From positions 379,878 to 443,877 of the forward strand of contig CAVRKE010000002.1 of assembly GCA_963722305.1 (NCBI GenBank): DNA of 64,000 nucleotides, in the 5' to 3' direction. Under the pieces are notes generated by a model. The model was given only the letters and a program-made list of their open reading frames with translations. It was not told the origin of the DNA and made no database searches. How positions within the stretch are numbered: position 1 is the first letter of the stretch; the number at the start of each line of letters is the position of its first letter. Origin of the DNA: Candidatus Levyibacteriota bacterium. Its GTDB lineage: Bacteria; Patescibacteriota; Microgenomatia; Levybacterales; UBA12049. Both the position numbers and the translations under genes were made by a program. This document shows, piece by piece, positions 1 to 64,000 of the stretch.

Positions 1-2
1 AT

Positions 3-3000
3 TTTACTAATGAACTCCCTTACGGACAGATTGTTGCCCCAACTGCCATTAACGATTATTTTGTTTTGGGAGGAAGCACGGTCGAAACCGGAACGCTGAC
101 TTTTAACCCGGCAGCCGCCAACTTAACAATTGGCACCAATAATACCGGCAGCGGTGGACAAAACGGTACTTTGACTTTATATTCTGCCGGCAATGCTGTG
201 ACCGATACTTATCTAACCACCAATAATAATGGCGATCTATTAATCCCTACTAATAACGTCGGCATTGGCGCCACTCCGACAGATTTAGACGCGGATAGTA
301 ATCCGTTTAAATTGGAAGTGGCCGGCAGCATTGGCCCCAACCAAAACGGAGTTTATGATTTGGGCTCGCCAACCATGCAATACAGAAATCTCTATTTGAC
401 TGGTCAGACAACCTCCGGCGGAAACATCACTATCGCCAACACCTCCCCATCAATCACGTTTACGGATACCACTCCTTTGGAAAATGAATATGAGATTAAT
501 GTCGACCATTCCCAATTTACGGTTACAAACAATACGACCGGAGCTAATGCTATCACTGTTAACGCCAACGGCAATATTGATCTTGCCGGTGGATCGCTTG
601 CTACAGGGTGCACTATCGATAACGCCACCGGCAATTTGAGTTGCTCAGGCTCCGGCACTTTCGGCAACGGCCTTACCGTTACCACCGGTGCGGTGAATGT
701 AACCGGCACTTCAGGGGCATTAAGTCTTTCCGGACTGGGGGCATCAAGTATTGCCTTAACCGGAGCAAATAACTTACTCATCACTGCCAACAATTTCAAC
801 GCGACTGCAACCGGAATTAACAATACCGCCATTGGCACTGACCTTCAGTCAAGCGGTGCATTTACTACTTTAAGTGCCAGTGGGACGGTAACCCTCTCCA
901 ATCTTCCGTTTAATGGTCCTGTTTACGCAACTGCCGGCGGAGTCTTAACTTCCGAACAATATCTCTCTCCCTCAAGAGGAGGAACCGGGCTTGATGCCTC
1001 AGCTGCTCCCAACGGTTCTTTATTGATTGGTAACGGTACCGGTTATACTCTGGCAACAATCTCCGGAAGCTTAAACCAGGTAAATGTGACCAATGGCGCC
1101 GGAACAATCACCCTTTCCCTCCCCCAGGATATTGCCCTAACCTCTACCCCGACTTTTACGGGAATGAATTTGACAAGTACCAATAACCAACTGGTATTGG
1201 GAAATACCAATGCCGCTAACCATACCTTAACAATTAACTCCCCTTCCCAAACCGCTAACGTCACCGCATTAATTCCTTCGCTGACCAATCCCGGCGGCGA
1301 TACTTTTGTGTTTGCGGAGCAGGCCCAAACTCTGGACAACAAAACCATCGGCTCAAGCGGGTTGGTTTTCTCCGGAGCAACTGCGGATATTAATACCCAG
1401 TCAGGTAAAGACTTAACTGTTTCTACCACCGGACTGGGAACGCAGATTGTTCTTTCTTCGGTAGTTAAACTTGGTACCATTGCTTCTGCCCCAAGTTATC
1501 CAAATACCGCTACCACCCTTTGTCGGGATGATACCAGCGGACAAATTTCCCAATGTCCGGCCAACGCCGCCAACGTTGATTTACAGCAGGCATATAATGC
1601 CGGAAACACTATCACCACCAACAACAATAACAATATTACCTTTAACCTGGCCGGTGGCGAGACAACTTCATTTGTTTTAAACAATTCCGGAACCGCTCCC
1701 GCATTTGTGATTAACGACATGAATGCCGGGTTAGGAACTGTACTGGAAGTTCAATCTGCCACTAATCCAACGTTAACTGTTTTGGAAAACGGTACACTTT
1801 CAACTGTTGGTAATTTAATTACTACCGGCACCGGCTCGATTACTTCCGCAAGCACCCTGACTGCCCAAGCCACCTCAAACCAGCTGGTCTTAGGCACAGG
1901 CAGCGCCACTACTACTTTTAACTCCGCCGCTGCCACCGCTCAAACGGTGAATATCCCCGAACTCTTAACTTCAGATAGTGATACCTTTGCCTTCGTTAAC
2001 GAAGCTCAGACTTTGCTGAACAAAACCATCGGCTCCTCGGGTTTGGTTTTCTCCGGAGCAACTGCGGATATTAATACCCAGTCAGGTAAAGACTTAACTG
2101 TTTCTACCACCGGACTGGGAACGCAGATTGTTCTTTCTTCGGTAGTTAAACTTGGTACCATTGCTTCTGCCCCAAGTTATCCAAATACCGCTACCACCCT
2201 TTGTCGGGATGATACCAGCGGACAAATTTCCCAATGTCCGGCCAACGCCGCCAACGTTGATTTACAGCAGGCATATAATGCCGGAAACACTATCACCACC
2301 AACAACAATAACAATATTGGTTTTACCTTAGCTAATGGTGAATCAACTCAGTTTACTTTAGCCAATGCCGGCAATGCCACTTCCGCTTTTGTCATCAGTG
2401 ATGCTAATGCTGCCCACAACGCTTTGCAAATTTTATCAGGAGCTACCCCGACTTTAACCCTTGGCATCAACGGCGATATCACCACTCCCGGCAATATCAC
2501 CACTAACAGTGGCGGAACTATTACTTCAGCCGGTTTACTAACTGGGTCAAACGGATTAACCGTCACCACCGGTGCAATTAATCTTACCGGCACCTCCGGG
2601 GCATTAAATTTATCCGGCTTGAGTGCATCAAGTATTGCCTTAACCGGAGCGAATAACTTACTCATCACTGCCAATAACTTTAATGTAACTGGAACCGGGA
2701 TTAACAATACAGCTATTGGAGCAACCACTCAATCAAGCGGAGCCTTTACTACTTTAAGTGCCAGTGGGACGGTAACCCTCTCCAATCTTCCGTTTAATGG
2801 TCCTGTCTACGCAACTGCCGGCGGAGTCTTAACTTCCGAACAATACCTGTCTACAACCAGAGGCGGTACCGGACTTGACACTTCCTTGGCCCAAAACGGT
2901 GAACTTTTGATTGGTAACGGTGCCGGTCTTTCCTTAGGATACATCGGGGGAACTTTAAACCAAATTAATGTTGCCAGCACTTCCGGGACAATCACCCTTT

Positions 3001-6000
3001 CCCTCCCCCAGGATATTGCTTTAACCTCTTCCCCGACATTTGCGGGAATGAATTTGACAAATACTGCCAATCAGTTAATGCTTGGTGGAAGTGGAGCTGT
3101 TACAACCATCAGCTCTACCTCTTCTGCAAATCAAACCATCACTATTCCAACACTACTTACTTCCAACATTGACAGTTTTGCTTTCCTCAATGAAGCCCAA
3201 ACTTTAACTAACAAAACCATCGGCTCGACCGGGTTGGTTTTCTCGGGGCCGGACACGAGTGCTGACATCACCACCGTTTCTGACCAAAATTTGACTTTAA
3301 CTCCAAACGGTAGTGGACAAATTGTGCTTGGCAGCGTTGTCCAACTTGCCGCCGATTTGCCATCCGCTCCAACCAGCGCCACTACTCTTTGCCGGGATGA
3401 TGCCGCTCCCCACCAAATCGTCCAGTGCCCCGCTAACGCTATGAATGTAACGCTGCAGGAAGCATATAATGCCGGAAACACTATCACCACCAACAACAAT
3501 AACAATATTGGTTTTACCTTAGCTAATGGTGAATCAACTCAGTTTACTTTAGCCAATGCCGGCAATGCCACTTCCGCTTTTGTCATCAGTGATGCTAATG
3601 CTGCCCACAACGCTTTGCAAATTTTATCAGGAGCTACCCCGACTTTAACCCTTGGCATCAACGGCGATATCACCACCACCGGAGCACTTTCTTCGGGGAA
3701 CATCACTTCTTCGGGAACAATTACTTCCCAAGCGGTTAACAACCAACTGGTCTTGGGCAATGGCAATACCACCACCATTAATGCTATTGCTTCTTCCTCA
3801 TCCTCTTGGACTGCCACTATTCCGGCGCTAACCGGCAACGACACTTTTGTCTTTACCAACCAGGAGCAAACTTTGACCAATAAATCCTTGGTTGACGGCT
3901 CAACTTATTTGGTTAACGAAAACTATCAAACCCGAAGAGTACAGTTTGATTTAAGCGAACTGCAAACAGATGGCGTAACCAGAGTCATTACCGTTCCGGA
4001 TATGAACGGTTCGCTTTGTTTAACCACCGGAAACTGCGCCGGCACCGGTGGTGTAGTTGGCGGAAGCGGAAATGTTAATCGGCTAGCTAAATTTACCGCC
4101 GACGGTTCCACTATTGGTAATTCCAATATTCTGGACGATGGTAGTTTGATAACCGCATTGTCTGGTCTCCAAATGGCAAAATTAGCCGATGCAACCGGTG
4201 GAACACCCTTGGAAAACTCCAATATCTTTACGCTTCAAGGTTCGTACTGGACCGGAGGTGCAGCCGCTAACGCTACTTTCGGCTTACAAAATATTGTTAT
4301 TAATAATTCTCCCCTGTCTTACAAATTATCTTTCCAAAATACTAACGGAACCGAAGTCGCCAGCCTTTCGCAAAACGGAGAGCTGACGCTTTCTTCCTTA
4401 ACCGCTAACGGTCCTGTTTATTCCAACAACGGAACCTTGAACAGTGAACAATATTTGTCTACAGTTAGGGGCGGCACCGGACTTGACACCTCGGAAGCAA
4501 CAAACGGTGAACTTTTGATTGGTAACGGTGCCGGTCTTTCCTTGGGATATTTAACGGGTACTCCCAACCAGATTAGCATCGCCAGTACGGCCGGTGCTAT
4601 CAATTTCTCTTTACCTCAGGACATTGCTCTTACATCTACTCCAACTTTTGCGGCTTTAAGTTTAACCAATTCCGTCAACCAATTGACCCTGGGTACAACC
4701 GGTGCAATCACCACTGTCAATTCCGCTGCCACAGGAAATCAAACAGTCACTATCCCCGCTCTCTTAACGTCTAACTCCGACACTTTTGTTTTTGCCAGCG
4801 AAGCCCAAACTTTACAGAATAAAACCATCGGCTCAAGCGGCTTGGTGTTTTCGGGTTTAGATGCAAACGCCGACATCACCACTGTTTCTAGTCAAAACCT
4901 AACTTTAACACCCAACGGTTCCGGACAAATCGTCCTTTCCAACATCACCCAGTTGGGAAATTTACCAAGCGCACCAATTAGCCCGATTAATCCTCCATCG
5001 ACCCTTTGCCGAAACAATGACAATGGCCAAATTGTCCAATGTTCTGCCAATTCTTTGAATGTTACCCTGCAGCAGGCTTATCAAGCGGGCAACACCATTA
5101 CTACTTCCAATCTGTATCATAATCTGGCATTTAATTTAACCGAAAACACGCAGTTTACTTTAAATAATGCCGGCAGTGCCACTTCCGCTTTTGTGATTAC
5201 CGATAGCAATCCTAACAATAATGCTTTGCAAATTTTATCGGGGACAACCCCAACTTTATCACTTGGTGTCAACGGCAATGTTTCTACCTCCGGCACAATG
5301 ATCTTTACCGGTACAGGCACCAACATTACCACTATCTCCAATCAAAACCTAACTTTAACACCCAACGGTTCCGGAGAAATTGTCCTTTCCAATACTACGC
5401 AGCTCGGTTCTTTACCGTCGGCTCCGATTAGCCCGACTATTCCACCCACCACCTTGTGCCGCAATAACGACAACAGTGAAGTTATCCAATGTCCTGCCAA
5501 TGCTTTGAATGTTACTTTGCAACAGGCTTACAACGCCGGTAATACCATTACTACCAACAGCAATAACAACATTGGTTTTGTTCTGTCTTCCGGCGAAACA
5601 ACTTCGTTTACCTTAGCTAATAACGGAGACTCCACCGGTTTTGCTTTAACTAACGCCGGGCTCGGGACTGCCATGATTATTAATGATACTAACGCAGCTA
5701 CCAACAACGCTTTGGTGGTTGAGTCGGGCGGTGCCCCAACTTTAACTATCAGTGAAAACGGCAGTCTTTCAACCGTTGGTGTACTTACCGCCGGAGCAAC
5801 TGCAAATCAACTGGTTTTAGGAAACGAAACTACGGGTAATCACACTACTACTATCAGCGCCACCCCTCCTACATCCGACATGACCGCCGTTATTCCTGCT
5901 CTAACCAGTGGCATCGGCAGTGATACTTTTGTTTTTGAAAACCAAACTCAAACTTTAACTAACAAAACCATCGGCTCAACCGGCTTGGCCTTTACCGGAC

Positions 6001-9000
6001 CGGACACTAACAATGACATTTATACCATCTCCAACCAAAATTTGAGTTTATCAGCCGGAACAGGACAAATTGTTTTAACCGCAAATGCCGTACAAGTTTC
6101 TGCTCTTTCAGCAGCTGTCGGAGGAACTGTGGTTTGTCAAAACTCCTCTAACCAATTGTCTGTTTGTTCATCGAATGCTTTAAATGTAACTTTGCAACAG
6201 GCTTATGAAGCCGGCAACACCATTACCACTACTGAGGATAGAGGGATTGCCTTTACCTTAGGAACAGGTCTTAACACTTCCTTTAATCTGACTAATAACG
6301 GTACTGCTTCGGCTGCTTTTAATTTAGCTAATAACGGTACAGGAAGTGGCATCTACCTAACTAACGCCAGTACCGGTAATGGGGTTATCATTAACGATAC
6401 TAACTCCCCTACCAATATCGCCCTACAAGTCCAAAGCAATACTACTCCGACACTAACTATTAATGCTAATGGGAATTTAACAACTAGTGGAAATGTTTCT
6501 TCATCCGGAAATATCCTTACTACCGGCACAGGCACAATTACTTCAGCGGGGCTCCTGACTGCTTCTAATGGATTGACACTGACAACCGGAGCGGTGAATA
6601 TTACCGGAACATCAGGAGCACTAGCTCTATCAGGACTTTCGGCCTCAAGTATCGCTTTATCTGCGGGGAATAACTTAACGATTACTGCCGATAACTTTAA
6701 TACCACCTCAACCGGTATTAACTCTACTGCAATTGGTGCAACCACTGCCTCAAGTGGTGCCTTTACCACACTCTCATCCACCGGCAATACTACTTTATCA
6801 TCCACTGCTTTGTCTACCTTTACAGCCGGAAACACCAGCGGACTAACCACCATTAACGGTTCTTTTGTGAATATTAATGCCAATGGTCAAGGCAGTACTT
6901 TATCCTTAGGCCTGGCTGACAATACCCCAAGCGCTTTTGTGCTAACCAATGGCGCAACCGATTACATCAATGTCAACACCAGTAGTATTTCCCCGGCTAT
7001 CTCTTTTGGAGCGGTTAATACTAACTTTAACGGCAATGTTTCGATGCTTGGAACATTGGGTGTTACCGGAGAAACTACTCTTTCTGCAAACCTGGGGGTT
7101 AGTGGCAGTGCTACTGTGGGTGGAACATTAGCAGTAACTGGTAATACTTCCCTTTCGACTGTTAATACCTCTGCCTTGGCCACTCTAAACAGTGCTTCCG
7201 TTACCAATAACGAAACTGTTGGGGGAATCTTAGCTGTTAATGGGAATTTTACTGTTGGTAACAACCAATTTACTGTCGAAGCCTTAACCGGTAATACTTC
7301 TATTGCCGGAACTCTGGGAGTAACCGGTGCCACTACCCTTTCTTCAACTTTAGATGTTTTGGGACTTTCTACCTTTAATGGCGGGGCACTAATTCCAACC
7401 GGACAAGCCTTTAATGCCTCAGGGTCTGCCACCTTCACACCGGGGACTAATAACAGTGTCAGTATTAATACCGATTACTCCAATGGTTCTTACCTGACCA
7501 TCAACGGTATCGGTACTGCAGTTGGTAATGCCATTTGTTTGGATTCCTCAAACAGAGTAGTTAGTTGTAACGGTGCACCTTTTGGACTGCAGGCAGCCTA
7601 CAATACCGGCAACACCATTACCACTACTGAGGATAGAGGGATTGCCTTTACCTTAGGAACAGGTCTTAACACTTCCTTTAATCTGACTAATAACGGTACT
7701 GCTTCGGCTGCTTTTAATTTAGCTAATAACGGTACAGGAAGTGGCATCTACCTAACTAACGCCAGTACCGGTAATGGGGTTATCATTAACGATACTAACT
7801 CCCCTACCAATATCGCCCTACAAGTCCAAAGCAATACTACTCCGACACTAACTATTAATGCTAATGGGAATTTAACAACTAGTGGAAATGTTTCTTCATC
7901 CGGAAATATCCTTACTACCGGCACAGGCACAATTACTTCAGCGGGGCTCCTGACTGCTTCTAATGGATTGACACTGACAACCGGAGCGGTGAATATTACC
8001 GGAACATCAGGAGCACTAGCTCTATCAGGACTTTCGGCCTCAAGTATCGCTTTATCTGCGGGGAATAACTTAACGATTACTGCCGATAACTTTAATACCA
8101 CCTCAACCGGTATTAACTCTACTGCAATTGGTGCAACCACTGCCTCAAGTGGTGCCTTTACCACACTCTCATCCACCGGCAATACTACTTTATCATCCAC
8201 TGCTTTGTCTACCTTTACAGCCGGAAACACCAGCGGACTAACCACCATTAACGGTTCTTTTGTGAATATTAATGCCAATGGTCAAGGCAGTACTTTATCC
8301 TTAGGCCTGGCTGACAATACCCCAAGCGCTTTTGTGCTAACCAATGGCGCAACCGATTACATCAATGTCAACACCAGTAGTATTTCCCCGGCTATCTCTT
8401 TTGGAGCGGTTAATACTAACTTTAACGGCAATGTTTCGATGCTTGGAACATTGGGTGTTACCGGAGAAACTACTCTTTCTGCAAACCTGGGGGTTAGTGG
8501 CAGTGCTACTGTGGGTGGAACATTAGCAGTAACTGGTAATACTTCCCTTTCGACTGTTAATACCTCTGCCTTGGCCACTCTAAACAGTGCTTCCGTTACC
8601 AATAACGAAACTGTTGGGGGAATCTTAGCTGTTAATGGGAATTTTACTGTTGGTAACAACCAATTTACTGTCGAAGCCTTAACCGGTAATACTTCTATTG
8701 CCGGAACTCTGGGAGTAACCGGTGCCACTACCCTTTCTTCAACTTTAGATGTTTTGGGACTTTCTACCTTTAATGGCGGGGCACTAATTCCAACCGGACA
8801 AGCCTTTAATGCCTCAGGGTCTGCCACCTTCACACCGGGGACTAATAACAGTGTCAGTATTAATACCGATTACTCCAATGGTTCTTACCTGACCATCAAC
8901 GGTATCGGTACTGCAGTTGGTAATGCCATTTGTTTGGATTCCTCAAACAGAGTAGTTAGTTGTAACGGTGCACCTTTTGGACTGCAGGCAGCCTACAATA

Positions 9001-12000
9001 CCGGCAACACCATTACCACTACTGAGGATAGAGGGATTGCCTTTACCTTAGGAACAGGTCTTAACACTTCCTTTAATCTGACTAATAACGGTACTGCTTC
9101 GGCTGCTTTTAATTTAGCTAATAACGGTACAGGAAGTGGCATCTACCTAACTAACGCCAGTACCGGTAATGGGGTTATCATTAACGATACTAACTCCCCT
9201 ACCAATATCGCCCTACAAGTCCAAAGCAATACTACTCCGACACTAACTATTAATGCTAATGGGAATTTAACAACTAGTGGAAATGTTTCTTCATCCGGAA
9301 ATATCCTTACTACCGGCACAGGCACAATTACTTCAGCGGGGCTCCTGACTGCTTCTAATGGATTGACACTGACAACCGGAGCGGTGAATATTACCGGAAC
9401 ATCAGGAGCACTAGCTCTATCAGGACTTTCGGCCTCAAGTATCGCTTTATCTGCGGGGAATAACTTAACGATTACTGCCGATAACTTTAATACCACCTCA
9501 ACCGGTATTAACTCTACTGCAATTGGTGCAACCACTGCCTCAAGTGGTGCCTTTACCACACTCTCATCCACCGGCAATACTACTTTATCATCCACTGCTT
9601 TGTCTACCTTTACAGCCGGAAACACCAGCGGACTAACCACCATTAACGGTTCTTTTGTGAATATTAATGCCAATGGTCAAGGCAGTACTTTATCCTTAGG
9701 CCTGGCTGACAATACCCCAAGCGCTTTTGTGCTAACCAATGGCGCAACCGATTACATCAATGTCAACACCAGTAGTATTTCCCCGGCTATCTCTTTTGGA
9801 GCGGTTAATACTAACTTTAACGGCAATGTTTCGATGCTTGGAACATTGGGTGTTACCGGAGAAACTACTCTTTCTGCAAACCTGGGGGTTAGTGGCAGTG
9901 CTACTGTGGGTGGAACATTAGCAGTAACTGGTAATACTTCCCTTTCGACTGTTAATACCTCTGCCTTGGCCACTCTAAACAGTGCTTCCGTTACCAATAA
10001 CGAAACTGTTGGGGGAATCTTAGCTGTTAATGGGAATTTTACTGTTGGTAACAACCAATTTACTGTCGAAGCCTTAACCGGTAATACTTCTATTGCCGGA
10101 ACTCTGGGAGTAACCGGTGCCACTACCCTTTCTTCAACTTTAGATGTTTTGGGACTTTCTACCTTTAATGGCGGGGCACTAATTCCAACCGGACAAGCCT
10201 TTAATGCCTCAGGGTCTGCCACCTTCACACCGGGGACTAATAACAGTGTCAGTATTAATACCGATTACTCCAATGGTTCTTACCTGACCATCAACGGTAT
10301 CGGTACTGCAGTTGGTAATGCCATTTGTTTGGATTCCTCAAACAGAGTAGTTAGTTGTAACGGTGCACCTTTTGGACTGCAGGCAGCCTACAATACCGGC
10401 AACACCATTACCACTACTGAGGATAGAGGGATTGCCTTTACCTTAGGAACAGGTCTTAACACTTCCTTTAATCTGACTAATAACGGTACTGCTTCGGCTG
10501 CTTTTAATTTAGCTAATAACGGTACAGGAAGTGGCATCTACCTAACTAACGCCAGTACCGGTAATGGGGTTATCATTAACGATACTAACTCCCCTACCAA
10601 TATCGCCCTACAAGTCCAAAGCAATACTACTCCGACACTAACTATTAATGCTAATGGGAATTTAACAACTAGTGGAAATGTTTCTTCATCCGGAAATATC
10701 CTTACTACCGGCACAGGCACAATTACTTCAGCGGGGCTCCTGACTGCTTCTAATGGATTGACACTGACAACCGGAGCGGTGAATATTACCGGAACATCAG
10801 GAGCACTAGCTCTATCAGGACTTTCGGCCTCAAGTATCGCTTTATCTGCGGGGAATAACTTAACGATTACTGCCGATAACTTTAATACCACCTCAACCGG
10901 TATTAACTCTACTGCAATTGGTGCAACCACTGCCTCAAGTGGTGCCTTTACCACACTCTCATCCACCGGCAATACTACTTTATCATCCACTGCTTTGTCT
11001 ACCTTTACAGCCGGAAACACCAGCGGACTAACCACCATTAACGGTTCTTTTGTGAATATTAATGCCAATGGAACCGGCAATGGTTTGTCATTAGGTATTG
11101 TCGGTAATACTACCAATGCTTTCAATTTGGCAGAAGGAACCAATAATTATCTAAATGTTAATACTACCAGTGGCGCAGAAAATGTTGCTTTCGGTAACGG
11201 CAATACCAACCCTTCCTTCTCCTTTTTGGGCAACGGTAATTTTAATACCGGAACCGGCAGCGCTTACTTAAACGGTAATACCTTTGTTACCGACAGTAAT
11301 ACCTTTAATGTTGGTACCGGCGCGACTTCCTTAGGTGGAACATTAGCGGTTAGCGGTATCACTACCTTAAACTCGAATTTGCAATTATTACCGTATGGCA
11401 CCGGTACCGGTCAAACCAGTGAATTACAACTTTACGATTTGGCAGCTAACGGAAGTTATAATATTTCCTTAAAAGCTCCGGATCAACTAACTTCTAATAC
11501 ATCCTATACCCTTCCTTCTGATGATCAAGCTGCCGCTAACTATGTCTTGACTTATCAAGACCAGGGAATTTTGAAATGGGTAAACGTCAATTTGATTGGC
11601 GGAGATATTACCGCAGTTGGCAATGTACTCCAAGGGGATGCCTTTACCGGCAATGACCTTGGTAACACTTTATGGTTTAACGGACCGGGGGCTTCCGTTA
11701 ACCAATTCACGACCGCGCTGACCGGCTCTTTGGTATCTCAACCGGAAACAATTACTTTACCTGCCAACAGCGGAACAGTGGCGCTTATCCAACCGCGCAT
11801 TGCCCAAACTGCCACAGGCTCTAGTCCTTTAATTTTCTTAAATGATACAGGCACCGCCAATCTGGTACAACTACAAAATAATACCGCCGACGTGTTTGTG
11901 GTAGATAAAGATGGCAACGTCGCAATCAACGGCGGCAATATCACTACCACCCAAAACAGTGCGTCACTATTTAACTCCAATGCCACCCAAATCTCAATCG

Positions 12001-15000
12001 CTGGCGCAGGAACTACAATTTCAGTTGGTGCATCTACCGGAACCACCACCATTAACAATAAACTGGCAGTTACCGGAAACCTGGAAGCCAACGGAATATT
12101 AAATGCCAACAATACTTTTAATGCTTATGGAGTCGCTAACATCGGAGACGGCGGAGACACTATCACTCTAAATGGTTCTAATCTAACCATGACCGCCACC
12201 GGCACGTTCGTTACCAATCTTGCCGATAATACCGACAGCGTCTTCGTGATTAAACAAGGCTCAAATCAATATTTGAATGTTACCACGACCACCGGTGCAC
12301 AGAATATTGCCTTTGGTAATACTACCACCAATCCGACTTATACATTTAACGGTTCCGGCTTAACAACTTTTGGAGGCAATATTGCTGTAAACGGCGGGTC
12401 GCTTATTTCCAGTTCGTCTGCGGCAAGCATTTTCAACACTAATGTTAACAACCTTAATATCGGCGGCGCCGCCTCGGTTATTTCAATCGGCGCACCCGGC
12501 AGCGGAATCACAACTATTAATGACAACGCTGCCGTCAGCGGCAATTTGGCGGTAAACGGACCTCTATCTGCCGACATCACCTCAACTACCAACACCGCGA
12601 CTGTGTTTAATTCCGGTGTCACAAACTTATCAATTGGTAATGCTGCCAGTACTCTTTCACTTGGGGCAACCGGAGGCACAACCACTGTAAACAGTAAATT
12701 AAATGTAACCGGAAACTTGACTGCTAACGCGGAATTTGTTGCAAACGGACAAATTACTCTGCAACCTTCGGGGACAAACGGAATCAATATTATTACCGAC
12801 GCCGATTCTTTGTTAAACATCGGCGGACTATCAATTCCGGAAACATCGGCTTATTCTCTTTGTCTTGATTCTTCCAACAATGTTGTAAAGTGTCCTCCGT
12901 CTGCATCCACTTTGCAATCCGCTTATAACGGCGGCAACAGTATTTTGACCGGTAATGCCAGAGATATTGTTTTTAATCTGGCCGATACTTCTACCGATTC
13001 TAACTTTATTGTCAACACTTTATCCGGCTCAACCGGAGCAACGGAATTCGTAAGAAACAACGGAATAGGCACTGCAAGTCCAACCCAGTTGGTTTTAATT
13101 GACAATGCGGATACAACTCATATTTTACCCATTGGCTTAAAAATTGGCTCTTCCGGAACAAGCGGTGTTACTACGGCAATCGATGTTTCCGATCCATCGA
13201 TTGTTACCGCTCTTTCTTTTGGTTCAAATGATATTTCCGGTAATTACTTTACAGTTGAGGGCTCCAGCGGAAACGTTACTACCAACGGAACTTTGGCAGT
13301 CAACAGCGGCAGCATTACCACCACCTCAACCGGCACTACCGCTATTTTCAACACTAACACCACCAATCTTAGCATCGGCGGTGCGGCGACAACTTTAACC
13401 TTAGGTGCAACCACCGGCACTGCTACTATTAGAAATGGCAGCATTGAATTGCCAAACGCTACAGCTTTAGATGCCGGCAACGCTTTATTGACCATTGACT
13501 CGGCGTCAATCGGCGGAGGTTACGGCAACACCGGAGTAACGATATCTAATAGCGGCAATATCCAGGCCAACGGCACTTTGACGGTTGATAATACTTCTGT
13601 TTTAACCGGAGATGTTACCATGGGAGGAAATCTGGCGGTTAACGGAGGGAATATTACTACCATTACTTCAACAGGGAATATCTTTAATTCCCCAACCACT
13701 CTTAACATTGGACAAGCAGCAACTACGGTTTCTCTTGGCGCAACTTCCGGAACAACGACCATCAATAACAACTTAAATGTTTCTGGAAATTTAACTACTG
13801 TTGGAGCTGTCAGCTTTACGCCTGGAACAAATGGACAAAATATTACCTTTAATACCAGCGGAAACAACAGGCAACTTGTTATCTCGGGTCTTCCAACTCA
13901 AACCGGCACCTTGGTTTGTATTAACGGTACCAATGGTCAAATCACCCAATGTGCATCCGATGCCATCTCCCTGCAGTCTGCCTATGTGGGAGGAAATACC
14001 ATTACCACTACCAATAACAGGGACATTTCCTTTACACTGGCGAATACTTCAACCAACTCAAACTTTGTGGTGACAACGGCTGCTGATTCAACCGGTTATT
14101 CGGTCTTCCAAAGAGCAACCGGTTCAACTACTTATGCTCCCGATCAATTAATCTTAGTTAATAATGCCGACACTTCTATGCCGGTAACAACCGGTATAAA
14201 GTTGACCGGATTATTCGGAACCGGCATTGATGTTTCCAATAGCGGCATCACTACCGGTTTAGCTCTTGGTTCAAGTGCCATTTCCGGCAATAACTTCTCT
14301 GTTAGTTCTGGTGGTAATATTACCGCCAGCGGAAATCTATCCCTTAACGGTTCAACCATTACTACTACCAATAATACTTCTGCCGCATCGGTGTTTAATA
14401 CCAATGCTCCAACTTTGAATATGGGAGGAGCGGCAACTACTATTAGCATTGGGGCAACCAGCGGGACAGCCACTATTAATAACGCCACCCTTTCCCTACC
14501 CCATGCCACCGCTATTAATGCAGCCAATGCCGCTTTAAGTGTTACTTCTGCCAGTATTGGTGGAGGTTATGGGAACACCGGAGTGACAATTTCCAATAGC
14601 GGCAATATCCAGGCCAACGGCACTTTAACGGTTGACAGCACTTCTGTTTTAACCGGAGATGTCACCATGGGAGGAAATCTGGCGGTTAACGGCGGATATA
14701 TCACCACCACCTCAACCAGTCCTTCCTACATCTTCAATACCAATACTCCGGAACTGCATATCGGAGAAGGAGCATCAACCCTTAGTCTGGGGGCAACCAC
14801 TGGAACAACCACTGTTAATAACACCTTAACTGTAGAGAATGATTTAAATGCTTATGGTAATGTCATCTTTACCCCGGCAACCAGCGGACAAAATATTTCC
14901 TTCAATACCAACGGGAGTAATTCCAAACTTTACATCACCGGACTGCCTACCGCCACCGGCACCTTGGTTTGTATTAACGGTACCAATGGTCAAATCACCC

Positions 15001-18000
15001 AATGTGCATCCGATGCCATCTCCCTGCAGTCTGCCTATGTGGGAGGAAATACCATTACCACTACCAATAACAGGGACATTTCCTTTACACTGGCGAATAC
15101 TTCAACCAACTCAAACTTTGTGGTGACAACGGCTGCTGATTCAACCGGTTATTCGGTCTTCCAAAGAGCAACCGGTTCAACTACTTATGCTCCCGATCAA
15201 TTAATCTTAGTTAATAATGCCGACACTTCTATGCCGGTAACAACCGGTATAAAGTTGACCGGATTATTCGGAACCGGCATTGATGTTTCCAATAGCGGCA
15301 TCACTACCGGTTTAGCTCTTGGTTCAAGTGCCATTTCCGGCAATAACTTCTCTGTTAGTTCTGGTGGTAATATTACCGCCAGCGGAAATCTATCCCTTAA
15401 CGGTTCAACCATTACTACTACCAATAATACTTCTGCCGCATCGGTGTTTAATACCAATGCTCCAACTTTGAATATGGGAGGAGCGGCAACTACTATTAGC
15501 ATTGGGGCAACCAGCGGGACAGCCACTATTAATAACGCCACCCTTTCCCTACCCCATGCCACCGCTATTAATGCAGCCAATGCCGCTTTAAGTGTTACTT
15601 CTGCCAGTATTGGTGGAGGTTATGGGAACACCGGAGTGACAATTTCCAATAGCGGCAATATCCAGGCCAACGGCACTTTAACGGTTGACAGCACTTCTGT
15701 TTTAACCGGAGATGTCACCATGGGAGGAAATCTGGCGGTTAACGGCGGATATATCACCACCACCTCAACCAGTCCTTCCTACATCTTCAATACCAATACT
15801 CCGGAACTGCATATCGGAGAAGGAGCATCAACCCTTAGTCTGGGGGCAACCACTGGAACAACCACTGTTAATAACACCTTAACTGTAGAGAATGATTTAA
15901 ATGCTTATGGTAATGTCATCTTTACCCCGGCAACCAGCGGACAAAATATTTCCTTCAATACCAACGGGAGTAATTCCAAACTTTACATCACCGGACTGCC
16001 TACCGCCACCGGCACCTTGGTTTGTATTAACGGTACCAATGGTCAAATCACCCAATGTGCATCCGATGCCATCTCCCTGCAGTCTGCCTATGTGGGAGGA
16101 AATACCATTACCACTACCAATAACAGGGACATTTCCTTTACACTGGCGAATACTTCAACCAACTCAAACTTTGTGGTGACAACGGCCGATAACTCCACCG
16201 GATACTCCGCTTTTGTTAGGGCCAATGGATCAGGTGTTGCCGATCCAATGCAGTTAATTTTGGTTGCTAACCAAAGCACAACCAGAAGTATCGCGGCCGG
16301 TATTAAAATCCAATCGGCTGCCGGTAAAATAACCAACGGACTTGACCTTTCCGATCCTAATATTGTTAACGCTCTCTCCTTAGGTTCAAGTAATGTTACT
16401 GCCAATAACTTTAACATTGAAGGTGCAACCGGAAATATTACAACTTCGGGAACTTTGGCTGTTAACGGAGGGAGTATTACCACTACTTACACCAATACCG
16501 CCAACATCTTTAATACTAACGCCAGCGGATTGAATATTGGTGGAGCGGCAACCACCATTAGTCTTGGTGCAACATCGGGAACTACGACAATTAATAATCA
16601 AACTCTTGCTCTGCCTAACGCTACTGTTGTCAGTGCCGGAAACGCCACTTTAAGCGTTGACACTACTAATATTGGCGGCGGATATGGACAAACCGGAGTG
16701 ACGATATCGAACACAGGAAATATTCAGGCCAACGGAACCTTAACTGTTGATAATAGTTCTTTGTTGGCCGGAGACGTTACCACCAACGGCACCATTAACG
16801 CCAACGGCGGAACTATTGCTACCACTTATACCAATACTGCCAATATCTTTAATACTAACGCCAGCGGATTGAATATTGGTGGAGCGGCAACCACCATTAG
16901 TCTTGGTGCAACATCGGGAACTACGACGATTAATAATGACCTTGAAGTTAAAGGCTCAGCCACAATTGATACTAATCTAACCGCTTTAGGACAGTCTACA
17001 TTTACTCCATCCGGCTCAAACGGAGTAACGATTAATACCAATAATAACGCTTTGTTGAAAGTTAGCGGACTAAGTAGTGCATTAGGAAGCGTCATTTGCG
17101 TTGACTCTTCAAATAATATTAGGACCTGCTCCAATGCGGCTTTGTCATTACAAGCCGCTTATAATGCCGGCAACACCATCACTACCACTAATGCCAGAGA
17201 TATCGGTTTCACTTTGGCAGATACGGCCTCCGATTCAAACTTTGTGGTTACAACAGCAGCCGGTTCAACCGGAGGAACAGAGTTTATCAGAGCCGATGGT
17301 TTGGCAGCGGCAGACCCAAATCAATTGGTCTTAATTGATAATGCCAGTACTAGTAGACAATTACCAACCGCATTAAAGATTACCTCAAGCGGAGGAACAG
17401 GCATCGGAACAGCGCTGGATGTTTCTGATGCTTCTATTGTTACAGCCATTGCTTTAGGGACAAATGATATAAGCGGTACCAATTTCTCTGTCAATGGCAC
17501 TAATGGCAATATTACCAGTAGCGGAAATCTAACTCTTAACGGTTCGACTATTACTACTACCTCAACCGGAACTGCTTCCGTATTTAACAGTAATGCCTTA
17601 ACCTTTAATATGGGAGGAGCAGCCACCAATGTTAATATCGGGGCTACTTCCGGTACAGCAACTATTAATAATGCCACCCTTTCTCTACCCCATGCTACCG
17701 CTATTAATGCCGGCAATGCCTTATTAACGATTGATTCAACTAACATCGGCGGAGGTTACGGCAACACCGGAGTGACCATTTCTAATGCCGGCAATATCCA
17801 AGCCAACGGCACTTTAACGGTGGATAATACATCCTTGTTAACCGGGGATGTCACCATGGGAGGAAATTTGGCGGTTAACGGAGGATATATTACCACCACC
17901 TCTACCAGTCCCTCTTACATCTTTAATGCCAATACTCCGGAACTGCATATCGGAGAAGGGGCATCAACCATTAGTCTGGGAGCCACATCCGGAACTACGA

Positions 18001-21000
18001 CTATTAATAATAGTCTGACGGTAAGTGGCGTTGCTACCTTTAATGGCGGAGCAACAGTGGCAACCAACCAAAGTTTTGCTGCTAACGGACCATCTACCTT
18101 TACCCCCGGAAGTAGTAACAATATTATCTTTAACACCGGCAGTAGCTCTTTCTTTGTCTTGAATAATTTAACTTCCCCATCAACTGCCGGAACAGCGATT
18201 TGTTTGGACTCTTCAAATAATGTCACCAAATGCGGCGGCGCAACCTTCTCACTCCAAGCTGCTTATGTTGGAGGAAATACCATTACTACTACCAATAACC
18301 GAAATATCTCTTTCACTTTGGCAGACACCGCCATCGATTCAAACTTTGTTATCACCACTGCCGCAAACTCTACCGGAGAAACCCAATTCTTAAGGGCCGA
18401 CGGAACAGCCAATAACAATCCCAACGAGTTGGTTCTAATCCAAAATCTAAATACCCAAACAGCTCTACCGGTTGGCTTAAAAATTGCCGGCGTCAGCGGT
18501 GGAAACGTTACTACTGCTCTTGATCTTTCCGATGCCAACATTACCACCGCCATTGACTTGGGAGCAAACAACATTGCCGCCACCCACTTTAACCTAAATG
18601 GCTCTAACGGTAATATTACAACCAGTGGAACTCTGGCAGTTAATAGCGGCAGTATTACTTCTACTGCCGGAACAGCAGCAATCTTTAATAGCGGAGTGTC
18701 AAATCTTTCGATTGGCCAAGCAGCCAGTACCTTAAGTTTGGGTGCAACATCCGGGACTACGACTATTAATAATGTGACTCTTTCTCTGCCTAATGCTACT
18801 GCCGTTAATGCTTCCAATGCCACCGGTAACTTCTACTCTTTAACCACCGGTGGCGGTTATAGCTCAACCGGAGCAACAATTGACAACAATGGCAATATTC
18901 AAACCAAAGGTTCATTAACGGTTGATAGCTCTTCCACCTTAACCGGGAATGTTACCACTGCCGGCACTCTGGCAGTTAATAGCGGCAGTATCACTTCTAC
19001 TGCCGGGACGGCATCGATATTTAATAGTGGGGTGTCAAATCTTTCGATTGGCCAAGCTGCCAGTACTTTAAGTTTGGGTGCAACATCCGGAACTACGACT
19101 ATTAATAATAACCTGGCGGTAAGTGGCGTTGCTACTTTTAACGGCGGGGCAACGGTTGCAACCAACCAAAGTTTTGCCGCTAACGGACCGTCTACCTTTA
19201 CTCCTGGAAACAGTAACAATTTAACAATTAATACAACCGGAAATTCTTTTGTTAACATTACCGGACTGCAAACCGCTACCGGAACTTTGGTTTGTCTTGA
19301 TTCTTCCAATAACGTTGTAATGTGCTCAACTACTTCTATTTCTTTACAAGGAGCATATACCGGCGGCAACACCATCACTACCACTAATGCCAGAGATATC
19401 GGTTTCACTTTGGCAGATACGGCCTCCGATTCAAACTTTGTGGTTACAACAGCAGCCGGTTCAACCGGAGGAACAGAGTTTATCAGAGCCGATGGTTTGG
19501 CAGCGGCAGACCCAAATCAATTGGTCTTAATTGATAATGCCAGTACTAGTAGACAATTACCAACCGCATTAAAGATTACCTCAAGCGGAGGAACAGGCAT
19601 CGGAACAGCGCTGGATGTTTCTGATGCTTCTATTGTTACAGCCATTGCTTTAGGGACAAATGATATAAGCGGTACCAATTTCTCTGTCAATGGCACTAAT
19701 GGCAATATTACCAGTAGCGGAAATCTAACTCTTAACGGTTCGACTATTACTACTACCTCAACCGGAACTGCTTCCGTATTTAACAGTAATGCCTTAACCT
19801 TTAATATGGGAGGAGCAGCCACCAATGTTAATATCGGGGCTACTTCCGGTACAGCAACTATTAATAATGCCACCCTTTCTCTACCCCATGCTACCGCTAT
19901 TAATGCCGGCAATGCCTTATTAACGATTGATTCAACTAACATCGGCGGAGGTTACGGCAACACCGGAGTGACCATTTCTAATGCCGGCAATATCCAAGCC
20001 AACGGCACTTTAACGGTGGATGAAAATTCTCTTCTTTCTGGAAATGCCAGTGTTAGTGGAACCTTAGCCGTCAACGATGTAACCTACCTTAATTCAGCGC
20101 TAAACGTCACCGGAGTGGCAACATTTGGCAATGATGTCCAGGTTAACAACGGTAATCTGACAACTACTACTGCCGGAACCGCCAATGTCTTCAACACCAA
20201 TGCTACCGGATTAAATATTGGCGGAGCTGCTACAGCTGTGAATATCGGGGCAACCAGTGGTACTACTACTATTAATAGTGGCACCCTTTCTTTGCCTAAT
20301 GCCACTGCGGTTACTGCCGGCAGTGCTTTGCTAACTATTGACTCTGCTTCGATTGGTGGAGGGTATGGTAATACCGGGGTAACAATTTCCAATACCGGCA
20401 ATATCCAAGCCAACGGCACTCTAACCATTGGTAGCACTTCCGACCTTAAAGGACAAGTTACCGCCGAAGCCGGTATCAAAGTTAACGGTACAGGTTCTAC
20501 TGCGGATATCACTACCGATAAATCAACTGCTACTCTATTTAATACCACTGCTACCACCGTTAATCTGGGTGGGGCTGCCACAGCTGTGAATATCGGGGCA
20601 ACCAGTGGTACTACTACTATTAATAACAACCTGGCGGTAAGTCTGGTTGATAATAGTGCTAATGCCTTCAGTGTCTATGAAGGAGCCAATAGCTATCTTA
20701 ATGTCAGCACTGTGGATAGCAGTGAGAATGTCGCTTTTGGTAATGGTAGTACCAATCCTACCTACTCCTTCCTGGGTAGTGGAGCGACTACCTTTACCGG
20801 AGATATTAATGCCAACAGTGGAACTATTGCGACTAATAAAACTGCTGCCAGTCTATTTAACTCCACTGTTACCAATCTTGGCCTAGGAGGCGCTGCTACC
20901 ACTTTAACAATGGGCGCAACCAGTGGCACTGCTACTATTAGAAATGCAATCATTTCTCTACCTAATGCTACACAAGTTAATGCTGCCAATGCCAGCGGTA

Positions 21001-22643
21001 ACTTTAACTCCCTAACCACCGGCGGAGGTTATGGCTCAACCGGAGCAACTATTGGCAGCAGTGGCAATATTCAAAGCAAAGGAACCCTAACTATTGATTT
21101 AACCTCTACTCTCACCGGTCTGGTTACCGCCAGTTCCGGAGTAAAGATTAACGGTGCCTCTACTGCGGATATCACTACCGATAAGTTAACTGGCAATATC
21201 TTTAATGCTACTGCTACTACCGTTAATCTGGGTGGGGCTGCCACAGCTATCAATATCGGGGCAACATCCGGTACTACTACTATTAATAATAACCTGGCGG
21301 TAAGTGGCATTGCTACCTTTAATGGTGGGGCAACTGTTGCAACTAATCAAAACTTTGCTGCTAATGGGCAATCAACGTTTACTCCGGGCGATACCAATAA
21401 TGTCACTGTTAATTTAGGGACCAGTTCTTTCTTAGTATTAAATAATTTAACTACTCCGGTCACTGCCGGAGTATCCCTTTGTTTAGATTCTTCAAACAAC
21501 GTCACGAAGTGTTCAAGTACTACTGTTACCTTACAATCTGCTTATGCTGGTGGCAACACCATTACTACTTCCGATAATCGGGATATTGCCTTTAATCTGG
21601 CGGCAACAGGAGCAGATTCCAACTTTACGGTTACCACTGCTGCGGGTGGGATTGGTTATTCTGCTTTTGTTAGAGCAGATGGTTCAGCCAGCTTAGATCC
21701 TAGCCAATTGGTCTTAATCCAGAATTTGAACACCGGAAGAAGTTTGCCGGTTGGTCTAAAGATTGCCGGAGTCAATGGTGGTAATGTCACTACCGGAATT
21801 GATTTAACGGATAGTTATCTGACAACCGCTATTGATGTCGGTGGAAATATTATTAAAGGCACTGACTTCTCTATTACCGGCTCAAACGGTAATATTACTA
21901 CCTCAGGTACAGTAGCGGTTAACAGTGGCAGTATTACTACTACCTACGCAACCGGTAATGTCTTTAACAGTGTGGCATCCACTCTTAATCTAGGAGGAGC
22001 GGCAACCAATATTAATATCGGGGCAACTAGTGGTACAGCGACTATTAAAAATGCCATTGTTTCCCTACCTAATGCTACACAAGTTAATGCCAGTAATGCC
22101 GCCGGTAACTTTAACTCTCTAACCACCGGTGGAGGTTATACATCAACCGGAGCAACGATTGATAACAGCGGTAATATCCAAGCCAATGGTAATTTAACTA
22201 TTATCGGAACCTCTGACCTTAACGGTAATACTACTGTTGGCGCAGCCTTAGGAGTTACCGGCAATGTTTCGGTTAATACCAATAAATTCACCATTGATGC
22301 TTCAACCGGGAATACGGTCATCGGTGGAACATTAACCGTTACCGGGAATACCTCCCTTTCCACTCTTAATACTTCGGGACTGGCAACCCTAAACAGTGCC
22401 TCTGTTACTAATAATGAGACAGTGGGAGGAGCATTAACAGTGACCGGTGTTTCTACCTTTAACGGCGGAGCAACCGTTGCTTCAGGACAAAACTTCCTGG
22501 CCCAGGGTCAATCAACCTTTACACCCTCTGCCAGTAGTGGTATTACCGTTAATACTACCAATGCCAATACCTTCTTTAGATTGAATGGATTAAGTACTCC
22601 AGCAGCAGCCGGAGTGGCCCTATTGTCTGGATTCATCCAATAA
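3..22643 (+). CDS. Giant T/N/G/S-rich modular repeat protein, N-terminal/central part (5' partial; ORF track start 66 is an internal TTG, frame is open back to bp 3). Probable extracellular fibre/adhesin.
   Basis: 7525-aa ORF with no stop between bp 3 and 22643. Extreme low-complexity composition. Recurrent module boundary motif Cys-x9-11-Cys then LQxAYxxGNTITT (about 17 times here). Beta-strand-like repeats such as GNITTSGTLAVNGGSITTT. Internal perfect tandem arrays. The stop at 22643 coincides with a 1-nt insertion relative to the repeat consensus. Confidence 0.8.
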   Translation, partial: FTNELPYGQIVAPTAINDYFVLGGSTVETGTLTFNPAAANLTIGTNNTGSGGQNGTLTLYSAGNAVTDTYLTTNNNGDLLIPTNNVGIGATPTDLDADSNPFKLEVAGSIGPNQNGVYDLGSPTMQYRNLYLTGQTTSGGNITIANTSPSITFTDTTPLENEYEINVDHSQFTVTNNTTGANAITVNANGNIDLAGGSLATGCTIDNATGNLSCSGSGTFGNGLTVTTGAVNVTGTSGALSLSGLGASSIALTGANNLLITANNFNATATGINNTAIGTDLQSSGAFTTLSASGTVTLSNLPFNGPVYATAGGVLTSEQYLSPSRGGTGLDASAAPNGSLLIGNGTGYTLATISGSLNQVNVTNGAGTITLSLPQDIALTSTPTFTGMNLTSTNNQLVLGNTNAANHTLTINSPSQTANVTALIPSLTNPGGDTFVFAEQAQTLDNKTIGSSGLVFSGATADINTQSGKDLTVSTTGLGTQIVLSSVVKLGTIASAPSYPNTATTLCRDDTSGQISQCPANAANVDLQQAYNAGNTITTNNNNNITFNLAGGETTSFVLNNSGTAPAFVINDMNAGLGTVLEVQSATNPTLTVLENGTLSTVGNLITTGTGSITSASTLTAQATSNQLVLGTGSATTTFNSAAATAQTVNIPELLTSDSDTFAFVNEAQTLLNKTIGSSGLVFSGATADINTQSGKDLTVSTTGLGTQIVLSSVVKLGTIASAPSYPNTATTLCRDDTSGQISQCPANAANVDLQQAYNAGNTITTNNNNNIGFTLANGESTQFTLANAGNATSAFVISDANAAHNALQILSGATPTLTLGINGDITTPGNITTNSGGTITSAGLLTGSNGLTVTTGAINLTGTSGALNLSGLSASSIALTGANNLLITANNFNVTGTGINNTAIGATTQSSGAFTTLSASGTVTLSNLPFNGPVYATAGGVLTSEQYLSTTRGGTGLDTSLAQNGELLIGNGAGLSLGYIGGTLNQINVASTSGTITLSLPQDIALTSSPTFAGMNLTNTANQLMLGGSGAVTTISSTSSANQTITIPTLLTSNIDSFAFLNEAQTLTNKTIGSTGLVFSGPDTSADITTVSDQNLTLTPNGSGQIVLGSVVQLAADLPSAPTSATTLCRDDAAPHQIVQCPANAMNVTLQEAYNAGNTITTNNNNNIGFTLANGESTQFTLANAGNATSAFVISDANAAHNALQILSGATPTLTLGINGDITTTGALSSGNITSSGTITSQAVNNQLVLGNGNTTTINAIASSSSSWTATIPALTGNDTFVFTNQEQTLTNKSLVDGSTYLVNENYQTRRVQFDLSELQTDGVTRVITVPDMNGSLCLTTGNCAGTGGVVGGSGNVNRLAKFTADGSTIGNSNILDDGSLITALSGLQMAKLADATGGTPLENSNIFTLQGSYWTGGAAANATFGLQNIVINNSPLSYKLSFQNTNGTEVASLSQNGELTLSSLTANGPVYSNNGTLNSEQYLSTVRGGTGLDTSEATNGELLIGNGAGLSLGYLTGTPNQISIASTAGAINFSLPQDIALTSTPTFAALSLTNSVNQLTLGTTGAITTVNSAATGNQTVTIPALLTSNSDTFVFASEAQTLQNKTIGSSGLVFSGLDANADITTVSSQNLTLTPNGSGQIVLSNITQLGNLPSAPISPINPPSTLCRNNDNGQIVQCSANSLNVTLQQAYQAGNTITTSNLYHNLAFNLTENTQFTLNNAGSATSAFVITDSNPNNNALQILSGTTPTLSLGVNGNVSTSGTMIFTGTGTNITTISNQNLTLTPNGSGEIVLSNTTQLGSLPSAPISPTIPPTTLCRNNDNSEVIQCPANALNVTLQQAYNAGNTITTNSNNNIGFVLSSGETTSFTLANNGDSTGFALTNAGLGTAMIINDTNAATNNALVVESGGAPTLTISENGSLSTVGVLTAGATANQLVLGNETTGNHTTTISATPPTSDMTAVIPALTSGIGSDTFVFENQTQTLTNKTIGSTGLAFTGPDTNNDIYTISNQNLSLSAGTGQIVLTANAVQVSALSAAVGGTVVCQNSSNQLSVCSSNALNVTLQQAYEAGNTITTTEDRGIAFTLGTGLNTSFNLTNNGTASAAFNLANNGTGSGIYLTNASTGNGVIINDTNSPTNIALQVQSNTTPTLTINANGNLTTSGNVSSSGNILTTGTGTITSAGLLTASNGLTLTTGAVNITGTSGALALSGLSASSIALSAGNNLTITADNFNTTSTGINSTAIGATTASSGAFTTLSSTGNTTLSSTALSTFTAGNTSGLTTINGSFVNINANGQGSTLSLGLADNTPSAFVLTNGATDYINVNTSSISPAISFGAVNTNFNGNVSMLGTLGVTGETTLSANLGVSGSATVGGTLAVTGNTSLSTVNTSALATLNSASVTNNETVGGILAVNGNFTVGNNQFTVEALTGNTSIAGTLGVTGATTLSSTLDVLGLSTFNGGALIPTGQAFNASGSATFTPGTNNSVSINTDYSNGSYLTINGIGTAVGNAICLDSSNRVVSCNGAPFGLQAAYNTGNTITTTEDRGIAFTLGTGLNTSFNLTNNGTASAAFNLANNGTGSGIYLTNASTGNGVIINDTNSPTNIALQVQSNTTPTLTINANGNLTTSGNVSSSGNILTTGTGTITSAGLLTASNGLTLTTGAVNITGTSGALALSGLSASSIALSAGNNLTITADNFNTTSTGINSTAIGATTASSGAFTTLSSTGNTTLSSTALSTFTAGNTSGLTTINGSFVNINANGQGSTLSLGLADNTPSAFVLTNGATDYINVNTSSISPAISFGAVNTNFNGNVSMLGTLGVTGETTLSANLGVSGSATVGGTLAVTGNTSLSTVNTSALATLNSASVTNNETVGGILAVNGNFTVGNNQFTVEALTGNTSIAGTLGVTGATTLSSTLDVLGLSTFNGGALIPTGQAFNASGSATFTPGTNNSVSINTDYSNGSYLTINGIGTAVGNAICLDSSNRVVSCNGAPFGLQAAYNTGNTITTTEDRGIAFTLGTGLNTSFNLTNNGTASAAFNLANNGTGSGIYLTNASTGNGVIINDTNSPTNIALQVQSNTTPTLTINANGNLTTSGNVSSSGNILTTGTGTITSAGLLTASNGLTLTTGAVNITGTSGALALSGLSASSIALSAGNNLTITADNFNTTSTGINSTAIGATTASSGAFTTLSSTGNTTLSSTALSTFTAGNTSGLTTINGSFVNINANGQGSTLSLGLADNTPSAFVLTNGATDYINVNTSSISPAISFGAVNTNFNGNVSMLGTLGVTGETTLSANLGVSGSATVGGTLAVTGNTSLSTVNTSALATLNSASVTNNETVGGILAVNGNFTVGNNQFTVEALTGNTSIAGTLGVTGATTLSSTLDVLGLSTFNGGALIPTGQAFNASGSATFTPGTNNSVSINTDYSNGSYLTINGIGTAVGNAICLDSSNRVVSCNGAPFGLQAAYNTGNTITTTEDRGIAFTLGTGLNTSFNLTNNGTASAAFNLANNGTGSGIYLTNASTGNGVIINDTNSPTNIALQVQSNTTPTLTINANGNLTTSGNVSSSGNILTTGTGTITSAGLLTASNGLTLTTGAVNITGTSGALALSGLSASSIALSAGNNLTITADNFNTTSTGINSTAIGATTASSGAFTTLSSTGNTTLSSTALSTFTAGNTSGLTTINGSFVNINANGTGNGLSLGIVGNTTNAFNLAEGTNNYLNVNTTSGAENVAFGNGNTNPSFSFLGNGNFNTGTGSAYLNGNTFVTDSNTFNVGTGATSLGGTLAVSGITTLNSNLQLLPYGTGTGQTSELQLYDLAANGSYNISLKAPDQLTSNTSYTLPSDDQAAANYVLTYQDQGILKWVNVNLIGGDITAVGNVLQGDAFTGNDLGNTLWFNGPGASVNQFTTALTGSLVSQPETITLPANSGTVALIQPRIAQTATGSSPLIFLNDTGTANLVQLQNNTADVFVVDKDGNVAINGGNITTTQNSASLFNSNATQISIAGAGTTISVGASTGTTTINNKLAVTGNLEANGILNANNTFNAYGVANIGDGGDTITLNGSNLTMTATGTFVTNLADNTDSVFVIKQGSNQYLNVTTTTGAQNIAFGNTTTNPTYTFNGSGLTTFGGNIAVNGGSLISSSSAASIFNTNVNNLNIGGAASVISIGAPGSGITTINDNAAVSGNLAVNGPLSADITSTTNTATVFNSGVTNLSIGNAASTLSLGATGGTTTVNSKLNVTGNLTANAEFVANGQITLQPSGTNGINIITDADSLLNIGGLSIPETSAYSLCLDSSNNVVKCPPSASTLQSAYNGGNSILTGNARDIVFNLADTSTDSNFIVNTLSGSTGATEFVRNNGIGTASPTQLVLIDNADTTHILPIGLKIGSSGTSGVTTAIDVSDPSIVTALSFGSNDISGNYFTVEGSSGNVTTNGTLAVNSGSITTTSTGTTAIFNTNTTNLSIGGAATTLTLGATTGTATIRNGSIELPNATALDAGNALLTIDSASIGGGYGNTGVTISNSGNIQANGTLTVDNTSVLTGDVTMGGNLAVNGGNITTITSTGNIFNSPTTLNIGQAATTVSLGATSGTTTINNNLNVSGNLTTVGAVSFTPGTNGQNITFNTSGNNRQLVISGLPTQTGTLVCINGTNGQITQCASDAISLQSAYVGGNTITTTNNRDISFTLANTSTNSNFVVTTAADSTGYSVFQRATGSTTYAPDQLILVNNADTSMPVTTGIKLTGLFGTGIDVSNSGITTGLALGSSAISGNNFSVSSGGNITASGNLSLNGSTITTTNNTSAASVFNTNAPTLNMGGAATTISIGATSGTATINNATLSLPHATAINAANAALSVTSASIGGGYGNTGVTISNSGNIQANGTLTVDSTSVLTGDVTMGGNLAVNGGYITTTSTSPSYIFNTNTPELHIGEGASTLSLGATTGTTTVNNTLTVENDLNAYGNVIFTPATSGQNISFNTNGSNSKLYITGLPTATGTLVCINGTNGQITQCASDAISLQSAYVGGNTITTTNNRDISFTLANTSTNSNFVVTTAADSTGYSVFQRATGSTTYAPDQLILVNNADTSMPVTTGIKLTGLFGTGIDVSNSGITTGLALGSSAISGNNFSVSSGGNITASGNLSLNGSTITTTNNTSAASVFNTNAPTLNMGGAATTISIGATSGTATINNATLSLPHATAINAANAALSVTSASIGGGYGNTGVTISNSGNIQANGTLTVDSTSVLTGDVTMGGNLAVNGGYITTTSTSPSYIFNTNTPELHIGEGASTLSLGATTGTTTVNNTLTVENDLNAYGNVIFTPATSGQNISFNTNGSNSKLYITGLPTATGTLVCINGTNGQITQCASDAISLQSAYVGGNTITTTNNRDISFTLANTSTNSNFVVTTADNSTGYSAFVRANGSGVADPMQLILVANQSTTRSIAAGIKIQSAAGKITNGLDLSDPNIVNALSLGSSNVTANNFNIEGATGNITTSGTLAVNGGSITTTYTNTANIFNTNASGLNIGGAATTISLGATSGTTTINNQTLALPNATVVSAGNATLSVDTTNIGGGYGQTGVTISNTGNIQANGTLTVDNSSLLAGDVTTNGTINANGGTIATTYTNTANIFNTNASGLNIGGAATTISLGATSGTTTINNDLEVKGSATIDTNLTALGQSTFTPSGSNGVTINTNNNALLKVSGLSSALGSVICVDSSNNIRTCSNAALSLQAAYNAGNTITTTNARDIGFTLADTASDSNFVVTTAAGSTGGTEFIRADGLAAADPNQLVLIDNASTSRQLPTALKITSSGGTGIGTALDVSDASIVTAIALGTNDISGTNFSVNGTNGNITSSGNLTLNGSTITTTSTGTASVFNSNALTFNMGGAATNVNIGATSGTATINNATLSLPHATAINAGNALLTIDSTNIGGGYGNTGVTISNAGNIQANGTLTVDNTSLLTGDVTMGGNLAVNGGYITTTSTSPSYIFNANTPELHIGEGASTISLGATSGTTTINNSLTVSGVATFNGGATVATNQSFAANGPSTFTPGSSNNIIFNTGSSSFFVLNNLTSPSTAGTAICLDSSNNVTKCGGATFSLQAAYVGGNTITTTNNRNISFTLADTAIDSNFVITTAANSTGETQFLRADGTANNNPNELVLIQNLNTQTALPVGLKIAGVSGGNVTTALDLSDANITTAIDLGANNIAATHFNLNGSNGNITTSGTLAVNSGSITSTAGTAAIFNSGVSNLSIGQAASTLSLGATSGTTTINNVTLSLPNATAVNASNATGNFYSLTTGGGYSSTGATIDNNGNIQTKGSLTVDSSSTLTGNVTTAGTLAVNSGSITSTAGTASIFNSGVSNLSIGQAASTLSLGATSGTTTINNNLAVSGVATFNGGATVATNQSFAANGPSTFTPGNSNNLTINTTGNSFVNITGLQTATGTLVCLDSSNNVVMCSTTSISLQGAYTGGNTITTTNARDIGFTLADTASDSNFVVTTAAGSTGGTEFIRADGLAAADPNQLVLIDNASTSRQLPTALKITSSGGTGIGTALDVSDASIVTAIALGTNDISGTNFSVNGTNGNITSSGNLTLNGSTITTTSTGTASVFNSNALTFNMGGAATNVNIGATSGTATINNATLSLPHATAINAGNALLTIDSTNIGGGYGNTGVTISNAGNIQANGTLTVDENSLLSGNASVSGTLAVNDVTYLNSALNVTGVATFGNDVQVNNGNLTTTTAGTANVFNTNATGLNIGGAATAVNIGATSGTTTINSGTLSLPNATAVTAGSALLTIDSASIGGGYGNTGVTISNTGNIQANGTLTIGSTSDLKGQVTAEAGIKVNGTGSTADITTDKSTATLFNTTATTVNLGGAATAVNIGATSGTTTINNNLAVSLVDNSANAFSVYEGANSYLNVSTVDSSENVAFGNGSTNPTYSFLGSGATTFTGDINANSGTIATNKTAASLFNSTVTNLGLGGAATTLTMGATSGTATIRNAIISLPNATQVNAANASGNFNSLTTGGGYGSTGATIGSSGNIQSKGTLTIDLTSTLTGLVTASSGVKINGASTADITTDKLTGNIFNATATTVNLGGAATAINIGATSGTTTINNNLAVSGIATFNGGATVATNQNFAANGQSTFTPGDTNNVTVNLGTSSFLVLNNLTTPVTAGVSLCLDSSNNVTKCSSTTVTLQSAYAGGNTITTSDNRDIAFNLAATGADSNFTVTTAAGGIGYSAFVRADGSASLDPSQLVLIQNLNTGRSLPVGLKIAGVNGGNVTTGIDLTDSYLTTAIDVGGNIIKGTDFSITGSNGNITTSGTVAVNSGSITTTYATGNVFNSVASTLNLGGAATNINIGATSGTATIKNAIVSLPNATQVNASNAAGNFNSLTTGGGYTSTGATIDNSGNIQANGNLTIIGTSDLNGNTTVGAALGVTGNVSVNTNKFTIDASTGNTVIGGTLTVTGNTSLSTLNTSGLATLNSASVTNNETVGGALTVTGVSTFNGGATVASGQNFLAQGQSTFTPSASSGITVNTTNANTFFRLNGLSTPAAAGVALLSGFIQ
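6211..11063 (+). repeat. Intragenic tandem array, 1395-bp unit (465 aa), about 3.5 copies, no differences found by eye.
   Basis: Protein block AAYNTGNTITTTEDRGIAF...ICLDSSNRVVSCNGAPFGLQ repeats verbatim three times plus a partial copy. Antisense ORFs 6353..6883, 7748..8278 and 9143..9673 are identical. Copy 4 diverges near 11063. Confidence 0.9.
13899..16184 (+). repeat. Intragenic tandem array, 1053-bp unit (351 aa), about 2.2 copies, apparently identical.
   Basis: GTLVCINGTNGQITQCASDAISLQSAYVGGNTITTTNNRDISF... repeats twice verbatim with a 180-bp third partial copy. Antisense ORFs 14144..14527 and 15197..15580 are identical. Confidence 0.9.
17171..20026 (+). repeat. Segmental duplication: about 660 bp at 17171-17830 repeated at 19367-20026 (offset 2196 bp), within a more diverged 2196-bp periodicity.
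   Basis: Identical antisense ORFs 17321..17746 and 19517..19942. Protein block GNTITTTNARDIGFTLADTASDSNF...GNIQANGTLTVD is duplicated. Confidence 0.85.
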
Positions 22644-23995
22644 TGTTACTCAGTGTTCTTCCAATACGGTTACCTTACAAACTGCTTATGCGGGTGGTAA
22701 TACCATTACTACCACCACCGGCAGAAACATTGACTTTACTCTGGGCAGTGGACTGGCTACTTCCTTTAACTTGACTAATCAAGGAACTGCCACAGGCTTT
22801 AATCTTAACAATACCTCAAGCGGTAATGCTTTAGCTGTTACCTCGGGAGGAATTAATGCTTTAACTATTGATAATAACGGGAACTCAACCAGCAGCGGTA
22901 ACTTTACTACTTCCGGAAATATCGCTACCGCTAATAGCGGTACTATTACCTCCAATGGGTTATTGACAGCTTCAAACGGTTTAACGGTTACTACCGGCAA
23001 TGTGAATATAACGGGAACAGCAGGAGCAATCAGTCTCTCCAGCCTTAATGCCTCCAGTATTGCTTTAAGTGGTACTAATAATCTAACGATTACTGCCAAT
23101 AACTTCAATGTCTCGGCGAACTGGGATTAATAATACCGCTATTGGTGCAGGTAGTACTCAATCAACTGGTGCCTTTACCACTTTATCCTCAAATAACAAT
23201 ACCACCTTGGCATCAGGGGCGGGAGCAACTCTCACTTTGGGTAATACCACCGGGACGGTTACTCTTAACGGTTCTACTGTTAGTATTAATAGTAATGGAG
23301 CCGGTAACGCTTTATCCTTAGGTATTGCCGGTAATACTGCTTCTGCTTTCAATGTCTCCCAAGGGAGTAATAAATACATTAATGTTAATACCAGTACCGG
23401 GACAGAGAATGTCGCTTTTGGTAATACTAGTACCAATCCTTCCTATTCCTTCTTAGGAACAGGACAAACTACCTTTGGCGGAAATGTTTCTGTTTCGGGA
23501 ACCTTAGGAGTTACCGGGAATACTTCCCTCTCTACCGTTAATACCTCAGGTCTGGCAACTCTTGATAGTTTACTGACTGAAAACTTTGCCACAGTTTCCG
23601 GAACACTAACCGTTAATGATCTCACCCAACTTAACTCTACCTTAGGAGTTAGTGGGAATACCTCCTTAGGAGGAACCCTGGGAGTTACCGGCAATGTTTC
23701 GGTTAATACCAATAAATTCACCATTGATGCTTCAACCGGGAATACGGTCATCGGTGGAACATTAACCGTTACCGGGAATACCTCCCTTTCCACTCTTAAT
23801 ACTTCGGGACTGGCAACCCTAAACAGTGCCTCTGTTACTAATAATGAGACAGTGGGAGGAGCATTAACAGTGACCGGTGTTTCTACCTTTAACGGCGGAG
23901 CAACCGTTGCTTCAGGACAAAACTTCCTGGCCCAGGGTCAATCAACCTTTACACCCTCTGCCAGTAGTGGTATTACCGTTAATACTACCAATGGC
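22644..23995 (+). pseudogene. Frameshifted junction segment: degenerate copy of the 1422-bp repeat unit linking the two giant ORFs. ORF-track ORFs 22771..23130 and 23108..24010 are its out-of-frame pieces.
   Basis: Aligned to the downstream copy (24114-25432) there are single-base insertions near 22622 (ccctattgtc vs ccctttgtc), 23117 (tctcggcgaactggg vs tctcgggaaccggg) and 23994 (accaatggccaatacc vs accaatgccaatacc). The Cys-loop at 24040-24100 is also decayed (second Cys lost). Confidence 0.6.
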
Positions 23996-25432
23996 CAATA
24001 CCTTCTTTAGATTGAATGGACTAAGTACAGCAATCCTGGTACCCATTTGTTTGGATTCATCCAATAATGTTATTGTCCTGTACCAATCTACCGTTAGTTT
24101 ACAGACTGCTTATCATGGTGGTAATACCATTACTACCACCACCGGCAGAAACATTGACTTTACTCTGGGCAGTGGACTGGCTACTTCCTTTAACTTGACT
24201 AATCAAGGAACTGCCACAGGCTTTAATCTTAACAATACCTCAAGCGGTAATGCTTTAGCTGTTACCTCGGGAGGAATTAATGCTTTAACTATTGATAATA
24301 ACGGGAACTCAACCAGCAGCGGTAACTTTACTACTTCCGGAAATATCGCTACCGCTAATAGCGGTACTATTACCTCCAATGGGTTATTGACAGCTTCAAA
24401 CGGTTTAACGGTTACTACCGGCAATGTGAATATAACGGGAACAGCAGGAGCAATCAGTCTCTCCAGCCTTAATGCCTCCAGTATTGCTTTAAGTGGTACT
24501 AATAATCTAACGATTACTGCCAATAACTTCAATGTCTCGGGAACCGGGATTAATAATACGGCTATTGGTGCAGGTAGTACTCAATCAACTGGTGCCTTTA
24601 CCACTTTATCCTCAAATAACAATACCACCTTGGCATCAGGGGCGGGAGCAACTCTCACTTTGGGTAATACCACCGGGACGGTTACTCTTAACGGTTCTAC
24701 TGTTAGTATTAATAGTAATGGAGCCGGTAACGCTTTATCCTTAGGTATTGCCGGTAATACTGCTTCTGCTTTCAATGTCTCCCAAGGGAGTAATAAATAC
24801 ATTAATGTTAATACCAGTACCGGGACAGAGAATGTCGCTTTTGGTAATACTAGTACCAATCCTTCCTATTCCTTCTTAGGAACAGGACAAACTACCTTTG
24901 GCGGAAATGTTTCTGTTTCGGGGACCTTAGGAGTTACCGGGAATACTTCCCTCTCTACCGTTAATACCTCAGGTCTGGCAACTCTTGATAGTTTACTGAC
25001 TGAAAACTTTGCCACAGTTTCCGGAACACTAACCGTTAATGATCTCACCCAACTTAACTCTACCTTAGGAGTTAGTGGGAATACCTCCTTAGGAGGAACC
25101 CTGGGAGTTACCGGCAATGTTTCGGTTAATACCAATAAATTCACCATTGATGCTTCAACCGGGAATACGGTCATCGGTGGAACATTAACCGTTACCGGGA
25201 ATACCTCCCTTTCCACTCTTAATACTTCGGGACTGGCAACCCTAAACAGTGCCTCTGTTACTAATAATGAGACAGTGGGAGGAGCATTAACAGTGACCGG
25301 TGTTTCTACCTTTAACGGCGGAGCAACCGTTGCTTCAGGACAAAACTTCCTGGCCCAGGGTCAATCAACCTTTACACCCTCTGCCAGTAGTGGTATTACC
25401 GTTAATACTACCAATGCCAATACCTTCTTTAG
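22690..25432 (+). repeat. Two tandem copies of a 1422-bp (474-aa) unit. Copy 1 (22690-24010) carries 3 single-base insertions; copy 2 (24114-25432) is in frame.
   Basis: Antisense ORF pairs 22779/24203 (offset 1424), 23158/24581 and 23443/24866 (offset 1423) are identical. These offsets fit a clean 1422-bp unit plus the insertions remaining downstream in copy 1. Confidence 0.85.
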
Positions 25433-28400
25433 ATTGAATGGACTAAGTAGTAATCCTGGTACACCTATCTGTTTAGACTCCTCCAATAATGTCATTGCCT
25501 GTGCCAATGCTTCCCTTAGTTTACAGAATGCCTATCTTGGTGGTAATACCATTACTACCACCACCGGCAGAAACATTGACTTTACCCTGGGCAGTGGACT
25601 GGCTACTTCCTTTAACTTGACTAATCAAGGAACTGCCACAGGCTTTAATCTTAACAATACCTCAAGCGGTAATGCTTTAGCTGTTACCTCGGGAGGAATT
25701 AATGCTTTAACTATTGATAGTAGTGGAAATCTCACTACCAATGGCAACTTCAGTCAGGGAGGAACAGCCACTACCTTCTCAACCGGTACCGGTAATGTCT
25801 CCTTGAATGGTAATACTGCTGTTACCGGCAGTAATACCTTTACGGTTGGAACAGGAGCAACCTCCTTAGGAGGAACCCTGGGAGTTACCGGCAATGTTTC
25901 GGTTAATACCAATAAATTCACCATTGATGCTTCAACCGGGAATACGGTCATCGGTGGAACATTAACCGTTACCGGGAATACCTCCCTTTCCACTCTTAAT
26001 ACTTCGGGACTGGCAACCCTAAACAGTGCCTCTGTTACTAATAATGAGACAGTGGGAGGAGCATTAACAGTGACCGGTGTTTCTACCTTTAACGGCGGAG
26101 CAACCGTTGCTTCAGGACAAAACTTCCTGGCCCAGGGTCAATCAACCTTTACACCCTCTGCCAGTAGTGGTATTACCGTTAATACTACCAATGCCAATAC
26201 CTTCTTTAGATTGAATGGACTAAGTAGTAATCCTGGTACACCTATCTGTTTAGACTCCTCCAATAATGTCATTGCCTGTGCCAATGCTTCCCTTAGTTTA
26301 CAGAATGCCTATCTTGGTGGTAATACCATTACTACCACCACCGGCAGAAACATTGACTTTACTCTGGGCAGTGGACTGGCTACTTCCTTTAACTTGACTA
26401 ATCAAGGAACTGCCACAGGCTTTAATCTTAACAATACCTCAAGCGGTAATGCTTTAGCTGTTACCTCGGGAGGAATTAATGCTTTAACTATTGATAGTAG
26501 TGGAAATCTCACTACCAATGGCAACTTCAGTCAGGGAGGAACAGCCACTACCTTCTCAACCGGTACCGGTAATGTCTCCTTGAATGGTAATACTGCTGTT
26601 ACCGGCAGTAATACCTTTACGGTTGGAACAGGAGCAACCTCCTTAGGAGGAACCCTGGGAGTTACCGGCAATGTTTCGGTTAATACCAATAAATTCACCA
26701 TTGATGCTTCAACCGGGAATACGGTCATCGGTGGAACATTAACCGTTACCGGGAATACCTCCCTTTCCACTCTTAATACTTCGGGACTGGCAACCCTAAA
26801 CAGTGCCTCTGTTACTAATAATGAGACAGTGGGAGGAGCATTAACAGTGACCGGTGTTTCTACCTTTAACGGCGGAGCAACCGTTGCTTCAGGACAAAAC
26901 TTCCTGGCCCAGGGTCAATCAACCTTTACACCCTCTGCCAGTAGTGGTATTACCGTTAATACTACCAATGCCAATACCTTCTTTAGATTGAATGGACTAA
27001 GTAGTAATCCTGGTACACCTATCTGTTTAGACTCCTCCAATAATGTCATTGCCTGTGCCAATGCTTCCCTTAGTTTACAGAATGCCTATCTTGGTGGTAA
27101 TACCATTACTACCACCACCGGCAGAAACATTGACTTTACCCTGGGCAGTGGACTGGCTACTTCCTTTAACTTGACTAATCAAGGAACTGCCACAGGCTTT
27201 AATCTTAACAATACCTCAAGCGGTAATGCTTTAGCTGTTACCTCGGGAGGAATTAATGCTTTAACTATTGATAGTAGTGGAAATCTCACTACCAATGGCA
27301 ACTTCAGTCAGGGAGGAACAGCCACTACCTTCTCAACCGGTACCGGTAATGTCTCCTTGAATGGTAATACTGCTGTTACCGGCAGTAATACCTTTACGGT
27401 TGGAACAGGAGCAACCTCCTTAGGAGGAACCCTGGGAGTTACCGGCAATGTTTCGGTTAATACCAATAAATTCACCATTGATGCTTCAACCGGGAATACG
27501 GTCATCGGTGGAACATTAACCGTTACCGGGAATACCTCCCTTTCCACTCTTAATACTTCGGGACTGGCAACCCTAAACAGTGCCTCTGTTACTAATAATG
27601 AGACAGTGGGAGGAGCATTAACAGTGACCGGTGTTTCTACCTTTAACGGCGGAGCAACCGTTGCTTCAGGACAAAACTTCCTGGCCCAGGGTCAATCAAC
27701 CTTTACACCCTCTGCCAGTAGTGGTATTACCGTTAATACTACCAATGCCAATACCTTCTTTAGATTGAATGGATTAAGTACTCCAGCAGCAGCCGGAGTG
27801 GCCCTTTGTCTGGATTCATCCAATAATGTTACTCAGTGTTCTTCCAATACGGTTACCTTACAAACTGCTTATGCGGGTGGTAATACCATTACTACTACCA
27901 CCGGCAGAAACATTGACTTTACCCTGGGCAGTGGACTGGCTACTTCCTTTAACTTGACTAATCAAGGAACTGCCACAGGCTTTAATCTTAACAATACCTC
28001 AAGCGGTAATGCTTTAGCTGTTACCTCGGGAGGAATTAATGCTTTAACTATTGATAGTAGTGGAAATCTCACTACCAATGGCAACTTCAGTCAGGGAGGA
28101 ACAGCCACTACCTTCTCAACCGGTACCGGTAATGTCTCCTTGAATGGTAATACTGCTGTTACCGGCAGTAATACCTTTACGGTTGGAACAGGAGCAACCT
28201 CCTTAGGAGGAACCCTGGGAGTTACCGGCAATGTTTCGGTTAATACCAATAAATTCACCATTGATGCTTCAACCGGGAATACGGTCATCGGTGGAACATT
28301 AACCGTTACCGGGAATACCTCCCTTTCCACTCTTAATACTTCGGGACTGGCAACCCTAAACAGTGCCTCTGTTACTAATAATGAGACAGTGGGAGGACTT

Positions 28401-31400
28401 CTAACTGCTAATGCCGGAGTTAAAGTTAACGGGACAGGTTCCACTGCGGATATAACCACGGATAAATCAACTGCCAATATCTTTAATACCACAGCAACCA
28501 CAGTTAATCTGGGTGGGGCTGCCACTACTATCTCCTTGGGGGCAACCAGTGGTACTACTACTATTAATAATAACCTGGCGGTAAGTCTGGTTGATAATAG
28601 TGCTTATGCCTTCAGTGTCTATGAAGGAGCCAATAGCTATCTTAATGTCAGCACCGTGGATAGCAGTGAGAATGTCGCTTTTGGCAATACTAGTACCAAT
28701 CCTTCCTATTCCTTCTTAGGTAGTGGAGCTACTACCTTTACCGGAAATATTAATGCCAACTCCGGAGTGATTGCTACTAGCCAATCATCAGCCAGCATTT
28801 TTAACTCTACTGCTACTACTGTAAACCTTGGTGGTGCGGCAACCAATATTAATATCGGGGCAACCAGTGGTACAGCGACTATTAAAAACGCCATTGTTTC
28901 CTTGCCTAATGCTACACAAGTTAATGCCAGTAATGCCGCCGGTAACTTTAACTCTCTAACCACCGGTGGAGGTTATACATCAACCGGAGCAACTATTGGC
29001 AGCAGTGGTAATATTCAGGCCAAAGGAACCTTAACTATTGATCTAACCTCTACCCTCACCGGTCTGGTTACTGCCAGCTCCGGAGTAAAGATTAATGGTA
29101 CCTCCACTGCGGATATAACCACGGATAAATCAACTGCTACTCTGTTTAATACCACCGCTACCACCGTTAATATTGGCGGGGCTGCCACAACTATCTCCTT
29201 GGGGGCAACCAGTGGTACTACTACTATTAATAATAACCTGGCGGTAACAGGAACAGGTACTTTTACCGGAGCGCTTACTGCCAACAATAACTTTAGTGCC
29301 AACGCCCAATCAACATTTACACCGTCTTCGGGTAACGGTGTACTTATCAATGTTGGTAATTCAAATTCCTTCTTGAGGTTAACTGGGCTAACCAGCGCAG
29401 CCGGCAACCCAATTTGCTTAGATAGCTCAAATAATGTTATCGCCTGCGCTAATGCCGCTCTTAGTCTTCAGAATGCCTACATCGGTGGCAACACCATTAC
29501 TACTTCCGATAATCGGGATATTGCCTTTAATCTGGCGGCAACAGGAGCAGATTCCAACTTTACGGTTACCACTGCTGCGGGTGGGATTGGTTATTCTGCT
29601 TTTGTTAGAGCAGATGGTTCAGCCAGCTTAGATCCTAGCCAATTGGTCTTAATCCAGAATTTGAACACCGGAAGAAGTTTGCCGGTTGGTCTAAAGATTG
29701 CCGGAGTCAATGGTGGTAATGTCACTACCGGAATTGATTTAACGGATAGTTATCTGACAACCGCTATTGATGTCGGTGGAAATATTATTAAAGGCACTGA
29801 CTTCTCTATTACCGGCTCAAACGGTAATATTACTACCTCAGGTACAGTAGCGGTTAACAGTGGCAGTATTACTACTACCTACGCAACCGGTAATGTCTTT
29901 AACAGTGTGGCATCCACTCTTAATCTAGGAGGAGCGGCAACCAATATTAATATCGGGGCAACTAGTGGTACAGCGACTATTAAAAATGCCATTGTTTCCC
30001 TACCTAATGCTACACAAGTTAATGCCAGTAATGCCGCCGGTAACTTTAACTCTCTAACCACCGGTGGAGGTTATACATCAACCGGAGCAACGATTGATAA
30101 CAGCGGTAATATCCAAGCCAATGGTAATTTAACTATTATCGGAACCTCTGACCTTAACGGTAATACTACTGTTGGCGCAGCCTTAGGAGTTACCGGCAAT
30201 GTTTCGGTTAATACCAATAAATTCACCATTGATGCTTCAACCGGGAATACGGTCATCGGTGGAACATTAACCGTTACCGGGAATACCTCCCTTTCCACTC
30301 TTAATACTTCGGGACTGGCAACCCTAAACAGTGCCTCTGTTACTAATAATGAGACAGTGGGAGGAGCATTAACAGTGACCGGTGTTTCTACCTTTAACGG
30401 CGGAGCAACCGTTGCTTCAGGACAAAACTTCCTGGCCCAGGGTCAATCAACCTTTACACCCTCTGCCAGTAGTGGTATTACCGTTAATACTACCAATGCC
30501 AATACCTTCTTTAGATTGAATGGACTAAGTAGTAATCCTGGTACACCTATCTGTTTAGACTCCTCCAATAATGTCATTGCCTGTGCCAATGCTTCCCTTA
30601 GTTTACAGAATGCCTATCTTGGTGGTAATACCATTACTACCACCACCGGCAGAAACATTGACTTTACCTTAGCATCATCTGGTGGCATCGGTTATGACGC
30701 TAACTTTAATATTACAACCGCTAACGGCTCAACTAGTTCAACCATTTTCTCACTGGCAGATGGGTCAAACACTACAGTTCCTAATCAATTAGTTTTACTT
30801 GATAACAAAAACACCACTAATATTTTGCCAAGCGCTATTAAAGTTACTTCTTCCGGAGGTGGAGCAATTACAAACGCTATCGACCTTTCCGATTCTCATA
30901 TTGTTAATGCCTTATCTTTAGGAACCGGCAATATTACTTCCGCTCACTTTACGCTTACCGGCACAAGCGGCAACATTTCCACCGATGGGCTCCTGACTGT
31001 TGGCGCCGGAGTTAAAGTTAACGGGACAGGTTCCACTGCGGATATAACCACGGATAAATCAACTGCTACTCTGTTTAATACCACCGCTACCACCGTTAAT
31101 ATTGGCGGGGCAGCCACAGCTGTTAATATCGGGGCAACCAGTGGTACTACTACTATTAATAGTGGCACCCTTTCTTTGCCTAATGCCACAGCGGTTACTG
31201 CCGGCAGTGCTCTACTGACTATTGATTCTGCTTCGATTGGTGGAGGGTATGGTTCAACCGGGGTAACTATCAGTAACACCGGCAATATCCAGGCAGACGG
31301 CACTTTAACCATTGGCAGCACTTCCGACCTTAAAGGACAAGTAACAGCAGAAGCCGGAGTTAAAGTTAACGGGACAGGTTCCACTGCGGATATAACCACG

Positions 31401-34400
31401 GATAAATCAACTGCCAATATCTTTAATACCACAGCAACCACAGTTAATCTGGGTGGGGCTGCCACTACTATCTCCTTGGGGGCAACCAGTGGTACTACTA
31501 CTATTAATAGTGGCACCCTTTCTTTGCCTAATGCCACAGCGGTTACTGCCGGCAGTGCTCTACTGACTATTGATTCTGCTTCGATTGGTGGAGGGTATGG
31601 TTCAACCGGGGTAACTATCAGTAACACCGGCAATATCCAGGCAGACGGCACTTTAACCATTGGCAGCACTTCCGACCTTAAAGGACAAGTAACAGCAGAA
31701 GCCGGAGTTAAAGTTAACGGGACAGGTTCCACTGCGGATATAACCACGGATAAATCAACTGCCAATATCTTTAATACCACAGCAACCACAGTTAATCTGG
31801 GTGGGGCTGCCACTACTATCTCCTTGGGGGCAACCAGTGGTACTACTACTATTAATAATAACCTGGCGGTAAGTCTGGTTGATAATAGTGCTTATGCCTT
31901 CAGTGTCTATGAAGGAGCCAATAGCTATCTTAATGTCAGCACCGTGGATAGCAGTGAGAATGTCGCTTTTGGCAATACTAGTACCAATCCTTCCTATTCC
32001 TTCTTAGGTAGTGGAGCTACTACCTTTACCGGAAATATTAATGCCAACTCCGGAGTGATTGCTACTAGCCAATCATCAGCCAGCATTTTTAACTCTACTG
32101 CTACTACTGTAAACCTTGGTGGTGCGGCAACCAATATTAATATCGGGGCAACCAGTGGTACAGCGACTATTAAAAACGCCATTGTTTCCTTGCCTAATGC
32201 TACACAAGTTAATGCCAGTAATGCCGCCGGTAACTTTAACTCTCTAACCACCGGTGGAGGTTATACATCAACCGGAGCAACTATTGGCAGCAGTGGTAAT
32301 ATTCAGGCCAATGGAACCTTAACTATTAACGGTACTTCCCTATTAAGCGGAGCGGTTACTACTAATGATACTCTAACAGTTAACGGTACAACAAATGCTA
32401 ATATTGTTTCTTCTAATTCCACTGTTAACCTCTTTAACTCCGGCTCCTCCTCTTTGTATATCGGTGGAGGTGCATCCACCATTTCTTTGGGGGCAACCAC
32501 TGGGACAACCACGGTGAATACCGATTTAACCCTTGGCTCCGGTAAGAAATTAACCACCACCGGTCCGGTTTCTTTCAATCCGGGAAGTAGTAATAACGTT
32601 GCAATAACTACCGGTGCCAGTTCGTTCCTGGTGATTAGCGGCTTAAGCCAAACTAGTGGATCGGCAATTTGTGTTGATTCCTCAAACCGTGTCGTAAAGT
32701 GCGATTCCTCAACTCAAGGCTTGCAAGCCGCTTATAACAACGGTAATACGATTACTACTGCCAGCTCTAAAGATATTGCCTTTAATCTGGCGAATAATTC
32801 CAACTTCTCGGTAACTACCGCTGCTGATACTACCGGTTATTCCATATTTAGGGAAGGTCCTAATTCTATTACTACAGTTCCAAACCAGTTAATCTTGGTT
32901 GATAATGCCGGGACTATCCCAGTACCAGAAGGAATTGTTATTGGTAACTCCGGTGGTGGTGGCATTATCACCGGCGTTGATGTTTCTGCTGCAACTACCA
33001 CCGGTATCGCTTTAGGTGGAACAGGAATCTCGGGAACCAACTTCAACGTTAATGGTTCAACCGGAGATGTTACCACCAGCGGCACGATTAATGCTAACGG
33101 CGGAACTATTGCTACCACTTCTACCGGAACTGTAAATCTTTTCAATACCAACGCCACCGGCCTTAATATCGGCGGAGCGGCTACTGGAGTAAGTATCGGA
33201 GCAACTAGTGGTACAGCGACTATTAAAAACGCTATTATTTCTCTACCTAATGCTACACAAGTTAATGCCAGTAATGCCAGCGGCAACTTCAACTCCCTAA
33301 CCACCGGTAGCGGTTACACTTCGGGGACCGGAACAACTATTACTTCAACCGGCGTAATCCAAACCAAAAGCAACCTAACTGTTGACGGAAGTTCTACTCT
33401 AACCGGAGATGTTACCACCAGCGGCACTATTAATGCTAACGGCGGAACTCTTGCTACCTCGGTTACCGGAACAGCTAGTATTTTCAATACCAACGCAACC
33501 GGACTTAATATTGGCGGAGCAGCAACCACTATTTCTTTAGGGGCGACATCCGGAACAACCACCATTAACAATAACTTAACTCTTGGTTCCGGTAAAACCT
33601 TAACCACCACCGGTCCTGTTTCTTTCAATCCGGGAAGCGGCAATAACGTTGCAATTACTACCGGTGCCAGCTCCTTCTTGACTATTAGCGGCTTAAGCCA
33701 AAATGCCGGCAGCTCGCTTTGCTTAGACGGTTCCAACCATGTCGGCACTTGTAACAGCGCTGCCCAAAGTTTGCAGGCCGCCTATAACAACGGCAATACT
33801 ATCACCACAACCGACGCTAGAGATATTGCTTTCACTCTGGCTCCTCATGTTTCTACTACCGATTCTAACTTTACGGTAACCACCGCTAACGGTTCAACCG
33901 GAGGTACCCAATTCTTAAGAGCCAGCGGAGGAAGCACTAATAATCCTTCACAATTAGTCTTAATTCAAAATCAGGCAACAGGAGCTTTACCGATTGGTCT
34001 AAAGGTTGGAGGAGTTGTCACTACCGCTGTTGACCTTTCGGATTCAAATATCGTCAATGCCTTAAACCTTGGCGGCGGAAATGTTTTAGCCAGTAAATTC
34101 TCTATCACCGGCTCAACCGGTAATATCTCAACCAGTGGCACCTTAACAGTTGATGGCGGTTCGATTGCTACCACCATCAGCAGCTCCACTATTAACTTGT
34201 TTAATACTAATGCTACCACTGTCAATCTTGGTGGAGCGGCAACCACTTTGGCGATGGGCGCAACCAGCGGCACAGCCAGTATCAACAATACGACCATTAA
34301 CTTTAATAATGCTACTGCCATCAACGCCGCCAGCGCAGTGACAGGAGTTAGTTCCCTAACCACCGGCGGAGGTTATGGCTCAACCGGAGCAACTATTGAT

Positions 34401-37400
34401 AATAGCGGTAATATCCAGGCCAAAGGAACCTTAACTATTGATAGCACTTCCCAATTAAGCGGAGCAGTTACTACCAACGGTACTCTCACCGTTAACGGTG
34501 CATCATCAGCTAATATTGTTTCTTCTAATTCCACTGTTAACCTCTTTAACTCCGGCTCCTCCTCTTTGTATATCGGTGGAGGTGCATCCACCATTTCTTT
34601 GGGGGCAACCACTGGGACAACCACGGTGAATACCGATTTAACCCTTGGCTCCGGTAAGAAATTAACCACCACCGGTCCGGTTTCTTTCAATCCGGGAAGT
34701 AGTAATAATGTTGCGATTACCGGCGGTGCTAATTCATATATTACTGTTTCCGGAATGCAGACAACCACCGGTCAATCTCCCACACTTTGTATTGATTCTT
34801 CAAATCGTATTGTTAAATGCGATGCTTCGGCCAACTTAAGCTTGCAATCCGCCTACAACAACGGTAATTCAATTACTACTACCAGCTCTAAAGATATTGT
34901 CTTTAATCTGGCGAATAATTCCAACTTCTCGGTAACTACTGCCGCCGGAGCAACCGGTAATTCTATGTTTAGTGAGGCAGCCAATGCAGGTTCGACTGTT
35001 CCAACTCAATTAATCTTGGTTGATAACGCCGGAGTCTTAGGTGTGGACAATGCAATTCCGACAGCCATTAAAGTTACCAGTACTGGCGGAGCCGGGTTTA
35101 CCACCGGCATTGATGTCTCTGCCGCTTTAACTACCGGTATTGCTTTAGGAACAAGCGGAATTTCCGGAACTTACTTTAATGTTGATACAGCAGGTAATAC
35201 TAGTATGAACGGCACCTTAACGGTTAACGGTGGAACGATTGGCACTACTGTCAGCCTTTCCACTATTAACTTGTTTAATACCAATGCTACCACTGTTAAT
35301 CTTGGTGGAGCAGCAACCAATTTGGCGATGGGCGCAACCAGCGGCACAGCCACAATTAATAATGCTATTGTTAACTTCCCACATGCTACTACCATTGGAG
35401 CAAGCGGTGCTGCCGGTAACTTTAAGTCTTTAACCACCGGCGGAGGTTATGGCTCAACCGGAGCAACTATTGATAATAGCGGTAATATCCAGGCCAAAGG
35501 AACCTTAACTATTGATAGCACTTCCCAATTAAGCGGAGCAGTTACTACCAACGGTACTCTCACCGTTAACGGTGCATCATCAGCTAATATTGTTTCTTCT
35601 AATTCCACTGTTAACCTCTTTAACTCCGGCTCCTCCTCTTTGTATATCGGTGGAGGTGCATCCACCATTTCTTTGGGGGCAACCACTGGGACAACCACGG
35701 TGAATACCGATTTAACCCTTGGCTCCGGTAAGAAATTAACCACCACCGGTCCGGTTTCTTTCAATCCGGGAAGTAGTAATAATGTTGCGATTACTACCAG
35801 CGGTAATTCTTTCCTGTCTGTTTCCGGACTGCAGGCCAGCACCGGAACACCGATTTGTGTTGACGGTTCAAACCACGTTGTCACCTGTACTGCATCAGCA
35901 ACGCTGCAATCCGCCTACAACAACGGTAATTCAATTACTACTACCAGCTCTAAAGATATTGTCTTTAATCTGGCGAATAATTCCAACTTCTCGGTAACTA
36001 CTGCCGCCGGAGCAACCGGTAATTCTATGTTTAGTGAGGCAGCCAATGCAGGTTCGACTGTTCCAACTCAATTAATCTTGGTTGATAACGCCGGAGTCTT
36101 AGGTGTGGACAATGCAATTCCGACAGCCATTAAAGTTACCAGTACTGGCGGAGCCGGGTTTACCACCGGCATTGATGTCTCTGCCGCTTTAACTACCGGT
36201 ATTGCTTTAGGAACAAGCGGAATTTCCGGAACTTACTTTAATGTTGATACAGCAGGTAATACTAGTATGAACGGCACCTTAACGGTTAACGGTGGAACGA
36301 TTGGCACTACTGTCAGCCTTTCCACTATTAACTTGTTTAATACCAATGCTACCACTGTTAATCTTGGTGGAGCAGCAACCAATTTGGCGATGGGCGCAAC
36401 CAGCGGCACAGCCACAATTAATAATGCTATTGTTAACTTCCCACATGCTACTACCATTGGAGCAAGCGGTGCTGCCGGTAACTTTAAGTCTTTAACCACC
36501 GGCGGAGGTTATGGCTCAACCGGAGCAACTATTGATAATAGCGGTAATATCCAGGCCAAAGGAACCTTAACTATTGATAGCACTTCCCAATTAAGCGGAG
36601 CAGTTACTACCAACGGTACTCTCACCGTTAATGGTACGCCCAATGCTAATATTGTTTCTTCTAATTCCACTGTTAACCTCTTTAACTCCGGCTCCTCCTC
36701 TTTGTATATCGGTGGAGGTGCATCCACCATTTCTTTGGGGGCAACCACTGGGACAACCACGGTGAATAATAATTTAACTATAACCGGCACCTTAACCGGT
36801 AATGGACAAACCAATCTAACCCCGGCAAATAATAATAACGTTGCAATAACTCTTGCGGGAACATCTAATTTCTCAATTACCGGATTAAGCGGAGCCGCCG
36901 GCACATCACTTTGTCTTGACTCGTCTAACCGTGTGGCAACTTGCAACGCCGGCTCATCTGCTGCAACACTGCAATCAGCTTATAACACTGGCAACACTAT
37001 TACTACCTCTAGCTCAAAAGATATTACCTTTAGTCTTGCCGGTTCAAGCTCTAATTTCTCGGTCATCACTCCTGCCAGCTCAACCGCATATTCCGCTTTC
37101 ACCAGAGCCAGCGGTACAGGCTCGGTCGATCCTAGCCAATTGGTCTTAATCCAAAACCAACAAACCAGAACCTTGCCGATTGGCTTAAAAGTTGCCGGAG
37201 TTTCCAGTGGAGTGGTTACTACCGCGATTGACCTTTCAGATGCCAACATCACTAATGCTTTAGCCCTTGGAGCCGGCAACATTACTGCTACCCACTTCTC
37301 TCTTACCGGCTCGAATGGAAATCTTTCAACCGACGGAACTTTAGCGGTTAACGGTGGCACTATCAGCACTAACCAATCAACCTTTAATTTGGTTAACGAT

Positions 37401-40400
37401 GTAACTGCTACTACGGTTAATTTTGCCGAAGGCGCAACTAACCTTACCATGGGCGCAACCAGCGGTACTGCCAGCATTAGAAATGGCGTTCTTTCTTTGC
37501 CAAACGCCACCGCTGTTAATGCCAGCAGCGCCACCGGTAACTTTTATTCCTTGACCACCGGCGGCGGTTATAGCTCAACCGGAGCAACTATTGATAATAG
37601 CGGTAATATCCAGGCCAAAGGAACATTAACTATTGATAGCACTTCCCAATTAACCGGAACCGTTACCGCCGGAGGAGGACTGGTCGTTAACGGCACCGGT
37701 TTAACCGGCGATATTACCACCGCTAAAGCCACCGGCACATTGTTTAATACTTCAACCGCTACTGTCAATATTGGAGGGGCCGCCACTACAATTAGCATCG
37801 GAGCAACTACCGGAACAACCACCATCAACAACGCCTTAACAATATCCGGAACTTTGACGGCCAACGGCGCCGCCAATATCGGTAATGGTAGTAGTACCAT
37901 TGCTTTAAGCGGCACTACCCTAACAACTACTACAACCAGCACAAATACAATCAGCATCCCCGACAATCTTGCCAGTGCCTTTGACATTAAACAAGGCAGT
38001 AATGATTACTTTAATATCACTACTACTAACGGCAGCAGATCAATAAGTTTTGGCAATGCTACCACTAATCCTGCCTACAACTTTAATGGCAGTGGCACGA
38101 TGACACTTACGGGTAGCTTGGTAGTTAACGGCGGCAATGTTTCCGCCACTTCCGGTACGTCTGTTAACTTATTCAACACCAGCCAAACTACTTCGCTAAG
38201 TATCGGCGGGAACGCAACAACTATTGCGCTTGGAGCGGCAACCGGAACTACCACCGTTAGCAATAATTTGACGGTTTCCGGCGCCACCACCACCCTTGCT
38301 TCAACACTGGTTAGTCTGACCGGCACCTCCCCTGTCGTTGACACAACCGGCTCAAATACTCTGAGCATTAATGCTACACACAATAATCCGGTTACTTTTG
38401 GCTCGGGTACATTTACTGTTAATTCCAGCACTATTAATTTGGCGGGTACCTCCCCTGTTGCAATTGCTGCCACCACCACCAATGCCGCCTTGGCCATTGA
38501 CAGTAACGGCAGCGGTGCTCTAAATCTTCAGGGCACTAATACCACCGGCGACGTCAACATTGCCGGCGGCTATAATAACACCGGCTGCACTATTTATAAT
38601 GCCAGTGGAAATATTTCCTGCTCCGGCTCATTTACTACCAATGCCAGTACCGGCACCGTCCAGTTTGGCTACTTTAACAGAAACTTTACCACCGGAGTAA
38701 TTTCCAATGCTACTGCCGGTGACACATTATCGATTTCCTCAACCAGTAACGGTACTTCGGCCTTAACTATTGCCAATACTGCCTTGACCGGAAACGGTAT
38801 TGCCGGATTTACCAATAATTTGACTATTACCGGAACCGGTGCGGGAAATAAATACTACGGAGAGAATACAACGGTTACCAACAACCAAACCGGTGCTGCC
38901 GACACGGCTTATGGAGAAAATATTTCCTTCGTCGATGCCGGAGCTTTGGCCAATACAGTTTATGGCTTATACGTTGACGCAAGCACGGCAAACGCCAATG
39001 ATACACAATACGCCGCGGCCTTTATGAACGGCAATGTCGGAATTGGCACCAATACTCCCACCGCCAAACTTGGTATCACGGGAGCAACCGGTGACACCGG
39101 CCTTACTCTAGCCGGAATCACCAGCGGAACCGAAATTAACTTATCATCGTCGATTACTTCCGGAACCGGCATGACTATAAATGCCGCCGGTTTGACCAGT
39201 GGAAACGGTATTATTCTAAACGGCACTTCTCCAACCAATCCGGCTGCCTTTAGCGGAAATATGATTAGTATTGCACCGACCCGTACGATATCCAGTGGCA
39301 CTTCCTCGATAAACGATACCGGAAATTATTTAAGCATTGCGCGAAGCAATAGTGTTTCGGTTGCCAATACCTTTACCATTAGCGGTGATTTAGTCAAGTT
39401 ATCATCCGGTTGTACTGTCAGTAATGGTGGGGTTTGTGCAGATACGTCTCATCTGCTTTCTCTTTATCAAACCCTTGCCTCCGCTTCCGGCAGCTTATTG
39501 TATATTAATAATGTTAGCAAAGGCTTGGCGCTTGACATCAACTCCATGGGATATACAAACCCGGTTGCCTCCATTTCGGGGACAACTTCCTTTGCCGCTT
39601 TAGTTGCCAACAATAACGGTGTTGGGGATTTGTTTACCGCTTCCGCCTCCGGTTGGACCAGGTTTAGTATAGATAACAGCGGAAATGTTAATACTACCGG
39701 AAATCTAACATTAGCGGGAACAACCGGGCTAACCCTTTCCGGAAACGGAGCAGACATTAACTTTACAGGCGCTGCCAGTAATATTGATACACTCACTACC
39801 GCCAACAACAATAACTTTGCGATATTGCCAAACGGGACCGGTTTTGTGGGATTAAACACAACGTCCCCTGTGGCTTCGTTTGATGTCAGAGGAAATTCCG
39901 GAACACTCGCCGCTGCTTCAGTCTCGGCTAAAACCAGCTTTGCCGCTTTGGTTGCCAATAATAACGGTGTTGGGGATTTGTTCACCGCTTCCGCCTCCGG
40001 TTGGACCAGGTTTGTCATTAAAAATAATGGTAATGTCGGCATTGGAACCAGTACTCCATCTACTACGGTTGGTGGAAACGTTCTGGAAATCAATTCTACT
40101 GTAGCAGGTAATTCCGGTCTTAAATTCACCCAGCTCAACAGTAACTCAGCTGTGTCATCAAACTATTCACAGTTGCTAGGACTCGATTCATCAGGCGATG
40201 TCGGTCTTTCCAGCGCCGGTATTTCTCTTACTTCACCGGCTCTTGCCTACTGGGATGCTACCCATGATCCGACCGGCGCAAACTATTCTTATCCGCAAGC
40301 TTCAGTACTAAGCCTTGGTAGTACAAATTTTACTCCGACCTGGACCCTTGCCAACGGCGAACAGTTGACTAATGCGAATACAAACGAAACAGGCGATATC

Positions 40401-43400
40401 AACTGGAGTTTCTCCCAAGTGCCGTTTGAGGAAATCCAGTTCCAGTTTAAAGCCGGCGGCGGCAATGGCGCTGACAGCACCTGGTTCTATAGTTACGCCG
40501 ACGACATTCCGACAACTGAATACGGTAACGCTTCCGGCAGTACCCATAACTTTACCCAAGGTTACCTGATTTACTTTACCGAATGGCATAATTGCGTCGG
40601 TATTAGCTATGGTCCGTATCTCGATCAACACCAGTGTAATCCTGGTGCACAAGGCACCGGCCCCATCGCCGCTGCACCCCTTTATAACATTGCCGATGGT
40701 AACTGGCACGCCGTGGACATCCAGATTCTATATAACCAGATTGTTGTCCGTTGGGACGGCAATGTTGTCCTAACCGCTACAGACCAATTTGGCCGGGATA
40801 CTTCTAAATTAAACTTCGGCTTTGCCTCGCGAACCGGCGGAGATGACAACAATCACTATATTAAAGGCTTGCTCGTCACCAAGCTTGGCACTAACACCTC
40901 CCAATATTATATTAGTAGTAACGTTTCACCACTGGCCAGCGGTCTATACTGGAACAATGCTTCCACCAGTGCCAGCACAACAACCGGTCTTGGTAAGTTG
41001 GGTATTAATGTTACAAGCCCAGCTTATACTTTAGAAATGAACGGCACAATGAATATCCATGCCCCGGTTTATAACACCGGCACTGCTGAACAAGGCGGTA
41101 GCCTTACCAATTGTTCTTACGCATCAGGAGGCTCTAATCCTACTGCCAGTACTACCGTTACCGGTATCGGAACAAGCTGGACCTCGGCATTAGTCGGAGA
41201 TATTATCACCATGCCAGACGGAACCGAAGAAACCATTACTGCTGTTGGCAGCACTACGTCGATGACAGTCTCCGGTACACGCGGAATCTGTCCGGGCACC
41301 TACAGTATTAATGCCCCGCAAACCTTAATGGTCAGTAGCGCCAACAGCACCTTGCCTGCTGTTAATGTTGGCGGCGTAAACGCTTATGCGGCACTTGCGG
41401 TTAATAACTCGGGCACCGGCGATGTCTTTACCGCTTCTTCTTCCGGCACAACGCTATTTACCATCGGCCATAATGGTAATCTGACATCTAATGCTTCTTC
41501 CGGTACCGGACTAAACTTTGCCAATAACGGCATTACAACCGATATTAATCTACAAAACGGCGGCACAATTGATAACCACACTAACGGACAAATCAAATTA
41601 GCTACCGCCGGCACCACCGGAAACTTAACTGATGTGGACTTCATCGGAACACCTACTCTAACCGGCGCTCTTAATGGATTACAAGTAGATGTTTCCGGCT
41701 TAACTACTACACAAGCTGGGGCCAATAATTTAACCGGTCTTAATATTGTTGGTTTCCAGGGAGGAAGCACAAATAATTATGGCATGAACATCGGAACAAT
41801 CACCGGAACCGGATCATCTGTAAATTATGGCTTAAATATTGGGAATGTAACCGGCGGAGGAACAAATTATGGCTTAAGAGTTCAAACCATTGCTGCTGCT
41901 GCTGCAAACTATGCCTTATATATTGATGCTCCTGCCCAAAACTACTTTGCCGGAAATCTCGGCTTGGGTACAACTTCACCAAATGCGGCTTTCGATATTG
42001 AAGGCAATACGCAAACACTAGCATTAATCGGCACAGGTGCAACATCTTCAGCCAACATCAGATTCCAAGTTACAAACTCCATCAGCTCAACCGCTTCTGC
42101 GCAAATCTGGAATGCTTTCCCCAATTCAGGAAATTCCGCTTGCACCAACTCACAATGTCATACTGCTTTATCGCTTAAGTTAGGCGCAAACAACACTTCT
42201 CTTCCAGGTCTTGGAGATAGATTCATTAATTTTGCTACCGGAAACGGAACTATCATTGGAAAAATTCAAGGAAACGGAGCCAACGTTGCTTATGCATCAG
42301 CCGGCGGAGACTATGCAGAATGGTTTAGGAAAGATAATCCGGACCAAAATTTTGCTTATGGCGATGTCGTTTGTCTTAATGCCAATGGTAACGTCGTTGA
42401 GTGCGACAGTAATAACAACCAACCCTTAGGTGTTATTTCCAGCTCCTCTGCTTTTATCGGTAATTCTAATTACGACGACGATCCGGCATATGTACTAGTT
42501 GGTTTATTCGGTCAAATTTCAACTAGCGTCAGTAACCAAAACGGCAATATTGAAACCGGTGACTTCTTAACGGTTTCCCCAACCACCGGGGTAGCGATGA
42601 AAGCCAGCAGCGCCGGACAAGTAATTGGTGAGGCCATGGAAGATTATAGTTCTGACCAAGTTGGACAAATTCTAGTCAGAGTCAACCCGACCTGGTATGA
42701 CCCGCAGGTTTATTTGACCGACACCGGTAATTTAAACTTGGTTGATCAAAATGTGTCCGATATTAATTACACTATTCCGCATTATTATACTTTGAATGAT
42801 GCTTTAGGTAATCCGTTGCAAAGAGTCGGCGAATTCTCAAGCGCCCTAATTGCTAATCTGCAAGCAGGAAGCGCCAATATCCAACAATTGACAACTAACG
42901 CTTTGAAAGTTACCGGTGAAAACATCACTATTAACGGACAGAATATCCATGACTATATTGCTTCGATTGTCAACGAGGTTTTGGGCAATCAAACCGGAGT
43001 TCCAACGCCGGAAAACATGCATACCGACTTAATTAGTCCTCTGGCCTCCGATTCTGCCCTGGCAATTAAATTTGATAATAATGAACTGGAAATCTTAAAT
43101 TCTAATACCGCCTCCGGTTCGGCAGTGGCCATTATTGATAACCAGGGCAATGCTTCATTTAGCGGAAAATTGAATTCTAATGAGTTAGCGGTCAGCACCA
43201 ATGCCACTGTTTCCGGAACATTGACTGCCGGCAAGATTGTTGCCAACAGTCTTGAACTATCCAACCAAGCTTTAACCGATTTGGCCAGCGAACTTTCCAC
43301 CGCCTCCGGCTTTGCCGTGAGCGGCGGCTTCCAGATTAACGGCGAGCTGACATCAACCAATGCAACGTTGGGCTCACAGGGCCAATTGGCAATTGATAAT

Positions 43401-45002
43401 AACGGCAATTTGACCACCAGTGGGGCTTTGAATTTGACCAACGGTTCGTTTAGCTCCGACAACAACGGCAACTTGGTGATGCAACTGGCCAATAATACCA
43501 GCGCCACCACTTCAACCCAGTTTACGTTTAAGAATGCTGCCGGAGCCAATGTCTTCTCGGTTGATTCAACCGGCAATGCCGCTTTATCGGGAACTTTAAC
43601 CACCTCTGCCGGCAATTATGATTTGGCTGAGGATTATCCAACCAAAGACGACGTTGAAGCAGGCGATGTTTTGTCGGTGAGCCTTACCGATAATGGGTTT
43701 GTTACCAAATCAAACGGAACTTACGACACTAATGTTATCGGCATTTACTCAACCAAACCCGGTTTCAGACTTTCCGAAACGGATGCAACTATTAACGGCG
43801 GTAAAACAGTTCCAATCGCTCTGGCCGGAAGAGTACCGGTTAAGGTCTCAACTGAAAACGGGGCAATCCATAAGGGCGATTACTTGACCACTTCCTCAAC
43901 AAGCGGGGTGGCTATGAAAGCCAGCAAACCGGGACAAGTCATCGGTAAAGCTTTGGCAGACTTTAACCAAACTGGAGTCGGTAAGATTATGGTCTTTGTT
44001 GATATTACTTTTGCCGATCCGGAAAAAGCCTTGGCCAATATTATCACCGACGATAACGGCAACATCGCCATTTCCAGCATTAGTTCAAACTCTGTCATTC
44101 TGCCGAACGACTTGCAAATCGGTACACAGGAAGTCGGTGGCACACTCAACAATGCCTTACTGGCAATCAGCAATACGCTTACGTCTCATGAAAACAAACT
44201 TAATACTTTGCAAACCGACGTCTTAGGACTAGCAACTCAGTCAGCCAGCTTAAACTCAAGAATTGCCAGTTTGGAAACCATTGAAGCAACTGCTTCTTCG
44301 CAAATTGCCCAAAGCACTAACCAGGTCGCTTCAAATGCCGCCGATGTGGCCAGCTTGAGCAGAAAAGTTGACGACATTATTTCCAGCCTTAGCGCTATGC
44401 CGACTGCGCCGGTTAATGTCAGTTCCGCCGCCGACCTTGGTCTTGGCAATGATGTTGAGTTAAGTACCGCCACTGTTTCCGGAAACCTCAACGTCTTAGG
44501 CCAAACCACTGTTAATGACCTTGGTATCACCGGCAATGTTTCAATGGGAGTTCTTAAACTTAACGGGTTGAATGATAACGGTACTGCCAGCATTAACACT
44601 TTATCCGGTGACCTAAGTCTTCAGGATTACGGGCTGGGCGGATTAAATATTCTTTCCGGCAAAGTGACAATTGATAAAGACGGCAATGTGAATATCCAAA
44701 AAACAGTTACTGCCCAAACCGTGAACACGCAAAAACTGAATATCACTACCGCGACTGCCACTTCTTCGGCAACGCTTAGTGCATCCGCCGGCACTGCCAC
44801 CATTAGTCAGAATACTGACAGTGTCACGATTAAAACCACCGCTGTCACCAACAATTCTTTGATATATGTGACCTTTAGCGGCGACTACAGTCCGGCGGTC
44901 AGGTATTGGATTGAAGGCAAAGTGGCCGGTAATTCATTCACCGTCAAACTCGATGCGGCAGTTGCCAACAGTGTTAAATTCAACTGGTGGATAGTTAATT
45001 AG
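23877..45002 (+). CDS. Giant T/N/G/S-rich modular repeat protein, C-terminal part (or continuation of the same gene). The homologous in-frame sequence really begins after the insertion near 23995; the first ~40 codons of the ORF-track ORF are out-of-frame read-through.
   Basis: 7041-aa ORF. Same module family as the upstream ORF, with 1044 bp identical to its 3' end. Non-repetitive C-terminal 6.5 kb carries a ConA/LamG-like domain, GxVGIGTxxP motifs, paralogous modules and a coiled coil. Stop TAG at 45000-45002. Confidence 0.8.
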   Translation: MFLPLTAEQPLLQDKTSWPRVNQPLHPLPVVVLPLILPMANTFFRLNGLSTAILVPICLDSSNNVIVLYQSTVSLQTAYHGGNTITTTTGRNIDFTLGSGLATSFNLTNQGTATGFNLNNTSSGNALAVTSGGINALTIDNNGNSTSSGNFTTSGNIATANSGTITSNGLLTASNGLTVTTGNVNITGTAGAISLSSLNASSIALSGTNNLTITANNFNVSGTGINNTAIGAGSTQSTGAFTTLSSNNNTTLASGAGATLTLGNTTGTVTLNGSTVSINSNGAGNALSLGIAGNTASAFNVSQGSNKYINVNTSTGTENVAFGNTSTNPSYSFLGTGQTTFGGNVSVSGTLGVTGNTSLSTVNTSGLATLDSLLTENFATVSGTLTVNDLTQLNSTLGVSGNTSLGGTLGVTGNVSVNTNKFTIDASTGNTVIGGTLTVTGNTSLSTLNTSGLATLNSASVTNNETVGGALTVTGVSTFNGGATVASGQNFLAQGQSTFTPSASSGITVNTTNANTFFRLNGLSSNPGTPICLDSSNNVIACANASLSLQNAYLGGNTITTTTGRNIDFTLGSGLATSFNLTNQGTATGFNLNNTSSGNALAVTSGGINALTIDSSGNLTTNGNFSQGGTATTFSTGTGNVSLNGNTAVTGSNTFTVGTGATSLGGTLGVTGNVSVNTNKFTIDASTGNTVIGGTLTVTGNTSLSTLNTSGLATLNSASVTNNETVGGALTVTGVSTFNGGATVASGQNFLAQGQSTFTPSASSGITVNTTNANTFFRLNGLSSNPGTPICLDSSNNVIACANASLSLQNAYLGGNTITTTTGRNIDFTLGSGLATSFNLTNQGTATGFNLNNTSSGNALAVTSGGINALTIDSSGNLTTNGNFSQGGTATTFSTGTGNVSLNGNTAVTGSNTFTVGTGATSLGGTLGVTGNVSVNTNKFTIDASTGNTVIGGTLTVTGNTSLSTLNTSGLATLNSASVTNNETVGGALTVTGVSTFNGGATVASGQNFLAQGQSTFTPSASSGITVNTTNANTFFRLNGLSSNPGTPICLDSSNNVIACANASLSLQNAYLGGNTITTTTGRNIDFTLGSGLATSFNLTNQGTATGFNLNNTSSGNALAVTSGGINALTIDSSGNLTTNGNFSQGGTATTFSTGTGNVSLNGNTAVTGSNTFTVGTGATSLGGTLGVTGNVSVNTNKFTIDASTGNTVIGGTLTVTGNTSLSTLNTSGLATLNSASVTNNETVGGALTVTGVSTFNGGATVASGQNFLAQGQSTFTPSASSGITVNTTNANTFFRLNGLSTPAAAGVALCLDSSNNVTQCSSNTVTLQTAYAGGNTITTTTGRNIDFTLGSGLATSFNLTNQGTATGFNLNNTSSGNALAVTSGGINALTIDSSGNLTTNGNFSQGGTATTFSTGTGNVSLNGNTAVTGSNTFTVGTGATSLGGTLGVTGNVSVNTNKFTIDASTGNTVIGGTLTVTGNTSLSTLNTSGLATLNSASVTNNETVGGLLTANAGVKVNGTGSTADITTDKSTANIFNTTATTVNLGGAATTISLGATSGTTTINNNLAVSLVDNSAYAFSVYEGANSYLNVSTVDSSENVAFGNTSTNPSYSFLGSGATTFTGNINANSGVIATSQSSASIFNSTATTVNLGGAATNINIGATSGTATIKNAIVSLPNATQVNASNAAGNFNSLTTGGGYTSTGATIGSSGNIQAKGTLTIDLTSTLTGLVTASSGVKINGTSTADITTDKSTATLFNTTATTVNIGGAATTISLGATSGTTTINNNLAVTGTGTFTGALTANNNFSANAQSTFTPSSGNGVLINVGNSNSFLRLTGLTSAAGNPICLDSSNNVIACANAALSLQNAYIGGNTITTSDNRDIAFNLAATGADSNFTVTTAAGGIGYSAFVRADGSASLDPSQLVLIQNLNTGRSLPVGLKIAGVNGGNVTTGIDLTDSYLTTAIDVGGNIIKGTDFSITGSNGNITTSGTVAVNSGSITTTYATGNVFNSVASTLNLGGAATNINIGATSGTATIKNAIVSLPNATQVNASNAAGNFNSLTTGGGYTSTGATIDNSGNIQANGNLTIIGTSDLNGNTTVGAALGVTGNVSVNTNKFTIDASTGNTVIGGTLTVTGNTSLSTLNTSGLATLNSASVTNNETVGGALTVTGVSTFNGGATVASGQNFLAQGQSTFTPSASSGITVNTTNANTFFRLNGLSSNPGTPICLDSSNNVIACANASLSLQNAYLGGNTITTTTGRNIDFTLASSGGIGYDANFNITTANGSTSSTIFSLADGSNTTVPNQLVLLDNKNTTNILPSAIKVTSSGGGAITNAIDLSDSHIVNALSLGTGNITSAHFTLTGTSGNISTDGLLTVGAGVKVNGTGSTADITTDKSTATLFNTTATTVNIGGAATAVNIGATSGTTTINSGTLSLPNATAVTAGSALLTIDSASIGGGYGSTGVTISNTGNIQADGTLTIGSTSDLKGQVTAEAGVKVNGTGSTADITTDKSTANIFNTTATTVNLGGAATTISLGATSGTTTINSGTLSLPNATAVTAGSALLTIDSASIGGGYGSTGVTISNTGNIQADGTLTIGSTSDLKGQVTAEAGVKVNGTGSTADITTDKSTANIFNTTATTVNLGGAATTISLGATSGTTTINNNLAVSLVDNSAYAFSVYEGANSYLNVSTVDSSENVAFGNTSTNPSYSFLGSGATTFTGNINANSGVIATSQSSASIFNSTATTVNLGGAATNINIGATSGTATIKNAIVSLPNATQVNASNAAGNFNSLTTGGGYTSTGATIGSSGNIQANGTLTINGTSLLSGAVTTNDTLTVNGTTNANIVSSNSTVNLFNSGSSSLYIGGGASTISLGATTGTTTVNTDLTLGSGKKLTTTGPVSFNPGSSNNVAITTGASSFLVISGLSQTSGSAICVDSSNRVVKCDSSTQGLQAAYNNGNTITTASSKDIAFNLANNSNFSVTTAADTTGYSIFREGPNSITTVPNQLILVDNAGTIPVPEGIVIGNSGGGGIITGVDVSAATTTGIALGGTGISGTNFNVNGSTGDVTTSGTINANGGTIATTSTGTVNLFNTNATGLNIGGAATGVSIGATSGTATIKNAIISLPNATQVNASNASGNFNSLTTGSGYTSGTGTTITSTGVIQTKSNLTVDGSSTLTGDVTTSGTINANGGTLATSVTGTASIFNTNATGLNIGGAATTISLGATSGTTTINNNLTLGSGKTLTTTGPVSFNPGSGNNVAITTGASSFLTISGLSQNAGSSLCLDGSNHVGTCNSAAQSLQAAYNNGNTITTTDARDIAFTLAPHVSTTDSNFTVTTANGSTGGTQFLRASGGSTNNPSQLVLIQNQATGALPIGLKVGGVVTTAVDLSDSNIVNALNLGGGNVLASKFSITGSTGNISTSGTLTVDGGSIATTISSSTINLFNTNATTVNLGGAATTLAMGATSGTASINNTTINFNNATAINAASAVTGVSSLTTGGGYGSTGATIDNSGNIQAKGTLTIDSTSQLSGAVTTNGTLTVNGASSANIVSSNSTVNLFNSGSSSLYIGGGASTISLGATTGTTTVNTDLTLGSGKKLTTTGPVSFNPGSSNNVAITGGANSYITVSGMQTTTGQSPTLCIDSSNRIVKCDASANLSLQSAYNNGNSITTTSSKDIVFNLANNSNFSVTTAAGATGNSMFSEAANAGSTVPTQLILVDNAGVLGVDNAIPTAIKVTSTGGAGFTTGIDVSAALTTGIALGTSGISGTYFNVDTAGNTSMNGTLTVNGGTIGTTVSLSTINLFNTNATTVNLGGAATNLAMGATSGTATINNAIVNFPHATTIGASGAAGNFKSLTTGGGYGSTGATIDNSGNIQAKGTLTIDSTSQLSGAVTTNGTLTVNGASSANIVSSNSTVNLFNSGSSSLYIGGGASTISLGATTGTTTVNTDLTLGSGKKLTTTGPVSFNPGSSNNVAITTSGNSFLSVSGLQASTGTPICVDGSNHVVTCTASATLQSAYNNGNSITTTSSKDIVFNLANNSNFSVTTAAGATGNSMFSEAANAGSTVPTQLILVDNAGVLGVDNAIPTAIKVTSTGGAGFTTGIDVSAALTTGIALGTSGISGTYFNVDTAGNTSMNGTLTVNGGTIGTTVSLSTINLFNTNATTVNLGGAATNLAMGATSGTATINNAIVNFPHATTIGASGAAGNFKSLTTGGGYGSTGATIDNSGNIQAKGTLTIDSTSQLSGAVTTNGTLTVNGTPNANIVSSNSTVNLFNSGSSSLYIGGGASTISLGATTGTTTVNNNLTITGTLTGNGQTNLTPANNNNVAITLAGTSNFSITGLSGAAGTSLCLDSSNRVATCNAGSSAATLQSAYNTGNTITTSSSKDITFSLAGSSSNFSVITPASSTAYSAFTRASGTGSVDPSQLVLIQNQQTRTLPIGLKVAGVSSGVVTTAIDLSDANITNALALGAGNITATHFSLTGSNGNLSTDGTLAVNGGTISTNQSTFNLVNDVTATTVNFAEGATNLTMGATSGTASIRNGVLSLPNATAVNASSATGNFYSLTTGGGYSSTGATIDNSGNIQAKGTLTIDSTSQLTGTVTAGGGLVVNGTGLTGDITTAKATGTLFNTSTATVNIGGAATTISIGATTGTTTINNALTISGTLTANGAANIGNGSSTIALSGTTLTTTTTSTNTISIPDNLASAFDIKQGSNDYFNITTTNGSRSISFGNATTNPAYNFNGSGTMTLTGSLVVNGGNVSATSGTSVNLFNTSQTTSLSIGGNATTIALGAATGTTTVSNNLTVSGATTTLASTLVSLTGTSPVVDTTGSNTLSINATHNNPVTFGSGTFTVNSSTINLAGTSPVAIAATTTNAALAIDSNGSGALNLQGTNTTGDVNIAGGYNNTGCTIYNASGNISCSGSFTTNASTGTVQFGYFNRNFTTGVISNATAGDTLSISSTSNGTSALTIANTALTGNGIAGFTNNLTITGTGAGNKYYGENTTVTNNQTGAADTAYGENISFVDAGALANTVYGLYVDASTANANDTQYAAAFMNGNVGIGTNTPTAKLGITGATGDTGLTLAGITSGTEINLSSSITSGTGMTINAAGLTSGNGIILNGTSPTNPAAFSGNMISIAPTRTISSGTSSINDTGNYLSIARSNSVSVANTFTISGDLVKLSSGCTVSNGGVCADTSHLLSLYQTLASASGSLLYINNVSKGLALDINSMGYTNPVASISGTTSFAALVANNNGVGDLFTASASGWTRFSIDNSGNVNTTGNLTLAGTTGLTLSGNGADINFTGAASNIDTLTTANNNNFAILPNGTGFVGLNTTSPVASFDVRGNSGTLAAASVSAKTSFAALVANNNGVGDLFTASASGWTRFVIKNNGNVGIGTSTPSTTVGGNVLEINSTVAGNSGLKFTQLNSNSAVSSNYSQLLGLDSSGDVGLSSAGISLTSPALAYWDATHDPTGANYSYPQASVLSLGSTNFTPTWTLANGEQLTNANTNETGDINWSFSQVPFEEIQFQFKAGGGNGADSTWFYSYADDIPTTEYGNASGSTHNFTQGYLIYFTEWHNCVGISYGPYLDQHQCNPGAQGTGPIAAAPLYNIADGNWHAVDIQILYNQIVVRWDGNVVLTATDQFGRDTSKLNFGFASRTGGDDNNHYIKGLLVTKLGTNTSQYYISSNVSPLASGLYWNNASTSASTTTGLGKLGINVTSPAYTLEMNGTMNIHAPVYNTGTAEQGGSLTNCSYASGGSNPTASTTVTGIGTSWTSALVGDIITMPDGTEETITAVGSTTSMTVSGTRGICPGTYSINAPQTLMVSSANSTLPAVNVGGVNAYAALAVNNSGTGDVFTASSSGTTLFTIGHNGNLTSNASSGTGLNFANNGITTDINLQNGGTIDNHTNGQIKLATAGTTGNLTDVDFIGTPTLTGALNGLQVDVSGLTTTQAGANNLTGLNIVGFQGGSTNNYGMNIGTITGTGSSVNYGLNIGNVTGGGTNYGLRVQTIAAAAANYALYIDAPAQNYFAGNLGLGTTSPNAAFDIEGNTQTLALIGTGATSSANIRFQVTNSISSTASAQIWNAFPNSGNSACTNSQCHTALSLKLGANNTSLPGLGDRFINFATGNGTIIGKIQGNGANVAYASAGGDYAEWFRKDNPDQNFAYGDVVCLNANGNVVECDSNNNQPLGVISSSSAFIGNSNYDDDPAYVLVGLFGQISTSVSNQNGNIETGDFLTVSPTTGVAMKASSAGQVIGEAMEDYSSDQVGQILVRVNPTWYDPQVYLTDTGNLNLVDQNVSDINYTIPHYYTLNDALGNPLQRVGEFSSALIANLQAGSANIQQLTTNALKVTGENITINGQNIHDYIASIVNEVLGNQTGVPTPENMHTDLISPLASDSALAIKFDNNELEILNSNTASGSAVAIIDNQGNASFSGKLNSNELAVSTNATVSGTLTAGKIVANSLELSNQALTDLASELSTASGFAVSGGFQINGELTSTNATLGSQGQLAIDNNGNLTTSGALNLTNGSFSSDNNGNLVMQLANNTSATTSTQFTFKNAAGANVFSVDSTGNAALSGTLTTSAGNYDLAEDYPTKDDVEAGDVLSVSLTDNGFVTKSNGTYDTNVIGIYSTKPGFRLSETDATINGGKTVPIALAGRVPVKVSTENGAIHKGDYLTTSSTSGVAMKASKPGQVIGKALADFNQTGVGKIMVFVDITFADPEKALANIITDDNGNIAISSISSNSVILPNDLQIGTQEVGGTLNNALLAISNTLTSHENKLNTLQTDVLGLATQSASLNSRIASLETIEATASSQIAQSTNQVASNAADVASLSRKVDDIISSLSAMPTAPVNVSSAADLGLGNDVELSTATVSGNLNVLGQTTVNDLGITGNVSMGVLKLNGLNDNGTASINTLSGDLSLQDYGLGGLNILSGKVTIDKDGNVNIQKTVTAQTVNTQKLNITTATATSSATLSASAGTATISQNTDSVTIKTTAVTNNSLIYVTFSGDYSPAVRYWIEGKVAGNSFTVKLDAAVANSVKFNWWIVN
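25084..28393 (+). repeat. Intragenic tandem array, 777-bp unit (259 aa), about 4.3 copies, near-identical. Copy 4 has a variant Cys-loop.
   Basis: Unit GTLGVTGNVSVNTNKFTIDAS...NGLSSNPGTPICLDSSNNVIACANASLSLQNAYLGGNTITTTTGRNIDF... repeats. Identical antisense ORFs at 25754, 26531, 27308 and 28091. Confidence 0.9.
31005..31860 (+). repeat. Intragenic tandem array, 348-bp unit (116 aa), about 2.4 copies, near-identical.
   Basis: AGVKVNGTGSTADITTDKSTA...LKGQVTAE repeats at 31005, 31353 and 31701. Antisense ORF 30944..31813 shows the internal repeat. Confidence 0.85.
34330..36620 (+). repeat. Imperfect tandem triplication with periods of about 1074 and 1062 bp.
   Basis: Antisense ORF offsets 34373->35447 (1074), 35171->36233 and 35447->36509 (1062). 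Block SSNSTVNLFNSGSSSLYIGGGASTISLGATTGTTTVN recurs. A fourth more distant copy sits near 32400. Confidence 0.75.
40392..40890 (+). other. Concanavalin A/LamG-like lectin (jelly-roll) domain within the giant protein's C-terminal region.
   Basis: Segment ...WFYSYADD...GYLIYFTEWHNCVGISYGP...GNWHAVDIQILYNQIVVRWDGNVVLTATDQFGRDTSKLNFGFASR matches the W-H-x-V...LY-x-N/DG-x-V pattern of the ConA-like/LamG superfamily. This is a motif-level call, not an HMM hit. Confidence 0.45.
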
Positions 45003-45033
45003 GCTGAAAACCGTTTTAAGATAAGCTTGGGTA

Positions 45034-45063
45034 TTGTAATCTAATTCGTCCAACTGATATTAT
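45034..45063 (+). promoter_or_regulatory. Possible sigma70-like promoter for ppsA: TTGTAA, 18-nt spacer, TATTAT. No Shine-Dalgarno before the ATG.
   Basis: Motif spacing read from the sequence 16-45 nt upstream of the ATG at 45079. Confidence 0.3.
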
Positions 45064-45078
45064 AAATATACCTGCCCT

Positions 45079-47538
45079 ATGGAAAAAGATAAAAAATTCA
45101 TTCTCTGGTTTGACGAAATCACTAAAGACGACATTCCGCTTGTCGGCGGCAAAAACGCCAATCTCGGCGAAATGTACCAAAAATTAGTCAACAGCAAAAA
45201 CGACACTTTCCCCGACGAACAAATTAGAGTCCCTTTTGGTTTTGCGGTTACCGCTTATTCATACCGCTATTTTTTGGAAAAAAATGAGTTGGATATAAAA
45301 ATTAAAGAAGCGTTGGAGGGACTTGATACCGGCAATATGCATGCGCTCGAAGCGGCCGGACTTAAGGTAAGAGATATGATTATCTCCGCCAAAATCCCCC
45401 AAGAAATGGAAGATGCAATCGTCTTAGCATATAAAGAACTGGCCGAAAAACTAAAGATTGACCAAGCGGATTTGGATGTGGCGGTCAGGAGTTCTGCTAC
45501 AGCCGAAGATTTGCCGAATGCCTCTTTTGCCGGACAACAGGAATCATATTTAAACGTCCACGGCAACCACAATGTTTTACATTCGATTAAACTGGCTTTC
45601 GCTTCACTATTTACCAACCGGGCAATTTCTTACCGGGTTGACGAACATTTTGACCATTTTCAGATTTCCCTTTCCTGTGCGGTACAAAAGATGGTACGAA
45701 GTGATAAAGGCTGCTCTGGTGTCATGTTTACTTTAGATACGGAGTCGGGATTTCGCAATGTCGTTTTGATTAACGGTTCCTGGGGCTTGGGGGAATTTAT
45801 TGTTAAGGGAATTGTTACACCGGACGAGTATATGGTTTTTAAGCCGACTCTTACTCAAGGCAAAAATGCGATCATTAATAAAAAATTAGGCAGCAAGGAG
45901 AAAAAATTAATCTATTCCCACGAAGGCACAAAACCAACCAAAGAAGTGCTTGTCCATGACAGCGACCGCCAAAAATTTGTTTTAAGCGATGAGCAGATTT
46001 TACAGCTTTCCCGCTGGGGCATGATTATCGAACAGCATTATGGGAAACCGATGGATATGGAGTGGGCCTTTGACGGCAATGATCTATACATTGTCCAAGC
46101 CCGCCCAGAAACCGTCCAGGCCAGAAAAGACTTAACGGTTCTGGAAGAATATAAATTATTGGAGCACGGCAAAGTTTTGGTAGAGGGTGCGGCGGTTGGG
46201 GCAAAAATTGGACAGGGTAAAGCCCGCTTTATTAAAGACCCTGACATGCTGGACCAGTTTCAACCGGGTGAAGTTTTAATTGCCGAAATTACCGACCCCG
46301 ATTGGGAACCGATTATGAAAAAAGCCAGCGCCATCGTTACCAATTCCGGCGGCAGAACTTCGCACGCGGCAATTGTCTCCAGAGAACTGGGTATTCCGGC
46401 AGTGGTTGGCACCGGCAATGCCACCAAAGTAATCTCAACCGGTACGGATATTACCGTTTGCTGCGCCGAAGGCGAGGATGGGAAAGTTTATGAAGGGCAT
46501 TTAAAATTTGAGGTTCAAAAAACCGACCTAAAAGATTTCCAGGCGCCGAAAACCAAAATTAAAATGATTGTGGCCGACCCGGAATTTGTTTTTAATTATT
46601 CCTTTATTCCCAATGAAGGCGTTGGTTTGGCAAGAGAGGAATTTGTAATCACTAATTTTATTAAGATTCACCCCAATGCCCTATTAAATTATGACAAGAT
46701 TGATGATAAGGAAGTTAAAAAAACAATTGACGAATTAACTGCCGGTTATGAAAATAAAGTTGACTATTATGTCCAAAAATTGGCCTATGGCATAAGCATT
46801 ATTGCCGCCGCCTTTTATCCACATGAAGTAATCCTAAGGTTTAGCGACTTTAAGACCAACGAATACTCTTCCTTAATTGGCGGGAAAGACTACGAACCGG
46901 CAGAAGAAAATCCGATGATTGGCTGGAGAGGTGCAAGCCGCTATTATGACCCCAATTTCGAAAGCGCATTTGCCTTGGAATGCCGGGCTGTCAAAAAAGT
47001 CAGGGAGGAAATGGGCCTTTATAATTTGCAGGTGATGATTCCTTTTTGCCGGACACCGGAAGAGGGACAAAAGGTTTTGGAAGTGATGGCTAAAAATGGG
47101 CTTCCCCATACCAAACATGAACACGCCAGAGAAGTTGCCAAGAAAGACGACATCGATGAAAAATTGCGGGTTTGGGTAATGGCGGAAATTCCTTCAAACA
47201 TTCTGCAGGTTGATGACTTTGCCGCACTTTTTGACGGGTTCTCAATCGGCTCTAATGATTTAACCCAGCTGACATTAGGCCTTGACCGCGATTCCAAAAT
47301 TGTGGCCCATATTGGCAACGAAAAAAGTAATTCGGTCAAAAAATTAATCCAGATGCTTATTTCCCGTGCCCATGAATTGGATATGCCTGTTGGAATTTGC
47401 GGACAGGGCCCGTCGGATTTTCCCGACTTTGCGGAATTTTTGGTCTCCGAGGGAATCGATTCAATTAGCCTTCAACCGGACAGCGTTTTAAAAACCTCAA
47501 TCAGGCTTAAAGAGCTTGAAGACCGCTTGGGGAAATAA
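45079..47538 (+). CDS. ppsA: Phosphoenolpyruvate synthase (pyruvate, water dikinase)
   Basis: 819 aa. Hallmark motifs VRSSATAEDLPNASFAGQQESYLNV, phospho-His loop GGRTSHAAIVSRELGIPAVVG, and C-terminal PEP-utilising domain GFSIGSNDLTQLTLGLDRDS with GICGQGPSD. Collinear with E. coli PpsA. Confidence 0.95.
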   Translation: MEKDKKFILWFDEITKDDIPLVGGKNANLGEMYQKLVNSKNDTFPDEQIRVPFGFAVTAYSYRYFLEKNELDIKIKEALEGLDTGNMHALEAAGLKVRDMIISAKIPQEMEDAIVLAYKELAEKLKIDQADLDVAVRSSATAEDLPNASFAGQQESYLNVHGNHNVLHSIKLAFASLFTNRAISYRVDEHFDHFQISLSCAVQKMVRSDKGCSGVMFTLDTESGFRNVVLINGSWGLGEFIVKGIVTPDEYMVFKPTLTQGKNAIINKKLGSKEKKLIYSHEGTKPTKEVLVHDSDRQKFVLSDEQILQLSRWGMIIEQHYGKPMDMEWAFDGNDLYIVQARPETVQARKDLTVLEEYKLLEHGKVLVEGAAVGAKIGQGKARFIKDPDMLDQFQPGEVLIAEITDPDWEPIMKKASAIVTNSGGRTSHAAIVSRELGIPAVVGTGNATKVISTGTDITVCCAEGEDGKVYEGHLKFEVQKTDLKDFQAPKTKIKMIVADPEFVFNYSFIPNEGVGLAREEFVITNFIKIHPNALLNYDKIDDKEVKKTIDELTAGYENKVDYYVQKLAYGISIIAAAFYPHEVILRFSDFKTNEYSSLIGGKDYEPAEENPMIGWRGASRYYDPNFESAFALECRAVKKVREEMGLYNLQVMIPFCRTPEEGQKVLEVMAKNGLPHTKHEHAREVAKKDDIDEKLRVWVMAEIPSNILQVDDFAALFDGFSIGSNDLTQLTLGLDRDSKIVAHIGNEKSNSVKKLIQMLISRAHELDMPVGICGQGPSDFPDFAEFLVSEGIDSISLQPDSVLKTSIRLKELEDRLGK

Positions 47539-47568
47539 TTTAAGTAGTATAATAATCTAAGACCAAAT

Positions 47569-49209
47569 ATGTCAGTTCTAATCTTAATTGTGGCTGTTAT
47601 TTTTTCCATTATCACCCTTTTTGCTAATTTTCCTACTGCCACTACGCTTAATCCTTTTAACGGTTATTTTATTTTCGGCCTAAATTTTATAAGAGAACAT
47701 TTTATTTTTTTCTTTCTGGGATTTGCTTTACTAGCTTTTGTCATGACCAGAATTTTAAAATTTGAAAAAAATCATCCTAAACACAAAAAATTATTTACAT
47801 ATTTTACTCAAAGTTTGGCGGTACTAATTATCGGAATTTTTGTTTCTTATCTGATTTTAATTGTGGTCGCGCTTTTAGAACTTAACCTATTGTCTTTAAC
47901 GGTAAACATCAACCCCCATTTTTTAGGGATTATTAATGACCGAAATAAAATTGTCAATGCCCTAAAAGCTAACAATCAACCACCGCTAATTATTGCTACC
48001 GATAATAATCAATATAAGGAGCTACAAGCAATTGCTTTAGCCACTACTGGCAAAACCAACTTTTACGGTGCCTCTATTCTTCCTTCTATTCCCTCTTTTT
48101 TTGTCTTACCAATTAAAAATTTGGGGTCTAGTATTTTGTTAGATCGAACCTTAATCATCTCCCAAATCAATCCCCAAGACTTACAGACTGTTAGTCCGGT
48201 TATTGGTTATTTATTTATCAAAAGTTATTTCCCCAACCGTTATATCAAATTTCCGCCAAAAATTTATATGATGGATGAAAACGAATATCAGAAATACCGC
48301 GACATCGATTTCAATAAAAAAATTGCCGACGTGACACTGGCGCTTAACCAAACCAATCAGGATATTGCTACCTCTTCCGCAGCAATCCAAGAAGATAAAA
48401 ACAATATTGCCTCTAATCAGAATTTTATTAAATCTACTTATGCCACCAGAGATAAACAGTACAACCAGTGCATGGCGGTTGGTCATTACCAAGGAAATAC
48501 TTTCTATCACACTAATTCCAAAGACTATTGTCTAAGCTTAGTGCAGTCACTTGACAACGCCACCCAAAACACTAGTGATGCCTTGGACTTTTGGAATAGC
48601 AAATTGGTGAGTGATCAAAACCAACTGGCAACTTCCAGGCTTTATGCTAATTTTTATAATCTCCAAGTACAATTAGGCGGTCTTCTTAAACAAAATATTC
48701 CGCATGAACTTGGGTCATTTTTCCCTCCCGACACCATCAAAATATTAATTAACGCCCAAAGCCCGCACGCTCTTGCCGACTATTTTGAAACGGTTGTCCA
48801 TGAGTATTTGCACTATGCCAGTAATATCGACGGGAAAAGTTTTACCGCCTCATTTTTCGAAGAGGGTTTAACCGAATATTTCGCCAGAAGAGCAATTCAG
48901 GATAATCTTGATGTTAGTACTAACTTAGGTTATCCGGTTTATGTTAAAATCATCGCTCAGATGACCAAGATCATTCCGGAGAGTGAGCTGGCAGATATTT
49001 ATTTTAGCAAAGACGAAATGGGCCTGCGGACGGCTTTAGACCAGGTTTATGGCGATAATTTTTATGAAGCTAATTTAATTAATTTTGAAACATTACAATA
49101 TACATCGGATCCAAAACAAATCTTAAAACTGGCCAATAACATTATGGCCAAAATTAACGGTACTCCTTTAAAAGAATCGGATATCATTAGCACTACCAGT
49201 AATTTGTAA
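47569..49209 (+). CDS. Hypothetical membrane-anchored protein with a HExxH (zincin-like) motif
   Basis: 546 aa. Three or four N-terminal hydrophobic helices. VVHEYLHY at about 48795-48818, followed by EEGLTEYF. No family recognised. Confidence 0.5.
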   Translation: MSVLILIVAVIFSIITLFANFPTATTLNPFNGYFIFGLNFIREHFIFFFLGFALLAFVMTRILKFEKNHPKHKKLFTYFTQSLAVLIIGIFVSYLILIVVALLELNLLSLTVNINPHFLGIINDRNKIVNALKANNQPPLIIATDNNQYKELQAIALATTGKTNFYGASILPSIPSFFVLPIKNLGSSILLDRTLIISQINPQDLQTVSPVIGYLFIKSYFPNRYIKFPPKIYMMDENEYQKYRDIDFNKKIADVTLALNQTNQDIATSSAAIQEDKNNIASNQNFIKSTYATRDKQYNQCMAVGHYQGNTFYHTNSKDYCLSLVQSLDNATQNTSDALDFWNSKLVSDQNQLATSRLYANFYNLQVQLGGLLKQNIPHELGSFFPPDTIKILINAQSPHALADYFETVVHEYLHYASNIDGKSFTASFFEEGLTEYFARRAIQDNLDVSTNLGYPVYVKIIAQMTKIIPESELADIYFSKDEMGLRTALDQVYGDNFYEANLINFETLQYTSDPKQILKLANNIMAKINGTPLKESDIISTTSNL

Positions 49210-49224
49210 GTCCCCTGTTTTGTT

Positions 49225-51537
49225 TTACGGAGTCGTAGTTGGGGTTATCTCCGATGTACCGGTTGGGGTTGGTGACAAGCTTGGAATCTTAGCGTTAGGA
49301 TTACTTTTAACCGGAGCGGGCACTGTTACTTTTGGAGGATTATTCAGGCTTGGAACGTTGACTCCCGAAACACTTCCACCCTGCAAGGCACTCGTTGTTT
49401 GAGTAGTCGGAGTTGTTTGTGCTTGCGCTGCCTGAGCTGTAGCTGTTGCTTTTAGTTGAGCTAAATACTTACTGGCTGCTTGATAATCCGCGCTACTGGG
49501 ATTTTTTTGCAATAAGGTTACTAATTGTTGGGCTACGGTGGTGGCGTTTGTTAAATCCCCGCCGTCTCTGTAGGCAATGGACAAGTTGTAATAGGCATTA
49601 GCATAATCCGGTTTTAAATTGGTGGCATCAGAGAAAAATCTCTCCGCCAAATCATATCTTTTAATCGAATAATATATTCCGCCAACCGTTAGTCTTAAGG
49701 AAGGATTAAGCGGATCCAACTGGATGGCATTACCATAAGCATTTAAAGAGAACGCCAAAGCATTTTGCGCCACCCCGGTAATATTCCTATAAACAGAGCC
49801 TAGGACTTCCCAGTTGCGCGCAGACCTTGGACTTAAGGTTACCGCCACTCTTCCCTCATTAATTGATTGGGCCAGTAAAGTTTGAATTGTGGCTTTATCC
49901 TGGGTTGTTAATGATCCTGCCGGATTTGTTTTGCTTGGGCCCTTTTGCACAGCCAAAGCGTTGGCTAAGGCAAAGTTTGTCTGTGCCATATCCACCCGAT
50001 ACAAATCCACTTCCGGATTAATAGACTCCGCTTTCTGTAAGTATTGATAAGTTAACGTACCATTCTTATTGGCTTGCGAAAGGGCAAGCCTATGGTAGTA
50101 GTCAGCCAGCGTAACATTGTATGTTTTGTATAACACTGGTACGGCTATTATCAAAAAGATGATGAAAACGACAATTGGAAAAAGATCGATTTGTTTATTA
50201 TTATTGGTTAAGGCCTTAATCCCAACAGAAAATTCTAATACTTTTTCCCTGATTGATCTTTGGGACATCATCAGAGCAGCAAATACAAACAAGGTAACCA
50301 CAAACGAAACTATGGTAGTGGCGTGAATAAACAGTAAGCCGATTGCCGTTAAACCGCTGACTGCCAAAGAACTTAAGATTACATGCGAGTCATCTTGAGA
50401 AGTGTCTACTGATGCTCTTGTCGACATATTCTTCCAGCTATTAACCGCCACCACAACACAGACAAATACTAAAGCAAGCAGCCCTAATATGCCCAGTGTT
50501 CCCAATTCTTGTAGAAATTCATTATTGGCCGAGTCGAACGAGAAATTCCAGAAAGCCAGTTGGTTAAACTCTAACGGTTTATAGGTGGAAAAGTTAAACA
50601 AATAGGTAGACGGACCGGTACCGATAAAAGGTGCATCTCGAAAAACCGACGCACTTATCTTCCATGAAGTCGCAAGGGGCAATTGGATTTCTTTGGGAAA
50701 ATTAGCTTCCAAACTTTGCACCGGATTACCCGGTAAAGGCAGGTAGGCCAGGGCGAATACTAAAGCCGTAGTTGCAACCGGAATCAAAAATAAACCTAAG
50801 GTTTGTCTTACTTTATGCGGTTTAGCGACAAACGCACAAACCCCAAACACCAGTAAAAGCAGCACGTAACTTGGTAATGAACCTGTCAAGACAATTATGG
50901 CGGAAAAAAGAATTGCCAATGGAATCGCCACTGCTACCGGTAAGTATTTATTGACTTTTGTTAAGGAAAAAAGCGGTAAAGGCAAAAGCATTAAGAGAAA
51001 TGCGACTGTCGAAAAAGATGCGCCGGTTGGTGTAAAGTTGACCGCTTTTGCAAAATCAAAAGGCAGAAAAAGTTTAAAGAAAGACATTAAACTTATTACG
51101 GCTATTATTGTTGCGCTCCCATAAAGCACATACAAAAAGCTCTTAACTTTATTTAAAGTTCTCAGCTGGGAAACAATTACAAAATACAATAGTATATATA
51201 TTACCCAGGAAACGGCAGAACCGTGTACGCTTGGAAAGTTTCCGTAAACCGCAGGATATTTAGTTGCACTAAAGACAGTCGAAATTATCACTACCACCAA
51301 TAGTAATAATAACGGCACATCCAAGGGGGTCCTGGTAATACTAATTTTACCTTTTAAAATCCAGGAAAAAATCCAAAGTCCGAGCAAAATTACGGTTGAG
51401 AAAACAAGAAAAATTAATTTTGGCATTTGATAAAATTCGGTCATTTGATTGAAGAATAAGAGAGGCGTTACTCCTGCAACTAGCAGTACTAAAAATGTAA
51501 TTATATTATCCAGGTAAACAGTAACTTTTTGTTTCAT
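49225..51537 (-). CDS. O-antigen ligase family (Wzy_C-like) polytopic membrane protein with C-terminal TPR repeats and a PT-rich tail
   Basis: 770 aa with at least 10 TM helices. Periplasmic-loop motif ASVFRDAPFIGTGPSTY resembles the Wzy_C R...G.G.G signature. TPR-like segments in the C-terminal half (DYANAYYNLSIAYRDGG). Low-complexity T/P/S tail. Confidence 0.55.
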   Translation of the reverse strand: MKQKVTVYLDNIITFLVLLVAGVTPLLFFNQMTEFYQMPKLIFLVFSTVILLGLWIFSWILKGKISITRTPLDVPLLLLLVVVIISTVFSATKYPAVYGNFPSVHGSAVSWVIYILLYFVIVSQLRTLNKVKSFLYVLYGSATIIAVISLMSFFKLFLPFDFAKAVNFTPTGASFSTVAFLLMLLPLPLFSLTKVNKYLPVAVAIPLAILFSAIIVLTGSLPSYVLLLLVFGVCAFVAKPHKVRQTLGLFLIPVATTALVFALAYLPLPGNPVQSLEANFPKEIQLPLATSWKISASVFRDAPFIGTGPSTYLFNFSTYKPLEFNQLAFWNFSFDSANNEFLQELGTLGILGLLALVFVCVVVAVNSWKNMSTRASVDTSQDDSHVILSSLAVSGLTAIGLLFIHATTIVSFVVTLFVFAALMMSQRSIREKVLEFSVGIKALTNNNKQIDLFPIVVFIIFLIIAVPVLYKTYNVTLADYYHRLALSQANKNGTLTYQYLQKAESINPEVDLYRVDMAQTNFALANALAVQKGPSKTNPAGSLTTQDKATIQTLLAQSINEGRVAVTLSPRSARNWEVLGSVYRNITGVAQNALAFSLNAYGNAIQLDPLNPSLRLTVGGIYYSIKRYDLAERFFSDATNLKPDYANAYYNLSIAYRDGGDLTNATTVAQQLVTLLQKNPSSADYQAASKYLAQLKATATAQAAQAQTTPTTQTTSALQGGSVSGVNVPSLNNPPKVTVPAPVKSNPNAKIPSLSPTPTGTSEITPTTTP

Positions 51538-51566
51538 AAAACAGATAATTCCCTACCGGATTTAAA

Positions 51567-51595
51567 GATATAAACATTAAAACAAAATTTCACAA
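51567..51595 (-). promoter_or_regulatory. Possible sigma70-like promoter for the Wzy_C/TPR gene (minus strand): TTGTGA, 17-nt spacer, TATATC. Divergent from the IS1595-fragment promoter.
   Basis: Read from the reverse complement of 51567-51595. ATG lies at 51537. Confidence 0.35.
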
Positions 51596-51627
51596 GACAG
51601 TCAATAAGCAATTTAGGTATTTATCCC

Positions 51628-51656
51628 TTGACAACACGTAATTTGCTTTAATATAC
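51628..51656 (+). promoter_or_regulatory. Canonical sigma70-like promoter (TTGACA, 15-17 nt, TAATAT/TATACT) immediately upstream of the IS1595 transposase fragment
   Basis: ttgacaacacgtaatttgctttaatatact lies 8-36 nt upstream of the ATG at 51664. Confidence 0.5.
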
Positions 51657-51663
51657 TTAATTT

Positions 51664-52128
51664 ATGAGCAATGAATTTTCTCTGGCTCATTTTGCCTCAC
51701 GTTTCCCAAATAATGACACCTGTCTTGAAGAAATTAGGCGATGGCGTTTCCCCGGAGGAATATATTGTAGCAACTGTCGGAAAACAACCAGACATTATAA
51801 ACTAACCGCTAGACCTGTCTATACCTGTAAATTTTGTCGCAGTCAAACTTCACCATTAGCGGATACCATTTTTGAAAAAACGACTACTCCTTTGAGACTT
51901 TGGTTTTATGCACTATTTCTAATGACACATACCAGAGCAAATATTTCTGTAAAAACGCTACAACGTGAGCTTGGTGTTACCTATAAAACCGCTTGGAGAA
52001 TGTATAATAATATTTTATCTTTGATGGAACAGAATAACGGTGATTTATTATCGGATGCACAGGTCCGCAAGTGGGTTTTCTTTAACAAGATCGAATTAAA
52101 AGTTGTCCAGAAAAAACAGGAATTATAA
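51664..52128 (+). pseudogene. IS1595-family (ISXO2-like) transposase, N-terminal zinc-ribbon/HTH fragment only. The DDE domain is missing.
   Basis: 154 aa. CSNCRK...YTCKFCRSQTSPLADTIFEKTTTPLRLWFYALFLMTHTRANISVKTLQRELGVTYKTAWRMYNNI matches the IS1595 N-terminal transposase zinc-ribbon domain. Full-length proteins are over 300 aa. Confidence 0.65.
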
Positions 52129-52426
52129 CTTTAAGGATGGACTGCGCGTTTTAACAGCTCAAAAAAATCATCTCTGGCATTTTTTCTTCCACCGTCTTTT
52201 AAGACTTCCTTAATTCTTGCGTCTTTTATCCTTAAACGTTTTTTTTGCATATGAACCTTTAATTTTTCTTTCCCCGGCTAATTATAAAAGCTGTTTTGTA
52301 AAAATCTCAGCAAAGTTTTTCCGGCAAATGAATTTTGGCAAGAGAATAACTGCCTTACCACCATTAATCTAACTATCAATCTAACTATACTACTTAGCGT
52401 GCGTTTTTTCAGCTATTATCTTTGGG

Positions 52427-52455
52427 TTGACAGATGATAAAAAACTTTTTATACT
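52427..52455 (+). promoter_or_regulatory. Canonical sigma70-like promoter (TTGACA, 17 nt, TATACT) for the aspartate-aminotransferase/PEP-carboxylase pair
   Basis: ttgacagatgataaaaaactttttatact lies with its -10 element 18 nt upstream of the ATG at 52473. Confidence 0.55.
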
Positions 52456-52472
52456 CTCAAGGGTTTTAATAA

Positions 52473-53636
52473 ATGCTTTCAACCAGGATAAAAAGACTAA
52501 TTCCTTCGCCCACTCTTTTGCTTGATGCTAAAGTAAAAGAATTACAAGCCAAACGCATAAAAATAATTAATCTTTCTTTGGGAGAACCCGATTTTGATAC
52601 TCCTTTAAGTGTAAAAAAAGCCGCCATAAAAGCCATCAACGAAAATTTTACCCATTACACCCAGACAAACGGCATTCCCAAACTCCGTTTGGCAATTGCC
52701 AAAAAATTTATTCAGGACAACGGAATTAATTATGCTCCACAAAATATTATTGTTGGAACAGGCAGTAAACAAATCCTATATGAAATTTTTCAGGTCATTT
52801 GTAATAAAAACGATGAAGTAATTATCCCTCTTCCAACATGGAGCACATATGTCGAGCAGGTTAAGCTGGCAGAGGCAAAACCGGTTTTTGTAAAACTTAG
52901 CCCCCCTTTTAAATTAACGGCAAAAGATATTAAGAAACGGTTAACAAACAAGACTAAAGCGATTGTTGTGAATAACCCAGCTAATCCAACTGGTGCTGTC
53001 ATAGACAAAGAGGAAATAAAAAAAATCGTAAAACTGGCAACCGAAAAAAACATTTTAATCATCTCCGATGAAATCTATGAAAAAATCAACTATGCCAAAA
53101 AACCTCTTTCTCCAGCGTCATTCGGAGAAAAGGCAAAGCAGTATACCATTACCGTCAACGGTGTTTCCAAAGCTTACGCCATGACCGGTTGGCGAATTGG
53201 CTATGCCGGCGGCCCCGAAGAAATTATTGCCAAAATGACTCAGTTGCAGGGCCAGATCACTTCAAATGCAAACTCGCTTGCTCAAAAAGCTGCCGTTGCA
53301 GCTTTATCTGGAAATCAATTACCGATAGAAACCATGACTGAAGAATTTTTGAAAAGACGGAATTTTGTCTACGGACAATTAAAAAACCTGCAACAACTTG
53401 AAGTTACTGCGCCGGAAGGGGCTTTTTATTTTTTCGTTTCAATTAAAAAACTTTTGGGGAAAAAATATAAAACCTCCAATGACTGGTGCAAAGCTTTACT
53501 GGAAAAGGAGAAAGTCGCAGTGGTTCCGGGCGAAGCCTTCCTCTACCCCGGCTATTTTCGTTTAAGTTTTGCCGCCTCGCTTGACAACTTAGAAAAAGCA
53601 CTAGAAAGGATAAAAAAATTCATTGAGGAAGCTTAG
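52473..53636 (+). CDS. Class I/II PLP-dependent aminotransferase, aspartate aminotransferase-like
   Basis: 387 aa. LSLGEPDFDTP near the N-terminus. PLP-lysine motif SKAYAMTGWRIGYAGGP, as in Thermus-type AspAT. Confidence 0.85.
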   Translation: MLSTRIKRLIPSPTLLLDAKVKELQAKRIKIINLSLGEPDFDTPLSVKKAAIKAINENFTHYTQTNGIPKLRLAIAKKFIQDNGINYAPQNIIVGTGSKQILYEIFQVICNKNDEVIIPLPTWSTYVEQVKLAEAKPVFVKLSPPFKLTAKDIKKRLTNKTKAIVVNNPANPTGAVIDKEEIKKIVKLATEKNILIISDEIYEKINYAKKPLSPASFGEKAKQYTITVNGVSKAYAMTGWRIGYAGGPEEIIAKMTQLQGQITSNANSLAQKAAVAALSGNQLPIETMTEEFLKRRNFVYGQLKNLQQLEVTAPEGAFYFFVSIKKLLGKKYKTSNDWCKALLEKEKVAVVPGEAFLYPGYFRLSFAASLDNLEKALERIKKFIEEA

Positions 53637-55131
53637 GAAAATTCCGGCAACCATGGTAACGCAACATCCCGATAATGCTTCTAAACCGTATTGGCATAGC
53701 GATAAATTTATCCGCAGCCAGTATGAAGCAGAAGAGGCATTCTTATCTTTTGCTAAACTTGGCGCCACAGAGTACAAATGGGATTGGGAAGGAAAATTGG
53801 TTGACGAATCGGTTTTGGAAAGGCTGTTTGGAGAACATTTTGCTTATTTTAAGCAGTTTCCGTTAGGCCGAGAAACATTTCTGACTTTCCGGCTCCCCAA
53901 CCCAAAAGTCGAGACGGAATTTCGTTTTGGCAGAGCTTTAATCAATCTGGCGTCGGCAGCCTCCATTGCCAGACATTTTCAACTTCCCTCTCCTCCGATT
54001 TTCGAAGTGATTTTACCAATGACCGAAACTGCAGAGGAAATGCTGGCAATTCAGGAAGCCTACCAACAGATTCATCTTTTAAAACACCCGTTGTTTAAAC
54101 TTGACGGTATCTTGACTAATTTAAGACTAATTCCTTTGTTCGAACAAGTCTCCACTATTATTAATTCCGATAAGATTTTAAAAAAGTATTTCTTCCTTTA
54201 CAAAAAAAGGTTCCATAAACTTCCTCCTTACTTTCGGCCATATGTAGCCCGCTCCGATCCGGCACTTAACTCAGGCATTGTCCCGACTATTTTAGCGATT
54301 AAAATCGCGCTCTCAAGATATCAGAGACTCGCAAAAAAAATCGGCATTCCTTTTTATCCAATTATTGGGGCGGCGGCTTTGCCTTTCCGGGGAGGGATTT
54401 CCCCACTGACAGTTGAGGAATTCGCCAACGAATATAAAGGCATCCGGACCACCACCATTCAAAGCGCTTTTCGCTATGATTTTCCTCAGAAACAGGTTAT
54501 CCGCGCCATCAAAAGACTCGAAGAATTATTGCCAAAACAAAAAACGGTAGAGATAACGCCTCTTGATGAAAAAAAGCTTATTAAAATAATTCCTGTTTTT
54601 GAAAAATATTATAGAGAAACTGTTGAAGAACTTGCACCTCTTATTAATAAAATTTCCATGTTTGTTCCGAAAAGAAGAGAACGCGTTCAGCATATCGGTT
54701 TGTTCGGCTACTCAAGAGGAGTAGGAAAAGTAAGGTTACCAAGAGCAATCCCCTTTACCGCTGCGCTTTATTCAATCGGGCTGCCGCCCGAACTGATTGG
54801 CACAGGCAGAGGAATCGCCAAATTAAACAATAAAGAACTGATACTGCTTGAAAAACATTACCTGAACATCAGAAACGACATGTTAAGAGCCGGCAGATTT
54901 TTAAATAAAGAAAACATTGTTCAGATGGCCGAAAAATATCCGTTTGCCAAAAGTATTATTGGAGATATTAATGTCATTGAAAAATATCTTGGCATCGAAT
55001 TAAAACCAAGCACTAAAACTGAAAAAACCCATTATGCTTTGACCAAAAAAATTTACGAAAAACTGCAAAACAATTGCTTGAATACCCACATTATTGAGAA
55101 AGCGGCGGTTCTTCGAAAAAGCTTAGGATAA
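53623..55131 (+). CDS. ppcA: Archaeal-type phosphoenolpyruvate carboxylase (the likely start is the internal ATG at 53653, giving MVTQHPDN)
   Basis: Collinear with Sulfolobus PepcA: TQHPDN, FLTFRLPNPKVE, FEVILPMT, ARSDPALN, YPIIGAAALPFRGG, IQSAFRYD, PKRRERVQHIGLFGYSRGVGKVRLPRAI, LYSIGLPPELIG, C-terminal RKSLG. Overlaps the aminotransferase stop. Confidence 0.9.
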   Translation: MRKLRKIPATMVTQHPDNASKPYWHSDKFIRSQYEAEEAFLSFAKLGATEYKWDWEGKLVDESVLERLFGEHFAYFKQFPLGRETFLTFRLPNPKVETEFRFGRALINLASAASIARHFQLPSPPIFEVILPMTETAEEMLAIQEAYQQIHLLKHPLFKLDGILTNLRLIPLFEQVSTIINSDKILKKYFFLYKKRFHKLPPYFRPYVARSDPALNSGIVPTILAIKIALSRYQRLAKKIGIPFYPIIGAAALPFRGGISPLTVEEFANEYKGIRTTTIQSAFRYDFPQKQVIRAIKRLEELLPKQKTVEITPLDEKKLIKIIPVFEKYYRETVEELAPLINKISMFVPKRRERVQHIGLFGYSRGVGKVRLPRAIPFTAALYSIGLPPELIGTGRGIAKLNNKELILLEKHYLNIRNDMLRAGRFLNKENIVQMAEKYPFAKSIIGDINVIEKYLGIELKPSTKTEKTHYALTKKIYEKLQNNCLNTHIIEKAAVLRKSLG

Positions 55132-55182
55132 AGCTAAGCAACGGTTGCGAATTATTGAATAATTAGTTATTCTTTATTTACG

Positions 55183-55533
55183 ATGATAAAAGTTATTTCT
55201 AAAACCTTTTTGGGTTTGTTCATTGCCGGATTAGGCTTCTATCTGGCAATATTTTACCTAACGGAGATGGACAAAGGCTTAACTCCCTTAATCCTTGCCC
55301 CCTCTGTTTTGCTTATTATACTTGGTGTTTATCTTTTAATGCGGGCCGGAAAATCAGACGAGACTATTGTTAAAAAACCAGACTTACCTAAGAATGCTAC
55401 GGTTAAAGAAGACCTAGCCGATACTTTGTTAAAGAATAGCGAACTTTCTTCCAAATGGGCAAAAACGGTTGAGAAAAGGGACCGACTTAAATTATTGGAA
55501 ATTTCCGCCGCTTCCGAGGAAACAAATGATTAA
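55183..55533 (+). CDS. Small hypothetical membrane protein (2 TM)
   Basis: 116-aa ORF with two hydrophobic helices. No family recognised. Confidence 0.4.
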   Translation: MIKVISKTFLGLFIAGLGFYLAIFYLTEMDKGLTPLILAPSVLLIILGVYLLMRAGKSDETIVKKPDLPKNATVKEDLADTLLKNSELSSKWAKTVEKRDRLKLLEISAASEETND

Positions 55534-55561
55534 ACCACTTCAAAAAGCACTGGCTTAAAAA

Positions 55562-56791
55562 TTAATTTTCTTTTAAAACTGCCTCTGCAAATTTACTGGC
55601 GATATTTTCCCAACTTAAAGTTTGCGCTCTGCTAAAAATATCTTTGCTTAAATTTTGATAATCGTTTTTATCTTCAAGTAAATGCTTTATTTTTTCGGCC
55701 AGTAACAACGGATTATTTGAAGAAGCAATCAAATAATCATTCTCAGCAAATAATTCTGCCGCTCCTGCTGCATCGGTAGTGATTATTGGAATCCCGCACG
55801 CCATTGATTCAAGGGCCACAATTCCAAAAGATTCATAATAGGATGGCATCACCACTACTTCCGAAGCATTATAATAATAAGGCAGATCATTTTGCGTTTG
55901 CCTACCGACAAAATTTACGGTGGTTTGTGCATTTAATGTTTCCCGCAGTCGTTCTAACTCGTTTAATTCCTTTGAGCGATTTTTTTCTTTGTTGCCGTTT
56001 CCCCCGACTATCCATAAACAAACATTAAGCTTGGGATTTCTTTTTTGCAGAATTTTTGTGGCATATAAAAGTGAGTCGATCCCCTTAAGCGGCACTATTC
56101 TTCCAACAAATAAAACAATCTTATGCTTAACGTCGGCTTTTATGAATTGCTTTGCTTTTTGTTTGTCTATTGGTTTAAAAACATTTGTGTCAACACCGGG
56201 GGTTATAACCGCTATTTTCTCTTTTGGGCAATCGTACAATGAGTTTAAATAAGCCGCATCCGTAAAACTGGTTGCAATAATTTTATCGGCATGTTTTGTC
56301 AATAAAAGTTCTGCTCTTATTCTCCTAAAATCCTCTTTTTCATCCGCGTCTCTGGCGACCAAGTTTTTCATTAAAGCCAGCGAATGAAAAGTGATTGTAA
56401 AAGGAATTTTATGTTTTCGTTTGATATCCAAACCGATTAGTCCGGAAAGGTAATAGTGACAATTAATTAAATCGTAGCGTATCCCCTCTCTTTTTATGAA
56501 TGCATAAAAATTCTCCAAGAATTCCGGGATATATTTATGCAGTTTTTTTGTCGGAATATAAACTTCTTCGCCGGCTGACAGGTGAATCACCCGCAAGTTT
56601 TTTGAGACTTGAACAATTTCCGCTTCTTTTTCACTTTGCTTACGGGTATAAATATCCAAAGCGTATCCTTTTTGTGCCAGCTGCTTTGATAACTCAAGCA
56701 CGTAGACATTCATTCCGCCCGCTTCTTTTCCCTCTTCCTCCGCCAAGGGACAGGTATGATAGACAATTACGGCGATTCTTTGTTTTACCAT
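55562..56791 (-). CDS. GT4-family glycosyltransferase (MshA/sucrose-phosphate-synthase-like fold). Likely start is MVKQRIAVIV at 56791 rather than 56818.
   Basis: N-terminal EEEGKEAGGMNVYVLELSKQLAQKGY (Glyco_trans_4-like) and C-terminal ESFGIVALESMACGIPIITTDAAGAAE (Glycos_transf_1). A TATAAT box abuts the ATG. Confidence 0.85.
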   Translation of the reverse strand: MVKQRIAVIVYHTCPLAEEEGKEAGGMNVYVLELSKQLAQKGYALDIYTRKQSEKEAEIVQVSKNLRVIHLSAGEEVYIPTKKLHKYIPEFLENFYAFIKREGIRYDLINCHYYLSGLIGLDIKRKHKIPFTITFHSLALMKNLVARDADEKEDFRRIRAELLLTKHADKIIATSFTDAAYLNSLYDCPKEKIAVITPGVDTNVFKPIDKQKAKQFIKADVKHKIVLFVGRIVPLKGIDSLLYATKILQKRNPKLNVCLWIVGGNGNKEKNRSKELNELERLRETLNAQTTVNFVGRQTQNDLPYYYNASEVVVMPSYYESFGIVALESMACGIPIITTDAAGAAELFAENDYLIASSNNPLLLAEKIKHLLEDKNDYQNLSKDIFSRAQTLSWENIASKFAEAVLKEN

Positions 56792-56873
56792 AAGAGGTAT
56801 TATACAAAATCCCGGCAATATTTAGAAAAAACTTCCTGTTTAGCTAACTTTCAAGGAATGAAGACTGCAAAAG

Positions 56874-57488
56874 TTAAGCAGCTAACTGCCTTTGTTCTCT
56901 TACTTCCCTTAAGTGATTTTCCAAAATTGCGCGGTTAAGCATTCCCGGTTCGACGCCAAAAATTGGCTTTTCTCCATATGCAACAAAATAAGCAATATCT
57001 TCTTCTCTTGAAAAACGTATTCTTCTTTGCCGCATTTCTTCCAAGACTTCCGCATTAACTCTTACCCCATCACCATACCCATATTCATGAAATAACACCG
57101 ATGCGGGACCACGGTTTTCCAGTGAACGTTCCGTGTATGGACGCTCTGACTGGGCTGCCGCCCAAACAAGCCTGGCTACTTCGATCTGATCTGGAGTTAA
57201 AGCCTCACCCATTCTAAAACAAGGGTTCGTTCTGTCTATTTCCGCCTTTGCAGTGTTAATAATAGCAGAATCAGTACTTTCATCGATGATTACGAGCTGT
57301 CTTATTATGCGCGCTTGCTCCGCTAAACCTTCTAAACCTTTTGTTGAGACATCGGGAGCATCAAATATTGCAGTATCGAGCGCTTTCAATACATCGGGGA
57401 TCCTTGATCCTTCAAGGCCATGTGGCTTTCCTCTTCCGGGAAGCTCATGAACAAAAGTCATAAATAAGTTCTTACTTATTATTGACAA
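56874..57488 (-). CDS. Hypothetical protein, Arg/Ala/Glu-rich with GC visibly above its neighbours. The ATG start is at 57461; the ORF track extends to an upstream TTG.
   Basis: 204-aa ORF. No recognised motifs. Composition is atypical for this window. Confidence 0.4.
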   Translation of the reverse strand: MSIISKNLFMTFVHELPGRGKPHGLEGSRIPDVLKALDTAIFDAPDVSTKGLEGLAEQARIIRQLVIIDESTDSAIINTAKAEIDRTNPCFRMGEALTPDQIEVARLVWAAAQSERPYTERSLENRGPASVLFHEYGYGDGVRVNAEVLEEMRQRRIRFSREEDIAYFVAYGEKPIFGVEPGMLNRAILENHLREVREQRQLAA

Positions 57489-57574
57489 TAAAATTTTCAG
57501 GTGTCAAGAGCTTATAAGAGTTTGCTTAAAAGGTCTAGATTTAGAGCATCTAAGATGATAAAATCTTAATACAT

Positions 57575-57646
57575 TCCGCAGTAGCTCAATGGTAGAGCGG
57601 TTCCCTGTTAAGGAAAAGGTTCTAGGTCCGAGTCCTAGCTGCGGAG
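57575..57646 (+). tRNA. tRNA-Asn (anticodon GTT at 57607-57609), 72 nt, no encoded CCA
   Basis: Manual fold: 7-bp acceptor tccgcag/ctgcgga, D-arm gctc/gagc, anticodon loop cTGTTaa, T-arm ctagg/cctag with loop tccgagt. Oddities are a G27.A43 mismatch and C at position 55. Confidence 0.6.
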
Positions 57647-57715
57647 CTCGGTATTTTTATCCCCGGAAATATTGATACATTGACAAGCACTACAAGTAGT
57701 TGTACTATATGAAGT

Positions 57716-57901
57716 ATGACAACTAATAATAAACAGAGGTTAACCCTTTTTATTAATCCCGCTATCGCCAAGCATGCTAAAGCCGAGGCGATTGTTCAAG
57801 ATTTAAGTTTGACAACTCTTGTAGAAAGAGCCTTGATAAACTATTTACCCAAAGAGACTGTAATTAAGAAAGCCATAGTCAGGGAGGATTTTGATCCTTA
57901 A
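57716..57901 (+). CDS. Small protein, possible ribbon-helix-helix (CopG/Arc-like) DNA-binding protein
   Basis: 61 aa. QRLTLFINPAIAKHAKAEA then DLSLTTLVERALINYL has a beta-alpha-alpha pattern. Weak call. Confidence 0.3.
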   Translation: MTTNNKQRLTLFINPAIAKHAKAEAIVQDLSLTTLVERALINYLPKETVIKKAIVREDFDP

Positions 57902-57990
57902 GCAATAAAAAGCTTCTTTTGGGAAGAAGCGTATTCAGGGTCCGCGTTTAACCCCAAATTAGCGAATTTAATAATTGTAAATATAAGGAG

Positions 57991-58392
57991 GTGAAAAATA
58001 TGACAGAATTAGTAAAAGAAACAGTAACCACACAGGAAAATAGTCCGGTTGCTACTTCTAAGAAAAGCGACCAAGCAACAAGCTATCAAACGATTGAATA
58101 TCTAATCTATTTCTTCTTTGGTGCTTTGGAAATACTCTTGATTTTTAGGTTGATACTTAGATTAACTGGAGCTAATAGCTTTAGTGCCTTTGTGGGCCTA
58201 ATTTATGGCATAACAGGGGTTTTTATAGTCCCCTTTCAAGGAATATTTCACCAGGCTACTGCAGCAGGCGTAGAAACAACAGCAGTTTTAGAACCAGCAA
58301 CGATAGTTGCAATTGTTGTATATGCAGTTTTGGCAGTAGGAATTGTAAAGTTACTACGAATACTTTCGGGTAAAAAACAACAAGCTGAGTAA
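57991..58392 (+). CDS. YggT-like small integral membrane protein
   Basis: 133 aa. Strong SD aaggaggtga upstream. LLIFRLILRL...FSAFVGLIYGITGVFIVPFQGIF resembles the YGGT signature. Confidence 0.4.
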   Translation: MKNMTELVKETVTTQENSPVATSKKSDQATSYQTIEYLIYFFFGALEILLIFRLILRLTGANSFSAFVGLIYGITGVFIVPFQGIFHQATAAGVETTAVLEPATIVAIVVYAVLAVGIVKLLRILSGKKQQAE

Positions 58393-58436
58393 CTTGTTGT
58401 TTTTGGAATTGGGTAGTAGAAAGGATGTGAAAAAAT

Positions 58437-58676
58437 ATGAGTATTATATATTGGTTAATTTTTGGATTAATTACTGGAACTGTAGCAAATTTTATTTCTC
58501 CCGGATTTAGAGGTGGAATAATAGGGTCAATAATTTTAGGCGTAATCGGAGCAGTAGTTGGAGGCTATTTGGGAGAAATGTTTTTCAATGTTGGAGTTAC
58601 TGGATTTAATTTAGTCTCTTTTGCTGTAGCAATAGCGGGATCATTAATTGTTCTTTTTGTCAGCAGATTGATATAA
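58437..58676 (+). CDS. GlsB/YeaQ/YmgE family stress-response membrane protein (transglycosylase-associated protein family)
   Basis: 79 aa. WLIFGLITGTVANFISPG...GSIILGVIGAVVGGYLG...GFNLVSFAVAIAGSLIVLFV is near-collinear with E. coli YeaQ/YmgE. Confidence 0.85.
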   Translation: MSIIYWLIFGLITGTVANFISPGFRGGIIGSIILGVIGAVVGGYLGEMFFNVGVTGFNLVSFAVAIAGSLIVLFVSRLI

Positions 58677-58722
58677 ATTCCAGTTTCGCAAAATTCAAAT
58701 AAATAGAGGCAGGTGACATATT

Positions 58723-58896
58723 ATGGATGATTCGCAACAAAAAGCACAGATAGACGAAGAGGCAAGAAAAGCCAAGGAAGGAATAGATACAGCTGCCTTT
58801 AACGCGAGGCAACTTCTGGCAGATCAAGTAAGTGAAAAAATAAGAAGTGATGCGGAAGCGGAAATAGCGCAGATTCAAAATGATGCGCAGAAATAG
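58723..58896 (+). CDS. Small 57-aa charged, probably coiled-coil protein (absent from the ORF track because it is under 60 aa)
   Basis: ATG at 58723 is preceded by gaggcaggtga. MDDSQQKAQIDEEARKAKEGIDTAAFNARQLLADQVSEKIRSDAEAEIAQIQNDAQK. Stop TAG at 58894. Confidence 0.35.
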   Translation: MDDSQQKAQIDEEARKAKEGIDTAAFNARQLLADQVSEKIRSDAEAEIAQIQNDAQK

Positions 58897-59099
58897 GTTT
58901 GTATCATTCCCCTAGAGAAAGGTATACTGAAAACGGAGAGCCAGCGAAAATAGGTTTCGGGATAGTATTTTTACTATGCCCACTGTTAGAGCAACTGGTC
59001 TTCCCGGTAAGTAGAAAGCGATCTATTCCTGGTTGTGCTTGAAGGCACACATAACCAACAAGCATATCGTAGTACTTCCTAAGGCAAGACTTTTAAGCT

Positions 59100-59153
59100 C
59101 TCCTTTTCTTTCTTCTCTTTCTCTTCTTTCTTTAAGGCTTAAAAGAAAAGGAG
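59100..59153 (+). promoter_or_regulatory. Stem-loop sequestering the transposase Shine-Dalgarno (12-bp stem: ctccttttcttt / aaagaaaaggag)
   Basis: The 3' arm overlaps the RBS aaggagg at 59148-59154. This is a classic IS translational-control hairpin. Confidence 0.55.
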
Positions 59154-59162
59154 GTGATGAAA

Positions 59163-60101
59163 ATGATAGTTGTAGGCGTAGATGTCTCAAAAGACACCCT
59201 TGTTGCTGTGGCAATTGATAAATCAATACGAATAAAGCATTCATTTACCGTTAAGAATAACAAGGAAAGTATCGATAAGTGGTTAAATGCTCTTCCGTAC
59301 AAAAAGATGCTGCTCTCTTGTGAGGCAACTGCCGAATACCACAGGGTACTTGCACTTTTGGCTCTTTCTTCTAAAATACCATTGAGGTTATTAAATCCCA
59401 TTGTGACTAAGCAATATACCAAAGCAACTGTTCGAAAGAGAAAAACTGACCCTCAAGACGCATTAACCATTGCTAAGCTGGCTCTTGCCGGAGAAGGAAG
59501 GCTGATAAGTACCCAAACTTTTCACATTGCCAAAACCCATGAGAGAACCGCCATAAAGCTAACACACATGAAACAGCGTCTTTTACTAATACAACAGCAC
59601 GTACAAGAGGTAGATCCGGATGATACAGCTTCTTTTGAGGAGTTGCAGGTCTGTATTGATACCATAGAACAGTCAATCAAAGCATTTAGGAAGAAAGCAG
59701 AAGAAGAGGTTGATTCAAAACTTGTTAAACTGCTTTGCTCTATACCGGGAGTGGGAGAAACAATAGCAACGGTACTTCTTGCGGAAATCGGAGATATTAA
59801 TCAGTTCAAATCAGATAAAGCCCTCGTTGCTTATGCGGGATTGGATCCAAAGGTCAAACAATCAGGAGGAAGATTACACCATAATACCCATTTAACTAAA
59901 AGAGGCTCTCCTTACCTTAGACAGATGCTCTATACAGGAGCTTCTATTGCACAACGGCATGATAAGAAACTTAAGGCGTATTACGAGAAGAAGAGAGCTG
60001 AGGGAAAGAGGTACAAAGAAGCAACCATTGCGGTATCAAGAAAACTGCTCAATAGAGTATATGCAGTTTTAAAAAGGCAGACACCTTATATACCTGGATG
60101 A
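59163..60101 (+). CDS. IS110-family transposase (DEDD N-terminal domain plus IS116/IS110/IS902 C-terminal domain)
   Basis: MIVVGVDVSKDTLVAV (IS110 N-terminal) and IPGVGETIATVLLAEIGDINQFKSDKALVAYAGLDPKVKQSGG (C-terminal transposase_20). RBS 8 nt upstream. The ORF-track start at 59154 is a GTG inside the RBS. Confidence 0.9.
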   Translation: MIVVGVDVSKDTLVAVAIDKSIRIKHSFTVKNNKESIDKWLNALPYKKMLLSCEATAEYHRVLALLALSSKIPLRLLNPIVTKQYTKATVRKRKTDPQDALTIAKLALAGEGRLISTQTFHIAKTHERTAIKLTHMKQRLLLIQQHVQEVDPDDTASFEELQVCIDTIEQSIKAFRKKAEEEVDSKLVKLLCSIPGVGETIATVLLAEIGDINQFKSDKALVAYAGLDPKVKQSGGRLHHNTHLTKRGSPYLRQMLYTGASIAQRHDKKLKAYYEKKRAEGKRYKEATIAVSRKLLNRVYAVLKRQTPYIPG

Positions 60102-60222
60102 GATACATCGGTAACACTTTGAGACCAGGGGTCTTGACAAAAGATTCCTGGTCTCTAACACCATCTCCATGAACACACTGTTCAGGATTTCGCTACGGCT
60201 CATATTCCTCGGAGCTGAAAAA

Positions 60223-60492
60223 CTATTTATTAAATAGTTTTCTCAGCTCTACTTTTGCTTGTTCAAGGATCATCTTTCTTTCGGGCCGCAGGTTCTTTCC
60301 TGCCCTATTTATATAGAAATTTAGCATGCTCATAGCGGATTGAAATGGGATAGTTTTACGTCTTGTACTATTTTCTGCTGATTTTTTTAAACTTTCGGCA
60401 ATTTTTTCTGGGCTTTTCCAGGTAAAAACGCCTTCTTCCAAATCCAAAGCAATGCTGTGTTTAGTGACTTTACCCGACCAATTTCTATTCAT
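60223..60492 (-). CDS. DUF3175 domain protein
   Basis: 89 aa. ALDLEEGVFTWKSPEKIAESLKKSAENSTRRKTIPFQSAMSMLNFYINRAGKNL...LEQAKVELRKLF matches the DUF3175 conserved core. Confidence 0.65.
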   Translation of the reverse strand: MNRNWSGKVTKHSIALDLEEGVFTWKSPEKIAESLKKSAENSTRRKTIPFQSAMSMLNFYINRAGKNLRPERKMILEQAKVELRKLFNK

Positions 60493-60519
60493 ATAACATA
60501 ATTTTACTGCTCTAAAATC

Positions 60520-61032
60520 TTATTTAGCACAAGTGGGCCAGGCATTTTGCTCTCCGCGCGAAATTTTAAAAGCTGCTGTTTTTATTGACTCCTCGGCACT
60601 TACGCGAAGAGCCAGGTTTGTATCCTCTCCCATTAACGCACGGCTATTAATCCAGGCGCCTGATGAAAATTGGAAAAGACCGACGTAATCTCCATAGGTA
60701 GCGGGCGGGTTGAAACCGGATTCACAGGCGGCAATTTTTCTTAGTAAGTTTTTATCTACGCTATAAAGATTTGCGTATTTTGTAAATAAATCCTCAAGTG
60801 TTGTTGAGGTTAGCGGAATTGGAGTTGGAGTCGGAGTTAATGTTGGAGTTGGTGTGGGCAAAGGAGTTGGAGTTGGTGTTAGTGTGGGTGTCGGCGTTAA
60901 AGTTGGGAAAGCAACCCCCATGATGGGCATGGAAGATGTAATTTCAGGTTTCTTCTGGGAATCTAAAAATAAAGATGCCGAAAGGGTGCCTAAAATTATC
61001 AGTATAATTACAAAAACCACCCAAATTTTCAT
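60520..61032 (-). CDS. Secreted lytic-transglycosylase-like protein (SLT/Rpf-type catalytic motif) with a signal peptide and a Pro/Thr linker
   Basis: 170 aa. N-terminal hydrophobic signal. TPTPTLTPTPTPLPTPTPTLTPTPTPIP linker. C-terminal AACESGFNPPATYGDYVGLFQFSSGAW resembles the E-S...GL(M/F)Q motif of transglycosylase domains. Confidence 0.55.
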   Translation of the reverse strand: MKIWVVFVIILIILGTLSASLFLDSQKKPEITSSMPIMGVAFPTLTPTPTLTPTPTPLPTPTPTLTPTPTPIPLTSTTLEDLFTKYANLYSVDKNLLRKIAACESGFNPPATYGDYVGLFQFSSGAWINSRALMGEDTNLALRVSAEESIKTAAFKISRGEQNAWPTCAK

Positions 61033-61201
61033 GCACCCATCTTAACATATTTATTAGCTCCTATAATTGTTGTCCAAAATGATGGATTTTTTATGCTCTC
61101 TAAAGATTCCCTTGTGGGACTAGCTGCAAAGCTGGCTATTTAGCCTCGGAATTGACTTCTTTTTGAATTGAGAAGACAATGTATTTGGAAGAAGATATTT
61201 T

Positions 61202-61399
61202 ATGACACTTATAACAAAATTTATCGTTTTTGTGGTAATTATTATATCCGTTAATAATTTCGTGTTGTATTATGCTATCCGGAACAATGGGATACATTCA
61301 ACAATACACTCGCTTGGCCTGCTGGTATTTTTAATTAGTCTTATTGAAATAGTGGCAATTGGAATTTATATTTATATCCACTTAAGAAATGGGTTCTAA
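61202..61399 (+). CDS. Small hypothetical 2-TM membrane protein
   Basis: 65-aa hydrophobic ORF. No family recognised. Low support. Confidence 0.25.
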   Translation: MTLITKFIVFVVIIISVNNFVLYYAIRNNGIHSTIHSLGLLVFLISLIEIVAIGIYIYIHLRNGF

Positions 61400-61496
61400 G
61401 GTTGTCCCCCATCAGAGGAAGTAAATGCAAAAGATGAGATACATCGGTAACACTTTTAAGATAGAATAGCTATCCCAAAAGGAGGTGAATAAACCG

Positions 61497-62195
61497 ATGT
61501 ATACAAAACAAATCCATGGATACAGGATTTTGGAGAAACCATTTCCCAGCATTGATAAATGGCAACTGTTTAGGTCATTGGGAAAAGGCAATCTATCCCT
61601 TACCGCCCAGCTAAAACTGGAGTGGATAATCTTCTACCAAACAATTGGAAAAGGTAATGCTCGTCTAACCGCCAAGCACTTTGGCATTAATCCTAAAACA
61701 TTGCATAAGTGGAAGAAGAGGTTTAACGAGAAAGATTTATCGACACTTGAGGAGCAATCAAGAGCGCCTGTTAGAACACGCCAAAGGGAAATCAGCGTCT
61801 TGCAGAAAGAGCGCATCAGAAGTCTTCGTAGGGAGCATCTTAGGTGGGGCAAGATGAAGCTTAGAAAGCGGTACCAAGAGATTTATGGTGAAGATATCTC
61901 CTCCTGGAAGTTTCAGGTAGTAATTGAAGATGAGCACCTCTACTATGATCGAAGAAAGACACTAAAGCAGAGGAAAAGACGAAAACAGCTTCAAGAACAC
62001 CCCAAGAAGCGTATTAATACCCTTTTAAAGGAAAGCAAAGTAAATTTTCTCTGGCATGTGGATACTGTGCTTCTGACCCAATCAACCGGAGGTTATCGAT
62101 ACCTGCTGACAGCAATTGATGATCAGTCAAAACTAGCCTACGCCAGATTGTATACGACTCATTCTTCAAAGCAATACATAAAATATAGATTCTAA
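61497..62195 (+). pseudogene. IS481-like (rve-type DDE) transposase/integrase. The N-terminal HTH region and the start of the catalytic core are present; the gene is truncated at a stop.
   Basis: HTH LTAKHFGINPKTLHKWKKRF. LEEQSRAPVRTRQ resembles the IS481 DRSRRPH region. The core begins WHVDTVLLTQSTGGYRYLLTAIDDQSKLAYARLY then stops. Expected length is about 330-400 aa but only about 233 aa are present. Strong SD aaaggaggtga upstream. Confidence 0.55.
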
Positions 62196-62386
62196 TGTCG
62201 TCTATTTCTATTCAGGTTACAACCGCAGGATTTAATTGTAATCTCTTTATTTCTTCCCATCTTTGTTTCAATTCCCCGATATAGCTTAGATTTTGGAAGG
62301 ATTCTACCACTTTTGCTGGTATAATAATCCAAGGTTCGCGGAGCAATTGGCCCTTAATATAACCTCTTTGATATAATATTTATAGC

Positions 62387-62782
62387 ATGAATACTTACAA
62401 CTGGTACTCGAAATTGATTAAACCTTCTTGGTCGCCACCTGCATGGCTTTTTGGCCCAGTATGGACATGTCTCTATATTTTAATTGCTTTATCTTTTGGT
62501 AATGTATTTTTATTAACCTGGCAAAAACAGATTACATTTATTACTATAATACCATTTGTTCTTAATCTAATTTTTAATTTTGCTTTTACACCTCTGCAAT
62601 TCGGACTTAAAAATAATCTCTTGGCGGCTGCTGATATTCTGCTCGTTTTACTTACTCTTATTTGGGCAATGATTGCTGTCTATCCGTATGTACATTGGGT
62701 TACCTATATTCAAATTCCGTACTTACTTTGGGTTTCGTTTGCGACAATGTTACAATTAACTATTACCTATTTAAACAAATAA
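62387..62782 (+). CDS. TspO/MBR-family (tryptophan-rich sensory protein)-like membrane protein, short form
   Basis: 131 aa. LIKPSWSPPAWLFGPVWTCLYILIALSFG matches the N-terminal TspO signature. Shorter than the canonical 150-160 aa. Confidence 0.5.
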   Translation: MNTYNWYSKLIKPSWSPPAWLFGPVWTCLYILIALSFGNVFLLTWQKQITFITIIPFVLNLIFNFAFTPLQFGLKNNLLAAADILLVLLTLIWAMIAVYPYVHWVTYIQIPYLLWVSFATMLQLTITYLNK

Positions 62783-62783
62783 A

Positions 62784-63182
62784 ATGTTTTTAAAGCTTTA
62801 CCTTATTGCCTTGCCAATCTTTTTCGCAATTGATTTTTTTTGGCTTGGATTTATCGCCAGAAAATTCTATCAGGAGCAAATTGGCTTTTTGATGAAAACC
62901 AACATTAATTGGCCAGCGGCTATCATTTTTTACCTTCTGTTTATTGCCGGATTAGTCTTGTTTGTAATTTCTCCCTCAATTGAAAAAAAATCGTTATTCA
63001 CAGCAATTGTTATGGGCGGTTTATTCGGATTTTTTGCATATGCTACTTATGATTTAACCAATCTAGCCACGCTTAAAAACTGGCCTCTGATGGTTTCGCT
63101 GGTCGATATGCTTTGGGGTGTTATCTTATCAGCTTCCATATCAACTTTAACTTATTTTGTTGCTACTAAAATCGGTTTATGA
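62784..63182 (+). CDS. DUF2177-like small membrane protein
   Basis: 132 aa, 4 TM. Starts 1 nt after the TspO stop. Weak family recollection. Confidence 0.35.
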
Positions 63183-63949
63183 ACTATTATTTAGTCCTCG
63201 CACTTGTCCTTTTTCTATACATGACTTTTTGGTTTGTAGTTTCTTTGTTTAAAAAAAGCAATGATGTGGCAGATGTTGCATGGGGCTTGGGCTTTGTTTT
63301 TTTAGCCTGGGTTTCTTTTATAATTTCTGGAGAATTGGAATTAAGAAATTTACTAGTAGTAATTTTGGTAAGCATTTGGGGAGTACGTTTAGCCTGGCAT
63401 ATTAATAAGCGCCACAAAGGCAAACCAGAAGACTATCGTTATGCTGTTTGGCGAAAAGAATGGGGAAAATGGTTTATTTACCGTTCTTATTTACAAGTTT
63501 TTCTTTTGCAAGGCGTGCTTTTATTTATGGTTGCATTACCTATACTTATTATTAATAAAAGCGTAGACGCAGGAGTTAATTTATTAGACTTTATCGGTGT
63601 TTTAGTTTGGATATTCGGTTTCTTTTTTGAATCAGTCGGCGATGCACAACTTGCCAAATTTATTAAGGACCCAGTCAATAAAGGCAAACTAATGCAACAA
63701 GGTCTTTGGAGATATACTAGACATCCGAACTATTTTGGTGAAGTAACCCAATGGTGGGGTATTTGGTTAATAGCGCTTAGCGTCTCGCATGGCTTATTGG
63801 GGATTATTGGACCGATTACGATAACAATTCTTATTCTTTTTGTTTCGGGCATTCCGCTTCTTGAGAAAAAATACACAAGCAGAGCGGACTTTGAAGAATA
63901 TAAACAGACAACCAGCATATTTATTCCCCTACCTCCCAGAAAGAGTTAG
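63179..63949 (+). CDS. DUF1295 family membrane protein (steroid 5-alpha-reductase / ICMT-like fold)
   Basis: 256 aa. [24 protein letters not shown] is the family hallmark. 4-nt overlap (ATGA) with the upstream gene. Confidence 0.8.
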
Positions 63950-64000
63950 CATAACAGGTTCTAGACCTGGAATCTTTTGTCAAGACCCCAGGCCCGAAAC

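Follow-up and report, generated by a model that had tools for sequence, protein, structure and literature searches.

The window, by which we mean the whole 64,000-nucleotide stretch of DNA that was analysed, is dominated by what appears to be a single gene at positions 3-45002, truncated at its 5′ end by the window edge and split in the assembly by three single-base insertions. The encoded protein would comprise at least 14,996 residues (~15,000 aa), with its N-terminus lying upstream of the window. At a probability of roughly 0.55, our best explanation is that this one interrupted gene encodes an extracellular, homotrimeric, phage-tail-fibre-like adhesive surface fibre of a Levybacteria-type (CPR/Patescibacteria) bacterium. 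The original prediction had proposed a cell-surface fibre or adhesin, with action as a phage-receptor decoy as a further conceivable role; a surface fibre or adhesin is still the best reading of a giant protein built from repeats and carrying a predicted lectin-fold tip. The features on which this reading draws are collected in Table 1.

Table 1 Features of the putative fibre gene and of its 3′ neighbours in the window
Feature	Position	Strand	Evidence
Giant frame, first part (N-proximal stalk, modules 0-19)	3..22613	+	Stop-free from base 3 to 22641; Cys pairs, module table
Perfect tandem array, 3.5 copies of a 1395-bp (465-aa) module, 100% DNA identity, copy number as assembled	6211..11071	+	Self-blastn; antisense ORFs every 1395 bp
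Frameshifted stretch, one module with three +1 insertions	22614..23993	+	97% copy of 23831-25622; translations in other frames; sister-copy alignment
Stalk, second part (modules 20-31)	23994..38585	+	Module alignment A3, module profile
777-bp array, 4.3 copies, 97-98% identity, copy number as assembled	25083-28397	+	Self-blastn
348-bp array, 2.5 copies	31005-31857	+	Self-blastn
Distal shaft, non-repetitive, 'GIGT(N/S)TP...' motifs, without named domain	38586..40339	+	Conserved in P0001 and P0002
Predicted Concanavalin-A-like lectin/glucanase-fold β-sandwich, ~180 aa	40340..40880	+	AF2 model, Foldseek, sub-threshold Pfam
Peptidase_G2-like (phi29 gp12-type) domain 1; D-Y-A-E at 42309-42320	42081..42752	+	Alignment A1, profile matches 6qz9 and 3gqh
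Peptidase_G2-like domain 2; D-L-A-E at 43620-43631	43431..44060	+	Alignment A1; equivalent stretch of P0003 passes PF11962
Coiled coil (~90 aa), then β-rich end domain (~170 aa) ending K-F-N-W-W-I-V-N, stop codon	44100..45002	+	Alignment A5
PEP synthase, housekeeping, directly 3′ of the fibre gene	45079..47538	+	NCBIfam equivalog, 1145 bits
546-aa membrane protein with HEYLH (HExxH) motif	47569..49209	+	Conserved beside the fibre gene in close relatives; tblastn, 7 loci
Wzy_C (O-antigen-ligase family) and TPR polytopic membrane protein	49225..51537	-	Pfam Wzy_C 6e-11 plus TPR

A giant reading frame and its frameshifted stretch

Frame 3 is open at bases 3-22643 (7546 codons) and again at 23877-45002. 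The two ORFs found there, 66..22643 with 7525 aa and 23877..45002 with 7041 aa, lie in this same frame and fill 70% of the window, as the original prediction had stated. Below 46 kb, frame 3 holds 55 stop codons, of which 30 fall within 22641-23871, against 719 in frame 1 and 1386 in frame 2, an openness that is far beyond chance; outside 22.56-24.1 kb, the remaining 43 kb is without any in-frame stop.

The description of the two ORFs as back-to-back, or as a possible gene pair, does not hold. The 1.2 kb between them is a repeat module lying in other frames, and a frame-2 ORF (23108..24010) translates to module sequence. Alignment to sister copies uncovered three single-base insertions (A at ~22621, C at 23117 and G at 23993), each of which shifts the frame by +1 and which all together bring it back. 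The GTG at 23877, seemingly the start of the second ORF, falls within the module, and the first ~39 codons from there are an out-of-frame translation. The repaired frame gives 14,996 aa, is stop-free and starts at the window edge, in line with the expectation of a giant locus whose 5′ end is off-window. No promoter-like or terminator-like sites were found in 22400-24200. Because the gap is a frameshifted module, the repaired frame is stop-free and such sites are absent, the locus is read as one gene, and two genes with a true intergenic region were rejected. Antisense ORFs of 150-290 aa within the fibre gene were also rejected as genes; their recurrence follows the repeat period and is due to the stop-poor composition.

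If the frameshifts are real, the full-length protein is never made from this allele. The gene would then be decaying or phase-off: its product would at most be the first part (at least 7,546 aa), lacking the lectin tip and the chaperone domains, the second ORF would go untranslated (no start context, no signal), and the locus would be a recently inactivated giant fibre gene or one switchable by slippage or recombination. We consider this unlikely, while giving it some weight. The three insertions are not in homopolymers and cluster within 22.56-24.1 kb, where the apparent compensated local shifts abolish one Cys pair (NNVIVLYQSTV, not NNVIACANAS), and remnants of IS110, IS1595 and rve nearby suggest a plastic region. 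However, the stop-free state of the other 43 kb is unexpected in an old pseudogene, and the indels cluster in a single module duplicated at 97% identity, a place at which errors of consensus building or polishing are likeliest. Fibre genes in related ENA assemblies are likewise shattered by many frameshifts (in L002 into 16 pieces in 12 kb), a pattern typical of noisy long-read consensus.

A stalk of about 30 modules outside named families

The stalk (12,858 aa) is composed to 65.6% of T/N/G/S/A, with 4.8% charged (K+R 1.4%) and 4.3% aromatic residues and four Trp, so that its earlier description as almost devoid of charged and aromatic residues caught the trend in slightly overstated words. 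It consists of ~30 modules, each beginning with a Cys-x9-11-Cys loop followed by 'LQxAYxxGNTITT'. Module spacings include 259, 259, 261, 350-380, 465 and 474 aa; the predicted module size of 259-474 aa is thus seen, within a whole range that is wider (~150-947 aa).

Searches of Pfam, NCBIfam and PHROG with the N-terminal 2,500 aa, the middle 1,500 aa, the C-terminal 2,641 aa and further module blocks returned no above-threshold match, and for the same regions no match to RTX, Big/Ig-like, cadherin, FG-GAP, Hep_Hag/YadA, SLH or other adhesin or S-layer repeat families was obtained. The module profile had no match among PDB sequences either. The original prediction had not recognised the module as a named family, with RTX and BIG as examples of assignments that would count against it, and Pfam, PHROGs, NCBIfam and PDB gave no such assignment. 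tblastn of the module found no match in 50,697 phage genomes, on which ground we rejected the idea that the stalk came from a phage. Modelled with AF2 as a monomer, one module takes the form of an extended chain that lacks intrachain secondary structure or sheets (pLDDT 70-86 over residues 100-350, pTM 0.46), and this could equally be a poor model; a Foldseek search with it against PDB yielded 0 matches, as expected for an extended monomer model.

According to self-blastn, repeats of 95% identity or more make up 37% of the gene, with 4.9 kb of them 100% identical, and 44% lies outside any repeat at least 80% identical. The true gene length is uncertain because of the former share. It is conceivable, and in our view rather unlikely, that the gene is real and its 45 kb inflated or deflated by mis-resolved repeats, or that it is a chimera of at least two fibre genes joined near 22.6-24.1 kb. 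The near-identical copies of the 1395-bp and 777-bp units would favour such an artefact, as would the exact coincidence of the indel cluster with a duplicated module and the sizes of the 150 best module relatives, the longest of which has 5,657 aa. An exact look-up of the window's PEP synthase and exact 44-mer scans of public genome and metagenome contig collections also gave no match, and hence no independent copy. Against these points, the 44% outside repeats and the diverged module sub-families, which follow each other in order, leave at least ~25 kb of unique sequence in one frame. The same module types occur on either side of the junction, and 22401-22873 is 99% identical to 27585-28056, which fits internal duplication. 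Moreover, the relative L001 independently has an array of at least 17 kb of the same modules.

A predicted lectin fold followed by chaperone-type domains

The distal 2,100 aa hold a predicted lectin fold, two Peptidase_G2-type domains, a coiled coil and an 'NWWIVN' end domain. For the lectin region, Pfam 3keto-disac_hyd and Laminin_G_1 were hit below threshold only. Its AF2 model has 12 strands with a core pLDDT of 55-81 and is of low confidence overall (mean pLDDT 47); Foldseek against PDB returned 410 matches at E ≤ 1e-3, and nearly all of the first 50 listed are of ConA-like lectin/glucanase fold. The best match is the legume-lectin domain 7elv (2.6e-8), followed by CBM66, VIP36/ERGIC-53 and GH16, with TM (target) of 0.5-0.66. 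These results support a jelly-roll β-sandwich of the Concanavalin A-like lectin/glucanase superfamily near the tip. Sub-threshold Pfam, AF2 and Foldseek thus all agree with the distinct, non-repetitive C-terminal region with a lectin-like domain that had been predicted. The further suggestion of a receptor-binding tip is supported as to its lectin-type fold and refined as to the position of this domain: it lies near, not at, the primary C-terminus, because two G2-type domains come after it. At the very end, the profile of the last 300 aa had marginal coiled-coil matches in PDB only (reovirus sigma-1 5e-4, P22 gp26), which were treated as compositional, and phmmer of the last 1,500 aa found no match in PDB.

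The two G2-type domains were aligned with eight others (alignment A1, 10 domains), and the D, A and E of D-x-A-E are invariant throughout. The A1 profile matches 6qz9 (phi29 pre-neck appendage protein, E 1.8e-6), 3gqh (7.6e-6) and the chaperone domain of the Dpo31 tailspike (2e-5). The D-x-A-E motif aligns with DFAEYF, the first residues of chain 3gqh, which is the crystallised cleaved gp12 fragment; 3gqk is a second PDB entry of identical sequence. The window's own domains are below the Pfam reporting threshold for PF11962, and the homologue P0003 (30-47% identical over the region) passes PF11962 at the aligned stretch with 54 bits (cut-off 25). Their putative membership of Peptidase_G2 is transitive, at the profile level, because it rests on the 10-sequence profile and on P0003.

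The C-terminal domain of gp12 is an auto-chaperone that is cut off once the trimer has folded (PMC3357383). By analogy, cleavage is predicted just before the Asp of D-Y-A-E (repaired residue 14100) and would release the last 897 aa; the motif Asp of the second domain is repaired residue 14537. The two G2-type domains, the most informative feature of the protein and one that the original prediction had overlooked, would imply a homotrimeric, phage-fibre-like assembly with loss of the last ~900 aa. We found no described precedent for two tandem intramolecular-chaperone (IMC) domains.

A family with a conserved C-terminal cassette

Among 1.84 billion, the module profile matched 1,659 cluster representatives (metagenomes; unnamed relatives). 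The C-terminal cassette of G2-type chaperone and 'NWWIVN' domain occurs in at least 124 genome loci, the named ones being mostly Levybacteria/Microgenomates; these 124 confirmed relatives were recovered by a genome scan with two patterns, one of them the 'NWWIVN' end-domain signature. Members range from ~400 to more than 4,000 aa among the scanned relatives, and the window member has at least 15,000 aa. No published description of this family was found in the literature on Peptidase_G2, tail fibre or adhesin together with Patescibacteria.

The same module is also found in secreted ~900-aa proteins that have a Sec signal peptide, a Peptidase_S74 end directly after the Cys loop and a cellular genomic context. 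Peptidase_S74 is a second, different trimer-specific IMC, and its presence suggests that the stalk is a trimer-building element. This bears on whether the protein could instead be a monomeric surface repeat protein, a single-chain β-solenoid adhesin or S-layer-like coat in the RTX, ice-binding or Bap-type manner, whose G2-like domains would serve processing or anchoring only. Giant monomeric repeat adhesins are the commonest bacterial proteins above 10,000 aa, and the trimer state proposed for the fibre is inferred from indirect evidence. We nevertheless judge a monomer improbable: the adhesin and S-layer repeat families (RTX, Big, cadherin, FG-GAP, SLH and others) gave no match, the module co-occurs with two distinct trimer-specific chaperones (G2 here, S74 in the short relatives), and the AF2 module monomer is without intrachain sheets, unlike β-solenoids, which AF2 normally folds.

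In complete relatives, the stalk is preceded by an integrase-SAM-like or MerR domain and then by one hydrophobic helix. The first 520 aa of the window do not align to the region after this helix, and tblastn of them against all fetched loci gave short module-type matches only and no N-terminal anchor. The N-termini of the relatives raise a speculative reading, to which we assign a low probability, in which the fibre is the outer half of a single-chain transmembrane link to a cytoplasmic DNA-binding-type domain (integrase SAM-like or MerR HTH). One TM helix would join this domain to an extracellular trimeric fibre of up to micrometre length, assembled by a phage-type self-cleaving chaperone and perhaps glycosylated by the Wzy_C/TPR protein encoded nearby. 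When the lectin tip met a host cell, tension or regulated proteolysis would relay the contact to the interior of the CPR cell and act there on DNA binding or on the regulation of genes; such a protein would be a bacterial counterpart, with reversed topology, of eukaryotic MYRF, a membrane-tethered factor that contains a chaperone domain.

Cellular genomic context

In L005, L004 and L003, the gene that follows the fibre gene matches the window's PEP synthase at 82%, 81% and 79% identity, respectively. This flanking synteny places the window among Levybacteria/Microgenomates and the organism among CPR-type bacteria, and the order fibre-PEP synthase-Wzy_C is kept across Levyibacteriota MAGs. Besides the IS and rve remnants described above, the downstream flank includes AspAT, PEPC and GT4 genes. 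The 546-aa HEYLH protein had no family match in domain searches. Of the 84 loci fetched, 38 contain a homologue of the Wzy_C/TPR protein, which is also present in L002; it lies downstream of the fibre gene in the 24 of 52 loci in which a fibre 3′ end can be recognised, making this protein a candidate fibre partner in glycosylation or envelope attachment.

The context supports a cellular, not phage, locus. That the gene belongs to a prophage, tailocin or other virus-derived mobile element is very improbable: phage tailspikes are the best-known bearers of this type of IMC domain, the second G2 domain has weak tblastn matches to jumbo-phage virion proteins and some remote module relatives carry Mtd_N or bear tail fibre protein names, but the entire 19 kb downstream consists of housekeeping or IS genes, the gene order is conserved across MAGs, complete relatives begin with a cytoplasmic domain and a TM helix, an arrangement foreign to virion proteins, the module had no tblastn match in the phage genomes searched, and the 45-kb gene is larger than most phage genomes.

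Comparison with known systems

Objects of this kind are not unprecedented, as large, fibrous proteins on the surface of CPR bacteria (PMC8080830) and trimeric, phage-like fibres in predatory bacteria (PMC10769870) have been described. The MAT trimeric fibres of Bdellovibrio carry S74 or lectin tips, and the 922-aa Bd3182 models as a ~55 nm fibre (PMC10769870). Like the proposed fibre, the MATs of Bdellovibrio bacteriovorus (Bd3182, Bd2740) are cell-encoded, surface-displayed, phage-tail-fibre-like fibres of a bacterium living on other bacteria, with a long β-rich stalk and a mosaic, exchangeable distal end whose tips are lectin folds or a self-cleaving intramolecular chaperone. The layout of the S74-type MATs (signal peptide, stalk, Peptidase_S74) is shared by the short relatives of the window module. 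With regard to the S74 chaperone or adhesive tip that characterises MATs, the window has a predicted lectin-type fold and a G2-type chaperone, and S74 occurs in the short relatives.

Different from the MATs of ~1,000 aa, the window protein has at least 15,000 aa (~15 times longer), its chaperone is of G2 type and duplicated instead of S74, its module profile is without sequence similarity to any solved chain, and it belongs to a CPR bacterium and not to a diderm predator. MATs also have a ~130-aa N-terminal β domain after the signal peptide, whereas complete relatives here start with a SAM-like or MerR domain and a TM helix, which argues against strict MAT membership.

The phi29 pre-neck appendage protein gp12 (PF11962; 3GQ7/3GQH/6QZ9) resembles the window protein in its C-terminal domain, with D-x-A-E where the cleaved gp12 fragment starts, and in the position of this domain after a β-rich fibre or spike region. 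In contrast, gp12 is an 854-aa protein with a single-domain pectate-lyase-like β-helix and a single chaperone domain, and its assembly onto the virion takes place in the cytoplasm; the window protein, cellular and presumably exported, has two copies of the chaperone domain and, after them, a coiled coil and an extra conserved end domain. The phi29 chaperone is a cytoplasmic one, and ATP has been linked to the release of the fragment that is cut off.

Large membrane or surface proteins of CPR bacteria (1,392-4,163 aa in Vampirococcus lugosii), mostly without functional annotation, were proposed to form a fibrous surface for host recognition and attachment (PMC8080830). Both the type of organism and the proposed attachment role are shared with the window protein, but these proteins have WD40, PKD, DUF11, integrin or fibronectin-type domains, and phage-type chaperone domains are not described for them; the window protein exceeds them in length more than 3.5-fold and is built from a different repeat module. 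West-Roberts et al. 2023 (10.1101/2023.11.21.568195), in the sections on which we draw, distinguish a 'large' class above 10,000 aa and giants of at least 30,000 aa, found in Omnitrophota and other phyla, with numerous TM regions and mostly divergent SecA DEAD helicase domains. The size class 'large', an ultra-small bacterium, a proposed role in cell attachment and domains found by structure prediction are shared with the window protein. Unlike the giants as characterised in those sections, its ~15,000 aa (N-terminus off-window) contain no helicase and no numerous TM regions, and CPR does not figure among the phyla that the phylum-distribution section of that work names as rich in these genes.

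A model for the assembly of the fibre

In the homotrimeric fibre that we propose, the chain would be exported and kept at the cell by its off-window N-terminus. The C-terminal Peptidase_G2-type chaperone domain(s), aided by the coiled coil, would align three chains in register, and the intertwined Thr/Asn/Gly/Ser-rich stalk would fold from the C-terminal end, nucleated by the chaperone domains as in phi29 gp12. These domains would then cut themselves off just before the D-x-A-E Asp, leaving a mature fibre of ~14,100 aa per chain with an estimated length of ~0.8-1.0 micrometre, scaled from Bd3182 or T4 gp34. Some 500 residues short of the distal end created by this cut, the ConA-like lectin domain would recognise glycans on a host cell or on a substrate. 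Glycosylation or attachment of the fibre may be the task of the Wzy_C/TPR membrane protein encoded next to it.

Significance

Assemblies shatter or mis-size these fibre genes, so that the true size distribution of such genes is underestimated, which is also a practical warning. What the family offers is a definition by its conserved C-terminal cassette, which unites at least 124 genome loci with mosaic stalks of ~400 to at least 15,000 aa. With it, the known range of phage-type intramolecular chaperones, so far virions and the ~1,000-aa fibres of predators, would come to include cellular proteins tenfold longer, and it raises the question of how three 15,000-residue chains could be registered and folded outside the cell.

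CPR/Patescibacteria account for much of the diversity of bacteria, and their usual way of life is in attachment to other cells; to our knowledge, how a host is found and held is not known for CPR lineages other than Saccharibacteria. The fibre gene takes up ~4% of a genome of ~1.1 Mb (size taken from the Levybacteria chromosome OY970292.1), a very large investment in one gene that indicates a central role. The proposed fibre would thus provide a concrete, testable molecular candidate for host attachment in CPR bacteria.

One gene interrupted by three single-base insertions

Two very large ORFs with a biased composition and a modular build had been reported in the original prediction, and these features are real and far beyond chance, as judged from frame-3 stop counts, residue counts and Cys-pair modules. 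Frame 3 is open from base 3 and has 55 stop codons below 46 kb, 30 of which fall within 22641-23871, compared with 719 in frame 1 and 1386 in frame 2. In the stalk, the repeat-module part of the protein, Thr, Asn, Gly, Ser and Ala make up 65.6% of residues, charged residues 4.8% and aromatic residues 4.3%, and C-x9-11-C pairs account for almost all Cys of the giant protein. Asn is its second most frequent residue. GC content is 44-48% inside the gene and 36-41% in the flanks, with the step at ~44000-46000; this probably reflects Gly/Ala/Thr codon composition, not foreign origin. Antisense (-) ORFs of 150-290 aa within 6353-43615 were rejected as genes, being numerous by-products of stop-poor repeats, several of which recur every 1395 bp.

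The reading of the two ORFs as a gene pair did not hold, since the 1.2 kb between them is module sequence in other frames, not intergenic DNA. Translations of frame 1 (22618-23115) and frame 2 (23120-23992) give an ordinary stalk module, a 300-aa ORF at 23108..24010 is an out-of-frame module piece, and the GTG at 23877 falls within a module, the first ~39 codons from there being out-of-frame text. No promoter-like or terminator-like sites were found in 22400-24200. The segment 22401-24200 repeats 23831-25622 at 97% identity, and comparison with sister copies uncovered single-base insertions at three sites, A near 22621, C at 23117 and G at 23993, the last absent from six other copies. Every one of them moves the frame by +1, and the three combined return it to frame 3, so that the repaired frame of 14,996 aa is stop-free.

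The three insertions may be consensus errors: all three lie close together in a single duplicated module, the remaining 43 kb keep frame, and the fibre family is likewise broken by many frameshifts in related ENA assemblies (4 pieces in 17 kb of locus L001, 16 pieces in 12 kb of locus L002). They may also be real mutations, a reading favored by the position of the insertion sites outside long homopolymers.

Features of the fibre gene and its 3' neighbourhood
Feature	Position	Strand	Details
ORF	66..22643	+	7525 aa, frame 3 (ORF list)
Tandem array	6211-11071		3.5 x 1395 bp, 100% DNA identity
ORF	23877..45002	+	7041 aa, frame 3 (ORF list)
Tandem array	25083-28397		4.3 x 777 bp, 97-98% DNA identity
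Lectin-type domain, ~180 aa	about 40340-40880		Sub-threshold Pfam 3keto-disac_hyd and Laminin_G; AF2; Foldseek
G2-like domain copy 1, ~200 aa	42081-42752		D-x-A-E motif, profile
G2-like domain copy 2, ~200 aa	43431-44060		D-x-A-E motif, profile
Coiled coil (~90 aa), then conserved beta-rich end domain	C-terminal		Finishes KFNWWIVN
PEP synthase	45079-47538		Neighbour 3' of fibre gene
Predicted membrane protein, 546 aa	47569-49209	+	HEYLH (HExxH metalloprotease-like) motif
Wzy_C (O-antigen-ligase family) + TPR membrane protein	49225-51537	-	
Aspartate aminotransferase	52473-53636		Between PEP synthase and PEP carboxylase
Archaeal-type PEP carboxylase	53623-55131		TIGR02751, 477 bits
tRNA-Asn(GTT), single gene	57575-57647	+	
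Secreted lytic-transglycosylase-like protein (SLT/Transglycosylas), 170 aa	60520-61032	-	(P-T-P-T-L-T) linker

Stalk modules and their relatives

The stalk comprises ~30 modules of 150-947 aa (cut at Cys pairs), most commonly of 259-261, 350-380 or 465 aa, with the start consensus C(L/I/V)DSSNxVxxC...LQxAYxxGNTITT in the module alignment A3. Repeats at least 95% identical cover 37% of the gene, and 44% of it lies outside any repeat at least 80% identical. With at least ~25 kb of unique sequence in one frame, the conclusion of giant size is robust; that of an exact length is not.

Consistent with the original prediction, which recognised no named domain family in them, the modules fall outside named families, sequence searches of Pfam, PHROGs, NCBIfam and PDB all being negative. 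Searched against 1.84 billion proteins, the module profile recovered 1,659 cluster representatives, of which 218 reach E<=1e-30; in the best 150 the longest protein has 5,657 aa, and the few named relatives are labelled 'beta strand repeat-containing protein' or 'hypothetical'. In four relatives of ~700-900 aa (P0029, P0030, P0032 and P0035), Peptidase_S74 ends the protein directly past the Cys loop ('...CIDASDNVVKCSGTP/SDRRLK', the slash marking the junction). Inspection of the N-termini of P0030 and P0032 showed a Sec signal peptide; these two proteins contain 1-2 modules, and the gene context of P0030 consists of ordinary cellular genes. AF2 models one module, as a monomer, as an extended chain without DSSP secondary structure (pLDDT 70-86 over most of residues 100-350), and a Foldseek search with this model gave no matches. 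The model looks like a lone chain of an intertwined homo-oligomeric fibre, a resemblance that is not proof.

The same stalk modules were found on two independent metagenome contigs, in arrays of at least 17 kb (L001, ENA ERZ25039519 contig_92462; 4 frame-shifted pieces) and at least 12 kb (L002, ERZ25039513 contig_57579; 16 pieces). Because such splitting leads gene callers to report these arrays as many medium-sized proteins, counts of such giant fibre genes are probably too low.

Distal lectin-type and chaperone-type domains

The lectin-like domain anticipated near the C-terminus was borne out as a ConA-like fold, on a low-confidence AF2 model (mean pLDDT 47, core 55-81), Foldseek matches and sub-threshold Pfam matches. 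The model is a 12-strand beta-sandwich, for which Foldseek gave 410 matches in PDB at E<=1e-3. Nearly every one of the first 50 listed has the ConA-like lectin/glucanase fold, led by the legume-lectin domain 7elv (2.6e-8), then CBM66, VIP36/ERGIC-53 and GH16.

The D-x-A-E motif of the two G2-like domains is invariant across both copies and eight homologous domains in the alignment. Their profile matches phi29 gp12, the pre-neck appendage protein (6qz9, 1.8e-6), 3gqh, a crystallised cleaved C-terminal fragment whose first residues, DFAEYF, align with D-x-A-E, and chaperone domain D4 of tailspike Dpo31; the equivalent stretch of homologue P0003 passes Pfam Peptidase_G2. In gp12 this domain is an auto-chaperone in trimer assembly that is cleaved off once folded (PMC3357383). 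Of 54 related ORFs, 38 contain a single domain of this kind; two copies are present in 10, and the closest relatives likewise have two.

A mosaic fibre family in Patescibacteria

Scanning genomes for the C-terminal cassette yielded 124 confirmed loci. Many carry placeholder titles, and the taxon tally rests on the named ones, mostly Levybacteria/Levyibacteriota, with Roizman-, Gottesman- and Amesbacteria, Saccharimonadales and other Patescibacteria. The shortest ORFs with the signature ending have about 400 aa and the longest at least 4,066 aa, the latter figure being bounded by the 10 kb flank. Stalks differ between members, three loci (L003, L019, L049) having stalks without A3-type modules, so the family is mosaic, with a variable stalk and a conserved C-terminal cassette.

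Complete members (L039, L042, L011, L046, L059, L037, L023, L045) carry at their N-terminus either a MerR HTH (3e-13) or Phage_int_SAM_1 domains, one or two in number (E 1e-7 to 1e-22); in most, a single hydrophobic helix leads from there to the stalk. They thus resemble a DNA-binding-type, predicted cytoplasmic domain fused to a putative giant extracellular fibre. For the window protein's own N-terminus, searches of public genome and metagenome contigs and the fetched loci found no upstream sequence. In L042, a separate 160-aa SAM-like protein is encoded just upstream of the fibre gene, and directly 3' lies a second surface-type protein of 2,155 aa (11983-18450; OZ246397.1, 615-kb chromosome) with three Laminin_G_3, Gly_rich_2, DUF2341 and Ig domains, then a TPR protein and an M23/LysM peptidase, forming a surface-protein cluster.

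Genomic neighbourhood

The fibre gene is followed by genes for PEP synthase, the HExxH membrane protein, the Wzy_C/TPR protein and an IS1595 fragment, and further 3' by aspartate aminotransferase, PEP carboxylase, a GT4 glycosyltransferase, tRNA-Asn and IS110; no phage genes were found among these downstream genes of the window. The same PEP synthase follows the fibre gene in L005 (a Levyibacteriota MAG; 82% identical), L004 (81%) and L003 (79%), all with the same 546-aa and Wzy_C/TPR proteins, and these conserved neighbours place the window in a Levybacteria-like CPR bacterium.

The 546-aa protein matched no Pfam or NCBIfam family and is kept between the fibre and Wzy_C genes in seven related loci. 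A Wzy_C/TPR homologue is present near the fibre gene in 38 of 84 fetched loci, downstream of the fibre where the fibre end is placeable; in distant members the matches cover mainly the TPR half. Because the Wzy_C enzyme family includes protein O-oligosaccharyltransferases, this protein may glycosylate or attach the Thr/Ser-rich fibre.

In this reduced genome, PEP synthase, aspartate aminotransferase and PEP carboxylase make up a small PEP/oxaloacetate/aspartate module. Mobile-element genes or remnants 3' of the fibre gene are the IS1595-type fragment (51664-52128), a full-length IS110 family transposase (59154-60101) and a truncated HTH+rve integrase (61485-62195). No RNA family besides tRNA-Asn was found within the window.

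Proposed assembly and comparison with known systems

We infer that the chain would be exported and anchored by its N-terminus, and that the G2-type chaperone domain(s) and coiled coil would set three chains in register and template the stalk. Each chain would then cut itself just before Asp14100 (DYAE) and lose 897 aa; in the mature fibre every chain would have ~14,100 aa, and the lectin domain would lie ~500 residues short of the new terminus. Scaled from Bd3182 or from T4 gp34, a second reference for length, the fibre would measure roughly 0.8-1.0 micrometre, several CPR-cell diameters. Bd3182 has 781 mature aa and models as a fibre about 55 nm long (PMC10769870).

The closest functional analogues are the mosaic adhesive trimer fibres of Bdellovibrio (PMC10769870); by sequence, the nearest relative whose biochemistry is known is the gp12 chaperone domain; and the closest biological precedent is the fibrous-surface proteins (1.4-4.2 kaa) of the CPR predator Vampirococcus (PMC8080830). 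In the size scheme of West-Roberts et al. ('large' > 10,000 aa, 'giant' >= 30,000 aa), the window gene is 'large', not 'giant', and CPR is absent from the phyla that the section on phylum distribution names as rich in such genes. Literature searches found no published description of the fibre family or its architecture. Within the limits set by an uncertain assembly, by three frameshifts and by an N-terminus outside the window, the case stands out in size, in having two copies of a phage-type chaperone on a cellular protein and in the DNA-binding-type N-terminal domains of its relatives.

Follow-up and report, generated by a model that had tools for sequence, protein, structure and literature searches.

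A giant gene in the window (the whole stretch of DNA analysed, 64,000 nucleotides) encodes a fibre-like surface protein rich in Thr, Asn, Gly, Ser and Ala, in which a motif of the form C-x9-11-C…LQxAYxxGN(T/S)I has 30 copies, the first at nt 1521 and the last ending at nt 37007. Two elements make up the motif: a β-hairpin, putatively closed through its two Cys, is the end of one module, and an LQxAY helix is the start of the next. The family of proteins that carry the motif is uncurated and nearly confined to Patescibacteria (CPR), and the motif probably serves as a structural joint between the modules of giant extracellular, fibre-like surface proteins of these bacteria, with the Cys of the hairpin joined by a disulfide.

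Motif copies in the window

The sequence-only reading had put the motif at about 30 copies, a number that held, and all four strings it quoted as examples were found. The spacing inside the 30 copies is fixed. The expression C.{9,11}C.{4,12}Q.AY..GN[ST]I[TL]T gave 28 matches in the two listed open reading frames, 17 in ORF A (66-22643) and 11 in ORF B (23877-45002), and a scan of the three forward frames added one intact copy in a shifted frame and one degenerate copy that lacks the second Cys. Each copy is followed by one of two types of knob domain, K1 (n=15) or K2 (n=15), as follows.

1521-1619, + strand, copy 1, C-x10-C, then K2; sequence CRDDTSGQISQCPANAANVDLQQAYNAGNTITT
2202-2300, + strand, copy 2, C-x10-C, K2
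3390-3491, + strand, copy 3, C-x11-C, K2
5007-5105, + strand, copy 4, C-x10-C, K2
5457-5555, + strand, copy 5, C-x10-C, K2
6135-6230, + strand, copy 6, C-x9-C, K2
7536-7625, + strand, copy 7, C-x9-C, K2; within a 1395-bp perfect tandem unit
8931-9020, + strand, copy 8, identical to copy 7
10326-10415, + strand, copy 9, identical to copy 7
12861-12950, + strand, copy 10, C-x9-C, GNSILT variant, then K1
13917-14009, + strand, copy 11, C-x10-C, K1
14970-15062, + strand, copy 12, C-x10-C, K1
16023-16115, + strand, copy 13, C-x10-C, K1
17097-17186, + strand, copy 14, C-x9-C, K1
18201-18290, + strand, copy 15, C-x9-C, K1
19293-19382, + strand, copy 16, C-x9-C, K1
21480-21569, + strand, copy 17, C-x9-C, K1
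22624-22713, + strand, copy 18, C-x9-C, K2; intact, its frame reached after frameshift 1
24048-24137, + strand, copy 19, degenerate, CLDSSNNVIVLYQSTVSLQTAYHGGNTITT; second Cys lost through local indels; K2
25470-25559, + strand, copy 20, C-x9-C, K2; within a 777-bp perfect tandem unit
26247-26336, + strand, copy 21, identical to copy 20
27024-27113, + strand, copy 22, identical to copy 20
27807-27896, + strand, copy 23, C-x9-C, K2
29415-29504, + strand, copy 24, C-x9-C, K1
30552-30641, + strand, copy 25, C-x9-C, K1
32670-32759, + strand, copy 26, C-x9-C, K1
33720-33809, + strand, copy 27, C-x9-C, K1; used for the AlphaFold2 model
34788-34880, + strand, copy 28, C-x9-C, K1
35856-35942, + strand, copy 29, C-x9-C, K1
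36912-37007, + strand, copy 30, C-x9-C, K1; last copy

Cys makes up 0.5% of the residues of the giant protein. The 38 Cys of ORF A all sit in close pairs, 19 in number, and 17 of these pairs belong to the motif; of the 23 Cys of ORF B up to residue 4870, 22 form 11 motif pairs and one belongs to the degenerate copy. The earlier remark that Cys is otherwise almost absent was borne out, the repeat region outside the motif being nearly Cys-free. The 29 observed C-x9-11-C pairs compare with a mean of 0.86 and a maximum of 6 in 2000 residue shuffles, although a residue shuffle overstates the independence of the copies, because they are duplicates of one another; conservation of the motif across organisms is the stronger evidence. 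At the invariant residues of the 16 distinct copies, synonymous codons are mixed (five codons for Leu, TGT and TGC for Cys, CAA and CAG for Gln), a pattern of codon use that shows selection on the motif at the protein level. Within the Cys loop, Asn N8 is invariant, and an Asp/Asn and a Ser/Asn are conserved.

The giant gene and its frameshifts

The interval first assigned to the motif (66-38500) takes in three annotated open reading frames, but these, ORF A, ORF C (23108-24010) and ORF B, are one gene with three frameshifts inside identical repeats, and nt 3-65, ahead of ORF A, hold no in-frame stop. When an intact repeat was used as the tblastn query, the path of frames ran from 22218-22628 (frame 3) to 22633-23115 (frame 1), then to 23120-24049 (frame 2) and, from 24057, back to frame 3.

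3-45002, + strand, giant gene, about 15,000 codons in the window, open at the 5' edge
22610-22635, + strand, frameshift 1, an extra T (TATTGT for the expected TATGT), by which GVALCLDSSNNVTQC becomes GVALLSGFIQ followed by a stop
23113-23122, + strand, frameshift 2, frame 1 to frame 2, the tblastn segments breaking at 23115 and 23120
24045-24060, + strand, frameshift 3, frame 2 to frame 3, from tblastn

Frameshift 1 is either a sequencing or assembly error in the repeat or a real mutation. The local indels that remove the second Cys of copy 19 lie just 3' of frameshift 3. The window contains perfect tandem blocks (100% identity) of 1395 bp x4 and 777 bp x4, within which copy number is assembly-dependent. 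In relatives, the reading frames are unbroken across whole 20-kb loci. The protein consists of 17% Thr, 12% Asn, 12-13% Gly, 11-12% Ser and 10% Ala.

Modular organisation

The LQxAY start leads into a β-rich knob of about 135 residues, so the expectation that a conserved domain comes after the motif was correct. The landmarks proposed for every module (NF.VTTA, QLVLI.N, GLKI) come after half of the 30 copies only, the 15 with K1, and the other 15 are followed by a 'TSFNLTN' type. One conserved fold per module, as first supposed, has to be given up: modules of 150-845 residues are built from two knob types and a variable number of shaft repeats.

33771-34175, + strand, example of a K1 knob, about 135 aa, beginning LQAAYNNGNTITT and ending GTLTVDGGSIATT
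12999, 14058, 15111, 16164, 17235, 18339, 19431 and 21618, + strand, first eight K1 SNF.V.T landmarks
29553, 30699, 32799, 33864, 34920, 35982 and 37050, + strand, last seven K1 SNF.V.T landmarks
34188-34790, + strand, example of a shaft, two copies of the repeat '..FNTNATTLNIGGAAT..LGATSGT.TINN..'

Between its two ends, the K1 knob carries in order RDIAFTLA, SNFTVTTA, QLVLIQN, GLKV, AVDLSD, ALNLG and FSITG, and its alignment (A3) has 28 invariant columns. Its AlphaFold2 model reached a pLDDT above 90 across most of the domain, and yet DSSP assigned no intrachain secondary structure to it. K1 gave no match in Pfam, even at E<=10, and a K1 profile found 343 proteins among 1.84 billion representatives. 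The shaft repeat exemplified above occurs 39 times between 12432 and 38172, a second shaft element, 'GGGYGSTG.TI.N.GNIQA.G.LT.D', is present in 20 copies, and a 'TF.PGS.NNV.I.T…L.ISGL' unit closes the shaft ahead of the following Cys hairpin. The shaft example matched Bactofilin weakly (17.7 bits, below the cut-off).

Homologues and the two parts of the motif

Peptides with both Cys of the motif occur, at identities of 35-60%, in 62 independently assembled loci, nearly all of them Patescibacteria MAGs, and in hundreds of proteins in databases. When the 34 residues upstream of 421 non-redundant LQxAY starts (drawn from the 62 loci and from about 200 of the proteins in databases) were inspected, 414 contained exactly two Cys, five none and two one; the homologues had been gathered with motif-containing probes, which biases these counts toward co-occurrence of the hairpin and LQxAY. 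The Cys pair is accordingly conserved in homologues, and the pair is what is kept of the Cys spacing, while the loop between the Cys measures 5, 8, 9, 10, 12-17 or about 20 residues. There was no matching family in Pfam, NCBIfam or PHROGs and no matching PDB entry; neither a Pfam/InterPro match nor a failure of Cys conservation, either of which would have told against the motif, was encountered. Its novelty is real with respect to curated families, but public databases already contain hundreds of homologues, some of them under the NCBI name 'beta strand repeat-containing protein'. Weaker database matches share the shaft repeat and carry Mtd_N, Pectate_lyase_3 or Peptidase_S74 domains, and the shaft repeats of the window protein are common to phage fibre-like proteins.

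The motif does mark module junctions. It had been taken to begin every module, which is true of the LQxAY…GNTITT part, the start of the next domain, whereas the Cys hairpin ends the preceding unit. The hairpin was assigned in this way because Peptidase_S74 replaces LQxAY in P0015, a relative of 620 residues in which the hairpin ends at C512 and the S74 domain (55.3 bits) starts at S517 with no LQxAY between them, and because the window itself contains hairpins without LQxAY.

609-644, + strand, Cys hairpin of another type, GCTIDNATGNLSC, C-x10-C, no LQxAY after it; second copy at 38586-38621
4017-4037, + strand, short Cys loop CLTTGNC, C-x5-C, with 'ITVPDMNGSL' ahead

Loops of the CLTTGNC type are those found ahead of LQxAY in distant homologues. 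Furthermore, a coiled coil comes after the hairpin in P0021, and in a few relatives LQxAY is preceded by collagen-like GxT repeats, by CxxC, by C-x17-C or by no Cys.

Predicted structure and the proposed joint

Two independent AlphaFold2 runs predicted a β-hairpin that spans both Cys and a helix at (S)LQAAY, with strands E60-62 and E68-70 and Cys61 and Cys71 in run 1, and strands E19-22 and E28-31 and Cys21 and Cys31 in run 2. The suggestion of a disulfide-stapled loop agrees with these models in that both Cys lie on the predicted hairpin, but less well with the simplest DSSP register (19-31, 20-30, 21-29, 22-28), which in both models leaves the Cys diagonal to each other, two residues off. 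The hairpin has the lowest pLDDT in the models (62-86).

The last element of each module is a predicted β-hairpin with one Cys per strand, (L/I/V)C(L/I/V/R)(D/N)xSNxVxxC, and outside the cell its two Cys probably form an intrachain disulfide, which would close the loop and lock the preceding shaft segment at its end. Past a linker of 5-9 residues come the short LQxAY helix and the GNTITT strand that open the next module, made up of a K1 or K2 knob and a variable number of shaft repeats. A Cys pair that is kept while the loop varies in length is the pattern expected of two ends meeting at the base of a loop. Such a joint might be a rigid staple, resistant to proteases or to force, in a fibre that is possibly trimeric. 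From its size, its location and the lifestyle of the group, the whole protein may be involved in the attachment of an episymbiont to other cells. Extracellular disulfides are less certain in anoxic water, the habitat of many Patescibacteria.

Alternative explanations

It is conceivable, though rather unlikely, that the disulfides run between chains, the first Cys of each chain in a homotrimeric fibre bonding the second Cys of its neighbour, so that three disulfides would surround the axis, comparable to the disulfide rings in fibrinogen or to the cystine knot at the C-terminus of collagen III. The Cys are strictly paired, and an intrachain bond would be awkward for two Cys modelled on the same face of the hairpin and two residues off register. 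High pLDDT without DSSP structure, as seen in the knob, could be the appearance of one chain isolated from a trimer of intertwined chains, and trimerization is also hinted at by the C-terminal coiled coil and weak K1-lyase_C match (below) and by P0015, where an intramolecular chaperone of the Peptidase_S74 type, a domain known from trimeric phage fibres, lies four residues past the hairpin. However, a loop of 5 to about 20 residues fits a closed intrachain loop and not a fixed inter-chain geometry, no S74 domain was found in the window protein, and a trimer is only hypothetical for the family.

A metal site is improbable. The paired thiolates, possibly six per trimer, would hold, at each junction, an ion that sits at the fibre axis or close to it, as ions are bound along the length of phage T4 fibre proteins. 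This would account for the strict pairing and invariance of the Cys and for the conserved Asp/Asn and Ser/Asn in the loop, including the invariant N8, and it would suit the anoxic habitat of many Patescibacteria better than disulfides do. Two thiolates per chain with no His and no additional Cys are nevertheless a poor site, loop residues other than the Cys and one Asn vary, as does loop length in homologues, and no known metal-binding family was matched.

Still harder to sustain is a reactive or processing site, either a Cys-Gln thioester or an autoproteolytic cut of the giant precursor into modules. The strings (L/I)C(L/I)(D/N) and LQxAY loosely resemble the Cys and Gln motifs that thioester adhesin domains possess, the Cys and Gln are invariant and no more than 18 residues apart, and the self-cleaving S74 chaperone stands right behind the hairpin in one relative. 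On the other hand, no thioester-domain, S74 or other self-processing family was detected in the window protein, there are two Cys and not one, LQxAY also occurs without upstream Cys, and the motif lacks the catalytic residues of ester, isopeptide or S74 chemistry (His; Ser-Lys dyad). Among phage S74 fibres, 0 of 47 have a Cys pair before the cleavage site, where there is no Cys.

Finally, a patch of homology for recombination between cassettes, with shuffling of modules or of copy number, or a repeat multiplied by the assembler, with the peptide unconstrained, is suggested by the perfect tandem units, by the three frameshifts inside such an identical block and by the assembly-dependent copy number, but it is largely refuted, since every invariant residue shows synonymous differences among the 16 distinct copies and the DNA is therefore not conserved as such, the peptide with both Cys recurs in the 62 independently assembled loci and hundreds of proteins, and short-read assemblies of relatives have unbroken frames of more than 6,700 codons.

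Export, C-terminal region and host

The N-terminus of the window protein falls outside the window, and the evidence for export comes from homologues, whose sequences show them to be secreted or anchored: 27 of 34 Met-starting homologues have a signal-peptide-like or transmembrane segment within the first 200 residues. A complete Roizmanbacteria homologue of 4437 aa has an N-terminal cytoplasmic segment and one transmembrane helix, and P0015 has a classical signal peptide.

38586-45002, + strand, C-terminal region, non-repetitive, about 2,140 aa
about 44140-44430, + strand, coiled coil of about 90 aa in the C-terminal region
44781-44999, + strand, K1-lyase_C-like end of about 70 aa, ending KFNWWIVN

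In the C-terminal region there are further Cys pairs, a weak concanavalin-like match and a conserved 'DLAEDYP…GDVLSV…GRVPVKV' block. The K1-lyase_C match is weak, scoring 24.5 bits (E=3.7e-5) where the cut-off is 27; with the coiled coil and the shaft repeat shared with Mtd_N, Pectate_lyase_3 and Peptidase_S74 proteins, it speaks for a fibre-like protein. Giant genes at five other loci (L003, L004, L009, L016 and L045) end in sequences with 40-48% identity to the last 700 aa, and the Roizmanbacteria homologue and other proteins have the same ending. In support of a Patescibacteria host, the PEP synthase encoded next to the giant gene is 70-79% identical to proteins named for Patescibacteria, Saccharimonadales and Levybacteria.

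The motif as a seam between modules

The cysteine hairpin (C-x9-11-C) and the LQxAYxxGNTITT that follows it are well supported as part of a lineage-restricted family of domains that no curated collection holds, present in giant surface fibres, for which no new principle is required. The regular expression C.{9,11}C.{4,12}Q.AY..GN[ST]I[TL]T gave 28 matches in the two big ORFs, and reading of all frames added one intact copy at 22624-22713 and one degenerate copy at 24048-24137, in which the second cysteine is gone, for a total of 30 copies between nucleotides 1521 and 37007. The four examples of the motif quoted in the sequence-only reading are all present in the window protein. Nearly all cysteines of the repeat region lie in the motif pairs, and 29 C-x9-11-C pairs were observed against 0.86 expected from shuffling, the copies being paralogues and not 29 independent events. 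Successive motifs are 150-845 residues apart, and this spacing varies because the number of shaft repeats between them differs. The landmarks that had been proposed to follow every copy (SNF.V.T, QLVLI.N and GLKI) were found after 15 of the 30, whereas the other 15 lead into a second domain type that begins with T(S/Q)F(N/T)L(T/A)N.

The order of the parts of a module was taken from alignments of eleven modules of approximately 350 residues and of twelve segments that comprise the hairpin and the β-rich knob (alignment A3).

Parts of a module, in order
1: cysteine hairpin
2: linker of 5-9 residues
3: LQxAYxxGNTITT
4: knob of approximately 135 residues with nine short alternating-hydrophobic segments (RDIxFTLA, SNFxVTTA, xxFxRA, QLVLIxN, GLKI, AIDLSD, ALxLG, FSxxG, GTLxVNGGSITTT)
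5: at least one copy of the shaft repeat FNTNATTLNIGGAAT…GATSGTxTINN, interspersed with a GGGYGxTGxTIxNxGNIQAxGxLTxD element
6: TFxPGxxNNVxIxT…LxIxGL…G unit, leading into the next hairpin

Alignment A3 contains 28 invariant columns, including both cysteines, N8, L20, Q21, A23, Y24, G27 and N28. The invariant residues are encoded by 2-5 synonymous codons each among 16 distinct copies, and therefore the motif is neither a conserved patch of DNA nor the result of recent gene conversion alone; the peptide is under purifying selection.

The motif had been described as the start of each module. It does mark the module junction, but it is a seam, at which the hairpin closes one module and LQxAY opens the next, since the hairpin and LQxAY each occur without the other. 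In distant members of the family, other loop types precede LQxAY: TLPDASGTxCLTSGNC (C-x5-C), GQCLKQSGTGNQLIWDAC (C-x14-16-C), GCSDGQVLKW…W.C, FRCFENSAWSDC and C-x20-C; the CLTSGNC type replaces the C-x9-C hairpin of the window in these homologues. A few LQxAY starts are preceded by collagen-like GxT repeats or by cysteine-free sequence. Hairpins with no LQxAY after them are found in the window itself.

Hairpins and loops in the window without a following LQxAY
609-644 and 38586-38621: related hairpin GCTIDNATGNLSC, GCT(I)(D/Y)NA(T/S)GN(L/I)SC
4017-4037: CLTTGNC loop

The same separation is seen in two relatives. P0015, a complete chromosomal protein of 620 residues with ribosomal protein genes nearby, carries a signal peptide, then a complete module and another hairpin that ends at C512, and from S517 a Peptidase_S74 domain (start SDRRLKQNI; 55.3 bits, cut-off 22). 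In another database relative, P0021, a coiled coil follows the hairpin.

The giant gene and its reading frame

Two huge ORFs on the forward strand, with a 300-residue ORF between them, fill the first 45 kb of the window. The frame of ORF A is already open at position 3, and therefore the protein starts upstream of the window. The same repeat text is found at the end of ORF A, in ORF C and at the start of ORF B. When the coding frame was traced by tblastn with an intact repeat unit as the query, it continued across the three ORFs, which are therefore one gene with approximately 15,000 codons in the window.

Features of the giant gene (forward strand)
66-22643: ORF A, 7525 aa
23108-24010: ORF C, 300 aa
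23877-45002: ORF B, 7041 aa
~22620: frameshift 1, frame 3 to frame 1; one extra T turns GVALCLDSSNNVTQC into GVALLSGFIQ-stop
~23117: frameshift 2, to frame 2 (tblastn)
~24050: frameshift 3, back to frame 3 (tblastn)
6211-11790: tandem DNA unit of 1395 bp, 4 copies, 100% identity
13789-16950: tandem DNA unit of 1053 bp, 3 copies, 86-88% identity
25083-28190: tandem DNA unit of 777 bp, 4 copies, 100% identity
31005-31857: tandem DNA unit of 348 bp, 2.5 copies, 96% identity

All three frameshifts lie within 1.5 kb (22610-24060), in a zone of repeats that are 97-100% identical, and they may be either errors of sequencing or true lesions. In other assemblies, related genes keep a frame that is unbroken over whole 20-kb loci, and the closest related contig (L002, whose name suggests a long-read assembly) is broken up in the same way as the window. 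The copy number in the long tandem blocks is likely to be unstable or to depend on the assembly.

The window protein is rich in Thr (17%), Asn (12%), Gly (12-13%), Ser (11-12%) and Ala (10%), with 0.5% Cys and very few charged residues. The G+C content is 44-48% in the giant gene (window 1-45000) and 36-41% in the rest (46000-64000).

Relatives and their distribution

A word-indexed search with one module as the query returned 72 proteins, of which the best approximately 25 carry the motif with both cysteines. A scan of one genome per species, in which a 46-column alignment (A2) and the pattern AYx[GNT]GN[TS]ITT were used, gave 62 loci, labelled Levyibacteriota, Roizmanbacteria, Daviesbacteria, Kerfeldbacteria, Uhrbacteria, Veblenbacteria, Saccharibacteria and "Patescibacteria group". 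In these loci a cysteine pair precedes 275 of the 283 non-redundant LQxAY..GN starts, as C-x9-C in 199 and as C-x10-C in 61. The profile of the hairpin plus knob was also run by exhaustive HMMER search against 1.84 billion representative proteins, and 343 matched at E<=1e-3, 168 at <=1e-10 and 60 at <=1e-30; the family is rare but well populated. The motif is restricted to giant proteins of the Patescibacteria type. The window protein falls within the family defined operationally by the hairpin, LQxAY, the knob and the C-terminal end (K/R/T)F(N/D)W.I.N. No synteny of the downstream genes of the window with the related loci was found.

Many of the best-matching third-party metagenome-assembled genomes are titled "uncultured Gammaproteobacteria" (L003-L014, L017, L020 and others; CAZ… and OZ246394.1 records), and some of these are single contigs of 1.3 and 1.6 Mb with a giant gene of the Patescibacteria type. 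The same gene occurs on short contigs binned as Acidobacteriota or Burkholderiales. The gammaproteobacterial label is doubtful, and all of these records look mislabelled or mis-binned.

Curated collections do not hold the module. The whole protein gave only sub-threshold chance matches to Pfam at E<=0.1, and the 176-residue segment of hairpin plus knob matched no Pfam family even at E<=10. There was no NCBIfam match for the module region and no PHROGs match for hairpin, LQxAY and knob, and the 34 homologues compared with Pfam shared no common family. Four matches of the word-indexed search bear the NCBI name "beta strand repeat-containing protein, partial"; this name of the closest database matches is a generic label, with no NCBIfam model for the module. 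Among PDB sequences, profile A1, built from a module alignment, had no match at E<=1 and a profile of six C-termini found nothing. Foldseek returned no match for the first predicted structure and, for the second (pLDDT 85), one chance match of 20 columns at E=9; both models are nearly devoid of DSSP secondary structure, which cripples such a search. In a partial coverage of the literature on giant proteins, Patescibacteria, surface proteins and tail fibres, no description of the motif was found, which leaves its absence there unproven.

The motif is real, conserved and non-random, and the sequence-only reading of it was largely right. What is gained is the definition of a family of giant fibre proteins, anchored in the membrane and restricted by lineage, with a compact, searchable signature, namely a hairpin with its cysteine pair, LQxAY and a knob of 135 residues. 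Assemblies currently show giant fibre genes as series of unnamed fragments, and the signature could become a curated domain model that helps gene callers and annotators to recognise and stitch such genes. No general principle is changed; the new domain family is well supported and its structural role is proposed.

Predicted structure and the cysteine pair

Two module segments were modelled with AlphaFold2. Model 1 (421 residues, alignment of 33 rows) has a mean pLDDT of 80.3 and a pTM of 0.52, and model 2 (176 residues, alignment of 40 diverse rows) has a pLDDT of 85.1 and a pTM of 0.65, with most of the knob above 90. Both predict a β-hairpin over the cysteine pair, with strands at 60-62 and 68-70 and cysteines at 61 and 71 in model 1, and with strands at 19-22 and 28-31 and cysteines at 21 and 31 in model 2, and both predict a short helix over (S)LQAAY. 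In the simplest DSSP strand register the two cysteines are offset by two residues. The models locate both cysteines on one predicted hairpin and leave the bond itself unproven. A confidently modelled chain that forms no intrachain β-ladders might be one strand of an intertwined trimer. Mean-field direct coupling analysis of 349 knob sequences (Meff 260) gave couplings within the knob at separations of approximately 13 and of 35-52 residues, a spacing compatible both with a single-chain solenoid and with an intertwined trimer. In the hairpin, the strongest couplings are artefacts that stem from gaps and from aligning mixed hairpin types.

When 421 non-redundant LQxAY instances were pooled and the 34 residues upstream were inspected, exactly two cysteines were found in 414, none in 5 and one in 2. 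The pattern is that of cysteines conserved together as a pair, and both are invariant in the window copies. The two cysteines would be joined by a disulfide within one chain, so that the hairpin is closed and the seam is stiffened or protected. An intrachain bond is favoured because fixed ends with a loop of 5 to 20 residues between them are the classic signature of a disulfide-closed loop. It would be as the sequence-only reading had suggested, with the staple at the junction. The protein as a whole would be a long fibre, possibly a trimer, with which the cell makes contact with others.

Among the other explanations, a ring of inter-chain disulfides in a trimer is rather unlikely. It would draw on the hints of a trimer, which are the C-terminal coiled coil, the S74 domain in a relative and the lack of intrachain strands in a confident model; the loop signature favours the bond within one chain. 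A metal site at the two cysteines is improbable. Other covalent chemistry or processing is very improbable, as no Pfam family of thioester (TED), isopeptide or ester-bond domains was matched, the instances almost always have two cysteines (414/421) and not a single reactive one, and the motif contains no conserved His, Glu or Lys. An artefact at the level of the DNA or the assembly is barely credible and is largely excluded by the cysteine pairs in independent loci and in database homologues and by the mixed codons.

The junction is small enough for expression and structure determination, which would show whether the fold is new and whether the bonds are formed within or between chains. A more extended picture, which we regard as doubtful, is that of a hairpin plus knob of a fold that has not been solved before, in a micrometre-scale homotrimeric fibre assembled from parts derived from phage fibres and cross-linked by disulfides within or between chains. 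An N-terminal helix would anchor the fibre in the membrane of the Patescibacteria, and the fibre would reach and hold host cells. The cysteine junctions would be covalent clamps at regular intervals, by which so thin a fibre could withstand mechanical load.

Patescibacteria account for a large share of bacterial diversity. All members in culture are reported to live attached to other cells, with little known of the means of attachment beyond type IV pili (PMC12206443).

Comparison with phage fibres and other known systems

The closest characterised kind of protein is the phage tail fibres and tailspikes with a C-terminal S74 intramolecular chaperone (endosialidase type), and the closest matches by sequence are anonymous database proteins. 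Mtd_N, Pectate_lyase_3 and Peptidase_S74 domains are building blocks of phage fibres and spikes, and the shaft repeat "DLAVNGGDITTT…TA.VFNTNATTLNVGGAATT..LGA.TGT.TINNA" is common to the window protein and to proteins with one or other of these domains, at 44-64% identity over 50-200 residues. In addition, the small cellular protein P0015, which belongs to the motif family, has a genuine S74 domain at its end like that of S74 tail fibres, S74 is also present in the relative P0027, and the C-terminal region of the window protein has a coiled coil and a last domain with weak, sub-threshold similarity to K1-lyase_C. However, the window protein differs from phage fibres in having no S74, Mtd_N or pectate-lyase domain; for S74, a C-terminal domain with a Ser-Lys dyad motif SDxRxK, there was no match anywhere in the protein. 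Furthermore, its gene is chromosomal with housekeeping neighbours, it has at least 15,000 residues, and its relatives are anchored in the membrane at their N-termini.

Two candidate explanations that involve phages were rejected. A phage origin of the motif was rejected when a search of 2.9 million viral contigs gave two weak loci only, neither with a cysteine pair. The hairpin as a general feature preceding the S74 cleavage site was rejected as well, being found in 0 of 47 phage S74 proteins. The proteins at the two viral loci, on IMG/VR contigs (L065, 7500-10613, and L066, 7119-8945), share a domain start of the form "LQ.AY..G.T…DI.FTL"; in the L065 protein, a "head decoration" PHROG is matched by the N-terminal part, and the neighbours of both loci have only "head decoration/structural" PHROG matches.

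The protein also resembles the giant proteins of uncultivated bacteria, such as those of Omnitrophota and those named "beta strand repeat-containing protein" by NCBI, in its extreme length, its β-rich low-complexity repeats, its predicted location at the surface and the fragmentation of its gene in assemblies. The giant genes of Omnitrophota have been described as encoding an antiparallel β-helix and other domains (bioRxiv 10.1101/2023.11.21.568195). CPR is mentioned there in passing, cysteine is not mentioned in the text, and "disulfide" appears once, in a cited title.

Two further systems may be compared by analogy. The stalks of Gram-positive surface adhesins are built of repeat domains that are each stabilised by one intramolecular isopeptide, ester or thioester bond. 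The window protein would be like them in being a long fibre of repeated β-rich domains with one conserved covalent staple made by an invariant pair of residues, but here the chemistry would be a disulfide and the staple would lie at the junction and not inside the domain; moreover, there is no sequence or Pfam relationship, and no sortase signal in the window. Trimeric autotransporter adhesins have short connector motifs ("necks") between the β-rich head or knob and the stalk. The motif may be compared with these necks as a short conserved connector where knob and stalk meet, around which modules are shuffled, whereas it has no sequence similarity to them, carries a cysteine pair, and is found without a YadA-type anchor. 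Patescibacteria are not known to possess an outer membrane. Finally, the shaft repeat gave a weak profile match to the right-handed β-helix of Bactofilin (17.7 bits, below the Pfam cut-off of 27.9), and one remote match is labelled as bactofilin family by JGI; however, this profile match leaves the motif and the knob uncovered. Bactofilins are small cytoplasmic polymers.

Gene neighbourhood

The giant gene is chromosomal and is followed by genes for PEP synthase, an archaeal-type PEP carboxylase, an aminotransferase, a Wzy_C/TPR membrane protein and a GT4 glycosyltransferase. The remains of several insertion sequences lie among the downstream genes.

Features downstream of the giant gene
45079-47538: PEP synthase, 70-79% identical to proteins named from Patescibacteria, Saccharimonadales and Levybacteria
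49225-51537 (-): Wzy_C (O-antigen-ligase-like) membrane protein with TPR repeats
51664-52128: IS1595-type zinc-ribbon fragment, insertion-sequence remains
53623-55131: archaeal-type PEP carboxylase (PEPcase_2), close to PEP synthase
55562-56818 (-): GT4 glycosyltransferase
57575-57647: tRNA-Asn (GTT) gene
59154-60101: IS110-family transposase, insertion-sequence remains
60520-61032 (-): small SLT/transglycosylase-like ORF
61485-62195: HTH/rve integrase fragment, insertion-sequence remains
63179-63949: DUF1295 membrane protein

Protein O-oligosaccharyltransferases carry a Wzy_C domain, and since the Wzy_C and GT4 genes are near the giant gene, glycosylation of the fibre is possible; it is the Thr/Ser/Asn-rich fibre that might be glycosylated.

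Anchoring and the C-terminal region

A strongly hydrophobic segment lies within the first 200 residues of 27 of the 34 homologues that start with Met. For example, a complete Roizmanbacteria protein of 4437 residues has an N-terminal cytoplasmic segment, one transmembrane helix and one copy of the motif, and ends in KFNWLIIN; the window protein ends in KFNWWIVN. The homologues are secreted or anchored, and the N-terminus of the window protein itself lies upstream of the window. Several homologues (L022 at 3650-4000, P0093 and P0200) open with an HTH (MerR) or phage-integrase-SAM-like domain in the cytoplasm, after which a single transmembrane helix leads to the giant fibre outside the cell. 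This combination is odd, and it might link the fibre to signalling or to the binding of DNA.

Over its last 700 residues, which include a coiled coil of approximately 90 residues, the window protein shares 40-48% identity with the giant-gene ends at five related loci (L003, L004, L009, L016 and L045), and the terminal heptapeptide (K/R/T)F(N/D)W.I.N is also found in L022, L051, L059, P0159 and P0175. The last 72 residues (44781-44999) match positions 2-70 of 70 of K1-lyase_C (PF24146) with E=3.7e-5 and 24.5 bits, below the cut-off of 27, and a weak match to the same family is present on the homologous contig L002. K1-lyase_C is the C-terminal domain of the K1 capsule lyase of a Klebsiella phage. 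The C-terminal domain of the relative L022 is located at 16630-16960, and the end region of L004 has weak matches to phage cement and minor-capsid families.

Follow-up and report, generated by a model that had tools for sequence, protein, structure and literature searches.

How did a gene of an uncultured, ultra-small bacterium from the Candidate Phyla Radiation (CPR, Patescibacteria) acquire several copies of a kilobase-sized coding unit, and are these copies real? The question is raised by a contig of Candidatus Levyibacteriota. The window, the whole stretch of DNA analysed here, has a length of 64,000 bp. From its letters, a tandem array had been proposed near the left end, together with a very recent expansion or gene conversion as its cause.

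Extent and identity of the repeat array

Self-comparison of the window at an offset revealed a periodic tract at 6211–11071 (4,861 bp) with a period of 1,395 bp and 3.48 copies. This agrees with the original prediction of about 3.5 perfect copies at 6211–11063, except that the array ends 8 bp further downstream. At the offset of 1,395 bp, a single unbroken run of identity covers 6211–9676. It has 0 mismatches over 3,466 compared positions, and the claim that the copies lack nucleotide differences holds. The period is backed by runs at offsets of 2,790 and 4,185 bp, by self-BLAST and by a repeat search. Tandem Repeats Finder, with a longest period of 500, is blind to the array; direct offset comparison was used instead. 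An exact match of 3.5 kb cannot originate by chance. The array consists of:

6211–7605, forward strand: copy 1 of the 1,395-bp unit, in frame and stop-free, with exact identity at offset 1,395
7606–9000, forward strand: copy 2, 100% identical to copy 1 by offset comparison and self-BLAST; tblastn of the unit gave 100% over residues 1–465
9001–10395, forward strand: copy 3, 100% identical to copy 1 by offset comparison, self-BLAST and tblastn of the unit
10396–11071, forward strand: partial copy 4, made of the unit's first 676 bp, 100% identical at offset 4,185 over its full length

The 1,395 bp correspond to 465 codons, and a giant ORF reads through the unit in frame, with no stop codon. Each copy contains one complete Cys-loop motif, spaced by 1,395 bp. 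In a boundary alignment, both edges of the array dropped from 100% to about 40–55% nucleotide identity within a few bases. Beyond 11071 lies a distantly homologous module. The closest full-length paralogous module in the gene shares only about 50% protein identity with the unit (tblastn).

Byte-identical ORFs had also been reported for the array. The antisense set at 6353, 7748 and 9143 (176 aa) was recovered, while the second antisense set (158 aa each) starts at 6962, 8357 and 9752, 13 bp away from the proposed 6949, 8344 and 9739. These ORFs are identical between copies only because they lie inside the repeat. They were rejected as genes: across the giant gene, a single antisense frame stays open for 150 aa or more in 24 places, which identifies them as a compositional by-product.

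A 43-mer from the unit had no exact match in the genome or metagenome contig collections. A protein-based scan of metagenome contigs found no close relative, and tblastn against phage genomes gave no match.

The giant gene and its repeats

The array is part of a very long reading frame, whose 5′ end and N-terminus are located to the left of the window.

1–22643, forward strand: first part of the giant reading frame, open from the left edge of the window, with codons starting at position 3
22620–23995, forward strand: segment with broken frame, three single-base insertions relative to paralogous copies, by three-frame translation and paralogue alignment
23877–45002, forward strand: continuation of the giant reading frame over 7,041 aa, with the same frame and the same module family as the first part

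About 43.6 kb of 45 kb are open in one frame. In an alignment of 22251–24297 with the paralogous 23681–25719, the inserted bases are a T near 22622, a C near 23117 and a G near 23993. Together they shift the frame by +3, so that it returns to the original one. All three frameshifts lie within 1.4 kb, 11.5 kb downstream of the array. If they are sequencing errors, the reading frame would represent one gene of more than 45 kb for about 15,000 aa; given the frameshifts, the gene may also be divided in this genome, or impaired in part. With the small genome size typical of CPR, it likely accounts for several percent of the genome.

Thr, Gly, Asn, Ser and Ala make up 64% of the protein, and charged residues are few. 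Around 30 modules are bounded by the Cys-loop motif C..DSSN..C..LQxAYxxGNTITT. The array constitutes only about 10% of the protein; the remainder are diverged modules. Scans of Pfam and NCBIfam provided no family for the protein, and searches of the unit, including PDB sequences, yielded nothing meaningful. Matches of the unit to Mtd_N, POTRA, LiaF, bactofilin, laminin-G and EndoU were below the cutoffs and were rejected as low-complexity noise. The giant gene is flanked by a PEP synthase gene, whose product is 77% identical to that of a Ca. Levyibacteriota MAG. By its neighbouring genes, the window is assigned to CPR/Patescibacteria. An exact-protein look-up of this PEP synthase had no match.

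Two sister arrays are present in the same gene:

13902–16186, forward strand: 1,053-bp unit, 2.17 perfect copies, matching exactly over 1,232 bp at offset 1,053
25083–27773, forward strand: 777-bp unit, 3.46 copies, identical but for one SNP

The sole SNP of the 777-bp array is a synonymous change from ACC to ACT at 26363 in copy 2. Older repeats in the gene have 93–98% identity, among them a 1,430-bp period with 97% and 1,047- and 1,074-bp periods with 93%. In the 1,395-bp array, 0 of 3,466 compared sites differ, versus 1–7% in the other repeat families of the gene. Among the in-frame repeats of the gene, this array is the youngest. Arrays of graded age within one gene point to recurrent intragenic duplication. 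The units of 1,395, 1,053 and 777 bp are all multiples of 3, so every amplification is in frame. Between older paralogous modules, pN/pS ranges from 0.26 to 0.46, which indicates that duplicated modules are retained under purifying selection. Exact patches occur inside repeats of 91–98% identity: 483 bp are common to 25104, 25881, 26658 and 30186, and 201 bp to 23660, 25083 and 28197.

Origin of the array

The tract at 6211–11071 is probably a genuine and very young in-frame coding macrosatellite, in which a 465-residue fibre module was tandemly amplified to 3.48 identical copies. Recent in-frame repeat expansion is an already known kind of event. As originally proposed, a perfect in-frame coding repeat must be either very young or recently homogenised. 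The abrupt edges and the nearest module, with about 50% protein identity, favour a recent tandem amplification over a slow homogenisation. Such a distant nearest paralogue also argues against copies that are old, slowly diverging neighbours. Once two identical copies are present, unequal homologous recombination or replication slippage could add or remove whole 1,395-bp units with the frame kept. The length of the fibre would then shift by 465 residues at a time.

The fractional 0.48 copy with its abrupt ends is not explained by a simple unit-wise amplification. An additional event would be needed, perhaps a 676-bp duplicate that existed beforehand, a conversion tract or a deletion. Insertion of a mobile element or phage was considered as the source of the repeat and rejected: the unit is an ordinary in-frame module with the Cys-loop motif.

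Concerted evolution is an unlikely origin. Here, old neighbouring modules would be held identical by ongoing gene conversion and no recent amplification would have taken place. The mosaic of 100% patches in the 91–98% repeats elsewhere in the gene is the pattern expected of conversion, and a conversion tract stopping inside the next module would account for the 0.48 copy. The 1,395-bp array, however, lacks a mosaic or gradient within or at its edges: identity is 100% throughout and then falls directly to the 40–55% level. The flanking modules, at about 50% protein identity or less, are too diverged for good conversion partners. To homogenise 4.9 kb without one leftover difference is less parsimonious than a recent duplication. 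Gene conversion and recent amplification are not mutually exclusive.

Quite unlikely is an artefact of assembly or consensus, in which the real unit number or the copies differ and the assembler or polisher wrote 3.48 identical copies. Tandem repeats of perfect kilobase units are well known to cause mis-assembly, as in cmbA (PMC13339910), and a non-integer copy number is unusual. The three single-base indels in another repeat-rich stretch of the contig are an error type reported when giant genes are assembled from long reads (bioRxiv 10.1101/2023.11.21.568195). The risk of a mis-count by short-read assemblers, raised in the original prediction, is a fair caveat. It is somewhat weakened by a contig that resolves dozens of repeats at 88–99.8% identity and many at 93–99.9%, which argues against wholesale collapse or homogenisation; a homogenising polish would have erased the lone SNP in one copy of the 777-bp array. 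Since short-read assemblers collapse perfect repeats, the 3.48 perfect copies written out suggest that the assembly probably drew on spanning long reads, which cross a 4.9-kb tract without difficulty. The intact housekeeping genes at 45–64 kb indicate a low general error rate.

It is very unlikely that the giant gene is a decaying pseudogene with an array that drifts neutrally without effect on a fibre: three frameshifts within 1.4 kb (22622, 23117 and 23993) break the frame and the giant gene is likewise split into many ORFs on the related contigs L081 and L082, but the long open frame, the pN/pS values of the paralogous modules, the 80% identity of a relative's C-terminal region and the exclusively in-frame amplifications speak against decay, and the frameshifts sit in a repeat, a place where leftover errors of long reads come as no surprise. 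The PEP synthase gene of L082 is also in pieces, and this contig is simply error-prone. L082, a syntenic relative, has no more of the gene than its 3′ end and falls short of the array. Synteny via the PEP synthase yielded only L001, a Levyibacteriota MAG whose contig stops within the giant ORF.

A fibre-like protein

The gene ends with a conserved region.

43440–44999, forward strand: conserved C-terminal region, ending with ...FNWWIVN, by homologue search, Pfam scan and structure prediction

This region is common to many Patescibacteria proteins; homologues are mostly from Patescibacteria, with 80% identity in one relative. Its predicted parts are a beta domain, a long helix and, at the end, a beta-sandwich. 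For the C-terminal model (pLDDT 80), the top PDB match was the pre-mature phi29 gp12 with an E value of 1.3e-5. Further matches were the Pam1, K64-1 and Sf6 tailspikes, head-fibre domains, K1 lyase and the R2 pyocin fibre, all as local matches with low TM-scores. The last 70 residues match Pfam K1-lyase_C with 25.3 bits, slightly under the cutoff of 27. The C-terminus has a predicted fold resembling phage tail appendages and tailspikes, and such a tailspike-like domain could be the functional tip.

The unit itself matched phrog_697, a phage structural-protein family, weakly (E value of 4e-7 over 69 residues). Among partial, distant homologues of the unit, some have a YadA anchor, a Peptidase_S74 domain or a collagen domain. 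An AlphaFold monomer of the unit, based on an alignment of 67 paralogues and homologues, was extended and almost without secondary structure. The confidence was low (pLDDT 61), and the model was not used for claims on the fold. Foldseek found no structural match in the PDB for it. Such an extended model fits a chain taken out of an intertwined fibre without proving it; in Periscope proteins, folded repeat domains build an elongated rod.

The protein is most likely an extracellular, phage-fibre-like and probably trimeric filament. This reading is based on the composition, on the fibre-type domains of partial homologues and on the C-terminus resembling phage tail appendages. A location on the cell surface, a rod-like structure of the unit and a role in host attachment are putative. 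Pfam scans of the C-terminus and the second ORF detected no anchor domain, and the part of the protein inside the window showed no signal sequence. A trimeric autotransporter was rejected, as the YadA-type anchor PF03895 is missing in the whole second ORF and the C-terminus (Pfam). The Peptidase_S74 chaperone domain is absent from the protein in Pfam scans.

Comparison with known systems

Giant adhesins of the MpIBP, LapA and SiiE type have identical repeats, Ig-like or cadherin domains and a C-terminus for RTX or type-1 secretion. The Big, cadherin and RTX families were not found in Pfam or NCBIfam scans, unlike in this type.

In Periscope proteins (SasG/Aap, Rib, Sgo_0707, Esp and CdrA), highly identical DNA repeats drive variation in repeat number (Whelan et al. 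2021, PMC8201768). The repeats were proposed to gain or lose units by intragenic recombination, which alters the projection of the protein (PMC8201768). The giant gene shares with them the long, DNA-identical in-frame tandem repeats (3.48 × 1,395 bp, 0 mismatches), but it belongs to a CPR bacterium, and its unit is a composite low-complexity module of 465 residues that no Pfam family covers. In Limosilactobacillus reuteri, cmbA is the longest gene of the genome and contains identical tandem direct repeats that were resolved only by long reads, with 11 versus 8 copies between strains (PMC13339910). Both genes have intragenic identical tandem direct repeats; the unit of cmbA has about 290 bp, compared with 1,395 bp here. 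By analogy with these systems, present-day variation in copy number is plausible, and so is a role of the array in setting the length of a stalk.

Giant genes of Omnitrophota and other bacteria have repeats that break short-read assemblies, and single-base indels of long reads split the gene (West-Roberts et al. 2023, bioRxiv 10.1101/2023.11.21.568195). A role in contact with other cells was proposed (bioRxiv 10.1101/2023.11.21.568195). Shared features are a length of tens of kilobases and an uncultured, probably cell-associated bacterium. In contrast to the Omnitrophota proteins, the sequence is monotonous and fibre-like and the host belongs to CPR; across 45 kb, Pfam detected neither the HEAT, TPR, enzyme or transmembrane domains nor the dockerin or thrombospondin repeats that mark the Archaeovorin and dockerin types.

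With phage fibres and tailspikes (phi29 gp12 appendage, K1 lyase and R2 pyocin fibre), the protein shares the predicted C-terminal fold. Unlike these, it is encoded at a chromosomal locus beside housekeeping genes and is an order of magnitude longer.

Surface proteins of the CPR bacterium Vampirococcus lugosii have 1,392–4,163 aa with WD40, TPR or PKD domains, and a role in host recognition and attachment was suggested (PMC8080830). A large gene for a probable fibrous surface protein in a CPR bacterium is common to both. The protein described here differs by its approximately 15,000 aa, the lack of known domains and the perfect kilobase repeats.

Implications for CPR bacteria

Taken alone, the array is what one would expect in a giant gene for a repetitive surface protein. 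The CPR surface proteins found by literature search have 1,392–4,163 aa, and the gene described here exceeds theirs by far in length. MAGs from short reads break or mis-count such genes, as seen in the truncated or fragmented related contigs L001, L081 and L082, and giant CPR fibre genes are systematically under-reported in consequence. This practical point is more certain than the variation in length.

The lifestyle of CPR bacteria centres on attachment to host cells, and almost nothing is known of their surface fibres. Tentatively, a single CPR gene of more than 45 kb may encode a phage-fibre-like filament that is tuned by at least three macrosatellites (1,395 × 3.48, 777 × 3.46 and 1,053 × 2.17). 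It would be a host-attachment apparatus of an episymbiont, with Periscope-type changes in steps of 259–465 residues. A step of 465 residues would be unusually large. If the copy number really varies, the Periscope principle of length change via recombination of DNA-identical repeats would extend to the Candidate Phyla Radiation.

Extent and identity of the array

The window was compared with itself at offsets of 1,395, 2,790 and 4,185 bp. The first offset gave a single unbroken identity run of 3,466 bp (6211-9676), the others runs of 2,071 bp and 676 bp. Together, these runs define a tandem array of 4,861 bp (6211-11071) with 3.48 copies and zero mismatches. The original prediction of about 3.5 perfect tandem copies holds, with its end corrected from 11063 by 8 bp to 11071. 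A repeat finder and self-BLAST both concur with the offset comparison; Tandem Repeats Finder, limited to periods of up to 500, missed the array for that reason alone. The unit has 465 codons and is stop-free in the frame of the surrounding ORF, and each copy is one module of a giant protein. The array edges are sharp: a few bases beyond either end, identity is down from 100% to about 40-55%. The closest full-length paralogous module has only about 50% protein identity to the unit. With 0 differences over 3,466 sites, the upper 95% bound of divergence between copies is about 0.09% (Poisson estimate). On this bound, the array has at most a tenth of the age of the 1%-diverged repeats in the giant gene.

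The identical antisense ORFs that had also been pointed out in the copies do exist. Their identity is due only to their location inside the repeat. Across the giant gene, one antisense frame stays open for 150 aa or more in 24 places; the antisense ORFs are a by-product of biased codon content.

The giant gene

1-22643, + strand, frame bearing the array
22620-23995, segment with three single-base insertions
23877-45002, + strand, second ORF, 7,041 aa

The array-bearing frame has no upstream stop and is already open where the window starts; the 5′ end of the gene lies outside the window. Just ahead of the stop at 22643, the module motif carries on in a different frame. Aligned with paralogous copies, the segment carries single-base insertions of a T at about 22622, a C at about 23117 and a G at about 23993. 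Together they add three bases (+3), and the second ORF therefore continues in the frame of the first part. Read this way, positions 1-45002 would belong to one gene of >45 kb (about 15,000 aa); real insertions would instead mean two giant genes. All three insertions fall within 1.4 kb of repeat-rich sequence; outside it, the 45-kb gene is intact, as are the housekeeping genes over 19 kb. This pattern fits residual long-read indels in sequence to which short reads cannot be assigned, which a survey reported for giant genes (bioRxiv 10.1101/2023.11.21.568195). The three frameshifts are probably such errors; they could be real insertions.

About 30 modules, 150-845 residues long and each closing with the Cys-loop motif C(L/V)DSSNxVxxC...LQxAYxxGNTITT, make up the protein. 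It is rich in Thr (17%), Gly (13%), Asn (12%), Ser (11%) and Ala (10%), and 5.6% of the residues are charged. Pfam and NCBIfam scans of the protein found no family above threshold. Lectin families of the concanavalin/laminin-G type (3keto-disac_hyd, Laminin_G) matched 40341-40806 weakly and below threshold in the otherwise domain-free protein; this region could be a carbohydrate-binding domain. The GC content is 44-48% in the giant gene versus 36-41% in the flanking genes (45000-64000), a drop that probably results from the amino acid bias of the giant protein rather than from foreign origin.

Further repeats and the quality of the assembly

Self-BLAST revealed a gene crowded with in-frame repeats of differing age.

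Tandem repeats in the giant gene (period; position; copies; identity)
1,395 bp; 6211-11071; 3.48; perfect
1,053 bp (351 codons); 13902-16186; 2.17; perfect, in frame, within an older 93% repeat starting at 13509
777 bp (259 codons); 25083-27773; 3.46; one SNP (26363, copy 2, synonymous ACC to ACT)
1,430 bp; 22251-25719; about 2; 97%
1,047 bp; 13509-16186; about 2; 93%
1,074 bp; 34137-36778; about 2; 93%

The copy following the 777-bp array (27414-28196) has about 94% identity. Repeats of 91-98% identity also contain dispersed patches of 100% identity. A 483-bp patch is common to four sites (25104-25586, 25881-26362, 26658-27140 and 30186-30668) and another set comprises 23660-23860, 25083-25283 and 28197-28397. 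This mosaic suggests that gene conversion between modules is also active in the gene. The end of the first ORF (21549-22739) and a stretch of the second ORF 8 kb downstream (29484-30667) are 96% identical over 1.2 kb; hence, long-range intragenic duplication occurred besides tandem duplication. Comparisons of older paralogous modules gave pN/pS values of 0.26-0.46, and the duplicated modules are therefore retained under purifying selection.

It is improbable that the assembly miscounts the copies or makes them falsely identical. From short reads, a perfect 1.4-kb tandem repeat would come out collapsed and not as 3.48 copies, and many near-identical repeats are resolved on the same contig. Polishing that homogenises repeats would have erased the single SNP kept in one copy of the 777-bp array. 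The sequence thus favours a real array resolved by long reads.

Features of the giant protein

Homologues of the unit are rare. Among 1.84 billion representatives, 627 had an E-value ≤1e-3 and 17 an E-value ≤1e-30, and the only near-full-length homologue shares 39% identity. Some partial homologues carry YadA-anchor, Peptidase_S74 or collagen domains, and the unit weakly matched a phage structural family. AlphaFold produced a poor extended model of the unit (pLDDT 61) without a structural match in the PDB. A single chain of an intertwined fibre could look like this, but the model is not evidence for such a fibre.

The C-terminal region (43440-44999) was modelled with a pLDDT of 80 as a beta domain, an 80-residue helix and a terminal beta-sandwich. 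The best PDB match was the pre-mature phi29 gp12 tail appendage (E 1.3e-5), followed by phage head-fibre/decoration proteins, tailspike C-terminal domains and the R2 pyocin fibre. The last 70 residues scored 25.3 bits against Pfam K1-lyase_C (cutoff 27). From all of these features, the best reading of the giant protein is a very long extracellular filament that resembles phage fibres and is probably a trimer; we only infer the surface location because the N-terminus is outside the window. A trimeric autotransporter was ruled out, as the protein is without a YadA anchor, and so was an Omnitrophota-type giant protein, as HEAT, TPR, dockerin and enzyme domains are absent. An identity as Ig/RTX adhesin was also rejected.

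Genomic context and relatives

45079-47538, PEP synthase
53623-55131, archaeal-type PEP carboxylase (PEPcase_2)
59154-60101, IS110-family transposase
61485-62195, truncated transposase

Intact downstream genes encode the PEP synthase, an aminotransferase, the PEP carboxylase (close to PEP synthase in this CPR genome), a GT4 glycosyltransferase and a Wzy_C/TPR protein. The presence of tRNA-Asn and the IS110 transposase beside housekeeping genes identifies a chromosome. The truncated transposase has an HTH and the first half of an rve integrase core, without continuation in other frames; both transposase loci are mobile-element remnants close to the giant gene. The best matches of the PEP synthase were CPR/Patescibacteria MAGs (Ca. 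Levyibacteriota 77%, Doudnabacteria 73%), and its relatives are scattered across CPR bacteria and DPANN archaea.

Homologues of the C-terminal 520 residues are mostly from Patescibacteria, including Levy-, Woese- and Roizmanbacteria and Saccharimonadales, and the conserved C-terminal region of the giant protein, which ends in FNWWIVN, is common to many Patescibacteria proteins. The closest homologue (80% identical) is on a JGI contig (3300056807, Ga0562387_03598) with the gene order of the window: giant gene end, PEP synthase and next ORF. This contig has frameshifts throughout, and the PEP synthase gene itself is in pieces. Related giant genes on this contig and on JBBCBH010005357.1 (GCA_037975565.1) are split into many short ORFs. 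Both records appear to be error-prone long-read contigs which mask giant genes. A Levyibacteriota MAG (DAIDHL010000006.1, 1-3822) encodes a similar ORF cut by the contig end, likewise with the terminus FNWWIVN. It has a Gly-rich low-complexity stretch that is not present in the window's protein.

Formation of the array and known systems

The sequence is best explained if one module was recently amplified in tandem. Identical copies would then allow unequal homologous recombination or slippage, with in-frame gains and losses in steps of 465 residues. Unit-wise amplification alone is insufficient for the 0.48 copy. It may stem from a 676-bp duplicate that was already present, from a conversion tract that extended into the next module, or from an in-frame deletion at a later time. 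The proposed mechanism is the principle described for Periscope proteins, bacterial surface proteins proposed to change length by recombination, and the array has the DNA-identical repeats that characterise them (PMC8201768). An example of the principle is cmbA, in which identical 290-bp repeats number 11 and 8 in two strains (PMC13339910). The array differs from known cases in its very long composite unit (465 aa), an unannotated module family and the CPR host.

The repeats are a further case of an already known kind of repeat expansion. Giant surface proteins of the CPR bacterium Vampirococcus have 1,392-4,163 aa (PMC8080830); with about 15,000 aa, if the frameshifts are errors, the protein in the window is far larger. 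In its section on giant proteins beyond Omnitrophota, the giant-gene survey lists Actinobacteriota, a Chlorobi episymbiont and Clostridia, with no mention of CPR (bioRxiv 10.1101/2023.11.21.568195). Against these Vampirococcus sizes and that section, the size of the giant gene is itself noteworthy.

What the first reader, a model, noticed from the sequence alone, without database searches (positions are those of the whole stretch)
22600..24120. The two giant ORFs are separated only by a decayed repeat copy with three +1 insertions, so this may be one gene, a pseudogene, or an error hotspot
ORF1 stops at 22643 exactly where a single extra base (ccctATtgtc vs ccctttgtc) shifts the frame relative to the otherwise identical downstream repeat copy. 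Two further single-base insertions near 23117 and 23994 carry the homologous reading through three frames before ORF2 resumes in frame. None of them is in a homopolymer tract. The same 1.4-kb stretch also has substitutions destroying the second Cys of the module loop (ICLDSSNNVIVLYQSTVS). This suggests either recent inactivation of a single giant gene of about 45 kb, a genuine two-gene arrangement with a degenerate linker, or consensus errors in a repeat.
Basis: seen in the sequence. Interest (0 to 1): 0.7.

Follow-up and report, generated by a model that had tools for sequence, protein, structure and literature searches.

The report
Frameshifted repeat splits one giant gene
The two giant reading frames are halves of one enormous fibre-protein gene of a tiny candidate-phyla bacterium, and the three extra bases that split it are most likely long-read assembly errors in a near-identical repeat, or otherwise a very recent knock-out, so the finding is ordinary.

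Summary
Compared with sibling repeat copies, three single extra bases (A22622, C23117, G23993) move the homologous reading through frames 0→1→2→0. Deleting them gives one ORF of 14,977 aa that still runs off the left edge of the window.

It is one gene, not two:
- A syntenic orthologue (~85% nt identity) reads straight through all three sites.
- dN/dS is 0.15–0.20 on both sides of the break and inside the disrupted unit.
- Complete family members carry an N-terminal membrane anchor and the C-terminal cassette (Peptidase_G2 autoproteolytic domain, …NWWIVN end) in one chain.
- ORF2 has no start, promoter or terminator of its own.

Whether the insertions are real cannot be settled without reads. 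I favour consensus error (~0.65):
- Five window-specific 1-nt indels fall within 1.5 kb of a 99.7%-identical tandem duplicate; I found no other frame-disrupting indel in the remaining ~43.5 kb.
- Indels equal substitutions (3:3), and all three substitutions are synonymous.
- Two insertions place a foreign base inside a TTT or GGG run, which slippage does not produce.
- The orthologue's Flye-style contig has the same kind of clustered +1 insertions at other repeat positions and none in ~10 kb of flanking genes.

A real, very recent inactivation gets ~0.3. Interest is low.

The parts
1..22643 (+). ORF1: the 5' part of the giant fibre-protein gene. The frame is open from window position 3, so the true start lies upstream of the window. 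It ends at the TAA at 22641–22643, which comes into frame only because of the extra A at 22622.
22570..22692 (+). A-type Cys-loop junction cassette (…NGLSTPAAAGVALCLDSSNNVTQCSSNTVTLQTAY…) that carries insertion 1. Its twin cassette at 27754 is intact.
22622..22622 (+). Insertion 1: an extra A inside a TTT run (ccctAttgtc). It shifts the homologous reading from frame 0 to frame 1. It is absent from the sibling copy at 27806 and from both A-type cassettes of the orthologue.
22693..23992 (+). Unit U1, the disrupted repeat unit. It is a tandem duplicate of U2 (24117–25415), differing by 3 synonymous substitutions and 1 indel in 1,300 nt. The homologous frame stays open throughout.
23117..23117 (+). 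Insertion 2: an extra C inside a GGG run (tcggCgaac). It shifts the reading from frame 1 to frame 2. Two synonymous substitutions follow within 21 nt (23122, 23137). It is absent from U2 and from the orthologue.
23993..23993 (+). Insertion 3: an extra G (aatGgcc). It shifts the reading from frame 2 back to frame 0. It is absent from 6 window copies and 6 orthologue copies.
24021..24116 (+). X-type junction cassette, the first Cys-loop of ORF2. 'STAILVPIC' resembles the orthologue's 'ST(V)ILVHAIC' cassette (my reading of its downstream frame with the frame break repaired). A window-specific +T at 24076 and −1 at 24088 put 12 nt out of frame and remove the second Cys, which is present in the other Cys-loops listed in the window.
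24117..25415 (+). Unit U2, the intact twin of U1.
23877..45002 (+). ORF2 as listed mechanically (GTG at 23877). It is really the 3' part of the same gene. The homologous frame resumes at 23994, and residues before that are out-of-frame repeat sequence.
42249..42467 (+). Peptidase_G2 IMC autoproteolytic-cleavage domain match (PF11962, 28.3 bits against a cutoff of 25) in the C-terminal cassette.
44781..44996 (+). K1-lyase_C-like terminal domain (PF24146, 25.3 bits, just under the cutoff of 27), ending in …KFNWWIVN as in family members.

Best explanation
The window holds the larger part of one giant gene: at least 14,977 codons, with its 5' end outside the window. It belongs to a Patescibacteria/CPR bacterium. 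It encodes a Thr/Gly/Asn/Ser-rich fibrous surface protein built from about 30 modules separated by short disulfide-type Cys-loop cassettes. The chain ends in a tail-fibre-like C-terminal cassette containing a Peptidase_G2 intramolecular-chaperone/autocleavage domain.

Shown:
- ORF1 and ORF2 are the two halves of this gene.
- They are separated only by three +1 insertions in and around unit U1, one member of a 99.7%-identical tandem pair.
- The ancestral and orthologous state is a continuous frame.

Inferred:
- The three insertions, and probably the +T/−1 pair at 24076/24088, are consensus errors of a long-read metagenome assembly.
- They would arise where reads from near-identical units, different junction cassettes or copy-number variants are piled on one another.
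- In the organism the gene would therefore be intact, producing a single membrane-anchored fibre whose folding depends on the C-terminal chaperone domain.
For: One gene:
- The repaired ORF is continuous.
- A syntenic orthologue, ENA ERZ25039519 contig_92462 (L085/L086), shares the PPDK / 546-aa / Wzy flanks and is ~85% identical in DNA. It reads in one frame through 2/2, 1/1 and 6/6 sites homologous to insertions 1–3.
- dN/dS is 0.15–0.20 upstream of, inside and downstream of the break.
- The C-terminal 1,200 aa has 16,113 relatives, with the match near or at the C-terminal end in most of the listed full-length proteins. Full-length members P0117 and P0118 start with a hydrophobic stretch that I read as a TM anchor.
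- There is no promoter-like or terminator-like site in 22400–24300.

Errors rather than mutations:
- Five window-specific 1-nt indels lie in 1,467 nt; I found no other frame-disrupting indel in the other ~43.5 kb. That stretch includes 4.9 kb of 99.7% tandem repeats that differ by substitutions only.
- U1 and U2 differ by 3 substitutions, all synonymous, against 3 frameshifting insertions in and at the edges of U1, only one of them (C23117) inside the U1/U2 comparison. Known bacterial spectra give roughly 1 indel per 10 substitutions (my own knowledge).
- Two insertions put a non-templated base inside TTT or GGG, which is not the slippage signature.
- All the insertions lie inside sequence whose 31-mers are multi-copy.
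- The orthologue's Flye-style contig shows the same signature at different places: ATA[C]ATG, GAG[A]TTA, TTC[A]CCA, ATT[G]GCT, GTA[C]GTA. Five of these fall within 290 nt. It has at least 10 frame switches in the giant gene and none in ~10 kb of flanking genes.
- More distant homologues of the repeat modules on other contigs, some with long-read-style names (L083 'np1212', L084), and a 75%-identical syntenic relative (JGI L087) are likewise shredded by frame switches. In L087 even PPDK is split.
Against: - No reads were available, so none of the five indels has been checked directly.
- The window is otherwise very clean. An independent Logan assembly of run ERR11594402 is 100% identical over 15,095 + 1,645 nt of unique sequence. 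No homopolymer-type frameshift is seen anywhere in the window.
- Other equally repetitive stretches carry no indel, so a general 'repeats are badly polished' argument does not by itself explain why only U1 is hit.
- The X cassette's odd 'AILV' reading is shared with the orthologue. At least part of the local oddity is therefore genuine biology.
- A real, error-prone duplication event that created U1–X–U2 could have produced a cluster of indels in one step.
- The technology and pipeline behind the window are inferred from contig naming of related records, not known.
Confidence: 0.65

Rival explanations
1. The insertions are real. The sequenced population carries a very recently inactivated giant gene, or a dominant knock-out allele of it. 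The insertions may have arisen together with the U1–X–U2 tandem duplication through error-prone recombination or repair synthesis. ORF1 would then give a truncated fibre lacking the C-terminal chaperone cassette, and ORF2 would not be translated.
For: - Unique sequence in the window is confirmed base-for-base by an independent assembly.
- No typical homopolymer-length errors are seen.
- Relative to the orthologue, which has a single U between two cassettes, the window has an extra X–U unit. A recent rearrangement therefore did happen at exactly this place.
- The X cassette type is genuine.
- Large repeat-rich surface genes are frequent targets of inactivation (general knowledge).
Against: - It needs three to five independent frameshifts within 1.5 kb and none elsewhere in at least 45 kb.
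- These come with only three substitutions, all synonymous, in the same unit.
- Two of the insertions are non-templated bases, which are rare among spontaneous insertions.
- The same odd signature turns up at other positions in an independent assembly of a relative whose gene is equally under purifying selection.
Confidence: 0.3
2. A functional split or recoding. ORF1 and ORF2 would be two separately (or coupled) translated genes with U1 as a linker, or the ribosome would pass the three sites by +1 frameshifting so that a full-length protein is still made.
For: - The three shifts sum to +3, so ORF2 is in register with ORF1.
- The homologous frame is open throughout U1.
- A GGAGG lies 15 nt upstream of the GTG at 23877.
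Against: - The orthologue has no insertion, stop or start at any of the sites.
- The three contexts share no slippery or stimulatory motif.
- The in-frame TAA follows insertion 1 after 6 codons.
- The GGAGG is part of the repeat unit and also occurs in the copy at 22425.
- There is no promoter-like or terminator-like site.
- ORF2 would start mid-module without the N-terminal anchor that complete family members have.
- A sum of +3 is expected a quarter of the time for three random ±1 events.
Confidence: 0.04

Closest known systems
Giant (>10,000 aa) repeat-rich surface proteins of uncultivated bacteria, e.g. the Omnitrophota giant genes (bioRxiv 10.1101/2023.11.21.568195; bioRxiv 10.64898/2026.06.07.730766)
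   Same: - A single ORF of tens of kilobases built from diverged tandem modules.
- Recovered only when repeats are spanned by long reads or resolved by curation.
- The second paper counts 3,650 proteins of at least 10 kaa in its Nanopore metagenomes, so the size class is known.
   Different: - The host here is a Patescibacteria/CPR bacterium (PPDK 77% identical to a Levyibacteriota MAG).
- The modules have no Pfam match.
- The C-terminus is a tail-fibre-type chaperone cassette, not the enzyme or dockerin architectures described for Omnitrophota.
Phage tailspike and tail-fibre proteins with a C-terminal intramolecular-chaperone / autocleavage domain (Pfam Peptidase_G2 PF11962, as in phi29 gp12; K1-lyase_C PF24146)
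   Same: - The Peptidase_G2 IMC domain scores above Pfam's cutoff (28.3 against 25 bits).
- A K1-lyase_C-like domain sits at the very C-terminus.
- The domain follows a long β-strand-rich fibre. This implies that folding of the fibre depends on the C-terminal end (the function is taken from family knowledge, not tested here).
   Different: - The gene is a chromosomal cellular gene flanked by PPDK and other housekeeping genes.
- It is 10–20 times longer than any phage fibre.
- PHROGs gives only marginal hits and PDB sequence search gives none.
The family of large CPR proteins ending in …NWWIVN (P0117 at 3,983 aa, P0118 at 5,468 aa, and others; unnamed in the databases)
   Same: - The C-terminal 1,200 aa matches 583 representatives at E ≤ 1e-30, near or at the C-terminal end in most of the listed full-length proteins.
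- It shares the fibre-like T/G/S/N-rich body and the 'DVRG…GDLFTAS' motifs.
   Different: - This member is 3–10 times longer than the ones listed.
- The N-terminal anchor cannot be checked because it lies outside the window.
Frameshift artefacts of long-read (Flye-type) metagenome assemblies in near-identical repeats
   Same: - Single-base indels confined to multi-copy sequence, while unique genes are clean.
- The same signature appears in the orthologous contig and in more distant relatives.
   Different: - The classic artefact is a homopolymer-length error, often a deletion (my own knowledge).
- Here the events are insertions of a foreign base. This fits mixed-copy consensus better than raw-read error, and it leaves a real mutation possible.

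Membership tests
CPR giant-fibre family with …NWWIVN C-terminal cassette | Conserved C-terminal cassette located at the very C-terminus | tested here: met
   phmmer against 1.84 billion representatives gave 16,113 hits. The best hits were 70–76% identical, and most of the top matches run to the end of both the query and the target. ORF2 ends in KFNWWIVN, like P0082, P0103, P0117 and P0118.
CPR giant-fibre family with …NWWIVN C-terminal cassette | N-terminal transmembrane anchor on the same polypeptide | not testable with these tools
   The ORF1 frame runs off the left end of the window. P0117 and P0118 have the anchor, judged by eye from a hydrophobic stretch. ORF2 on its own has none.
Peptidase_G2 / tail-fibre intramolecular-chaperone proteins | Match to PF11962 above Pfam's gathering score | tested here: met
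   28.3 bits against a cutoff of 25, E = 1.5e-6, but only profile positions 31–99 of 228 are covered.
Peptidase_G2 / tail-fibre intramolecular-chaperone proteins | Autoproteolytic release of the C-terminal domain and trimeric β-helical fibre | not testable with these tools
   The AlphaFold2 model of one module was unusable (mean pLDDT 50.3). No PDB sequence match was found.
Two adjacent genes (operon) encoding separate proteins | Stop and start conserved at the same place in orthologues, with own initiation signals | tested here: not met
   The orthologue L086 reads through all homologous sites in one frame. There is no promoter-like or terminator-like site. Candidate starts lie in out-of-frame repeat sequence.
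Programmed +1 ribosomal frameshift / recoding site | Conserved shift-prone motif at the site, conserved in relatives | tested here: not met
   The three contexts share no motif. The insertions are absent from the orthologue and from all sibling copies.
Phase-variable contingency locus (slipped-strand switch) | Indel is a length change of a homopolymer or short tandem repeat | tested here: not met
   A is inserted into TTT, C into GGG, and G becomes GG. No simple-sequence tract is present.
Genuine frameshift pseudogene | Frameshifts present in the organism's DNA (read support) | not testable with these tools
   No reads were available. Exact-product look-up of the 300-aa ORF that needs insertions 2 and 3 found nothing. 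Two metagenome pattern scans found nothing.
Genuine frameshift pseudogene | Relaxed constraint (dN/dS near 1, stops accumulating in the old frame) | tested here: not met
   dN/dS of repaired U1 against the orthologue is 0.146. The U1/U2 substitutions are 3/3 synonymous, and there are no stops in the homologous frame. This is compatible only with a very recent event.

The most novel reading that the evidence does not exclude
The three insertions are real, and the cell still makes the protein. Either three non-canonical +1 recoding events take place within 1.4 kb, or an N-terminal fibre (ORF1) and a separately initiated C-terminal fibre-plus-chaperone part (ORF2) are made and assemble afterwards. 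Either route would be an unprecedented way of expressing a 15,000-aa protein.
Probability: 0.03. Interest if true: 0.7.

Novelty: not a real feature. Interest (0 to 1): 0.18.

Why it matters
The main value is for annotation. The record should carry one giant gene (at least 45 kb, at least 15,000 aa, probably at least 5% of a roughly 1-Mb CPR genome) rather than two ORFs and a gap. The junction should be flagged for read-level checking.

If the insertions were real, the case would show a CPR bacterium that has just lost its largest surface structure. That would be of moderate interest for how episymbionts attach to their hosts.

The giant fibre family itself is poorly described and may deserve study. 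So may the shuffling of its Cys-loop cassettes between modules. Neither is what the finding is about, and giant genes of this size class are already known.

Tried and rejected
- Exact-product look-ups. PPDK was not on record. The 300-aa ORF 23108–24010, whose existence needs insertions 2 and 3, was not on record. No independent assembly therefore confirms or denies the insertions.
- Logan contigs of run ERR11594402 cover only window 42503–57597 and 62338–63982, not the junction.
- Two scans of JGI metagenome contigs used patterns that allowed either allele at insertion 3 (linked to the X cassette) and at insertion 2 (linked to U1-specific SNPs). Both returned 0 hits.
- The genome-contig scan with PPDK found the nearest species representative at only 77% identity and without a syntenic giant gene.
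- A protein search with the repaired junction found nothing above 61% identity, so no same-species fragments exist in that database.
- Pfam, NCBIfam and PHROGs on the modules gave no meaningful family. PDB sequence search of the C-terminus gave no hit.
- The AlphaFold2 model of module U2, using 19 paralogous modules as the alignment, had mean pLDDT 50.3 and was unusable, so no fold search was run.
- A literature search for the run accession gave 0 papers.
- I considered that inserted base A22622 was copied from B-type cassettes ('CCTAT'). I rejected this as evidence, because in codon register the two cassettes have no indel there.
- I considered that cassette X is a pure A/B chimera produced by the assembler. 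This was weakened because its 'AILV' reading and several 'A-like' patches are shared with the orthologue's cassette.
- Another relative, L087 (JGI), is 75% identical and riddled with frameshifts, so it is useless for the junction.

Full report
**1. What is in the sequence**

The window carries two very long same-strand ORFs, 66..22643 and 23877..45002, both with codons starting at positions ≡0 mod 3. The ORF1 frame is already open at window position 3, so the gene starts upstream of the window.

The stretch between the ORFs is a repeat unit, not spacer. Window 22300–24300 aligns with 23730–25722 at 97.2%, and 22300–22876 aligns with 27484–28059 at 99.3% with a single gap. These alignments, together with a multiple alignment of all seven copies of the 'TFFRLNGL' junction, locate three single-base insertions:
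- A22622: ccctAttgtc.
- C23117: tcggCgaac.
- G23993: aatGgcc.

The homologous protein sequence continues without stops in frame 1 and then frame 2, and returns to frame 0 at 23994. Deleting the three bases gives one ORF of 14,977 codons with only the terminal stop.

Four details need adjusting:
- The TAA stop lies 19 nt after the inserted A, not at it.
- G23993 duplicates a G, while the other two insertions place a foreign base inside TTT and GGG.
- The missing second Cys in 'ICLDSSNNVIVLYQSTVS' comes from a +T (24076) / −1 (24088) pair that puts 12 nt out of frame, not from substitutions.
- The gene is longer than 45 kb.

**2. What the gene is**

The flanking genes are PPDK, an archaeal-type PEP carboxylase, an aminotransferase, a Wzy-like protein and a GT4 glycosyltransferase. 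PPDK's best matches are in Patescibacteria/CPR genomes, the closest being a Levyibacteriota MAG at 77%.

The repaired protein is 17.5% Thr, 12.8% Gly, 12.3% Asn and 11.5% Ser. It contains 30 modules marked by 'LQxAYxxGNxIxT'. Each is preceded by a short Cys-loop such as 'CLDSSNNVxxC'. The Cys-loop listing has 38 entries in all, and the X cassette at 24053 is missing from it because it lacks the second Cys.

The modules match no Pfam, NCBIfam or PDB entry. The C-terminal region does match:
- Peptidase_G2 IMC autoproteolytic domain, 28.3 bits against a cutoff of 25.
- A K1-lyase_C-like end, 25.3 bits against a cutoff of 27.

The last 1,200 residues have 16,113 relatives among 1.84 billion representatives, with the match near or at the C-terminal end in most of the listed full-length proteins (1–5.5 kaa), and the four sequences I read all end in …NWWIVN. 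Two full-length members, P0117 and P0118, begin with a hydrophobic stretch that I read as a transmembrane anchor.

The best reading is a membrane-anchored giant fibre or adhesin whose folding depends on a tail-fibre-type C-terminal chaperone. The function is inferred from family knowledge and not tested. An AlphaFold2 model of one module was unusable (pLDDT 50).

**3. One gene or two**

P0082, a 70%-identical relative of the C-terminus, led to ENA ERZ25039519 contig_92462 (L085/L086). This contig is syntenic: giant gene, then PPDK 820 aa, a 546-aa protein and a Wzy-like 770-aa protein. It is ~85% identical in DNA and colinear, with L086 309–12333 matching window 23660–35706.

From the contig start, the orthologue reads in one frame through a short module, an A-type cassette, one U unit and another A-type cassette. 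At the homologous positions it lacks the extra base in 2/2 cases for insertion 1, 1/1 for insertion 2 and 6/6 for insertion 3.

dN/dS between the window and the orthologue:

| Region compared | dN/dS |
|---|---|
| Window aa 8725–10714 | 0.16 |
| Window aa 7862–8719 | 0.175 |
| Repaired U1 | 0.146 |
| Window aa 11808–13207 | 0.20 |

Both halves and the 'linker' have therefore been kept as coding sequence in one register. ORF1 lacks the C-terminal cassette, and ORF2 would lack the N-terminal anchor. No promoter-like or terminator-like site occurs in 22400–24300. ORF2's possible start codons translate out-of-frame repeat sequence. The two-gene reading and any recoding reading are thus poorly supported.

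**4. Real mutation or consensus error**

No reads could be reached, so the evidence is indirect.

For error:
1. *Clustering.* Five window-specific 1-nt indels (22622, 23117, 23993, 24076, 24088) lie within 1,467 nt. I found no other frame-disrupting indel in the other ~43.5 kb of the gene. That stretch includes 3.5 tandem copies of 1,395 nt at 99.6–99.7% identity that differ only by substitutions.
2. *Indel-to-substitution ratio.* U1 differs from U2 by three substitutions, all third-position synonymous in the repaired frame. Three frameshifting insertions lie in and at the edges of the same unit, only one of them (C23117) inside the U1/U2 comparison. In spontaneous bacterial mutation indels are roughly ten times rarer than substitutions (my own knowledge).
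3. *Type of insertion.* A foreign base inside TTT or GGG is not what replication slippage gives.
4. *Location.* All sites lie in sequence whose 31-mers are multi-copy, at and inside one member of a 99.7% tandem pair. Reads that do not span the array cannot be placed there.
5. *Same signature in the orthologue.* Its Flye-style contig shows it at other positions: GTA[C]GTA, ACA[T]GCT, ATT[G]GCT, ATA[C]ATG, GAG[A]TTA and TTC[A]CCA. Five indels fall within 290 nt. There are at least 10 frame switches in the giant gene, some inside strongly conserved motifs, yet none in ~10 kb of flanking genes.
6. *Other relatives.* More distant homologues of the repeat modules on other contigs, some with long-read-style names, are also shredded by frame switches (L083/L084). 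In the syntenic relative L087 even PPDK is in seven pieces.

For a real event:
- The unique part of the window is base-perfect against an independent Logan assembly (100% over 16.7 kb).
- There are no homopolymer-length errors.
- Other repeats in the window are clean.
- The window has an extra X–U unit relative to the orthologue, so a recent rearrangement did occur at this place.
- The odd 'STAILVPIC' reading of cassette X is shared with the orthologue's 'ST(V)ILVHAIC' cassette (my reading of its downstream frame with the frame break repaired), so it is genuine.

A single error-prone duplication event could give clustered indels.

I put consensus error at about 0.65, real recent inactivation at about 0.30, and a functional split or recoding at 0.05 or less.

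**5. Comparison with what is known, and verdict**

Giant repeat-rich genes in uncultivated bacteria are established. One recent Nanopore study counts 3,650 proteins of at least 10 kaa (bioRxiv 10.64898/2026.06.07.730766; see also bioRxiv 10.1101/2023.11.21.568195). Frameshifted giant ORFs in long-read metagenome contigs are commonplace, as the relatives fetched here show.

The finding is best filed as a probable assembly artefact, or failing that an ordinary recent pseudogene, in one very large CPR fibre gene. The correct annotation is a single gene, and the junction needs read-level verification. Interest is low (0.18).

The side observations may be worth more than the frameshifts themselves. 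These are the unnamed …NWWIVN fibre family with a tail-fibre chaperone domain, and the exchange of Cys-loop cassette types between orthologous junctions.

Noticed in passing
window 1-66: The ORF1 frame is open from position 3, with no stop upstream of the listed TTG start. The giant gene therefore continues beyond the left edge of the window and is longer than 45 kb. Its true N-terminus, expected to be a TM anchor by analogy with P0117 and P0118, is not in the window.
   Followed up: partly
window 25450-25513 and 27784-27861 versus L086 2104-2180 and 4446-4512: The hypervariable Cys-loop cassettes come in discrete types: A, B and X. At orthologous junctions the relative carries the other type (window B against orthologue A, and window A against orthologue B). 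This suggests that cassettes shuffle between modules by gene conversion, possibly as surface variation.
   Followed up: partly
window 6211-11095: There are 3.5 tandem copies of a 1,395-nt unit (465 aa) at 99.6–99.7% identity, with substitutions only and no indels. Short reads could not resolve this, so the source assembly must rest on long reads or manual curation.
   Followed up: partly
window 1-45002 versus 45003-64000: The giant gene has 45.6% G+C and a strongly negative GC skew on the coding strand. The rest of the window has 38.9% G+C. This probably reflects Thr/Gly/Ala-rich codon usage, but a foreign origin was not excluded.
   Followed up: no
window 57575-57647 and 59154-60101: A tRNA-Asn(GTT) gene is followed about 1.5 kb downstream by an IS110-family transposase. 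The independent Logan contig L081 ends inside the tRNA gene.
   Followed up: no
window 45079-47538 and 53623-55131: A PPDK/PEP-synthase-type enzyme and an archaeal-type PEP carboxylase (PEPcase_2, full-length profile match) lie close together in a CPR genome. The nearest PPDK relatives include DPANN archaea as well as CPR bacteria.
   Followed up: no
L086 2887-2903, 8852, 10806-11092, ~16000-17100: The orthologous contig (ENA ERZ25039519 contig_92462) has at least 10 frame switches in its giant gene. Most are non-homopolymer +1 insertions clustered in repeats. Its flanking genes are intact. A TPR gene is inserted between its giant gene and PPDK that the window lacks.
   Followed up: partly
L087 12816-15285: In JGI metagenome contig 3300056807|Ga0562387_03598, a 75%-identical syntenic relative, PPDK is broken into seven ORFs. 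The record looks like an uncorrected long-read contig, so proteins derived from it are unreliable.
   Followed up: no
window 42503: The Logan contig L081 stops at 42503 inside the non-repetitive C-terminal part of the giant gene, although no 31-mer is repeated there within the window. The cause is unknown. It could be a repeat with the unseen 5' part of the gene, strain variation or a coverage drop.
   Followed up: no
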